From positions 1 to 41,279 of the forward strand of contig CATJNN010000208.1 of the NCBI GenBank assembly GCA_949742185.1: a stretch of DNA of 41,279 bases, given 5' to 3'. The notes under the pieces are model-generated. The model was not told the origin of the DNA. It did not search any database and saw only the letters and a program-made list of their open reading frames with translations. A program made the position numbers and the translations under genes. Shown piece after piece: positions 1-41,279 of this stretch. This stretch comes from an uncultured Clostridia bacterium. Lineage in GTDB: Bacteria; Bacillota; Clostridia; UBA1381. The number at the start of each line of letters is the position of its first letter. Position 1 is the stretch's first letter.

Positions 1-16
1 GTTAAAAAATATAAAT

Positions 17-781
17 ATGTTGACATGGGATTCTGAACAATATTTAAAATTTAAAAAACAACGAACCCAACCTGCTATAGATTTAGCAAAACGAATTTCT
101 AACCGTAATCCTTTTAATATATTAGATATTGGCTGCGGTCCCGGAAACAGTACAGCAATTTTAAGAGACTTTTTCCCCACAGCAAAAATTCTTGGAGTTG
201 ACAGCTCAGAGGAAATGATAAAAAAAGCAAGAGAATCTAATTCTAATATAAACTTTAAACTTTGCGATGTTCTATCAGAATTAGATTCTCTTGATAAATA
301 CGATATTATCTTCTCAAATGCTTGTCTTCAATGGATTCCAAACCATAAAAGCTTTATACCCAAATTATTTGACAAATTAAACACAAATGGTATTCTTGCT
401 GTTCAAATACCTATGAATTCTCAAGAGCCTTTATTTAAAATTATGGATAATGTTGTTAAAAATCCTAAATGGAATTTTAGTGACAAAACTGAAATAAACG
501 AAACTTTATCTCCTAGCCAGTATTTTGATATACTTTCTCTTTGTTCAACAAGTTTTGATATATGGGAAACCGTATACTATCACAATATGACGTCTATTCA
601 AAATATGATTGAATGGATAAAAGGAACACGACTAAGACCCTATCTAGATTTGCTTGACAATACAGACGCAAAAAAATTAGAAAAAGAAATTACAGACCAA
701 ATCTCGTCTGTATATAAAAAACAAATAAATGGTGAGATTATATTTAAATTCCGAAGATTTTTCTTTATTGCAACCAAATAA
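17..781 (+). CDS. tam: Trans-aconitate 2-methyltransferase-like class I SAM-dependent methyltransferase (Tam family), 254 aa, complete
   Basis: ORF 17..781. These elements are colinear with my recollection of E. coli Tam (252 aa): N-terminal W-D-x-x-x-Y-L-x-F-x-x-x-R-x-x-P-A, SAM motif I ILDIGCGPGNST, DSSEEMI, IFSNACLQWIPNH, GILAVQIP and C-terminal GTRLRPYL. The length also matches. Only 16 nt lie upstream, so RBS and promoter cannot be judged. Confidence 0.85.
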   Translation: MLTWDSEQYLKFKKQRTQPAIDLAKRISNRNPFNILDIGCGPGNSTAILRDFFPTAKILGVDSSEEMIKKARESNSNINFKLCDVLSELDSLDKYDIIFSNACLQWIPNHKSFIPKLFDKLNTNGILAVQIPMNSQEPLFKIMDNVVKNPKWNFSDKTEINETLSPSQYFDILSLCSTSFDIWETVYYHNMTSIQNMIEWIKGTRLRPYLDLLDNTDAKKLEKEITDQISSVYKKQINGEIIFKFRRFFFIATK

Positions 782-885
782 AACCCTAAATTACATATAA
801 AAACTCCAATTAATACATTAATACATACCAGCAGCAGACATCACACAGCGCTAATACGACGCCTGTTGTCTGTTTAAAACCAAAA

Positions 886-919
886 CAGAGGGGATACGGC
901 TTATGCCGTATCCCCTCTG
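886..919. terminator. Bidirectional intrinsic terminator hairpin shared by the convergent tam and giant genes
   Basis: Perfect 15-bp inverted repeat CAGAGGGGATACGGC (886-900) / GCCGTATCCCCTCTG (905-919) with 4-nt loop TTAT. It is followed by TTGTTCTT on the + strand and, read on the - strand, by TTTTGGTTTTAAA. It lies 105 nt after the tam stop and 6 nt after the giant-gene stop. Confidence 0.8.
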
Positions 920-925
920 TTGTTC

Positions 926-3900
926 TTAGTATGCCTCAAGCACTGCTCTTCTTGTGTTCGACGCGCTGCTGTTGTCCAGCACCATCGCCTTCTGTCCAAG
1001 ATTCATGCATACTATAGATATGTCTCTTGTGTCTATCAGCCCGTCTCCGTTTACGTCGCACAATGCTTTTGTGTAGTATCCTACAGGACCCTGCATTGTC
1101 GCCTGCGTTCCAGCAGAACTGTTCGTAACCGTGTCGTCTTTAACCTTTTCGTCAGAAACATTTTCAGACTCAGTCTCATCGGTGTTATCAGCGCTGCTGT
1201 TATCACCGTCTGTATCGGATTTTTCGCTGTTGTCTGCTTCTGTGTTTTCTGTTTCGGTTTTTTCAGCCGGTTCGTCGTCTTCGTCTGCATCTGTTTCCGG
1301 TTTGTCTGCCGGTTCAGCCAATTCTGCTGTTTCAGCTTCTTCGGCTGTTTCGAGCTCTTCCTCGTTTGCTCCGAAGAACAAAGCTTCTGAGCTGCCGGAA
1401 TCGGAATTGTCGGACGCGGAGCTGTCGGAGCCGCTGTCTGATGATGCAGGAGCGTCTTCTGACGGAGTGTTTGTGTCAGGAGTTTCCGGAGCAGGAGCTT
1501 CTTCCGACGGTTCGTTTTCGTCGGGAGTTTCCGGAGCAGGAGCTTCTTCTGACGGTTTGTTTTCGTCAGATTTGTCGGAGCTGCCGTCTCCGCCTATAAC
1601 CTCTGCGTCTTTGTCTTTCACGTCGTTTCCTGTATTCTGAGACGACATATCCTGCATTATATCCCAGTACATGAGCATTGTGAACTCGTTTATATCAGCC
1701 TGATCGATTATATCCTTGCTGTCGCCGTCGGGAATGAAGTCACCGACAGTGATACGGCATCTGCCGAAGTTGTATTTAGCTTTGGCAAACGTTTTCTGAA
1801 CAACAATATTTTCTATTGTGTAATCAAGATAAGCGTCGCGGCTTATTACAAGCTTGAAGTTGCCGTCTTCAAGCGGAAGGATTTCGAACAAGCCTGTCTG
1901 ACCGACATTGTATACCATGTTGCCCTGGGTGTTTATTTCTGCCGGCGTCCATATAGGCTCGCCGGTTCCGGAGTCAACGCCGGTCTGTTTATACAGACGA
2001 ATCTGAGCCGAGTGACCCTTGTTTGCGGAGCTCGGAGCTATAACGGACGTTTGAACCGTACCTTTCAGATATGTCTGAACTACAGGATTAGCGGTTTCGG
2101 TGTCTCTCTTAAGAACTATTGTGTAAATACCCATCTTGCCGTCATGCTGAACGGTTATTTTCACAGTGAATTCTTTCTTGTCAAGAGCGAGTCCGAAGTT
2201 GTGTTTAGCCGCCGTGCCTGCCGGAGGCGTCTTTGTGGACGCTGTTCCGTCGGTAAGCTGGAAGGTGTAGGTTGCCTCGCTGCCGTCGTCCACTAACGCC
2301 TCGAAGTTAATCTCAGGCAGAAGCGGATCTATGAGAATGCTGTATTCATCCACATCAGGATCGAAGCCGTTTACCGTTCCGTTTTCAGGATCCGCGCCCT
2401 GAACGAGCGTAAGCTCCTTATCGGCATTGTCAAAGGCTTTCAGACCGCCGAGTTTCTTCGTGTTTTCACGCGTTACTTTAAGTATATAAGTAAACGGTGT
2501 TTCGTAATCGTTAGCGCCTGTGCCGCTTATGGTGATGAAGAAGTAGCTTACTTTTTCCTCTGTGCCCAGTGAGTAGTTCTGCGGCAGGTAGTTAACGTTA
2601 TTCGGGGTTGTATTGCCGTTGTAGGTTATAACAACCTCGTAATCGTCGCCGGCTCCCGTGCCTGCCTGAGCTGTCAGCCAGATATCTGTCTGTGTAATAG
2701 GAAGCGTTACTTCCTGAAGCGGTACATTCTTGCGGAAGGTGAAGCCGTCAAACGAAGTCTGATCGGTTTCATTCGGAGCAACAATAAGGTTTTCAAGACG
2801 TGCTGTACCGTCTTTTCTCGGACCGCGTTTTACGGTTATTTCATATGTTCCTGTTTCCTGAGTCGCTATTCTTGTGACTGTTACATATATAACAACCGTT
2901 GCTTCGTCCGATTCAAACATTGACAGCGGGAGCATAATGTCTTTCGCTTCAACGCCGCTTGTCATGCTTCTTTCCAGAAGATCAGCGCCTACTCTGTAGG
3001 TTATTCTGTAGTTAGACGGATCGTCGCCTTCATCAGCGCCCCATGCTGTCGCCGTAAGGCTTACGGTGCGGTCTGTATAATCTATTGTTGTCTCATAACG
3101 GGCCTTTTCGCTGTCCCACGTATTGTTTCCGTCGTCGGTATTTACCGCGGTGAGCTCATACATGCCGTCTCCGTCAGCTGTTTCGTCTGTAATCTCAAGG
3201 TTCTTGAGAGTGCAGCCGAGAACAGGCTCGTCGGAGCGTTCAACCGTAAGAGTATACTCGCCGAATGTCACGTCTGTTTCGTAAACGCGTATTATCACCT
3301 TAAACGTCTTTCCTTCGCCGGAATCCTCGTCTATAAGCGGAAGATTCTTAAAGGTAAGAGTCTTATATGAGTTCATACCGTCTGAAGCCTCGCGGAACAT
3401 GTTCGGATTTCCGTCTCCGTCTGTTCCGTCCGTATCAATCGCCATAGTAACCTTGCCGCCCGGAGTCTGATAGCCGTTTAACACGTCTACCGTGAACTCT
3501 TTTGCAGCCTCGCTTATGCGCACTTTATATTCGCGTTTAGCGGGGTTAAACTTCTCTATCATCGCTGCGTTGCGCGTCTGTATATCGAGCGCAATCGGCT
3601 TATCGGTGTTATAGGCATGAACAATGTATTCGTTAACATCCTCGTAGCCGTTTGCCGAGAAGCGCGTTACGCGGAATATGAAGTCTGACGAATTTGTATC
3701 GGTGTTTATCTGCTGCATGATGTAGCCCGGCAGACCGTCTATAAGCGCGTACGACTTATCGAGATCGTTATACAGTTCCACATACGGCTGCGCGTCGCCC
3801 GACGATACCGCGGCTGCCTTTGCAAACATGTATATAATACCGTTTGTTCCGGAAGCGTCTATCGGTGCGTCGTATTCAAACACCTTGCTGCTGAACGGCT

Positions 3901-6900
3901 GAACAAACTCTGCCTGAACATCATTTGTCGAATCGCCGTCCGTATTCATCATAATCATATCCAGATACGGGCTTAACGGTTTCGCCGCCATGCGTTCAAC
4001 GTAGAGAATGTAGTCGCGTTCATGCAGTCCATCCTCTGTTACAACGCGTATATCAAAGCGGTCTGTATCCGTGGTTACAGCATATCTTGCCTTATGCGAG
4101 CCGGATACGTCTTTTGCCACCGGCGCGCCGTTTATATACAATTTGTCTGACGGATTTGCAGTTTGTATATCCATTGTAACCGTCTGAGCGGCGTTTGCTA
4201 TAACAACAGTCTGAACGTCCGCGTCAGGATTAAAGGTAAATACAGGCGTTACAGCAGACGCTTCGTCTACCGTTACATTATTAATCTTAGCGGCCGTGTT
4301 TTTCTTTATGAACGTTACGCTGTAGGTCTGTCTTACACCGCCGTTTGTAACGCTTATTGTTTTAACCGTTACCGCGCCGGATGTGCTGACAGCTCCCGTT
4401 CCGCTCACCTGAGCGTCCGCAGATTTTGCAGCCGCGCTGATATTCACTGAATCCGTGCCGTCAGGCAGATATACGTAGTAGTTCATCTGTCTCGGGTCAA
4501 ATCCCGGTTTGATATCAAAGCCTGTAACTTCAAGGCTCTTAAGGTCTGCAACATTTGCCTCTTCATACGTATCCTTCACGTTAATACGGAGGGTGTACAT
4601 ATTATCAGGCGTTATGCCTGCCGAGTTCTTGTACAGAGATATTGTAACCGTGTTGTAGCCGTGATTCAGATTAAGAGTCATAGGACCTGTATACTGATCG
4701 CCGTTTACTTTAACGATTACGCCGTCGTCGCTTGTGAGCGTCAGAACCGCCTTAGGCGTTACCTCGTACGGCAGAGATACATAGTAGTTTCTCTCGCTGC
4801 GTCTGAATACAGGGGATATTGTTCCCTTGTCAAGCTTAAGGCTTGTGAGCGCGCAGTTTGCGTCGGCGCTGCCCGGACGTATTACCTTAACAATGTAATG
4901 CACTGTCGTCTGGGTAGGATTGCCGGATACGGCCTGGCTTATGCCGGTCACAATCACGTCAATATAGTTCTCGCCGTGATTGAGAGCTATAGGATCAGGC
5001 CAGTTATCCTGAGCCGCGTCGTATGTATAAACCATGTTGTTTATACGTACCGACGGGCTTGCCGTTGTCTCATCCTGTACAATCGCTCTTAAGCTTATGC
5101 TTTCCGTGTCCTCGTCAACATATATAGTGTTGAAGTGTATTTCAGGGCTGAAGCCCGGGTTCGGCGTATACGCTTCCTTAACCTGAAGGAGCGCCGACGG
5201 AACTGAGCTGTTCGGCTCCTGACGGTTTATAACGATTGTGTAGCGGCTTATGTCGCCTAAAGTATTATTAAGCTCAACCGTTACTATATTATCGCCGTAA
5301 ACCAGACCGGAAATTGTCTTTGTCTTAATCTGCGCGTCAGGATCTGACGGGCTGCTTGATATTATTCCATCTCCGTCGCCGTTAATATAAATATTAGCGG
5401 CAGGAATCATAATATTTCCTATTGAGTCTCTTACAGGCGCGGTCATAACCTCAATATCTACGCTCTGCTCGGAAGCCGGAACATTCACATAGTATGAATA
5501 TTCATTCGGAGCGAACGCAGGATTAAGCGTATGCTCTGCGCCGCCGGACGACTTAACCTTAATGTCGGCAGCTTCAGGCAGATAGTCGCTCACTGCGCGC
5601 CGTACCGTAACCTGATATGTCTTTGTCGTGCCGTTTTCAGTTTCAACACGAAGCGCTATAACCGTGTCGCCGCTGCTGAGAGACGCTATGCTGCGTACTA
5701 CTCCGCTTCCCGCGACTGTTTCGCTTCCGCCGTCTACGCTCATGTATATCTTAGTGCCTTCCGGTTCTCTTGCGACAGGAGTGAGGTCTAACGAATCCTG
5801 ATTTGCAGGATATGTCAGATAATAATTTGTTATGTCGCTGTTGAATATCGGCGTAAGCGTGCCGCCCGGTGTGTGTCCAAGCGCTATGAGATCTGCCGTC
5901 TGAGGCGGTCTTGCGCGGTTAATGTTTATTACATAAACCTTTCTCGTCGTAATTTCCGCCTGCGCGGCGTCCTGACCGGTTGTTACCGCTGTTATTACTA
6001 TATGGTTATTTCCTACAACCAGAGGTATGTCGTTCGCGGTGAATACCGGACCCGCGCCCTCAATATCGTAATCCTGAGTCTCGCTTCGTACCTGAACCAT
6101 AGGAATAATTTCAGAAGCATTGCCGCCTGTTGTGTTTATAGTCAGGCTTATGCTTTCCGTCGAGCTCGGAACGGACAGCGAGTATGTCTCATTTGCCACT
6201 GAGAAGCTTGGCGTGAGCTGCCTTGAGCTCGGGGTAATATTTGTAAGACCGTCGCTTTGTCTCGCGCCTCTCATTCTGTTAACCGTCAGCGTGTAATATC
6301 TGATCTGGTCGCAGCCGTTCGCACCGTCGTTTACAATCACCTTAAAGGCGAATCTGTTTTCTCCCGATGTGTAGTTAAGCGCTATAGGCACTCCGCTTGA
6401 AATCATTGTCGGCGCTGCGTACGACTGCATTGTTACAGGATCTATACGCTCAACCGTGATATTGTTTGCATATGAGCTCTTGACTATTGTCAGCTCGTCG
6501 CTTGAAACATTTGAGCCTACGACAGCGTAGTAGTTATAGTCATACTTAGCCTGCGAGAACACGCGGGTTACGTCGGCGTTCTTAAGCTTCATATTGTCTA
6601 TATAAGCCACTCCCTGAACTGATGAGGTTGACGCGTCGCGCACAAGTCTTACTATATACTCGAACGTCGCCATGCTCTCATTGTTCGCCTGAATGTTTAT
6701 AACAACCTCCATAGGAGTATCCGGGCTCTTCGAGGTTGGAATATCATTATAATCAATCTCGATTGTGCCGTCGGCTGTAAGCTGCTGCGGAGCCGAGTCT
6801 ATAAGATTATTCTCATTATATCTGCGTCTGTATGTTATTGTGTAGCCCTGGCTTCTCGGCGTAGGCTTAATAACAACCTTCGGCACAGATAAATCTCCGG

Positions 6901-9900
6901 TATCAGGATCCTTCTGTTCTTCATGGGACTCGTCAAGCATAACCGCGTACACGTTTATATCCTGTCTGAACATCGGATGCAGCGGATAATATACGTCTTT
7001 GCCCTCGCTGTCTCTGCCTATTGTTATACGCAAATCTTCAAGGTATGCGATTGACGGGTCGTAATCCAGAACAACGCTTACAGTGTATGTTCTTCTTGCT
7101 GTCTTATCCTCGCTTATTACCTCAAGACTCAGAGTGTTTACGCCTCTTGTAAGCCCTGTCATTGTGTAGCTGTTAGACGGACCTGTCAGCGTACGCGTGT
7201 CGGTATCGCCATTTGAGTTCATAGCGGTAAGCTTAATGGTAGCTCTCGGATCCATAGGAACTATGGACGAGAAGTCTACAGCCGCCGTATTTACGCGGAT
7301 TTCGTAATTAAGCTTATCCTTATCAAATATATTTGTCAGCAATCCGGAGGCCGTATCAAGCTCTTTAAGTCTCGCGTCGTTCGACATCTTTCTTATATAG
7401 AGCGTGTATACCTCCCACGCGTCTGACGAACCCGCGTTTCTCACATAAATCTTGGTTTCGGTTGTGTCAGACGTTGTGCTCAGAAGAATACCCGTATTGT
7501 TTCCCGCGGAATCCTCCGGCGTTGTAAACTGTGTGGTTGTTCCGGCGTCAGGAGACTGAACGTCAAGCGTTCCTATTCTCACTTCTTTGCCGTCGTCAAG
7601 CGTGTTAACTCTCAGCGCCACATTTACCGTGCTGTTAGGCACGCCGAGCTCAAACGTCTTCTCTTCTGTTGCCGACATCATAGCTCCTATCGGATTCGTA
7701 TATCCGAGAGCCGCGTTTGCCGGATCTGTCGGGTCAAAGCTTCTCTTTGTCGTGTCAGGATTAACATCGCCGTATATGCTTATTATATCTCCCGAAACAG
7801 GGATGAGCTTAAGCGTGTATGTTCCTGTAACAACCGCGCTTCCGTCGCCCGGATCTACCGAAACGGTTATATTAACCTTGTTAAGCTCGTTATCGGCGTC
7901 AAGATCCGGTATCGCTATAACAGCTTCCGCGCCTGCCGACGGAGACTGAGCGCTCGTTGAGTTATGAACATAGTTAAGCGTCGTTATACCTCTCGCGTCA
8001 GCCGCCTTAGCCGATACAGTATGCGCTCTGTCCGGAGCAACGTACGCGTAGTACAGATTCTGGTCGCTGCTGTCCTGCATAGCCGGCATGCCGTCTACTC
8101 GGATATACGCAGTTGTCGCTTCCGTAGGCTTGCGGTAGATATTAATCTGATATTTCTCAGTTTTCTGTCCGTCCTCGCTTGTTACATGCAGGCGCAGACG
8201 GTTCATGCCGTAGCTGAGATTTATCGGCGTATTATCTGCAGCCGCGGAAGTATCTATAACCGTAGCCTTCGTGTCTACAGGACTCCATCCTCCGCCGGCT
8301 GTCTCGCGCAGGAGCTGAAGTATTGTGCTAGCTCCGTCATGGTCATGAGCGGCTTTTGCGAACACATCAGCAACCGATACGTCGGCGTTTACATTAACGC
8401 TGTATACATAATAATCGTCAATCTTAGCCGGCAGTGAAGCAGGGTTAAACACAGGGTCAAGCGTGTAAGCCTCGCCGTCCGTGTTTCTCACCTCAAGCTC
8501 CTTAAGGAACGCATCGTCAGACAGCTTGTGTATGTTAATCTTATACGTCTTCTTGTAGTTCGGAACCATGAGCACAACAGGAATTGTTGTAAACTCGTTA
8601 TTTCCCGTAACATTTTCAAGCGTATTTCGTACATACAGCGGACTATTATTCGAGTCTACTGTCTGTTCCTGTTCAACCTCGCCGCCTATCTTAATCTTCG
8701 TGGCATACTTCGACGGGTCGTAAGCCGTGCCGTACAGATCGCTGAAGAACTTGTCAACATTCAGCATGGTCTGGTATGCAAGCGCCGAAACTCTGTAATT
8801 GTCAGTGTCGGAAGCGCGCGGCGACGTATATTCGAGCACAGCCTTATCAAAGTCTCTGTCAAAGGCAATTCCCGTTAACGCCTCTCCGAGCTTCTTCTCA
8901 AGCGTCATATCGTCGAGGAACACGTCAAAGTCTACATAATTAATTTTCAGAACATATACATGCGGCGTATTGTCTCCGTCGCTGTTCGGAATAATCTCTA
9001 CGTTATACAGATTATCCACAGGCATCTTGGTAAGATTTGTAACAGTCGTCGTAAGCGTTCCGTCCACGTTTCCAAGCCACTCTTCTCCCGGACGCGAAAT
9101 GCCTCTGAGATTAATTGTAGCGCTCGGACTCGTGGAACGTATCTCAACCGTTGCTATATTCTGCTTATTATATACATACGCTTCGTACGTCACCTGACCG
9201 TTTATCTTGGTATCTGACTGAACAACCTCGTTGCCGTCAACCATAATGGTTGCAAGCGTGTTGTCGAGCGTCTTTCTGGATATAGAAACTATATACGTCT
9301 TGTCAAGTCTTACCCATACGCCCTCGTCAGACTTTCTCCATATTATGATAGGTACGTTTGTTATAACATTCGGAAGAGCTACATCCTTATCTATTACCCA
9401 CCAGTCGTTCTGAGACTGCATTAGTTCAGGATCATTATCGCCTATCTGAATCTTATACTGCTCTCTTGTGTTCGGGTTAGGCATAGTTACCGCAACAATC
9501 GCTTTTGTCTCGTTGTACGGCAGAGTTTCCTTCTTAATAAAGGTTACCCCATCGGCTTCAAGCGTAAGCAGCTCATTGTTGTCGTTAACTCTAACCTGCG
9601 GAATGGTTTCATCCGCGTAACGGCTTATAAGAACATTGTAATAGTTAAACGTTCCCGTCGAGCCGTCCTCATTGAGAACTCGCACCGCCGCTATAAGCTC
9701 TCTGCGTTCTTTTTCGAGCTTAATATCGCGGATAAGAAGCTTTGTCGGAGTATCGTTTACGCTTGAAGCTATCAAAGCTCCCAGCGAGCTGTCGTTCGCT
9801 CCCGGCTCGTAAAGCTCTACGATAACGTTGTCCTTCATTGCCTCAACCGTGAGAGTTACGTCAATTTCCTCACCGGCAGGTTTTGTTGTGAACACATTAC

Positions 9901-12900
9901 AGATATATCCGGTCATACCGTTTATATCCGCTCTCAGATTCTGTTCTTCAGGCTGATCTGCTCTCCTGTAGTGTATACCCTTAAGCTGAGTATCCTCAGG
10001 CAGGCTGTGCAGAGTAATCTCGTATATCTTAGTGTTCTCCGCCGAACCTGTACGCGGGATAACGCGCGCCCAGCGTGTTACCACGCCCTGTCTCGCCATG
10101 TTTATTCCGAAAGATTTAGCCACAAAGTTTTCCTGACCCTGTCCCACAAACTCATCGCCTGCAGGCACTGTGCACTGCGCGTCTGCGAAGAACTGAACGG
10201 TTACATACTTATCATGAGGAGTAAGTTCAATTCTTGTCTGAGCCGCGTTCGTCGGAAGGTCAACGCGGTATTTCGCAGTTGTCTGCGTCGATCCCTGACT
10301 CTTGCCTTCGCTTGCCGATTCATCGGTTCCGCCGGTAGTCAGCGTCGAATACGCCCAAATCTCCGCGTCCGTATCGTTCTGGAGCTTAAGTATCTGAAGC
10401 TCATAGTTCACATACTCTTCGTCGCTCGAGGAGCGTACTGTAACAGGGATTATTATACCGGTCTCGCTGTCAATATCAACGGCTATGCGTCTTGAATTAA
10501 CAACCGCTTTTCCATCCGCTTCGGTTATTCCGTCAACAGAGGTGTATACTCCGCCTATGTCAAAGATTGATTTTCCGTTGTCAACCTTCATCCGCACATA
10601 TGCTTTTGATGAAGCGCTGTCAAGCGTGTTGATATAAGCCTTGTATTTGTGTACTTTCTCTCCGTCGTCGTTAAGCGTCGTTGTCACAAACTGAGCCTGC
10701 GCTCCGATAACAGATTCGGAGTTGCTTACATTGAACATAACGTTCAGGTCTGAACGTATATCATCCGGCTTATTGCGCGTTACTATGAGATATGAATACG
10801 TCGGATCGTCTCCGTCCTCAGACGTTACGACTATAGTATATGTGTGAGGATTGCTTGCGTCGAAGTCCGCTGAAGCGTCGTAATCTCTGTATACCGCCTC
10901 TTTAAGCGTTACGTCTCCGTCAATTATCTTAACATATTCTTTCTCATTCTTCGCAGTCGCAACAATATACTCAAATATTACGTCGTCGCTGTCTACGTCA
11001 ATATACCAGTTGTTCTGTTCTTTGTTTACCGCTTCTCTGTAACGTACCACGCCGTCGTCGTCTTCCTTGCCGAGTCTTACCGACTTAAGGGTGCCGGTGT
11101 TATCGCGGCGTTTAATCACTATTGTGTACCGCGCCGGATTTGCGTCCGTCGGCGAGCACTTAACTTCAACAACGTATTCCACGCTGTCTGCGGTATCGGC
11201 AATCGGAAGCGTCGTAAGATCCAGCGGATCGTACGAGCCGTCCGCATTGATTGTCGCCTCGTTCGAGTAGTCTGTGCCTTTTACGTTAACCTTAAGAATT
11301 GCGTATCTATTCTTTGCAGTGATTGTCATAGGAACGTTTGTTACCGTATGGTCAACCGTTATAACAATCTTCTCGTCTGTGGTCTTCGGCAGGTTATCAA
11401 GCGTCTGAACAGGATCTCTTACTTCAATCTTGCTCAGCTCACGGTTTTCGTCAACGCGGTTTATAACCAGCATGTACTTCTGACCTTCGCCCTTGCCGCG
11501 CGCCATCTCTTCCTGAGATCTTATCTGGAAGTATACCGTAACGTTTTCGTTCTTATTAAGGTTATTGAGCGTAATTGTCGATTCCTTAACGTCGAATACT
11601 CTGTCTCCGTTGCCGAACATTCCGTTTGCATCGGAAATTCTCACGCCCGCATAGTCTGAATCCGTGCGGACCTTAATTGTTACGGACTGTACTTCTGCTC
11701 CTACCGTAGCCGTATAGCGCCACATTCCGTTTCCGTTGTCCGCCGCGCTGTCAAATACCGGATCCGCGCAGTTTACAGCGCTTGCAAATTCATACGCTGC
11801 CGCCGCCCATACCGAGTGCGCTCCGTCAACAACTTCAACCGCTGTGTTTGTACCGTTCATGCGGTACAGATACAATTCGTATACCTTTGTGTCGCCGTAT
11901 TCCGGCTTAACAGCAAATCTTATAACAAACGGTACCGTCTCGCTCGCGCTTGTTCCTATATTATAGTAGCTTGCTACAATGTACGGGAAGTCCGGATCGC
12001 CCGTTATTCCTATGATGTTGCCGTCGCTGTCAAGCAGGCTTCCGTTTCCGCCGACAAACTTTTCAAGAGCCGCTATTGTCTCTTTAGTATGATTTGCCGC
12101 CATAACGCGGATATGCGTTGCTATATCGTTTCCTGTAATCTCGTCTATTACGTCGTCCGATGACAGATATCCAACATAATATACTGTTCCGTCGTCTCTC
12201 TGGCGGCGTTCCGCCTCGCGTACGCCGTTGATAAGAACAGATTCAACGTCGTTGTTAAGCGAAAGTATTCTTATATTGAAGATATATGTCGTGTCGGTCT
12301 TTTCGTTAGTCGTCTGATCCTCAGACTTAACCACAACAGGCAGAGTCAGCGTGGACGTACCGTCCGGAACAGGCACAAGAACCCAGTTGTCTGTAACTTC
12401 GTTTCCGCCGTTATCAGTGCTTAACGTCTGAGTCTGTCCTGTGTAAGTCTGTCCGTTTAATGTAATCAAGGCTCTCGGAGACGTCGCCACAGCGTAAACC
12501 TTAACATATTTTACGCCGTTTTCATCCTCTACCAGCTCGGTCTCATTTGTCTCGAAGTATACTATCTTCTGACCGTCGTCATAATCCTTGTTTGTATGAC
12601 CGTTAACTGTCGTCGCGTCGCGTTCAGGCGTTTCAGTAAGGTTCAGCGACGAATCCCATGACATTCTGTGCACTCTTATTACATAGAATTTCTGTCCGCC
12701 GTCCTCGCTTTTCACAGTTATTGTTATATTAGTAGTATCCGCCTGTTCAGGAGTCTGACCCACCGACATAGGACGAAGATTTACATACTCCGTCACGCCG
12801 TTCTGAAGCGTCGCGCTAAACAGTCCGCCGGTGCCTGCGTTACCCACAGAATTTGCATTTGCTCTGACATCCTGCGCAATATCCATAAGCGGCTGATTAT

Positions 12901-15900
12901 CAAGGTCAAGATCGCTGACCGCTTTCTTAATCTGAACACCTATATTACCGCTTCCGTAAGATACGCCGTAGTCAAAGTATACCGTTCTTCCGTCGGAGCT
13001 TGTCGAAACAGGCTTAAGCTTGTTAAGACCGTTATATTCAGCCACAGAAATATCAATATCCTTATTTGTATACTTCTGGCGTACATACAGCTTATGAGTC
13101 TCAACCGTACCAATCCATCCGTCGTCTATGCAGTTTCCTGTATTGTTTTCGTCATATTTAGGCTCATAATAATTTTCAATATCGTTCTTCGCGCCAACCT
13201 GGATATAAACGAGCGTGTATGCTCCGTCTTCCTTGTTAAGCGCCGCCTGAACGGCATTGTAGTTTATCTTTCTGCCCGTTTCCGACGAACCCCATGCAGT
13301 CCACTGAATATTCTCGTTGTAATCCTTTCCGTTTGCCTTATACAGCGGATAGTTCTTAGACTGAGCTATATATGCGGCGTAGTCTGCCGGGTTAGTTTCC
13401 TTATCCGGCTTTCTGAGATAACCTATTCTTACATAGTTTTCCTCATTCTTCGCCTGCGCGCTCACTCTTGTATCCTCCGCAGGATTGATTACAACCTCGT
13501 AACGGTTCGGGTTCGGATCCGGCTTGCGCAGTACCTGCGGCTGATTTGCCTCGTCAAGAGTATCGTTAATCTTCACGAACTCAAGCGACGTGTCTATCTT
13601 CATTACGGCAAGCTTGTGCTGCTTGGTGTCTCCGCCCGACGCCTTCATATCTATTGTGAACAGATTTTCGTTGTTTGGCAGAGCCGCGTCTGCAAGCTTA
13701 TCCTTGCCGAACGAGTAGTTTGCATTGCCCTGAATCTTAACCTCAGTATTTGCAGCATCGGCAGTAACTTCAATATCTCCCTTTGTAACCTGTACCGGAA
13801 CCCATGCCTCGTAACGGCCTGTTTTCTCGTTCCATGCAGCCTTAACTGTTACAGGCTGGCTCTCTTCATTAAGTTTGTATGTTACCGTTATACTGCCCGC
13901 GTCAATATTATTATTAATCTTATAGATACGCAGATAGCTTACTCTTATATCAGGCTTATCGGCGCTCTTGGTCTTAATCTGGATAACCGTCATCTCGTCG
14001 CTGTCAAGCAGCAGATTGTATGCGCTCCACTCGTTCGAATTTGCAGAGCCCGGATCCGCAGCGGTATCCTTACCCGCGGAAACCTTGGCAAACGCGTTGT
14101 TTGTCTTAATCTGAACGTCAACCAAATACTGAATTGACATATCCGACGTATCGGAGTTATGGACGGTGTATTCATAGATATCCTCTAAGGTTCCGTCGCC
14201 GTCCACGTCTTCTTGTCTCTTTGCTGTGACAACAAGGTTATCGCTTACTATCTCATTAGCTGTTCCGCTGTTCTCTGTTATAATAATGCTTGCCAGCGTA
14301 TCGTCCGTATTCTTGCGCACAAGCTTTAACGTGTAGTATTCCTCATAGGTGTAATCGCTTGTCGTTATAACCATCGGAATATAAATTTCACGCATAGCCG
14401 TGTCAAGCGCTATTGTCTTGGATACAGCGTTGTTGCCGTTTCCGCTTCCGTTAACGGTGAGGATAGCACCAGCGTTAACAGCTCCTGCCTGAACGTCTAT
14501 CGAATCAAGCTCGTCGGAAATTTCAAGCTCGTATACGTTATTTACGCCCTTTGTAAGCGTCTGATATTCTGTCTGAGCCGCGTCTGTCTTCACTCTCACA
14601 TACTCCATCTCCGTATAGAAATTCGGTACGTAGATAAGCAGACGATAGCTCTTCTTGTCAAGACCGTTGCCCGAGGTTACCGTTATTGTATACTCGGTAA
14701 TCTCATGACCGTTTGCCGCGAGAGCGTCGGTTGTCCACTGACCGTCGACGTCTGAAGCATTATGAGCAATCTCGGCGCCGCTCTTATCCGTAACGATTAT
14801 TGTTCCCGCCTCTGAGTAAATCTCAGCCTTCATGCTTATATTTGACAAATCGTCAAATTTGGACGGGTCAATATATACCGTATACGCCTCGTTCACAATG
14901 CCTATCTCGTTATTTACGATACTGCCGTTGTTATCGTAGTCAACCGCCACGCTTTCAAGCACAGCCTCACGGTTCTCGCGGAGTATAACGAGCGTGTGTA
15001 CTTCGTATGCTCCGTTTGTAGCCGTTACCGTAAACTTGAACTCGCTTCTTTCTTTTGTAAGATTTGTAAATGTTCCCGCATATGTGCCTCTGTAATTAAC
15101 TCCGTTCGGCATTGTTATCAAAGCGTTTAAGTCTCTTGCTTCTATATATATATGAGCCTGAGTCTTCTGATCGCTTATACGTACAACGTGCTCGCAGCCG
15201 TTTGCAGCAAGACCGTTCACTGACATAAGCGATACGCCGCTGCCCGCGGATATGGAGCTTGCAGAGTAATTATCAGGTTTAACATGCGTAGGATACTGGG
15301 TGTTTGTCGCCGGCGCCGTCCATATAACGCCGAACGCCCAGTCCGCATATGTGGTTGTCACGCTGGCAGGACCACGCATCTGGCTGAGCGGAACCTGCGT
15401 AGTTGTAGCGTCCGTTGTGCCGGAGCCGTCAACCGTAAGCTGAACAACCGCATGCGAGCGTTTTATAGCGCCGTCGTTCGTATGTACAAGACCCGCTTTT
15501 TTGCTTGCGTCAGGAGCTGTCAGAGTTACTACAGCGAAGCATTCTTCTATTAATCCGCCAGCAGCGTTAACCGCCGCAATACCAGAAGCTGTCGCGCCGT
15601 TTGACGTAACCTTGGCTCTGCTGTATGAATATCGGATACTGCCTTCATTATAACCCACAAGACCGCCGGCGTATCCGTCGGATACTACGTTAACACTTGT
15701 AGTTGCAGCGTTTACCTTGAGCAGCAAGCCCCTGTTTACGCCTGCAACAGCTCCCACATAAGCGTCTGAGGAGCTTGAAGCAATCTGTGTGCTTGTGTTA
15801 AGCGAAAGCTCTTTAACCTCGCCGCCGTCGCCGATTACAGCGAACAGACCAGCCGCCTCAACCTGAGCGCCGCCTACTGTTACAGTCTTACCTGTTGTAA

Positions 15901-18900
15901 TCTTAAGATTCTTAATTACATGACCCGCGCCGTCGAGCACACCCGTAAACGGCGTGTCCTCCGAACCCAAAGGCTCGAACGTGCCGGACATAACAATATC
16001 ATTCTTAAGCACATAATGACTTGACAGACTGTTCTTGATATTCTGCAGCTCATCCGCGTTTGTAATTTCAAACGGATGCTCGGCCGAACCGTCCGGACCT
16101 GTTTCTATTTCGCCAACGTCCGGATCCGTAGCCTTGCCGTCGCTTATCTGCAGCGTAGGATACTGACCCTGCTTTATAGTCCATACAGTATCAAAGTTCC
16201 ACTCGCTTCCAAACGTGCTTCTGTCAGCCAGCGCTGCTCTTGTAACCGAGCTGCTGCCTATAACCTGCGCTCCGTTTGTATTTGAGCTTACCGTGTTAAG
16301 CGGTAAAATACTATATGAGTTTTCAACCCTGCTGCCGTTTGTATTTGAATAAGCAATACCGCCCGCGGCGTTTGAACCTTCAGGCGTAAGCTTGCCCGCA
16401 TTATATGTGTTCTTCACAACGCCGTTATTATTCTGTGAAACGACGCCGCCTGCTTCTTCAGCCGTTATTTCAGCTTTATTATACGAATCTGAAACAGTTC
16501 CGTAGTTATACGCCGCTATTGACGCAGCGCGCGTCAGTCCCTTTATGCTTCCGGTTACAACCGCACAGCCTGAGATTACGCCATTCGAGAGGTTTTCTCC
16601 CGCAACAGCCGCCGCGGATCTTACAGTACCGGCAACGCTTATGTCCTCAAAGCGGACGTTTCGGATTGTGCCGTTGTTCGATGCGAACAGAGCTCCGTAT
16701 TGATTATTAACGCTGCCTGTTCCCTCTTTTATTGTAAGACCTTTAATTGTGTAGCCGTTGCCGCTGAAGATACCTGTGTATGACTGCGCCGACGCGCCGG
16801 AAGCCGCCGGTCTGCCTATAGGCGTCCAGTCGATTCCCGTCATGTCAATATCGTTCATAAGCGTATAGCTTGCGCTCATATTATTGCGTACATTGTCAAG
16901 GTCCGCCGGTGTTTCAATATGATACGGATTTTCCGGAGAACCGTCCGGTTCTGTCGGAGGCTCCGTCTCGCATCCCGCAGCGGGAGCTATGCTTTCATCC
17001 TCCGTGCCCTTCTCGGCTATAACCTTTGCCACGCCTGTATCGGAACTTTCCTTATTTACATACAACGTATATACAGCCGATTTCTCGCCAATCTCAACTA
17101 CTATGCTGAAGCTGTTAATCTCATTTTCCACAGATACTGAAGCGTTTCTTATAATAGCTCCGTTTGCGGAAGTCTGGCTTTCCGCTATGCTTGACGGATT
17201 ACCATCCTTAAACAGCGATATCTTAGCCGCTGCGGATACTGCAAGTATATCAAGCGTCGCGGTGCTGTCTGCTCTCGGAACAAACGTATAGTATACGCCG
17301 TTCGCGTCAGCTTTTACGGTGCGCTTATCCGTCTCGCTCTCTGAGCGGATAAGTACCGATGAAAGCATCAGCGCCGAATCCTGCTTCGTGATAGTAAGAT
17401 TTATCGTAAACGGAGTATCATACGGATATGTGTAAACCGAAAGCGGTATCACGGTTGTCTGTCCCGTAAGCTTCACGGTGTTTGTAACCTCATACGGAAC
17501 CGTCTCGCCGGATCCAATCTTAACCTTGGCAATCGGACTGTCCGCTTTAAGAGCTACAGACGCCTCCGAAGCATTCGGAGCAACTGTGAACGTGTAGCCG
17601 GTACTGTTTCTGACAGGCGTCTCTCCGTTCACGAGAACGCTTTCAATAACAGACGCTTTATTTACAATATACAGCTTATACGAAGCCTTGTCTGAACCTA
17701 TGGCAATCTCAGCCGTAAGCTCGGATACAGCCTGATCGGCGCTGTACATAATCTGAGCTTTGCCAGTGCCGCTGCCGAGCGCGGAACCGTCGGCATTTTT
17801 AATCGTAACTGACGCGGACGGATTATTAGCCGTAACCGTCAGTACATCTGCCGGAGCGTCGGGAGCGATTCTTAAGATATAAGCCTTGCTGTCAAAGTCG
17901 ACCGCCTTATTTGTCTCTGTCTGACCGAACGATACGTTCTTTACAGACAGGTCGCTGTCGGACTCATATCTTATAGTTACAGTATACGGTCCGCTCTTAG
18001 CCGTCGGAGTATTGACGTTCGCGTATGCCACGTCCGCTGAATAAACGTTAAACGTGAATACTGTCTCTCCGTCAGCCTTAAGCGCAAGATTTTCAAACGT
18101 ATCGCCGGAGCGTTTTCTCACACTGCCGTCTATGCCGTAGCCCGAAAGCTCTATAACGGACATATTTCCGTCCGCCGTAACCGTAAGGTTTACAGGCGAG
18201 AACTTGTTAACTATAATATTGTAGTTTGTCTGAGCCGGAGTGAGCGCAAACAACGATACGTTAACATTAGTCGTTGCTCCCGCAGCCGCCTGCGTTCCGT
18301 TTACATATACGTTTCTTACGTCTACATTTTCAAGGTCTCTGTAAACGTACAGCGTGTATTCCTGATATGCTATACCTGAGGACGATGTTATTCTGAATTT
18401 ATATTCGTTAACAACGCCACCTGCCACGCTGCCCAGCGTTCTTGTGAGCGTGAGCTCGCCGCTTTGCTTCTGTTCTGTTCCCGCGTCGTCGTTCATGGAA
18501 ATATCAGCGAAGCCGTGAGCCGCGCGGATAAGTATTTCAGCCGTATCTACGCCCGAGCCTACCGCAATCTCATAGATTGTCGGGTTGCCCGGTCTCGGAA
18601 TAGCCTCGATGCTGTTTACAATTACATTTCCTATATCCGAGCTTACGCTCTTTCTGTAGATCTCAGCCGTGTACGTCTTCTTAGCGTTCGGCGTAAGGGT
18701 GTCATTTACATACAGCTCTGATACCACAACAAACGTAACAGTCGTCTTTTCATTTGTTGAAAGCGGATAGCCGTTCTTTGTCCATACGCTGGACTGCGGA
18801 ATAACCTGTTTGCCGTCAACAGATATAATCTTAACAGTATCGTTTGCCGTTATGGTTATATCCGAGCTGAATTCTGACGCCGGTATCTGGAACACATAAA

Positions 18901-21900
18901 TTTCATTATTGTCGCCTATAGGCGAAGTGTTCACTTCTCCGCCGACCGCAACGCTGATAACTCCCAGATCGTCGCGCATACCTCTGAGCTGGATATCGTA
19001 ATGTACAGTCGTTATTCCGTCCTGAGCCAGTACGGTTACTCTGTACCACTCGTTCACGCCCGGAGCGAGACCGCCGTCGAGAATGAACTTCGCGGTTCCG
19101 TCTGAGCTGTCGGAAATTTCTATAAATCTCGCTTCTCTTCCGCCGCTTACATAGCTCTGACCCGCGCCGGTAATCTGCGCTATTCTTGTAATCTGAGCAT
19201 ACTTATTCTTCGGCGTCAGCTCAATAGACACGTCTCTTTCCGGTATATTCGCGTCGTATGTAACGGACAGACCTGAAATATTAACGTTATACTCAGCCGC
19301 AGTACCCTTTTCAGTTACTATCTTACTCAGACCCGCGTCTTTAGACTTCGTGCGCAGATACAGCTTATACGAAGCAAGGTCGCCTGTCGGAGCTTTAACC
19401 TCAATTACATACTTACCGCCGTTTGTAAGCTTGGTTATACCCGTGTTGTCTGTATAAACGTTATTCGAGCTCCATGCTCCGCCTATCCATACGCCGCCGT
19501 CGTTATAGTAGCCTACGCGCACTATAGCGTCAGCGTTTGCAGCGGTTACCTGAGGCTGAACTATCTCATTGTCGGAGCCTACGAAGAAGAGGTATACTTT
19601 TTCTTCATTCTCTGTTTCCTCGGTAGCGTTTATATAAGGAGTGTTCTCTATTCTTACAACGCTTTCAAGAGTTGTGTCGTCGCTCTTCTTTTCAATTACG
19701 AGCAGATAACCCTTAATTCCGTCATGATAAGCCTCCGTGCCGTTATGAGCCTGAACGTAAATGCGGTAATTGGTCGGATTTGCGGTTACGTCCATGCCCT
19801 CTTTTATGAAGACTGAAGCTGAAGCCGCGGTTACGTCGGTTCCCACGCTTACCTTAGCGTGTTTTTCAGAAGCGACAACCTTAATATCCGCCGCGTTGTT
19901 ATCCGAGCCGTCTTTCAGCTTTTCAGGAATAACAGCTCTGTATACGCCGTCGTCTCCTCTCTTAATCTCTGTTTCGAAATCATTTACATATACCTTTACG
20001 GATATATCGCCGCTCTTAGTCTTAAACGTGAGCGGATATTTCTTCACATAGCCTGACGATGAGGAAGCAAGCTCAATCGTGTACTTAAGCTCGCCCAAGC
20101 TTAATATGTTCTGCAGACTGAAGCTGTTATTCAGATAAGAATTGCCCGTTCCGCCGTATCTAGTGCTGTCATTTACAACAGAAACTTTCGCGTCTCCGTC
20201 AGTGTTTATCAATAGCTTAACATTCTCGGCGCTTACATACGCTACGTATCCGCCGTTGTCGTCTTTTTCAGCTGCAATATCGTTAACCTCAACTATGAGA
20301 TTCTTGTCAAGGTTCATATCCGCCGGCGTTACATATACGAGATACTTCCTCTCTGTTCCGTCCTGAGCCTTAACGGTCATCGGAAGAACAAAGGTCTCGT
20401 TAACGCCGTCGCCGTTATCGTCAACAGACGGATTCGTAACAACAAGAGACTTCCTGAGCACGCCTTTTACTGTATCCGAATAGCTGCTGCCGTTTAAGCT
20501 TGCCTGAGCTTTATTTGAGGAAAGCTTAATCTCAAGAGTTACGTTATACGCAGACTTGTTCGGATATACAGGATCTATCGGAATATATACCTGATAAATC
20601 TCATATTCCTCGCCCGTGCTTACGTCCGTGTATGCTTCCGGAACAGTGTCGGTGTTTTTATTATCCTCATCGTCCGGATTTGCAGTCACCTCAAGCACAG
20701 CCGCGTCGTTATCCTTCTTAACAAGCTTAAGTATATACGTCGCGTAGTCTGTGTCGGAAGCGCTCTTCTTCACATAAATCTTAACGATTGTTTCTCTGTC
20801 TTCGTTTGTAGCGCGGTAAAGCTCTGTTGTGAGCTCGGCCGCCGCCGCCGGGTTAGCCGCGTTATCCGCGGTCGCCGAAGCCCCGCCGCCGTCTATAGCG
20901 TAGCCTTCAATTTCTACTATGGAAGAGTTATTGGAAGCTATGGCGTTTACAATAGCCTGAACGCTGGCTGCGTCCACATAATACGTGAACGAGCCGTCGC
21001 TGTTTTCTATAACGTCGCCTTCGTTCGGTCCCACGCCGTGGCCGTCAACCTTAAGGATTAAAGCGTAGTCCTGCGGCAGTCTTTCAATGTAGAGAACCTC
21101 CTGCATAACCGGATTCGTATCCGTCTCGTTTACATACAGGTTCACATTAACAAGCGCAAAGTTATCTGTAAGCGGTATGCTTACGGACTCCGCCGCAGTT
21201 CCCTGAGTTCTCGTTCCGCCGTTTATTTCAATATACGCGCTGCCCACGGTAGACTTAACCTCTACATTTGCCGACGTCGCGTTAGGCAGAAGCTTCTTAT
21301 ATGTATATCTCGGTTCGGTCTCAGTCGGAGCGTCGGCTTCCTCGCCGTTTACCTTGATATAGCTTATTGACGGAGCAGTCGGGTCGCCCTTTATTGTGAG
21401 GGTGTGAGTTACCGGTCCTGTTACGCCGTCCTGCGCCATAACCTTAATAGTAACTACCACGTCGCCGTTCTGCAGATTCATGGTCGATATAATATCGCTG
21501 TTTATACCCGTCTGATACGATGTTCCCGACAGCTTGCTCACCTGAGCCAGCTCGTCTGCAGCCTTCATTTCAACCTGCGCGAACGTCATTGTATCAGGCA
21601 CCTGAACCGTCCACTTAGTCGGATCGGCCGGATCGGGCTTCGCGTAATACGAGCCTACCTTGATATATTCAAGCGACGTATCGTCTGAATCTTCGCGTAT
21701 AATGAGTATATATTCTTTTGTTGTGTACTCGTCAGCCGCCGTTACCGTGATGCGGAATCTGTTAATCTTGAGCGTATCTGACAGAGGAACTGCTTTCCAT
21801 GTTCCGCCGCCCGGAGCGCCCTGCTCGTTTTCATCGGCGCTGTCCGACTTAAGGTTGCCGTTGTCGTTGCCGTACTCATACTGATACGGCGACGTGCCCG

Positions 21901-24900
21901 GCTTAATCGTCATTGTCTCAAGTTTAACTCTCGCATTTGAATCCGCAGCCACAAGATTTGCGTCTATAGGCTTAACAAGCGGATTCTTAAGATACGTAGC
22001 CGTTCCGCTTATAATAGGTACATTCTCGCCCGCGCCCTGGCTTATAACATTTACCGTAAGGTCTGTATTTATCGCCACGCGCGTAATTCTGAGCGTATAC
22101 TCTGCGGTTGTTTTTCCGTCTGACGCGGTAACAACAATCGGTATATCCACAACAGAATTTGTGCCTAATGCAAGATGGTTAGACGTACCCGCGCCTGTAG
22201 CAGCGTCGAGAGTAAGGCTCACGCCTCTTACCATTATATCCGTTACCGAGCTGCTGGTCGGAACAACCGTAACAGCGCTGCCGGATACAGTGTTAGGTAT
22301 CTTAATCTCAAATACATTATCTACAGGACCCTTAGCCGTACGCGTTATCGTGCCGTTATATTCATATGTAACGTCAACGCGCATTACGGTTGCGTCCTTA
22401 TCCTTAGTCTGAACTCTGATGTAGTATGTGGTGACAATTCCCGTTTCAGACTTGATATAAACCGGAATATCTATGCCGTCGGCAAGAACTCCGCCCGCAA
22501 GGCTGTAGTTATTCACAGACAGCTCATATGTGCTGCTGTATGACGCGCCGTTCGGACCTGCAGGAGACGTTATGCTGTCAACAGCCGCAACAGCTCCCTT
22601 ATTTGCCGCCGCAATCTTAATGTTTATGCTCTTCGTGCCGTCGTCCACAGACAGTATGTAGCGGTCCGCGTTGCTGTCATACGGCAGCGGAGCCGTGCTT
22701 TCGGTGATAACTCCGGCGCTCGCCTTAATATATCCCATGCCGGTATCATCAGACTTAACCTCTATCTTTACCTTATAGATTTCTTCGCCGCCCGCCTCGG
22801 ATATAACCTTGATATATATATAATCGCCGGTGAGCGAGCCTGCCGCAAAGCTTATCTGACCTATGTGCGGCGTTGCTGCCGCGTTAATATGAGCGTTAAC
22901 GTATGTTCCTTCATTGCCCGTTGTAGATAACAGAACCTTAGCCGACGCGGATTTCGCGGTAGCTTTTATGTATATAGTCTGATTGTTATCTATATCCTCC
23001 TGATCGATACCTACGCGGTAATGATAGTCTTCTCCCGTAACCGCCGTTACATTATAGTAACTGTCAATACTGTTTACATTCTTGAACGCTTCAACAGAAG
23101 CAAGACCGTTATCATCAGAAGCATACTCGATAACGAGCTTATACTGTCTTGTTATCTTCTTGCCGTTCGCATCCAGATATATACCGTCCGGAGCGACAAC
23201 ATAAATTGTTGTTTCCGTCTTGGTCGCGTTCGGCGGTGCAAGAAGCTGTACGCCGTCAATCTTAATACCCTTGTATCTTTCCGCGTTATCAGGATTTGTA
23301 TCGTCGGCAGACGCCGGATTTACATAATCCGCCGGCTTATAATCGCTGTCCGCGCCGACGTTCGCATACGCGCCCTTGTCGTTCGGATAAATGATTATAG
23401 TCGCGCCGTCCGCGCTGTACGGTACTCTTACTGTGAACGTGCCGTTTGCAAACGTCGCCTGATTTACAACAGACGTTGTCTGACCTGTTACGCCGAACGG
23501 GATATTCGTATTATCAGCATCCTGCAGAGATACCGACGTGTCGTTTGAACGTTTTGTGACTTTTACTTTATATACAGCCTTTGTTCCGTCCTCGGCTTCC
23601 ACACTGATAAAGTAAGTTCTCGGATTCGTGTACAGAATCTGATATTCCTCTGTCTCGTCGGTGTTCTTAGCGCCGTCCGGAATTGTCTGGTTATAACTTG
23701 TGTAAATCTTCACCTTCGCGTTCTTGTCGGCTTTCACCTTAAAGATTCCGGTTGTGTTATCCTTGCCGTCTTCTGAACGCGGAAGCACAAACGTGTAACC
23801 CGTCTCGGCGGAAGGCGCGGTCAGCTCTGTTACCGCCCAGCCCGCCTCGGACGTAATCCATTTGTCGTCGGCCGGTTCCTTATCCTCATCGCCGTCGTTA
23901 TCAAACGCAATTTTAACCTCTGTGCTGCCCGACATCTTAACCACGCGCAGCTTATGCGTACGTGCAGGATAGCCGCTGTTCTTAGGCGTTACGGTAATAT
24001 CGTATTCCTGCTCGTCCTGATACATCTCGGTTACAAGAGCTGCCGTTCCTGTGCCGGATACCGTTATAGCCGTGCCAGCGCTGTCCTCGCCGTCAATCTT
24101 AACGCCTGCTCCGGACGCGCCGGACTGAGCCGCTTTTGCTATAACGTTCATATCCGTTATCTCTTTCGCGACCTTAGCTACGTACATGCCTGTTTCCATA
24201 TCATATACAGCCGTATATGTAGTAAACAGATTATTGTCCATAACAACAATGTTGTTAAGACGGGTATCGCTGTCGTCTGTGTATATTCTTACAATATATT
24301 TTCTTGTCTTAGCGCCGGAGGTTATCTGAACCTCAACGTCCTTATACGGAGCTGTCTGCGGGTCTGTGAAGCCTGAAATATCTATTTCATGCGCGCTCAC
24401 GCCGTCCTCAGCGTCAAACACGTCTATCTTAACCTTAGCTCCGGCTTCAACCGTCGCCGCCGTAAGCTTAACCTTCTTGGTTCCCGCCGCAACCGCGTAT
24501 TCATACATACCGTCGTAGCCTGACGTCTCCGCTTTTACGCGAGCGAGCTTCTGGCTGTCGGCATATATAACCGGATCCTCTTCGTCGGACATTCTGCGGA
24601 TATTAAGCGTGTAGCTTACGCCGTTAATGCCGTTTACGGAAAGCTGAATGCTTGCCGTGTCAAGGCTGCCCGTAAGAGCAAGGTTCTCGTAACGTCCCGT
24701 TGTCTGGAACGTCTGATAACCGCCTGTGGTGTTAACCGTATAATTTACGTTTGTAATATCTTCATTATCGATATTACCCTTTGTCAACAGGTCAACCACA
24801 TCGATTGTTTCAGGAATTATAACCTCGTAGGTAAACGGATCGTCTACTGTGTACGCCGTGTATATTTCAGCGTCTTTGCCTTCTTCATCCTTATGTATAA

Positions 24901-27900
24901 CCTGTATGGACGAAGGCGTTGTAGCCTCGGACTTCTTGTAGATATACAGCTTGTAGCCCTCAGGGTCTCCGCTTTCGGCAAATACTGTTACGCTTACCTC
25001 CTTAACGCGATCCGCTTTCTCAATTACAATGCTCTGAATATCGAAGTTCGCGTCGTGCTTGGACTGAGCGGCATTTTCTGCTCCGTCCTGATGGTCTACG
25101 TTTACTATCTTGCCGTCTACGCGTATCTCCGCCGTTCCGACAGCCTCCGCGCGCACGTAAATTGTACGCGGCTGGTTAGCGTCCTGAGCCGGATCGTCGT
25201 CGTCTATAATTACATACCAATCGTTTGTCTCGCCTATTTGTTTTGCTTCAAGAGCGGTAGCTGCGGGATAAGCGCCGTGGTCTTTTGTATAATCAACCGC
25301 AGACGCGTCGTTATCATAGAAGTCTACAACCTGAATATACTTGAGCGTCGCGTCTGTCGAACGCCACTTAACCGCAAGCTTATACTTGCCGTGGTACTCG
25401 TTCTTGTGCAGACCATTCTCATCCGGCGTACTGCTCTGGTCGCCGTCGTTATCGAAGTAGATATAATACGAATCCAATGCTCTTCCGCTTACCGGAACAT
25501 TCTTAAATTCATAGTATCCAACCATTCTTCCGGAGGTGATTTCCGTCTTTGTTCCCAGCTCGTTTCCGGCTTTATCGCAAAGCTTTATCTTGTCTCCTGT
25601 AGCAGCGCCCGGCTTATCGTTCGATACAAAACTCTTTACATATACCGTAGCTGTTGTTTCATTATCAGCAAGCTCAACATATACAGCGTATACGCCATCA
25701 AGACCTACAAGCTTATAAACCGGATTATCCGGATCCGTGTTGTCTATCTGAATCTCGTCGCTGTCAAGATAGCCTCGGTCATAAGCAGTCTTAGCCTCCT
25801 GATATTCAGCTCTCTTGTTGCTGCCGTCCTTATCCTTAACGGATATAGCCTCGGCTCTTATCGAGCCTATTTCCTTAATCTCAACATTAACCTTAACCTG
25901 AGCTCCCGTGAGCTTATCCGTCACAACAAGAACTACCTTGCCTACCGAAGCCCCGTACAGAACCGCGGCGTCGTATGTCTTGCTTGAGTCGTCAGGATCC
26001 TGAAGCGTCTTGATTGTTACAGACGCTATGCTGTTTTCAGCAACAACGCCGCCCGCGGTATTCATACCCGGATTATTTTCAATAACCTCAGGCTCCGAGC
26101 CGTCTTCCGGCCATGTCTCAAACGACCATGTGTACAATGACGGATCTGTTGAAGCGGCGTCGTCAAATACATTAAATCTTTCAAACGATACCTCAAGAGT
26201 CTCCTCTTTGCCCTCCATTGTCGTTATAGACGGAGGCGAAACCTTAAAGCTTCTGTCGGATACCATTACAAAGTAGTTTTTATCCGCCTCAGCGTCACTC
26301 GTCCACTTGCTGCCGTTATCGTTATTTCCGAGCTGACCGTACATATTGCTTCCGGCAGCCCATACGAACCCGTCGTTCATAATCATATATGAAGACGAAC
26401 CGCCCGCGCTTACAGCTATAGCCGAGCCCATATCTTTCCATATAAGCGTGCTGCCCGACTCATCGTCGTCGGCAAACTTTTTGTCTATGTGCTCAATCTT
26501 TGTAGCCTTGCTTGTGTGGCTTGCGGCAGTGTACAGACCAAGACGTCCGTTTGAGGAAGCTCCCCATACATAAACGTTGCCGTCTGAATCAATCGCCATA
26601 TTATGAGCCGCGCCCACAGACACGTCAACGATATGCGGAGCCGTTCCGTCGGCAAACTGCAGCAGCGAAGCGGCTGTCGGGTCGGAAATAGTTCCTCCCA
26701 TTGTGCCGTTTCCGAGCTGACCGTAATCGTTAGTACCCCATGCAATCACTTTGCCGTTGTTAAGAAGCGCGATTACATGCGATTTTCCGTCATATGTCTT
26801 TATAACCTGACCGTCATAGCCGCCTACGCTTATCTGTACGGGAGTCGGGAAGTTCTTATCAGCAGAAGCGCTTATCTGATGATTATTGTTATCGCCCCAT
26901 CCCCATACTGTTCCGTCGTAGCGAACCGCTTTTGTGCTGTCGCCGCCGGCGCCTATGCTTATACCTATTACCTTATTTATACCCTGAACCTTTACAGGCG
27001 ATAATCTGCTTGTCTGCGAAGCCATGCCTATACCAAGCTGACCTGCGCCGTTAAAGCCCGACGTATAGAGATCGCCCGTCTTTGTCATAAACGTTGTGTG
27101 TCTTGTTCCGAGCGATACTCTTGATACCGCCGTCAAATCTGTAACCTGAACAGGCGAATACTGATTCTTTGTGTTGCCCAGACCAAGCTGTCCGCTGCTG
27201 TTCGCTCCCCATACATATACCTTTCCGTCTGAGGATACAGCCGCAGAGTGGTTTTCTCCAGCATATACGGACGTTATGTTCTTACCGTCAAGCAGGGTTA
27301 TCTGAACCGGCTTATCAACGAAGTCTGAAACCGCGCTGCCTACGCCGAGCTGTCCGTAGTTATTGCGTCCCCAAGCCCATACTGTGCCGTCTGCCTTGAG
27401 AACTATAACATGGCTCTGACCCGCCGCAATCATCGGCGCGTTCTCGTAATCGTCAGATATAACCGTTACCGTGCATATCGAGGTTATGCCGCCCTTTGTA
27501 ACAACAATCTGCGTTATACCCTCGCTCTCGCCTGTGATCGTACCCGTTCCGTCAACGCTTGCGATAGCCGCGTTTATAGAACTGAATGAAATAGAGTCGC
27601 TGTTTGTGTAGTTCTGATACAAGTTGAACTTATCTCCGGAATATGTAAACAGAGTATGCGTAGCGCCTTTCTTAACTGTAACGTCATATTCACGGATAAG
27701 CTGCTGTCTTTCGCCGATTTTAACCGGAACTGTGCTGTTTGTATCGTTAGGATCTATGCTTGCGTTGCCCTGTGAATAATCGCCGAAGCCGTATACAAAG
27801 CCGTCGCTGTCAAATACCACAGTGTAACCGGCGCCTGCCGACACTCCTGCCGCCTTTACGCCGTTCTTATTAATATTTGTATTCGGAACCGCCTGAGGCG

Positions 27901-30900
27901 CGTCGTCAGTTGTGCCTATTCCAAGCTGACCCGCGCTGTTTGCTCCGGTTACATAAAGCTTGCCGTCCTTGTCAATGAACATTGTGTAGCCATCGCCGGC
28001 AGAAAGTTCAGATACGGACGGAACCGCTCTGTCTGCAGGCATCTGCGCAGGCACTGACGTCTGCGTAAGCTCCGGTACTCCAAACTGACCGTGGTCGTTT
28101 GTGCCCGCAACATATATATTCTTGCTGTAGGTAAGCAGCATTGTATGGCTGCTTCCCGCGCCGACTTCAACTATCGGCTCTGTTACGCTCACTTCTTTAG
28201 GCGTATACTCGTTCGCCGCGCTGTTTGCCGCGCCGAGCTGTCCGCCCGCATTGCTTCCTGCAGCATACGCTTTTCCGTTTGCAAGCAGGTATACGCTGTG
28301 ACTGTCGCCCGCGAATACGCGCGAAACATTGCCTATTCCCACTCTTGCAGGTTTATTATATTTATTCTGCTGGTCTTCAGCGCCGAGCTGTCCGCGGTCG
28401 TTAAGACCCCAAGCCCACGCTTCGCCGTTTTTGTCAACAGCAAGGCTTGTGCCGTTGCCCGCAGCTATTGCGGTAACATTCTTCATATCCGCGTCGGATA
28501 CTTTTACAAAGACAAGGCTTTCCGCGCCGGCGCTCGGCTGACCGAGCTGTCCGTGGTTATTCTGTCCCACAGCCCAAACGCTTCCGTCCTCCGCAAGCGC
28601 GAGCGCATGACTGAATCCTGCCGCGACGTCTGTAAATTTAACCTTAACGCCGCTTTCGGAAGGAGTTACCTCAACAGGCTCGTCGCTGTGAACCCTGTCG
28701 CCTGTGCCGAGCTCGCCGTTATTGTTAACGCCCCATGCCCAAAGCGTGCCGTCAAACTTAACAGCAAGCGCATGCGTGCCGTTTGTAACGACCTTAGGAT
28801 CAAACACACCGTTCATTCCCGCTATAACAGGAACAACAACAACTCTTAAATATCCGCTCTTGAGCGTATACTTATCCTCGCTTACGCGGATATAAGCAGT
28901 TCCCGCGGTTTTAGCAGTTATAATTCCGCGGTCTGAGTCACTGTTTCCGACCGTTGCCGCCGGCTCGTTATTTGACTGATATTTAAACTCGTTTGTGTTT
29001 GTCGTATTGTTATATACGTTAAACGGTATAAATCCGCCCTGTATTTCAGCTGTCTGACCCTCTGCAAGGTAGATTGTGCCGTAAACGGGCTCCCAGACTC
29101 CGTTTACTTTTCTGGATATAACCATCTCGTTGCCGCCGACAACAACGGACGTATATCTGTCCATAAGTGTGCCGTCGCCGAGCTGTCCGTTATTATTGCG
29201 TCCAGACATCCAGACGTTACCGTTATCCTGAATGCTCATGAACGAATCATAACCGTTGCCTATAGATGTATTTGTGGTTACGCCTGTAGCTCTCGCCGGC
29301 TCAGCCTTATATGCTGCGGATGAATCGCCTATGCTAAGCTGACCATAGTTATTGCGTCCCCATGTGTATACGTTGCCGGCGCTGTCCATAGCCGAAGACG
29401 TATATCGTCCCGCGCCGATGTCTTTAATTCTGCTGAGATAGTCGCCGTCAACATCCTCCTGAACGCCCTTAACAACGCGTACCGGAGCCGCCGCGGAAGC
29501 CGGCTGATTGCTGCCTGTGCCAAGCTGACCATAGTTATTCTGTCCCACAGCCCAAACGTTTCCGTTAGCGTCGAGAGCAAGAACATGGTCTTCGCCCGCC
29601 GCTATCTTAATAATTGCAATCTCTCTGCCGTTCTCATCTTTATAACCTATAACCTTTTCAGGCGCGCCTGTTATATTATCCGCTATCTTCCATACAGTAC
29701 CGTCGTTTCTGAGCATGTACTGTCCGCTGATATCGGCCGCGTTTGTAAGCGAGCCAATCCGGGTTACAACGGAGCTGTCTCCAAGCTTTTCGCCGCCCGC
29801 GTACACATCGCCGTTTTCAGTTATTACAAATACCGTGTTATGCCATGAAGCGACCTTAGACGCTTTTATCGCAGTACCGAACGTTATTCCGCCGGCCATT
29901 TTAACTTCATAGGTTCCGGCAATTCCGTCGGTAATAAGACCTGTGACAAGCTGACCATGGTCGTTAGCTCCCCATGAGTACACTTTGCCGCCTTCAGTAA
30001 CAGCGTAGGTCGCTCTCTCGCCTGCCGCTATGTATACGACGGACGGCTGATTATCCGCCGGCTCGTTCGTATCAAATATTACCTGGCCTATACTGCCGCT
30101 GTCAGCGCGTCCAAGCTGCTTGGCAGCGTCGCTGCCCCATGTCCACACAGTGCCGTCAGACTTAAGCGCCGCTGTATGGTTCTCTCCCATAACAACCATC
30201 GGATAAGCCTTTCCGCCTCTTACAACCACAGTAATGTAGCCCTCGGCTCCCGAATCTGTCTTGGTGAGCTTAAGCACCGCCGTACCCGGCTGAACGCCGT
30301 AAATTGCTGTCCCGTTCGACGAAGATACCTTGAGGAATCTCTCGTTCATAGATGTGAGAGTATAGTCGTTTGTCGCCGTACCGTTGAGAAGAAGGTTAAG
30401 TCCTTCCGACTCGTTTACCGTAAGGGTATTGCTTGCTTTAACATCAAGAGCGGAAGCCTCGCTGCTGTGCAGAGGTATATCAATATATACGGTCTGCGGA
30501 ACTATTGAAAGCTGTTTTCTTCCTGCCATAACAGGTACATACGAATCAGACGTATCCTCGTTTCCGAGCTGACCGTCTTCATTTTTACCGAAGCTCCATA
30601 CAAATCCGTCATTCTTAATGCTTACAGTATGGCTCGCGCCCGCTTCAACCGCTATTATATTTTCATAGCCGCTGTGCGAAAGCTTTTTCGGTTTGTTTAT
30701 TTCTGTGTTTATAAGCTCGCTTCCCGCTTTGCCGAACGCCGCGCTTCCCCATGTATACACGTTTCCGTTTGTATCCACGGCAACACTGTAACGGTCGCCC
30801 GCCGAAATGAGCTTAATATTATTAAATACGTCGCCGTCTTCAGTCTGGGTTATCTGAGCGGGGTCTGTTCTTCCCGCTTTATCAAAGTTACCAAGCTGAC

Positions 30901-33900
30901 CGCGCGTGTTATCGCCCCATGACCATACAACACCGTTCATATCCAGAGCAAGCGTATGGTTTCCGCCCGCCTGATTATATGTGTCCGCGTCGTACTCTCC
31001 GCTCGACGACAGGCGCGCAATCTGCGGCAGACCCGTTTTCTTCTCGGCAATCGGATTTGCGTTTGTAATTACAGACCAGACTGTAGCGTCAGCCTTAAGA
31101 GCGTAGCCGCCTGAAATATCGACTACCTTGCCTAAAAGACCGAGTTTAACCGGAACGCTTCCATAGTCTTTGCCGAACGCATACGCGTTTCCTTCAGCGT
31201 CGATAACAAAGCTGTTGTTATCGGAGGCGGTTATGCGCGCCGCCGCAAAGTCTGTATTAATCTTAACAGGCGAAAGCTGCGAAGGAGCCGCCGCGCTTGT
31301 GAGCTGACCGTTTCTGTTATCGCCCCATACCCACACGTCGCCCGCGGAATCTATTGCCAGCGCATACTCGTCGCTTGCCGCAATGGCTGTTATATATTTA
31401 GAGCTGTCGTCAAAGCTGAAGCTTATCTTCTTAGGCGAAATATCGCGCTTGCCGTTTCCGTCGCCAAGCTGACCGCGTCCGTTAGCGCCCCATGTATAAA
31501 CCGTGCCCGCTTTATCAAGAGCAACCGTGAAGTTGCTTCCGGAAGCAATCTGAATCTTCGCCTTGTTTGAAGCGTCGTTTTTGATTACGGTGATATAGCT
31601 CATAGCCGTAACCGTGCTGCCCGAACCGTCGTTAGCGGTGACAACAATTACCGTGTCGCCCTCCGCGTTAGCCGTAATAAGACCGCTGCTGTTTACGGAA
31701 GCAACGCCCGTATCAAGAGACGTCCATGTAAGAGCTACAGTATTGTCGTCTTCCTTTATAACGTTAAGAGCTCTCTTAAACTGTGCGGATACCTGCTCTG
31801 TTGTGCCCGCAGTCATTGTTCTGTGATATTTATCAAGTTTTATATAGTTTTCTCCGGTCTTAACAGGAACTTCCTTAAGCGTCACCGACAAATCACCGAG
31901 CTGACCGCTGCTGTTCGCGCCCCAGCTCCATACCTGACCGTCCTCGGTCGCGCCGCCGGAATTGCCCGCGCCCGCGCCGACTGTAAGCCAGCCCTTGCCA
32001 GCCTGAGGAGACGCTATCTCGGCAGCCGTTGAAATCACGCCGCCGCCCGAAGCTATATTTGTGAGCTGATTAGTAGCGTTGCTGCCCCAGCCGTAGAGCT
32101 TTCCATCGTTTGACAGAGCCATAAGCTGAGTTGTTATACGCTTGCCGCTGTCTTCAGCCACAGATTTTCCTATAACTACCGATTTAATGTTTGCAAGCGG
32201 AAGATTCTTATTTGTACCCGAATCGCGCTGCGGTCCCAATACTACAACCGGTTCACGCGCCAGAGTAACGTCCGGAGCCATGTAGTCCAGATTTGCAATC
32301 TGTCTGCTTGTATTATCGCCCCATACGTACACATTGCCGTCTTTTGTTACAGCCGCCGCGTTATACGCGCCCGCAGCTACAGACGATATGTTTTCTATTG
32401 AGCTTACGGATACTATTGAAGCGCTGTATTCATCCTCCGAGCCGCTGCCCAGCTGGCCGCGCGTGTTGTCTCCCACGCTCCAGAGGCTGCCGTCGGCGAG
32501 CATAATAAGCGTCGTATTCGCGCCTGCCGCCGCAGTTACAGCGTTATTTACATAGCCGTTTCCGCCCACGCCGGACATTACCGCCGGCATGAAGTTTTGA
32601 CTGTTGTTCGGAGCGCCGTGTCCGAGCTGGCCGCGCGTATTGCTTCCCCATGTATATATGTTTCCGTTATTGTCTATTGCAGCGCTGTGCATTGCGCCCG
32701 CCGCAATATCCGCTATTATCTCGTTATTCGCCGCGTCCGCAAGCGTTGCAATCTTAGACGGCATATTTATAACGCCGCTCTGAACCGCGCTTGCGCCGAG
32801 CTGACCGTAACGGTTATTACCCCACGCGTATACCTCGCCGTATTCCGTGAGCGCGAGAACAAACTGATCGCCTACGGCTATCTTTGTTATTCTTTCAACC
32901 TGATTGCCGGCCGCGTCTTTTTCAACCGCCTGCGGAGTAACGGACATACCGCCTGTTGTGCCCATGCCAAGCTGACCTGAGGAGTTGTCTCCCCATGTCC
33001 AAACTTTACCGTCCTGCGTAAGCGCAGCTCCGAAGCCGTTTCCGTAGAGAACCTGCGGATTTGTGAAGCCGTTTGTTACAATAACACGGCATGCCACGCT
33101 TCTGCCCGTTGTTAAATCTTTTAATATGATATATGTCTCGCCGATACCTGTAGGCGTAACGTTAGCTACTGTCTGATCGCCTGAGTTAACCAGAGCGACA
33201 GTCGCAACGTTATCGTTCATGCTTGACCAGTCAAGCTGAGCGTTTGTGCCTGCATTTGTGAACAGTGAGAATGTATTTGAGCCCACTGTCGCCGTAATCT
33301 TTGTATCTGTATTAAGCGATGTGTCGTCGAGCCTTAACCGCATTGTCTTTTTATCGATAACCACAGGCGCGCTGCCGGCAATTACCGGATATGTGCTGCT
33401 CTGCGTTGTGCCATTACCGAACTGACCGCCGTTATTATTACCCCACGCGAACACGCGTCCCTGAGTATTTGCCGCGAACGTGTGCAGAGCGTATGGATTT
33501 GCGCCGTTTGTGTACGCGCTCACGAGCATCATTTCATCTATAGGATTGTTGGATGTGTTGGAGCGCATAACTTTAACCGGACTGTCTTTACGCGCAGTCG
33601 AGCCGTCGCCGAGGTTACCGTTCGGGTTAAAGCCCCAAGCCCAGATTGTTCCGTCCTGAGCAAGAGCTTCTGTATAGCGGAAGCCTGCCGTAACTGAAGC
33701 TATACCTGAAAGCGGTTTTGATGTATCCGGATTTACAGCCGCTGTCGGATAAACATTGGCGTTATTGCCGGTGGTCGTGCCGCTGCCGAACGCTCCGTTG
33801 CCGTTATAGCCTACAGACATTACTCTGTCAATGAACATATCCGTAGTAGACGGATCAACAGAAGATGTTCCGAGACTGTAATCATATTCGTATACATTGA

Positions 33901-36900
33901 CCGTAGCCCGGTAATCATCTATAGAAACATGAGTTATACCGCGCAGAACTTCACCGGCCGACTTATACATCAGCTTAACTGTACCCTTATTTCCGGTAGA
34001 GCCGTCGCCTACTATACCGTAGCCGTTATAGCCCGCCGTCATAACCGTCGCGTCCTTATTAAGAACCGCAACGTTATACATGCCTACAGCCGCGTCAAAC
34101 GCGTCGTTTACGCCGCTCATCTTAACAGGCGTGAGCTTGTTTGCTCTGTCGCTGCCCGTGCTGAGCTGAGCGTAGCCGTTATAGCCCCAGCCGTAAGCCG
34201 TGCCGCTTTCCGTTATAGCCACTGCCGTATTCGGACCCGCTGCTATTCTTACTATTCTGCCTGTCTTGCCTGTTACGTCTCCGAGTTCGCCGCTTCCGTC
34301 AGGACCTTTAACCTTTACAGGCTCATGATTTTCTGTAACGTTTGCTATACCTATACCAAGCTCGCCGCGGCTGTTAAGACCCCACGCGTATACAGTGCCG
34401 TCTTTTGACAGCGCGTACGCCGTCGCCTGACCTGCGGCTATATCCACGATATCCTTCATAACCGCACCCGAAGCTGTAATCTGAACCGGCTCCGTGGCGT
34501 TCGGAGTCATAGCCGGATCTTCGCCGAGCTGACCGTAGCTGTTATCTCCCCAAGCCCATACTGTGCCGTCCGCTTTAAGAGCGAGATTAAACATCGCGCC
34601 CGAAGCTATTTTCGGGAATACTGAACCCGAAACGTTTATTCCGTTGGCCCCCGCCGAATATTCAGCAGGAAGAACCTCAACGTCGCAAAGCGCGTAAAGA
34701 CCTGTCACCGCGTCATAGAATATAAGTCTTGCCGTGCCGACGCCCTTAAACTGAACTCTGTGCGTAATATGGTCGACAACCTCTACAACCTTCGGATTTG
34801 TGGATTCCATACGAACCATAACGTCGCCCTGACCGCTGCTGCTGCCGAACACGTTAAATCCGCTTGTTGCACGAACGTTAAATGTTGTGGAATTATAAGC
34901 GCTTACATATGTGGTTATCTTTCTCGGAACACCCGCAAGCTGGCTTATACCTGCCGTTGCCGGATATGGCTGGTCGTCGAACATACCGTTTCCGATTTGT
35001 CCGCTGCCGCCCAGACCCCATACATACACGTCGCCGCGTCGGTCTATAGATGCCGAATGATTACCTGTGCCGGACGTGCTTACGGTAATCATATCCTTAG
35101 CTTCGTTGGCTGAATCAAGCATAACGTTTGTTACGCTGCCTGAAGCGTTTGATATGTATCCGTTTCCAAGCTCGCCCTTGCTGTTGCGTCCCGCGCCGAG
35201 TATTTCGCCGAACAGCGGGTCGCCTGTGCCGAAGTGACTGCTGCTTACAAGCGCCAGAGCGCTGTATCCTGCGGATACTTCAACTATATCCTTATCCGAA
35301 AGAGCGTCTATTGCAACCGGAAGCGTTCCCGCGCTTGTCGGAGCCGCGCCCATCTGACCGTTTGCATTATTACCCCAGCCGTATACTCTGTTATTTTCCG
35401 TAACAGCGTACGCAGACTTATAGCCCGCCGCTATAGCTACGGCTGTTTTGCTGCCGAGGTCAACCTCGGAAATTGTTTGAACGCTGCTTGTGCCGTGGCT
35501 GTTTAACGCGTTTTCGCCGCGCGCAAGCACTCTGCCGTCTATGGTGAGCATATAGTTCGTCGAGCAGTCGCCTGCCGCTATATCCTTAACGCCTGCTATA
35601 TCCATATATACAGGCTCGTATATTATTTTTGCGGCAGACTGTGTAAGCTGAGCCTTATGATTGCTTCCCCAGCCGTATACCGCGCCGTTTGACGAAAGCG
35701 CCATAACATTCGGGAACTCGCCGCCCGCAGCCGCAATATCTTTTATCTTTATATTGTTATTTGTAAAGTATCCTACTTTTGTCGGAGTGTCTGTTCTTGC
35801 ACCGAACGCCGCGCCGAGACCAAGCTGACCGTTATTGTTGGCGCCCCATGTATACACTTCGTTATCCACGGTTACGGCCGCGACAAAGTTTGCGCCCGCG
35901 CTTATTCTTACAACAGACGGCAGCCCATCAACCTTATGCGGAGCCGTTTCCATGCTGCCTGTATAGCCCATGCCGAGCTGACCGTAGCTGTTATCGCCCC
36001 ATGTCCACACCGTTCCGTCCGCTTTAAGAACAGCTGTGAAATTGCTTCCCGTTTCAACCTGCGGGAAGGTTACAAACGTAATCGGATTATTATTCTCGTC
36101 TTTTCTGTTTGTATCATCCGGAATCACATACACCTTAACGTAAACAACGTCTTTTTCCGTTCCGTCTGTTAATGTTATTTCAAGATATGTCTGACCCACT
36201 TCGTCGCTGCTTGCGGTTATATTTGTTCCGTTTATAACAGCAAGCCCTTTATTCCATATATTATATGAAGGCTGCGCTGAAGCCGCTGTATCACGGATAA
36301 TGTTAAACGCAGGGCGAACCTTATCCAGACCAAGAGAAGCGAGACTGACGGTCTTGCCCTGACGCAGCAGTATGCTGTCCGGAACCGAACCGATGCTCAT
36401 CTTACCCGCTTTATCAGCGTAGTTAATGCTGCTGCCGGCATCCTTTATACCAAGCTGATACGCCTCGTTAGAGCCTGCGGCCCAGACAAAACCGTTTTTA
36501 TCCGCAAACAGCGTATGCGAGCCGCCTACTCCGTACTGAGCCGACGAAACTGACGCTGAAGCTGTCATGAGACCGCCGCGGCCGGAAGCCATAGCAATAA
36601 TATCTCTTTCAAACGCCATGCCGTTTTTATCAACCGGCGACGCTGTAATATCCGAAGCTGTAGAGTTTGTGTTTGTCTTATTAGCGCGCTGACCGAATTC
36701 ACCTGCGCCGGAGATAAGCGGTTTACCCGTATTATCTATAGAATATACCGACGAGCCGCCGCCGATTGCCACTGTATTTGTTCTGAACGGCATAATCTCA
36801 GGCTTTGTGAGTGTATTTCCGCTTGAAAGCGCATACGACACATTCGAGCCCCACGCATATGTTGTGCCTGTGATTGAGCTGTCGGGCGTCTGATCAGCGT

Positions 36901-39900
36901 CGTCCGTAAGAGCGTATGCAACCGCCATACCGTTCTGGTTGCCGGCTCCTATCGACATAACGCGCTGCGGAAGCGGAACCTGAACAGGCGTGCCCGTATT
37001 ATCCGCCGGACGCGCGTAGCCGTTTCCGTATTCATAACTTAAATTCTTTCCGACAGCCCACACTCCTCCGCTTATGCGAAGCGCAAACGCCGTAGCGCCG
37101 TGACCCGCCGTGATATCCGAAGCGTCCTTAATAACGGTACCCACCGGTGTGAGTATCGCTGTCTGAGCGCTTGCTTCTACCTGTTTATATGAGTTATTAC
37201 CCCAAGCGTATACCGTGCCTGTTTTATCGAGCGCCCATGCGAAGCCTTCAGCGTTTGAAAGTCCGCCCGCCGCGATTGCAACGATATCCTCAAGGAATGT
37301 CTTTGTTGTATCAATTATATTCTGCGCGCCTTTGAGCACTTTGGCAGGCACGCTTAAATTATCTGTGTTGTCCTGACCGAGCTGACCCTGGTCGCCGCGG
37401 CCCCATGCCCATACCTTGCCGTCTTTATCGAGAGCAAGAGCAAAGTCGCCGTTTGCGGCTACTTTAATTATATTAGAAAGTCCCTGAACCTGAACAGGAT
37501 ATTCCGACGCGCCGCCGAATTCTCCGTTACCGAGCTGACCATAATCGTTAGCGCCCCACGCCCATACTGTACCGTCCGCTTTAAGAGCCAGACTGAAGCG
37601 TCTGCCTGCCGCAAGCTGCGGGAACGCAACGCTGCCGCCGGCGCCTTTGCCTACCGCCGCGTCGTTCGGGCGCACTTCAACTTTAACGACAGATGTGAGT
37701 CTGCTGTCGCCCTGCCAGTTTACAATAAGATATGTCGTGCCTACGCCTGTCGCTCTGATTCTTCCCGTTGTCTTATCCAGAACTTCAACAACGTTATTCT
37801 GCATATCAAATGTGCGCCAGAATACAGGCACTGTCTGTGACGAAGACGATGAGTTAAATACGTTGAACGCGTCCACCGTAGGAGCGTCAAGCGTTATCGT
37901 CTCTCCGTCATACATTGAATACAGGTACTTCGGCAGGCTGAGATAAGACTCGCCGACGCGCACAGGCGTATACCTGTCGTCCTTTTCGCCGTTGCCGAGC
38001 TTAGGTCCTCTGCCGTAGCCTGTCGCCCAAACAGAGCCGCCGTCCTTAATAAAGAACGAGGTTTTTCCCTGAATTGCAGGCGTATTATAGCCCTGCGTTG
38101 AAATCTGTATAACGTCTGTTATAGGAGCCGTCTTATCGCTGCCTGAATCGCCCGCCAGCACGCTGCCGTATGTTCCTGCAAGAACTCCTGTATCTCCCCG
38201 GCCAAGCTCTGGCGAGTTCGCCGTAGCGCCCACAGATATTACAGAACCGTCCGCTTTAAGAGCCATGATCGAGCTGTCCGCCGACGTTACTACTGTCGGA
38301 ACAGCGTTTCCGTCCGCGTCCGCGGTATCAAAATTAGTATCCCGCGTCGGAACCGGAACGGTTGTATTCACAACATAACCCCATGAATAAACTTTTCCTT
38401 CGGTTGTTATAGCCTGGATATTGCCCCAGCCCTGAACCGCGTTTACTATAAATTCGTCTTCAATGCTCATTAGAACAGGCGCTGAAAGCGTAGTCACCGA
38501 GCTTCCGCCCTCATTATATATACTTCCGCCCCATACCATAAGCTTTCCGTCTGCGCGTATACCGCTCTGACCGAGACCGCCCATAGTAAGACCCTTAAGG
38601 TTTCCAAGCGCGGCAATTTTTTCCGTCAGATTTACAGGCGCTGTAATCTGCGGCGACTTATCGGACGGATCAAGCTTGCCCTGACGCGCCGCAGTGTTAT
38701 TACTGCCCGCGGCGGTAGCCACAAGGTTTGAGCCGAACGCGTAAACGTCGCTGTTCTGCGTAAGAACAATCGAGCTTGACTGCGGATTGCGGTACGCCGT
38801 GTAGTCGTTTGTATTCATAGGCGAGGAGCTTGCGTCCACGTCTACCGCCTTCTCTATTCCCGCAACAACACGCGCAAGATTTATTATATTAGTATTGCCC
38901 GCCGAGCCGTTTCCAAGCTCGCCGTCAAAGCCTATGCCCCATGTCCAGACCGTTCCGTCTGCACGAAGCGCGATAAAGTGGTTTTGTCCCGCCGCAATCT
39001 TAACGAAATCGTTCATCGGCATCTGGGCTGTTCCGTATATTCCATCGCTGTTTTCATCTCCGTTTTCAAGATGTTTAGCCTGAACAGGAGAAGCCTCGGG
39101 AGCCATACCCGTTGTGTCTGTTGTTCCCTGCGAGAGCTGACCATAGCTGTTATCGCCCCATGTCCATACAGTACCGTCCGCCTTCAGAGCCGCCCCGCTA
39201 TATTTGCCCGCGACAACCTGAGGATAAGCTATAAATCCTGATGAAGCCGGCACAACCTGAATCTTAACGCTTCCTGTGTTGCCTTTTTCATCTTTAATAA
39301 TTATATATGTAACGCCCGGATTCTTCGCAGTTATAACGCCCGTATTTGAAACGGACGCAACGTCGTCGTTAAACGACGTCCATGTATACTGATCCGGAGT
39401 ATATGTGGATTCTTTCCACACGTTAAAGCCCGCGACAGCCATAAGATGCTGTCTGCTTATATCCAGCGTGTCGCCCGACTGAAGCGCGGTCATTATATGC
39501 TTTCCGTCCTCGCGCACTATTGTGTCGTCGAAGATTTTAACAGTCTCATATATGCTTCCGCCGCGCACAAGAAGCGCGTCAACCACTTCGATATGGCGTC
39601 CGCCGTATTCTGAAACAACCTTAACAGGCGAATCCATATCCGCCGACGCCTCGTTGCCGAGCTTATACGTCTGTCCGTAGCCCGCGGAATACACCGAACC
39701 GTCGTAGCTTATAAGGTGCGACGTCACAACCTGCGGAATGTTGCCTGAATCATTTCCGCGCGACATTGTGCTGTACATTATATTCTTAATATATCCGTTA
39801 TCGTCCTTATTGCCGTCTTCTCCCGCTTCGCCCGCGACAACGTTTCCTTTTCTGACGGTACTGTCGCCGCCGAACGCCCCCGCGATAATGCTGTTGCCGG

Positions 39901-41279: not shown

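Follow-up and report, generated by a model that had tools for sequence, protein, structure and literature searches.

The minus strand of the window, the whole 41,279-nt stretch of DNA that was analysed, is occupied by one giant open reading frame (926..41278) of 13,450 codons (929-41278) and a TAA stop codon (926-928), which continues for ~3.1 kb past the window edge. The gene call on the source contig Ga0434952_110381 (JGI 3300038382, 54,319 bp) is 14,487 aa, and therefore ~1,037 N-terminal residues of the protein lie beyond the window. The window-encoded part has a computed mass of 1.436 MDa, as a preliminary description had estimated (~1.4-1.5 MDa), and the whole protein has a mass of ~1.55 MDa, with a pI of ~4.6. 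The protein comes from an uncultured Clostridia-type bacterium and, by its domain order, is a distant member of a family of giant propeller-and-stalk proteins that has yet to be characterised. Taken as a whole, our reading of it as a secreted, wall-tethered, non-enzymatic adhesive fibril ~0.35 µm long has, in our judgement, about an even chance of being correct.

Domain architecture of the giant protein

The first third or so of the protein is built from ten tandem modules (26309..41176, minus strand; aa 35-4990; Pfam and our own HMMs), each a Big_2-like Ig domain followed by an RCC1-like, probably seven-bladed beta-propeller. The modules are 460-580 aa long and share 25-45% identity with one another. 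Over aa 1-4,990, the RCC1-like Pfam profiles used, WD40_RLD (PF25390), RCC1 (PF00415) and RCC1_2 (PF13540), scored 1,883, 1,155 and 1,079 bits, respectively; the first of these, a full-propeller profile with a curated cut-off of 150, was matched at positions 35-347 of 363 in its best stretch. When one module was compared with the PDB, it matched the whole RPGR/UVR8/RCC1 propeller (E=8e-36, 320 residues of RPGR). Big_2-like units were detected at nine module starts and weakly at the tenth by Pfam Big_2 and our own HMMs. A blade HMM of our own recovered 57 blades in the 10 modules (seven in four modules, three to six in the other six), and the blades that it missed have probably diverged. We know of no ligand for any bacterial extracellular RCC1 propeller.

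The propellers are followed by a junction of ~600 aa, here called region A (24524..26308, minus strand; aa 4991-5585), which gives weak Ig/cadherin-like HMM signals, has no Pfam match at E<=10 and probably includes a terminal Big_2 domain. Beyond it lies a long stalk of cadherin-like beta-sandwiches interrupted by two GLUG-type domains. The first cadherin-like array (17021..24523, minus strand; aa 5586-8086) has a repeat period of ~110 aa and comprises 21 strong copies and 1 weak copy, and the second (2117..15193, minus strand; aa 8696-13054) comprises 28 strong and ~5 weak copies, with gaps that probably hold diverged ones; both were mapped with Pfam PF12733 and an iterated HMM of our own. 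PF12733 (cut-off 24.2 bits) scored 206 bits over 11 stretches in aa 9401-13450 and 42.5 bits in aa 4701-9600. Sixty-one cadherin-like domains had been counted previously; the family assignment stands, and our HMM found 49 strong and ~10 weak copies in the window part, or ~50-60 sandwiches. The GLUG-type pair (15284..16939, minus strand; aa 8114-8665, ~285 aa each) is paralogous (28% identity, E=6e-24). The second copy, scanned alone, matched Glug (PF07581) with 22.6 bits against a cut-off of 20.5; the first had no Pfam match, and the pair had no sequence match in the PDB. Both domains are presumably beta-helical.

The C-terminal module begins with a CarboxypepD_reg-like beta-sandwich (1769..2068, minus strand; aa 13071-13170), for which an HMM built from the relatives described below gave a 25-bit hit at aa 13037-13198; Pfam CarboxypepD_reg itself matches the relatives weakly. 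The sandwich precedes a dockerin-type module in two segments, as it does in the relatives. Segment 1 (1658..1753, minus strand; aa 13176-13207, ITVGDFIPDGDSKDIIDQADINEF...) aligns with segment 1 of the relatives, but it is degenerate, with non-canonical residues at the calcium-ligand positions (DFIPDGDSKDII…), and by itself it goes undetected by Pfam. Segment 2 (986..1090, minus strand; aa 13397-13431, YYTKALCDVNGDGLIDTRDISIVCMNLGQKA) has a canonical D-x-N-x-D-G-x-x-D-x-x-D calcium loop, with the expected ligands at loop positions 1, 3, 5, 9 and 12 (DVNGDGLIDTRD), followed by a helix. Between the two lies an acidic, Ser/Pro-rich, low-complexity linker of ~190 aa (1091..1657, minus strand; aa 13208-13396), which contains a 45-bp tandem repeat at 1446-1569. 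The length of the linker differs by strain: its PSEEAPAPETPDENE unit is present in ~5 copies in a second assembly vs. 2-3 here, with identical flanks; both dockerin segments are unchanged between the two strains, in contrast to the freely varying linker that separates them. The protein ends 19 residues past segment 2 (aa 13431 of 13450).

The Dockerin_1 profile (PF00404, gathering cut-off 22.9 bits) matched segment 2 alone, at positions 33-53 of 57, with 19.4 bits (E=1.2e-3), and with the linker spliced out the module scored 18.1 bits; a two-segment match above the cut-off was thus not obtained. AlphaFold2 models of the C-terminus were too low in confidence for a fold search (pLDDT 37.6 when no alignment was supplied and 43.2 with an alignment of 9 sequences). 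Our main ground for calling the C-terminus a dockerin is that its two segments align in turn with those of relatives that score above the Pfam threshold for this domain. The dockerin proposed from first inspection is therefore upheld as a dockerin-type module at the C-terminus, although one that falls below the Pfam cut-off, is split by an insert of ~190 aa and lacks canonical ligands in segment 1. It is thus not a clean Pfam hit. The inventory of domains originally read from motifs and their order are essentially correct; RCC1, Big_2, cadherin-like and GLUG domains were all recovered by Pfam, the first three also by our own HMMs.

These domain types are all typical of surface proteins and favour an extracellular location, as do the N-termini of the relatives and the lack of long hydrophobic stretches in the window part. 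As the preliminary description had also stated, there is no recognisable catalytic domain in the 13,450 window-encoded residues (Pfam, NCBIfam), and Pfam found no Peptidase_M23 in the giant. Neither an LPXTG motif nor a hydrophobic run of at least 15 residues occurs in these 13,450 residues, on which grounds a sortase-anchored protein was rejected. An RTX or type I-secreted adhesin was rejected as well, since GGxGxD-type RTX repeats occur nowhere in the giant and its C-terminus is a dockerin-type module.

Relatives and neighbouring genes

Among the best 150 representatives, eight proteins (P0141, P0159, P0166, P0178, P0179, P0189, P0190 and P0234; 4.7-7.2 kaa) share the order [Big_2 + RCC1]n, cadherin-like domains and C-terminal module. 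One corresponds to NCBI MCI8654530.1, annotated as 'hypothetical protein [Clostridia bacterium]', and the relatives, whose contigs reach 426 kb in length, turn up in many samples. The common layout is an N-terminal export segment, n[Big_2 + RCC1 propeller], a cadherin-like stalk, the CarboxypepD_reg-like sandwich, a two-segment dockerin and usually an M23 peptidase. The giant is 25-38% identical to the relatives and has the shared domain order, including the sandwich and then the dockerin segments, to which its C-terminus aligns in the same order. Two relatives match Dockerin_1 over its full length and above threshold (29.2 and 34.5 bits), and the relatives' dockerins, like that of the giant, combine a degenerate first with a canonical second segment; P0178 also has an insert between them. 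Pfam detected Peptidase_M23 with 80-91 bits in four of five relatives tested, and with a catalytic-motif scan added, an M23 domain directly follows the dockerin in seven of the eight, its HxxxD and HxH motifs intact. Because this peptidase comes after it, the dockerin of the relatives is not simply a terminal tether. The exception, P0166, lacks M23 and ends right after the dockerin, as the giant does. The N-termini of the relatives are basic and continue into a hydrophobic segment of 17-20 residues that ends in small residues (…VVA, …VFA, …AVA, …GLA); such segments would suit a signal peptide as well as a membrane anchor.

The giant differs from these relatives in several respects. It is 2-3 times longer, has about five times more cadherin-like domains (~50-60, compared with the 4-12 detected in the relatives) and has gained two GLUG domains, which the relatives lack. 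Region A is missing from the relatives; among the best 150 representatives its sole counterpart was a 99%-identical fragment of the giant gene itself. The ~190-aa acidic insert within the dockerin also sets the giant apart, as does the absence of the C-terminal M23 domain present in seven of the eight relatives. A search of one genome per GTDB species found no close orthologues, only generic RCC1 proteins with 26-44% identity.

A 2023 preprint (West-Roberts et al., bioRxiv 10.1101/2023.11.21.568195) reported RCC1-type giant genes from Oscillospiraceae and noted dockerin repeats in other Clostridia giants of 10-30 kaa. The earlier suggestion that no characterised protein is known to have this combination of domains was therefore too strong, given these RCC1 giants and the eight uncharacterised proteins that share the architecture. 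Like our protein, the Oscillospiraceae giants are very large Clostridia proteins from gut metagenomes, with RCC1 propellers and a predicted extracellular location; they have no transmembrane anchor, and none is seen in the window part of our protein. By their description, however, they exceed 30,000 aa and consist of a single repeating domain along the whole length, whereas here the propellers give way to a cadherin-like stalk, GLUG domains and one terminal dockerin.

Contigs carrying neighbouring genes were joined to the source contig by overlaps of 98.5-99.9% identity. The neighbours encode secreted proteins that carry signal peptides and have dockerin-like ends, and Listeria-Bacteroides repeats and cadherin-like domains also occur among them; the dockerin-like ends score 15-18 bits with Pfam in full-length alignments. 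One neighbour of 1,286 aa has 3 SLH wall-binding repeats (97 bits), and another of 683 aa had no sequence match in the PDB. Pairwise BLAST between the dockerin of the giant and those of its neighbours was not significant, and the former is of a different subtype. Four neighbouring secreted proteins, among them those of 683, 1,286 and 1,460 aa, have in common an N-terminal domain of ~230 aa, in which a '...FDPNYL...' motif aligns to the corresponding cohesin motif. This domain looks like a candidate cohesin, but Pfam, NCBIfam and a PDB profile search returned no cohesin match for it, and hhalign against a cohesin sequence gave a weak result (E=0.013, probability 3.4%). At the locus of one relative, no cohesin-like domain was found within 10 kb of the gene. 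Neither the giant nor the seven neighbouring genes examined encode a glycoside hydrolase or carbohydrate-binding module; as far as the locus was covered, a cohesin-dockerin system here, if present, does not serve polysaccharide degradation. A phage origin was rejected, since PHROGs matches were limited to a generic HTH regulator and a methyltransferase, and one relative lies on a 254-kb contig amid pyrimidine-biosynthesis and penicillin-binding-protein genes.

Proposed tethering and orientation of the protein

We propose that the giant would be exported by Sec and that its C-terminal dockerin may bind a cohesin-type module of a neighbour-encoded secreted protein, which would hold it on the surface of the producing cell; the neighbour with three SLH repeats is one of the possible partners. 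The 50-60 beta-sandwiches and two putative beta-helices would form a stalk of roughly 0.25 µm, tipped by about twelve RCC1 propellers that together would make a multivalent head for binding ligands on host, particle or microbial surfaces. The acidic linker would give the fibril a flexible, repulsive spacer where it meets the wall. A fuller version is doubtful in our view: a gut-type Clostridium would use a non-polysaccharide cohesin-dockerin network to keep a 1.5-MDa fibril with twelve propellers on its S-layer or wall, and the ancestral family would have been a contact-dependent wall-attack device, from which loss of the M23 warhead and a five-fold expansion of the stalk produced a pure long-range adhesin.

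Two kinds of known system resemble this arrangement. CttA, a non-enzymatic dockerin-bearing adhesin of ruminococcal cellulosomes, is bound to the wall-anchored cohesin ScaE. The principle is alike, in that a C-terminal dockerin holds a non-catalytic substrate binder on a wall-anchored cohesin and provides shear-resistant adhesion. However, adhesins of the CttA/ScaE type are <1,000 aa, bind cellulose via defined modules and have experimentally proven partners, whereas the giant has no carbohydrate-binding or glycoside hydrolase modules, a putative partner and a split, degenerate dockerin. MpIBP (Marinomonas), SiiE (Salmonella), LapA (Pseudomonas) and Ebh (Staphylococcus) likewise use an Ig-like extender array to present ligand-binding domains far from the cell. 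The RTX adhesins among them (MpIBP, SiiE and LapA) differ in their type I secretion, N-terminal retention module and RTX repeats, none of which were found in the giant, and Ebh differs in its C-terminal membrane anchor, as the giant has neither LPXTG nor a hydrophobic stretch in its window part. None of these megadalton repeat adhesins is known to have RCC1 propellers or a dockerin. Giant1-5 of Apilactobacillus kunkeei (PMC12863079) can be grouped with them, and a human-gut cohesin-dockerin complex related to that of CttA and ScaE has been studied by force spectroscopy (PMC7456326).

It is conceivable, if rather unlikely, that the dockerin-type module is a calcium-binding structural element that has no cohesin partner. 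In that case the giant would be set free or retained without specificity, for instance through wall cations bound by the acidic linker, and would function as a fibre of an extracellular matrix or in aggregation. Many non-cellulosomal 'dockerin-like' proteins carry such a calcium module without a cohesin partner. The sub-threshold Pfam score, the degenerate segment 1 and the insert that splits the module all fit this explanation, as do the lack of a cohesin recognisable by Pfam or by the PDB profile search of the neighbours' domain and the relative whose locus has no candidate partner domain within 10 kb. However, the two segments have stayed identical between strains while the linker varies, and the module has kept its position in relatives that are only 25-38% identical. 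The locus is also rich in dockerin-ended secreted proteins and includes one with SLH repeats, which argues against a purely structural role.

A second alternative reverses the polarity of the protein, and we regard it as unlikely. An uncleaved N-terminal membrane anchor would keep the propellers near the cell, and the stalk would push the C-terminal module outward. In the relatives, the M23 hydrolase would then be presented to neighbouring cells as a contact-dependent cell-wall attack device, and in the M23-less giant, a distal dockerin would recruit a cohesin-bearing effector or a partner cell in trans. The M23 domains, intact in their motifs, directly after the dockerin in seven of eight relatives point in this direction, as do the length of the N-terminal hydrophobic segments (17-20 residues) and the association of giant proteins with cell-wall degradation and cell-cell adhesion in the giant-gene preprint. 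However, the hydrophobic segments of all relatives end in small residues, like signal-peptidase sites, the M23 domain might equally bind the producer's own wall, and the giant itself has no M23. The neighbouring SLH protein would also suit a wall-proximal dockerin partner.

Reality of the reading frame and significance of the protein

Minus-strand frame 1 is one stop-free run of 13,450 codons, whereas the other two minus frames contain 818 and 1,040 stops, which excludes a chance origin. A second, independent assembly matches the gene at 99.6% identity across 9,150 nt without a gap. The codon differences between them are 27 synonymous and 7 non-synonymous, with 29 of 38 substitutions at codon position 3, and on these counts the gene is under purifying selection. 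As to collapse or chimerism, which the preliminary description had wished to see excluded with long reads, the second assembly agrees, and the longest self-match inside the gene is 77 nt at 87% identity. A collapsed tandem repeat was therefore rejected, as the internal repeats are too diverged to collapse in assembly. Just past the stop codon, between the giant gene and a convergent methyltransferase gene, there is a bidirectional intrinsic-terminator hairpin (884..921; 17-bp stem, 10 G-C pairs).

The second assembly, its mostly synonymous differences and the lack of long internal DNA repeats establish the ORF as a real gene and no artefact, and the single giant minus-strand frame first described is thus confirmed by 13,450 open codons, the 14,487-aa gene call and agreement over 9.15 kb. 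A third assembly from another sample, a 3,250-bp contig with 3.5x coverage, does carry a 40-nt frameshifting deletion at about aa 5,622-5,636 (~24379-24418 in the window) and a stop in its first 30 nt. However, this stop falls within a cluster of 6 mismatches at the extreme end of the contig, and away from the ends the changes are 9 synonymous vs. 4 non-synonymous. With full-length relatives of 4.7-7.2 kaa recurring across many samples as well, it is highly improbable that the ORF arose by misassembly or as a chimera, or is a pseudogene in decay, and does not encode one expressed protein.

At ~1.55 MDa, the giant is among the largest bacterial proteins for which at least two assemblies and a predominance of synonymous substitutions support the frame. 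RCC1-type giants were already known from the preprint; the protein described here is an oversized variant of its family, enzyme-less in its window part. It shows that some RCC1-propeller giants of Clostridia are composite in architecture and have a defined module at the C-terminus, consisting of a CarboxypepD_reg-like sandwich, a dockerin and usually M23. This module provides an experimental handle, in that a dockerin partner can be sought among the secreted proteins encoded at the locus, one of them SLH-anchored; the peptidoglycan hydrolase of the relatives can be assayed, and the propellers can be applied to glycan or protein arrays. If the tether is not real, the giant is one more very large uncharacterised surface protein. 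If it is, cohesin-dockerin assembly would reach beyond enzyme complexes to the display of megadalton adhesins.

Reading frame and evidence for a gene

A frame scan found 13,450 codons without a stop in one minus-strand frame (929-41278), closed by a TAA at 926-928. The remaining two minus-strand frames contain 818 and 1,040 stops, and since their open runs average only about 13-17 codons, chance is excluded as the origin of the giant frame; the single ORF proposed in the preliminary description therefore stands. The frame leaves the window at its edge, from which residues are numbered here. An exact-sequence look-up of the neighbouring methyltransferase (17-781, + strand) led to the source contig, Ga0434952_110381 (54,319 bp) of JGI sample 3300038382, where the gene call is 14,487 aa long; about 1,037 residues at the N-terminus therefore fall outside the window. 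The mass computes to 1.436 MDa for the window part, within the 1.4-1.5 MDa first estimated, and to about 1.55 MDa for 14,487 aa, with a pI of 4.6. A hairpin at 884-921, with a stem of 17 bp and a T-rich tail behind it, directly follows the stop codon.

The giant is a real gene, with four lines of evidence in favour and one caveat. Its protein repeats share only 20-60% mutual identity, and the longest DNA self-match in the window is 77 nt at 87% identity, within the low-complexity linker; repeat-driven collapse or chimerism is therefore unlikely. An independent assembly, ENA contig ERZ14864017 NODE_3264 (14.6 kb), repeats the order HTH regulator, methyltransferase, giant, with 99.6% identity over 9,150 ungapped nt, and its giant frame continues without a stop to the end of the contig (3,284 codons). 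The two assemblies differ by synonymous changes in 27 codons and by non-synonymous ones in 7; 29 of the 38 substitutions fall at third positions, the signature of purifying selection. All indels between the giant's two strains are in frame and within the acidic linker. A low-coverage contig from another sample (L062, ERZ14864628 NODE_14494; 3,250 bp, 3.5x) is 99% identical to the window and lacks 40 nt at about 24379-24418, with a frame shift expected near aa 5,622-5,636. Short microhomology is found at the deletion junction. Faulty assembly could account for the missing 40 nt, as could a genuine allele, either disrupted or phase-variable. The stop codon in this contig lies in its first 30 nt, among six clustered mismatches, and looks like a contig-end error.

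G+C content changes in steps along the gene: 51-53% in the propeller part (28-40 kb of the window), 46-50% in the stalk, and 40.6% over the first 2 kb, which hold the linker, the intergenic region and the methyltransferase. One antisense frame on the + strand contains only 192 stops in 41 kb; its long ORFs, such as 12668-14137 (489 aa) and 24893-25987 (364 aa), are most simply a by-product of the giant's codon and amino-acid bias, not real genes.

Domain architecture and the C-terminal module

The giant is a very large, acidic, repeat-built protein composed of domain types typical of surface proteins. Residues 35-4,990 form ten modules, each made of a Big_2-like Ig domain and an RCC1-like propeller; Pfam and our own HMMs agree with the ten modules read at the outset, a tenth Big_2 being weak. 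Pfam scored this part at 1,883 bits for WD40_RLD, 1,155 for RCC1, 1,079 for RCC1_2 and 50.5 for Big_2. With our own HMMs, Big_2 units start at aa 35, 617, 1137, 1657 (weak), 2140, 2669, 3170, 3626, 4085 and 4550, and 57 blades were found in the ten modules, four of which have seven. One module searched against the PDB matched the complete propellers of RPGR, UVR8 and RCC1 (E=8e-36). At aa 4,991-5,585 Pfam is silent and our HMMs gave weak Ig-like signals only.

Two arrays of cadherin-like beta-sandwiches (PF12733; Pfam and our own HMM) follow at aa 5,586-8,086 and 8,696-13,054. Both had been anticipated, as 25 and 36 copies; our HMM counts 49 strong and about 10 weak copies with a period of about 110 aa. 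The two GLUG domains described between them (aa 8,114-8,665) held up, the second by Pfam Glug (22.6 bits against a cut-off of 20.5) and the first as its paralogue (28% identity, E=6e-24). A CarboxypepD_reg-like sandwich (aa 13,071-13,170) precedes the dockerin. Neither Pfam nor NCBIfam finds a catalytic domain in the window-encoded part, 93% of the protein, as first noted, and this part contains no LPXTG motif, RTX repeat or long hydrophobic stretch.

The dockerin itself is in two segments, aa 13,176-13,207 and 13,397-13,431, separated by about 190 aa of acidic, Ser/Pro-rich linker. Pfam Dockerin_1 matches segment 2 only (profile positions 33-53 of 57; 19.4 bits, E=1.2e-3), below its cut-off of 22.9 bits, and splicing out the linker did not improve this Pfam match. 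The relatives were decisive: an HMM built from their C-terminal module matches at aa 13,037-13,198 (25 bits) and 13,403-13,431, and a MAFFT alignment places both segments in register with the relatives. We therefore accept the C-terminus, by homology, as a dockerin-type module, although it fails Pfam's own threshold; the original dockerin call survives through the relatives and as a split domain. Segment 1 has no canonical calcium ligands, a trait common to the family. Two AlphaFold2 models of the C-terminal region had pLDDT values of 37.6 and 43.2, too low for use. The sole DNA tandem repeats of the window (1305-1569, aa ~13,237-13,325; periods of 18 and 45 bp) encode the PSEEAPAPETPDENE unit of the linker, whose copy number differs between the two strains: the second assembly of the giant (L048) has about five units versus two to three in the window, plus an extra Ser-rich piece, all in frame, and both dockerin segments are identical.

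Relatives came from an exhaustive HMMER search with aa 4,550-5,749, which gave many multi-propeller proteins; among the best 150, annotated with our own HMMs, exactly eight match the giant's domain order. They have an N-terminal basic then hydrophobic segment, 7-12 Big_2 + RCC1 modules, 4-12 detected cadherin-like domains and the conserved C-terminal module. In the five whose C-terminal module was tested with Pfam, CarboxypepD_reg was found; Dockerin_1 was full length and above cut-off in two (29.2 and 34.5 bits), and Peptidase_M23 scored 80-91 bits in four. M23 forms the C-terminal ~110 aa directly after the dockerin, and a motif scan found intact HxxxD and HxH in seven of the eight (P0141, P0159, P0178, P0179, P0189, P0190 and P0234). 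This domain suggests that the family hydrolyses peptidoglycan, an activity that the giant would have lost. P0166 ends directly after the dockerin, like the giant, and in P0178 about 60 aa are inserted between the dockerin segments. NCBI annotates one family member "[Clostridia bacterium]". At one relative's locus (L060, GCA_948777935.1, CAQDYY010000002.1), a separate 1,117-aa RCC1/Big_2 gene (6273-9626) lies directly upstream of the relative's 4,686-aa gene, whose product has no N-terminal export segment; a frameshift or stop may have divided a single gene into these two.

Neighbouring genes and a candidate cohesin

The class I SAM-dependent methyltransferase (Methyltransf_31, 70.6 bits) is convergent with the giant. 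Just upstream of it is an XRE-type HTH_3 regulator (342-677 on contig L001), and these two genes are found linked in eight or more independent assemblies. Contigs of other samples overlap the end of the source contig at 98.5-99.9% identity and extend the map past the regulator into a cluster of secreted proteins. One, at least 647 aa long (1,315 aa in one JGI assembly), combines Flg_new_2, cadherin-like and dockerin-like domains; a second, of 683 aa, is dockerin-ended; a third, of 1,460 aa, has a dockerin-like end as well as five Listeria-Bacteroides repeats and a cadherin-like domain; a fourth, secreted and of 1,286 aa (7410-11270 on L057, Logan SRR31212430_5047), has YDG, Big_2 and three C-terminal SLH repeats (97 bits); and a fifth, at least 733 aa long, carries He_PIG and MBG domains. 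The dockerin-like ends match the Pfam profile over its whole length, but score only 15-18 bits. A "292-aa" dockerin-ended gene called next to the regulator in some assemblies (contig L051, 5713-6591) corresponds in others (contig L058, 2-1945; P0130) to the C-terminal part of the protein of at least 647 aa, and the short call is probably a truncated or mis-started gene model.

In the 683-, 1,460- and 1,286-aa proteins, and in one protein of a related MAG, the signal peptide is followed by a shared N-terminal domain of about 230 aa. This domain was not recognized by Pfam, NCBIfam or PDB profile searches; by eye, its motifs 'VG.RF.VGV…' and 'GLF…FDPNYL' resemble cohesin strands, and hhalign against an approximate CipA cohesin sequence aligned the expected motif weakly (E=0.013, 3.4% probability). 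We treat it as a candidate cohesin, as a lead only. A protein with an N-terminal cohesin and SLH repeats at the C-terminus would be built like an anchoring scaffoldin, and the 1,286-aa protein is the candidate.

Proposed mechanism and significance

It is very probable that the giant is an extracellular structural or adhesive protein; the complete model, about as likely as not, adds Sec export, dockerin retention at the wall, an extended stalk and multivalent propellers. Sec export is suggested by the N-termini of all full-length relatives, where a basic stretch leads into a hydrophobic one that ends in a small residue. The dockerin would retain the protein at the wall and the sandwiches would form the stalk. 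A beta-sandwich is about 4 nm long, so 55-60 of them would span about 0.25 µm; a dozen Big_2 + propeller modules would add about 0.1 µm, and the propellers may bind ligand multivalently. The conserved dockerin-type module and the SLH and dockerin-ended neighbours favour this dockerin-tethered propeller stalk, which the preliminary description had proposed, and the sub-threshold Pfam score speaks against it, leaving it partly supported. One main rival reverses the polarity and places the C-terminal module distally, an attractive option given the M23 peptidoglycan hydrolase at that end of the relatives; the other main rival holds the dockerin-like module to be structural, with no cohesin partner. 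A phage-like locus was rejected, as PHROGs matches were to generic regulators and methyltransferases only and one relative has pyrimidine-biosynthesis genes around it on a 254-kb contig.

The giant resembles the giant extender adhesins (MpIBP, SiiE, Ebh) and the dockerin-tethered ruminococcal adhesins in principle, but is a member of neither group. 'RCC1-type giant genes', predicted to be extracellular and without a transmembrane anchor, have been described in Oscillospiraceae from human, mouse and rabbit gut metagenomes, and other Clostridia proteins of 10,000-30,000 aa have dockerin repeats (West-Roberts et al., bioRxiv 10.1101/2023.11.21.568195). The kind of protein is thus already known, with no member characterised, which narrows the novelty first claimed; we found no description of the RCC1 - cadherin-like - dockerin - M23 combination in the open-access papers and preprints searched. 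The giant's composite architecture, five-fold stalk expansion, GLUG pair, and split dockerin with M23 absence are new. Its size by itself is no longer surprising, but the family lends itself to experiment through its conserved C-terminal module, its M23-bearing members and the SLH and dockerin cluster next to the giant.

Follow-up and report, generated by a model that had tools for sequence, protein, structure and literature searches.

Organization of the locus

The analysed DNA, referred to below as the window (41,279 nt), carries a giant ORF on the reverse strand, the features of which are presented in Table 1. The reading frame lacks a stop codon up to the window edge (base 41279) and the ORF is open for 40.3 kb, which indicates that the gene is truncated at its 5′ end by the window, that the array of modules at the beginning of the protein is cut, and that the ten modules described below are a lower bound. 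As called on JGI contig Ga0434952_110381, the gene has a length of 14,487 aa. The N-terminus and about 1,037-1,050 upstream aa, including any signal peptide, lie outside the window and, since the part encoded within it is shorter than the whole, approximately two additional propellers are probably located upstream of the window edge.

The in-window protein contains, from the N- to the C-terminus, (i) Big_2-like/propeller modules, (ii) cadherin-like repeats split by a GLUG insert, (iii) a CarboxypepD_reg-like domain and (iv) a dockerin-like end. The propeller array constitutes the first ~37% of this protein (~42% of the full protein, if its upstream part also consists of propellers). The other ~8,300 aa comprise ~58 cadherin-like beta-sandwiches, the GLUG-motif insert and a dockerin that is both degenerate and split. 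A preliminary description of this DNA took the array for the complete object, whereas it makes up only the N-terminal third of the protein, which has at least 13.4 kaa. The giant gene has only two neighbours, encoding an HTH protein (HTH_3, with a weak Phage_CI_repr match) and a methyltransferase, the latter sharing 71% identity with a methyltransferase from a Clostridia bacterium MAG.

Table 1. Position and characteristics of the features identified in the window
Feature	Position	Strand	Characteristics
Giant ORF	926..41279	-	13,438 aa from ATG at 41242 to stop at 926-928
Big_2-like 1	40955..41242	-	aa 1-96; 11-spacer alignment; Big_2 16.8 bits, sub-threshold; AF2 beta-sandwich
Propeller 1	39617..40954	-	aa 97-542; seven blades, large insertions; PF25390 E 2.7e-38; 5 firm and 2 weak blade matches
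Big_2-like 2	39218..39538	-	aa 569-675; Big_2 25.8 bits, above cutoff
Propeller 2	37955..39217	-	aa 676-1096; PF25390 E 2e-36; 7 blade matches
Big_2-like 3	37616..37954	-	aa 1097-1209; spacer alignment and profile
Propeller 3	36407..37615	-	aa 1210-1612; PF25390 E 3e-52; 6 HMM blades and degenerate sixth
Big_2-like 4	36059..36406	-	aa 1613-1728; spacer alignment and profile
Propeller 4	34952..36058	-	aa 1729-2097; PF25390 E 2e-62; 7 blades
Big_2-like 5	34610..34951	-	aa 2098-2211; spacer alignment and profile
Propeller 5	33377..34609	-	aa 2212-2622; PF25390 E 7e-63; 7 blades
Big_2-like 6	33053..33376	-	aa 2623-2730; spacer alignment and profile
Propeller 6	31856..33052	-	aa 2731-3129; PF25390 E 1e-70; 7 blades
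Big_2-like 7	31550..31855	-	aa 3130-3231; Big_2 32 bits, above cutoff
Propeller 7	30524..31549	-	aa 3232-3573; PF25390 E 2e-62; 7 blades
Big_2-like 8	30197..30523	-	aa 3574-3682; spacer alignment and profile
Propeller 8	29138..30196	-	aa 3683-4035; PF25390 E 3e-56; 7 blades
Big_2-like 9	28793..29137	-	aa 4036-4150; Big_2 19 bits, sub-threshold
Propeller 9	27716..28792	-	aa 4151-4509; PF25390 E 3e-86; 7 blades
Big_2-like 10	27431..27715	-	aa 4510-4604; Big_2 27.5 bits, above cutoff; AF2 beta-sandwich
Propeller 10	26294..27430	-	aa 4605-4983; PF25390 E 6e-89; AF2 7 x 4 strands
Big_2-like 11	25874..26293	-	aa 4984-5123; ends array; spacer alignment
Stalk part 1	17054..25873	-	Tandem cadherin-like beta-sandwiches, period ~110-115 aa; Pfam PF12733, own iterated HMM
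GLUG insert	15191..17053	-	aa 8064-8684; two GLUG-motif-type repeats; Pfam Glug 19.9 bits, slightly under cutoff
Stalk part 2	2108..15190	-	Cadherin-like beta-sandwich repeats; Pfam PF12733, own iterated HMM
C-terminal region	929..2107	-	CarboxypepD_reg-like sandwich, EF-hand-like loop, ~185 aa acidic low-complexity, dockerin-type loop DVNGDGLIDTRD
Hairpin and T-run	884..921	.	17-bp stem; immediately past stop codon, between two convergent genes

The propeller array

The array (25,874-41,242, reverse strand) is composed of ten modules, each comprising a Big_2-like domain and a seven-bladed RCC1-like propeller, and it ends with an eleventh Big_2-like domain. A blade HMM derived from the protein's own sequence detected 69 blades, all located within aa 97-4983, and none elsewhere in the protein at E<0.1. 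These form ten groups of seven blades, with the exception of module 3, in which six matches are accompanied by an 85-aa gap. In the alignment of the ten modules, this gap corresponds to a degenerate sixth blade (YSIDNTGKPLISGAGEFGQ), bringing the total to 70. The preliminary description had reported ten modules with seven blades per propeller (about 70 in all) and first blades at 40.9 to 27.4 kb. Both counts are borne out by the HMM (69 blades), the alignment (one blade) and the AlphaFold2 (AF2) models of modules 10 and 1, and the first blades were found at 40954, 39217, 37615, 36058, 34609, 33052, 31549, 30196, 28792 and 27430.

All ten modules were matched by the Pfam profile PF25390 (RCC1-like domain; E 2e-36 to 6e-89), with scores above its 150-bit cutoff in eight of them and of 126-133 bits in modules 1-2. 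The HMM comparison proposed in the preliminary description also gave a clear answer: RCC1 (PF00415; 61-212 bits, cutoff 21.7) and RCC1_2 (PF13540; 97-184 bits, cutoff 22) exceeded the gathering score in every module.

In the AF2 model of module 10 (pLDDT 85.6, pTM 0.87), a beta-sandwich at the N-terminus leads into 7 x 4 strands, of which DSSP called 27, in addition to a closing bridge. The best matches of this model in the PDB were UVR8 (E 8e-33, TM 0.88), RPGR, HERC2 and RCC1 (1a12, E 3e-26). Module 1 is the most divergent of the ten, and its weaker model (pLDDT 64, pTM 0.76) is ill-defined in blade 6 and in three insertions. This model shows seven blades, with low confidence for blade 6, and superposes on the whole seven-bladed UVR8 (TM 0.82, E 1e-23). 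The superposition of both models on the propellers of UVR8, RCC1 and HERC2 upholds the fold that had been proposed. Based on HMM scores, blade number and 3-D similarity, the ten modules belong to the RCC1-like domain (RLD) beta-propeller superfamily.

A segment of 95-115 aa lies ahead of every propeller, an eleventh follows propeller 10, and all eleven align with one another. The Pfam profile Big_2 (PF02368) scored above its 22.8-bit cutoff in three of these spacers (25.8, 32.0 and 27.5 bits) and below it in two (16.8-19 bits); the remaining spacers gave no Pfam Big_2 match. A profile of the 11 spacers matched solved Big_2-type domains of a phage short tail fibre (7.5e-9) and a Hoc-like protein, as well as S-layer Sap, LigA/LigB, intimin and 2mog ("Bacterial Ig-like domain, group 2"). 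In the AF2 models of modules 10 and 1 the spacer forms a beta-sandwich. Judging from the profile-level homology and the modelled fold, the spacers are Big_2-type Ig-like domains, and the earlier placement of a Big_2 domain ahead of each propeller is confirmed by the eleven-segment alignment and the profile matches, with the Pfam cutoff passed in 3 of 11.

Divergence of the modules

The propellers of the ten modules share 23-35% pairwise identity, and the positions that are invariant in their alignment are occupied by Gly, Trp, Pro and hydrophobic framework residues, in agreement with the preliminary description of old, divergent modules conserved mainly at motif positions. At the DNA level, repeats are confined to blade motifs of 30-95 nt (60-88% identity), the longest of which (95 nt) reaches at most 75%.

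The surfaces of the propellers were compared using strand and loop classes taken from the DSSP string of the model, as a proxy for the true "top face". Identity between modules amounts to 14% in the D-A loops and 28% in the A-B and C-D loops, vs. 31% in the strands. In terms of this proxy, top-face residues are not identical between modules, and the idea that the propeller surfaces differ from one another stands (14-28% in the loops vs. 31% in the strands). Each propeller thus appears to present a different loop surface. The D-A loops are the most variable class, with only 21% identity even between orthologous modules of related proteins, a value that fits fast drift as well as specific binding.

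The stalk and the C-terminal region

The two parts of the stalk together contain ~58 cadherin-like beta-sandwich repeats, i.e. the tandem Ig-like stalk by which fibrillar adhesins are recognised. Within the scanned C-terminal piece (aa 10,901-13,438), 11 Pfam cadherin-like copies were detected (E 2e-64). The GLUG insert gave no match to PDB entries by sequence. The Dockerin_1 profile matched only the second repeat of the dockerin-like end (14.7-19.6 bits, below the Pfam cutoff of 22.9); the first repeat is degenerate and is separated from the second by ~185 aa of acidic low-complexity sequence. The homologous region of a related protein, P0121, scored above the cutoff (29.6 bits).

Neither an M23 peptidase nor any other recognisable hydrolase domain was found in the window protein in Pfam and NCBIfam scans, and the NCBIfam scan of five pieces of the protein yielded nothing useful. 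Inspection of the C-terminal sequence revealed no LPXTG motif. The window protein revealed no ligand-binding site, pocket, lectin motif, binding motif or adhesive domain of a known type, and the multivalent binding head with possibly ten specificities that was suggested in the preliminary description is purely conjectural.

Related proteins and orthology of the modules

The module profile alone matches 257,236 representative proteins, in line with the great abundance of extracellular RCC1-like propellers in bacteria. Among the best 150 of the 257,236, 16 proteins contain at least 63 blades (at least nine propellers), with a maximum of ~12.6 propellers. A homologous-protein search returned, among the matches listed, none longer than 1,076 aa and not the window protein itself, and protein-guided scans of genome, viral and metagenome contigs found only generic RCC1 proteins (23-44% identity). 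No metagenome contig contained an exact copy of the 40 nt at the window edge.

In the complete protein P0121 (7,235 aa), 11 Big_2/propeller modules are combined with a cadherin-like stalk, a dockerin (Dockerin_1, 29.6 bits) and an M23 peptidase (Peptidase_M23, 88.6 bits). From the modules onward, its domain order, and that of P0125, P0131, P0132, P0134, P0140 and P0142, is the same as in the window protein. The relatives have (i) a signal-like N-terminus (a basic-hydrophobic segment in most of them, but not in P0140), (ii) 6-11 units of a Big_2-like domain and an RCC1 propeller, (iii) cadherin-like repeats, (iv) a CarboxypepD_reg-like domain and (v) a true dockerin, to which an M23 peptidase is added in some of them. 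P0134 ends at the dockerin, while P0125 has the same C-terminal motifs as P0121 and an Amidase_3 gene nearby. The relatives are chromosomally encoded: one gene adjoins rpoB/rpoC and another POR and minD/E. The window protein differs from this family in being about twice as long, in its number of stalk repeats (~58 vs. <10 in the relatives, using the same model), in its GLUG insert and split, degenerate dockerin, and in lacking the M23 peptidase of P0121.

Colinear matches link window modules 5-10 with P0152, 2-8 with P0126 and 2-3 with P0122, all three of which are fragments. P0122, from Hominilimicola (family Oscillospiraceae), is the closest named relative of the window protein. Most of these matches are reciprocal best hits, including those of propeller 3 with modules of P0126 and P0122; module 6 has its best hit in P0126, though not reciprocally. 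The in-register matches score 137-252 bits vs. 100-146 bits for the next-best module. In distant relatives the best conserved module is module 9, with module 10 of P0121 as its reciprocal best hit (196 bits). One-to-one module order is therefore kept between proteins of 27-41% identity, and the colinear counterparts of modules 2-10, reciprocal best hits in all but module 6, indicate that the module identities are old and retained. Such individual retention is compatible with distinct roles of the modules.

Comparison with known systems

Giant proteins of Oscillospiraceae in which seven-bladed RCC1 propellers occur many times in tandem have been described, mostly from gut metagenomes, and are predicted to be extracellular; giant proteins in general have been read as adhesion-related (West-Roberts et al. 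2023, bioRxiv 10.1101/2023.11.21.568195). The window protein is probably of Clostridia origin, given the methyltransferase encoded next to it (71% identity to that of a Clostridia MAG) and the relative P0122 from Hominilimicola; its contig is unclassified and showed no close match among the GTDB representatives. It resembles these RCC1-type giants in its tandem seven-bladed propellers. However, the described giants consist of a single repeating domain throughout, whereas the window protein has no blades past aa 4983, its remaining 8,455 aa being cadherin-like, GLUG and dockerin-like, and its propellers alternate with Big_2 spacers, unlike in that description. The propeller run, considered unusual in the preliminary description, is not so, given the 16 representatives with at least nine propellers, the 11 of P0121 and this published class (10.1101/2023.11.21.568195). 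As databases already contain such proteins and a description of the class has been published, the window protein is a striking further member rather than a novel category; the family is already populated, and functionally uncharacterised.

The RLDs of RCC1, UVR8, RPGR and HERC1/HERC2 have the same seven-bladed fold (TM 0.74-0.89, 23-29% identity). HERC2 also contains several RLDs in one chain, and structures of its first, second and third RLDs have been solved. Eukaryotic RLD proteins are nevertheless intracellular and have a few RLDs at most, whereas the window protein has at least ten propellers in tandem, which are presumably extracellular. No hint of a Ran-GEF or UV-B function was found in the window protein; we know of no Ran in bacteria, so that such a function is not to be expected, and the likeness to RCC1 is one of fold only. 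BLIP-II of Streptomyces, which is seven-bladed and related to the RCC1 superfamily, gave a weak structural match (3qi0_A, E 5e-10, TM 0.62), far below those of UVR8 or RCC1. With its single propeller and shorter blades, BLIP-II is also much smaller, and we found no evidence for beta-lactamase binding by the window propellers.

A survey of fibrillar adhesins names Big_2 among their stalk domains, while RCC1 does not occur in it (0 occurrences; Monzon et al. 2021, PMC8286594). The window protein resembles fibrillar adhesins in its great length and in the stalk of tandem Ig-like domains predicted here to project a binding region. Its anchor would be the dockerin-like motif, in contrast to the LPXTG motif of fibrillar adhesins. 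The latter may also be anchored via a T1SS retention module, unlike the dockerin-like end of the window protein.

Predicted role of the protein

The most likely role of the window protein is that of a giant extracellular fibrillar adhesin-like protein. We consider it probable, though by no means certain, that the array makes up the N-terminal third of a giant Clostridia protein of this kind, which is secreted and held at the surface, with the propellers as its distal interaction region. The protein would be exported and held at the cell surface through its dockerin-like C-terminal end, and its Ig-like repeats would make up a stalk extending over some hundreds of nanometres. A distal region, composed of the divergent propellers with the Ig-like spacers between them, may then bind surface molecules of the host, food particles or other cells. 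If the hydrophobic N-terminus of the relatives is an uncleaved anchor, this polarity would be reversed, with the propellers near the cell and the C-terminus distal. A more far-reaching version, for which we see a limited chance, assigns to every propeller a separate ligand specificity that selection maintains: the proteins would be programmable multi-specific adhesins, with module order conserved across gut Clostridia and module 9 as a universally retained core binder.

It is rather unlikely that the propellers are only passive structural beads, providing length, bulk or a non-specific protective coat and having no specific ligands. Such a role would agree with the conservation of framework residues only, with the 21% identity of D-A loops even between orthologous modules, and with the repetitive stalk that makes up the remainder of the protein. 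However, in a mere spacer the loss, duplication or homogenisation of units should be tolerated, whereas module order and identity are kept one-to-one across proteins at 27-41% identity, and module 9 is recognisable in distant relatives.

Somewhat less probable still is a long-reach device targeting the cell wall of other cells or of the producer itself, in which the propellers would recognise envelope polymers and position or deliver a hydrolase. The giant-gene literature links giant proteins with cell-wall degradation, relatives of the same architecture end in Peptidase_M23, a peptidoglycan endopeptidase family (88.6 bits in P0121; the same C-terminal motifs in P0125), and the Amidase_3 gene lies near P0125. 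In the window protein, however, neither M23 nor another recognisable hydrolase domain is present, other relatives (e.g. P0134) likewise stop at the dockerin, and no toxin/immunity genes were seen, the neighbours being only the HTH protein and the methyltransferase.

We rejected a phage origin. Big_2 and RCC1 domains are both known in phage proteins, and the HTH_3 protein encoded next to the giant gene weakly matches Phage_CI_repr; a receptor-binding fibre of a phage or prophage is nevertheless very improbable, as the phage matches are generic (26-33% identity; viral-contig matches 26-41%), the relatives occupy ordinary chromosomal settings (rpoB/rpoC; POR and minD/E) and no phage structural genes were seen. 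The least probable reading, an ORF created by repeat-driven misassembly or chimerism, was likewise rejected: the contig is a short-read metagenome contig, and the giant-gene literature notes that giant repetitive genes misassemble easily, but the 23-35% identity of the modules and the lack of long DNA repeats (longest 95 nt, at most 75% identity) make this unlikely, and the frame is open for 40.3 kb, colinear relatives are present in independent assemblies and a strong terminator follows the stop codon.

The window protein and its relatives rank among the largest that gut Clostridia produce, and they probably shape the attachment of these uncultured organisms to the host, food particles or other microbes. 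We found no case of a known ligand for an extracellular bacterial RCC1-like propeller. The module-by-module orthology provides a practical handle, since a comparison of orthologues would reveal the faces under selection, and single well-folded propellers, e.g. modules 9 and 10, are suited to expression and ligand screens.

Propeller array and spacers

The first 5,009 residues of the giant protein were divided at the positions of the preliminary description into ten pieces, each of which was scanned against Pfam. All ten matched the RCC1-like domain PF25390 (E values from 2e-36 to 6e-89), with RCC1 and RCC1_2 also well over their cutoffs in each, so that the ten RCC1-like modules proposed in that description stand, as a lower bound. 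An iterative blade HMM, built from the protein's own sequence, identified 69 blades, all at aa 97-4983, and gave no credible match elsewhere in the in-window protein. The blades form groups of seven except in module 3 (modules are numbered from the N-terminus), where the ten-module alignment reveals a degenerate sixth blade; the overall consensus is seven blades.

The AlphaFold2 model of module 10 (pLDDT 85.6, pTM 0.87), for which the ten modules served as the alignment, consists of a beta-sandwich (residues 1-86) and, C-terminal to it, seven blades of four strands each, in agreement with the seven originally counted in this propeller. Its Foldseek matches include UVR8 (E 8e-33, TM 0.88), RPGR, the HERC2 RLDs and human RCC1. 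Module 1, the most divergent, yielded a weaker model (pLDDT 64, pTM 0.76), with poor definition of blade 6 and of three long insertions; this model spans the entire seven-bladed UVR8 (TM 0.82, E 1e-23), and BLIP-II is a weak structural match to it. Both the HMM scan of each unit and the two predicted structures thus revealed RCC1-like propellers, the modelled ones superposing on UVR8, and the structural identity of the array is secure.

Each propeller is preceded by a segment of 95-115 residues and the last is followed by an eleventh, all of which can be aligned with one another. Only three of the eleven individually pass the Pfam cutoff for Big_2. With a profile of all eleven, the matches are to Big_2-type domains of solved structure, namely those of LigA/LigB, intimin, S-layer Sap, a Hoc-like protein, a phage short tail fibre and 2mog, which supports the Big_2 unit described before each propeller.

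Pairwise identity between the propellers is 23-35%, and the only recurrence at the DNA level is that of the blade motif (30-95-nt stretches, 60-88% identity). Misassembly driven by repeats is therefore unlikely.

Stalk and C-terminus

Past aa 5,123, the Pfam matches are limited to a GLUG motif close to its threshold and to the cadherin-like beta-sandwich PF12733, of which the final scanned piece (2,538 aa) contains 11 copies (E 2e-64). The stalk repeats resolved by an iterated HMM comprise two thirds of the protein, and most of them lie under Pfam detection; they mostly end in a 'Y.L.I.R/K' motif. The repeats of the GLUG-type insert start '...PY.I......L........Y.L..DI...' and have no PDB match by sequence. 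At the C-terminus, an acidic, low-complexity stretch of Ser/Glu/Asp/Pro (approximately 185 aa) splits two Ca-loop motifs, the second of which ('DVNGDGLIDTRD') matches half of Dockerin_1 (19.6 bits, under the 22.9 cutoff).

Features of the window (aa positions are counted from the ATG at 41242)
Feature	Position (nt)	Strand	Position or size (aa)	Remarks
SAM-methyltransferase gene	17-781		254	convergent to the giant gene
Perfect hairpin	884-921	minus (T-run)		17-bp stem; directly after the giant-gene stop, between convergent genes
Giant gene, single ORF	41242 to stop at 926-928	minus	13,438
C-terminus	929-2107	minus		CarboxypepD_reg-like sandwich, EF-hand-like loop, acidic stretch, second loop
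Cadherin-like beta-sandwich stalk	2108-25873	minus	units within 5,350-13,045	about 58 tandem units, period 110-115 aa
GLUG-type insert	15191-17053	minus	8,064-8,684	mid-stalk; two repeats of about 300 aa
Module 9	27716-28792	minus
Open frame 5′ of first ATG	41243-41279	minus		twelve codons, TIHEGTLTIGGG-M...
Antisense ORF	12668-14137	plus
Antisense ORF	24893-25987	plus

Relatives

A search of 1.84 billion representative proteins with the ten-module profile produced 257,236 matches, the best 150 of which are multi-propeller proteins of 1.5-7.2 kaa. According to our own HMMs, 16 of these 150 contain at least 63 blades (maximum 88, approximately 12.6 propellers) and 23 contain three or more Big_2-like spacers. 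The complete relative P0121 (7,235 aa) has a basic-hydrophobic, signal-like start, followed by 11 propellers and 11 Big_2-like spacers, cadherin-like repeats, CarboxypepD_reg, Dockerin_1 (29.6 bits) and Peptidase_M23 (88.6 bits); P0125, P0131, P0132, P0134, P0140 and P0142 are built in the same way. Named members come from a 'Clostridia bacterium' MAG and from Hominilimicola sp. (family Oscillospiraceae), and RCC1-type giant proteins of Oscillospiraceae have been described from gut metagenomes (West-Roberts et al., bioRxiv 10.1101/2023.11.21.568195). The run of propellers, first thought unusual, is therefore equalled or exceeded in complete database proteins made of the same Big_2/propeller modules, and the window protein joins an already known kind of protein. 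It differs from the listed relatives in its size (about twice theirs), in a cadherin-like stalk that is far longer, in the GLUG insert and in the split dockerin-like end. This end resembles their CarboxypepD_reg and dockerin region, but lacks the M23 peptidase that follows there.

The genes of the relatives are chromosomal: that of P0140 adjoins rpoB/rpoC, and that of P0142 adjoins POR and minD/E and directly follows another RCC1 gene, which encodes 7,436 aa. At locus L049 of a relative (1-25513), two giant Big_2/RCC1 genes, encoding 7,436 aa and 5,170 aa, are arranged head to tail, which indicates that whole-gene duplication also contributes to the expansion of the family. The region 3′ of the P0125 gene (locus L047, 23559-32761) contains many small ORFs without an assigned family, a SIMPL-domain protein and an Amidase_3 gene.

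Module orthology and surface divergence

The present analysis further adds a module-by-module orthology of the propellers, obtained by BLAST of each against the relatives. Modules 5-10 correspond one-to-one and colinearly to six propellers that follow one another in the fragment P0152, each pair being reciprocal best hits (137-252 bits, 28-41% identity; next-best module 100-146 bits). Modules 2-8 match P0126 in order, again as reciprocal best hits except for module 6, and modules 2-3 match the last complete modules of P0122, upstream of which lie about nine propellers. Among the ten, module 9 has kept the most recognisable similarity to the distant complete relatives P0121, P0125, P0132, P0134 and P0142 (180-197 bits); its counterpart is a late propeller in each, and the penultimate one in P0121. 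These colinear matches indicate that the array is old and that its units were individually retained, not recently amplified or homogenised; together with the low identity between propellers, they agree with the old duplications initially proposed.

Alignment columns were grouped into strand, loop and hairpin classes taken from the DSSP assignment for the module 10 model. Identity between paralogous and orthologous modules, respectively, is 31% and 41% in strands, 28% and 35% in both A-B and C-D loops, 39.5% and 39% in B-C hairpins, and 14% and 21% in D-A loops. Thus, the propeller surfaces do differ from module to module, as had been suggested, most strongly in the D-A loops, which drift between orthologues as well.

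Predicted function

Judging from its architecture, it is rather probable that this is a fibrillar adhesin-like protein. Such a protein would combine (i) an export signal, as found in the relatives, (ii) a long stalk of Ig-like repeats, (iii) a dockerin-type end and (iv) a region of divergent domains of putative interaction type. RCC1-type giant proteins of Oscillospiraceae have been read as extracellular, and giant proteins generally as adhesion-related (bioRxiv 10.1101/2023.11.21.568195); Big_2 is counted among fibrillar-adhesin stalk domains (Monzon et al. 2021, PMC8286594). A purely structural role of the array appears unlikely. Slightly less likely still is a device directed at the cell wall, to which the M23 peptidase of the relatives points, but which the absence of this peptidase from the window protein argues against. 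A phage fibre is very improbable, as the phage and viral-contig matches are generic, and an assembly artefact, given the low identity between propellers, is the least credible explanation of all.

Limits and surroundings of the giant gene

Upstream of the first ATG the frame has no stop codon as far as the window edge, and the giant gene is therefore cut by the window. On JGI contig 3300038382 Ga0434952_110381 (54,319 bp), matched via the neighbouring methyltransferase, the gene is called at 14,487 aa, which places about 1,037 residues outside the window. By analogy with P0121, which starts with a signal (approximately 70 aa), propeller, Big_2, propeller and Big_2, the missing part probably comprises a signal and two further propellers.

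The methyltransferase shares 71% identity with one from a Clostridia MAG. The hairpin is likely the terminator of the giant gene, since its T-run sits on that strand; in the same scan it received a score on the plus strand as well. The G+C content is 0.41 at 1-2000 (methyltransferase and intergenic DNA) versus 0.46-0.53 across the giant gene (2001-41279), with a maximum in the propeller part (0.51-0.53). This contrast may reflect a Gly/Ala/Thr-rich composition or a different origin. The long antisense ORFs within the giant gene (up to 489 aa; the two tabulated and others) most probably result from its codon composition and are not genes.
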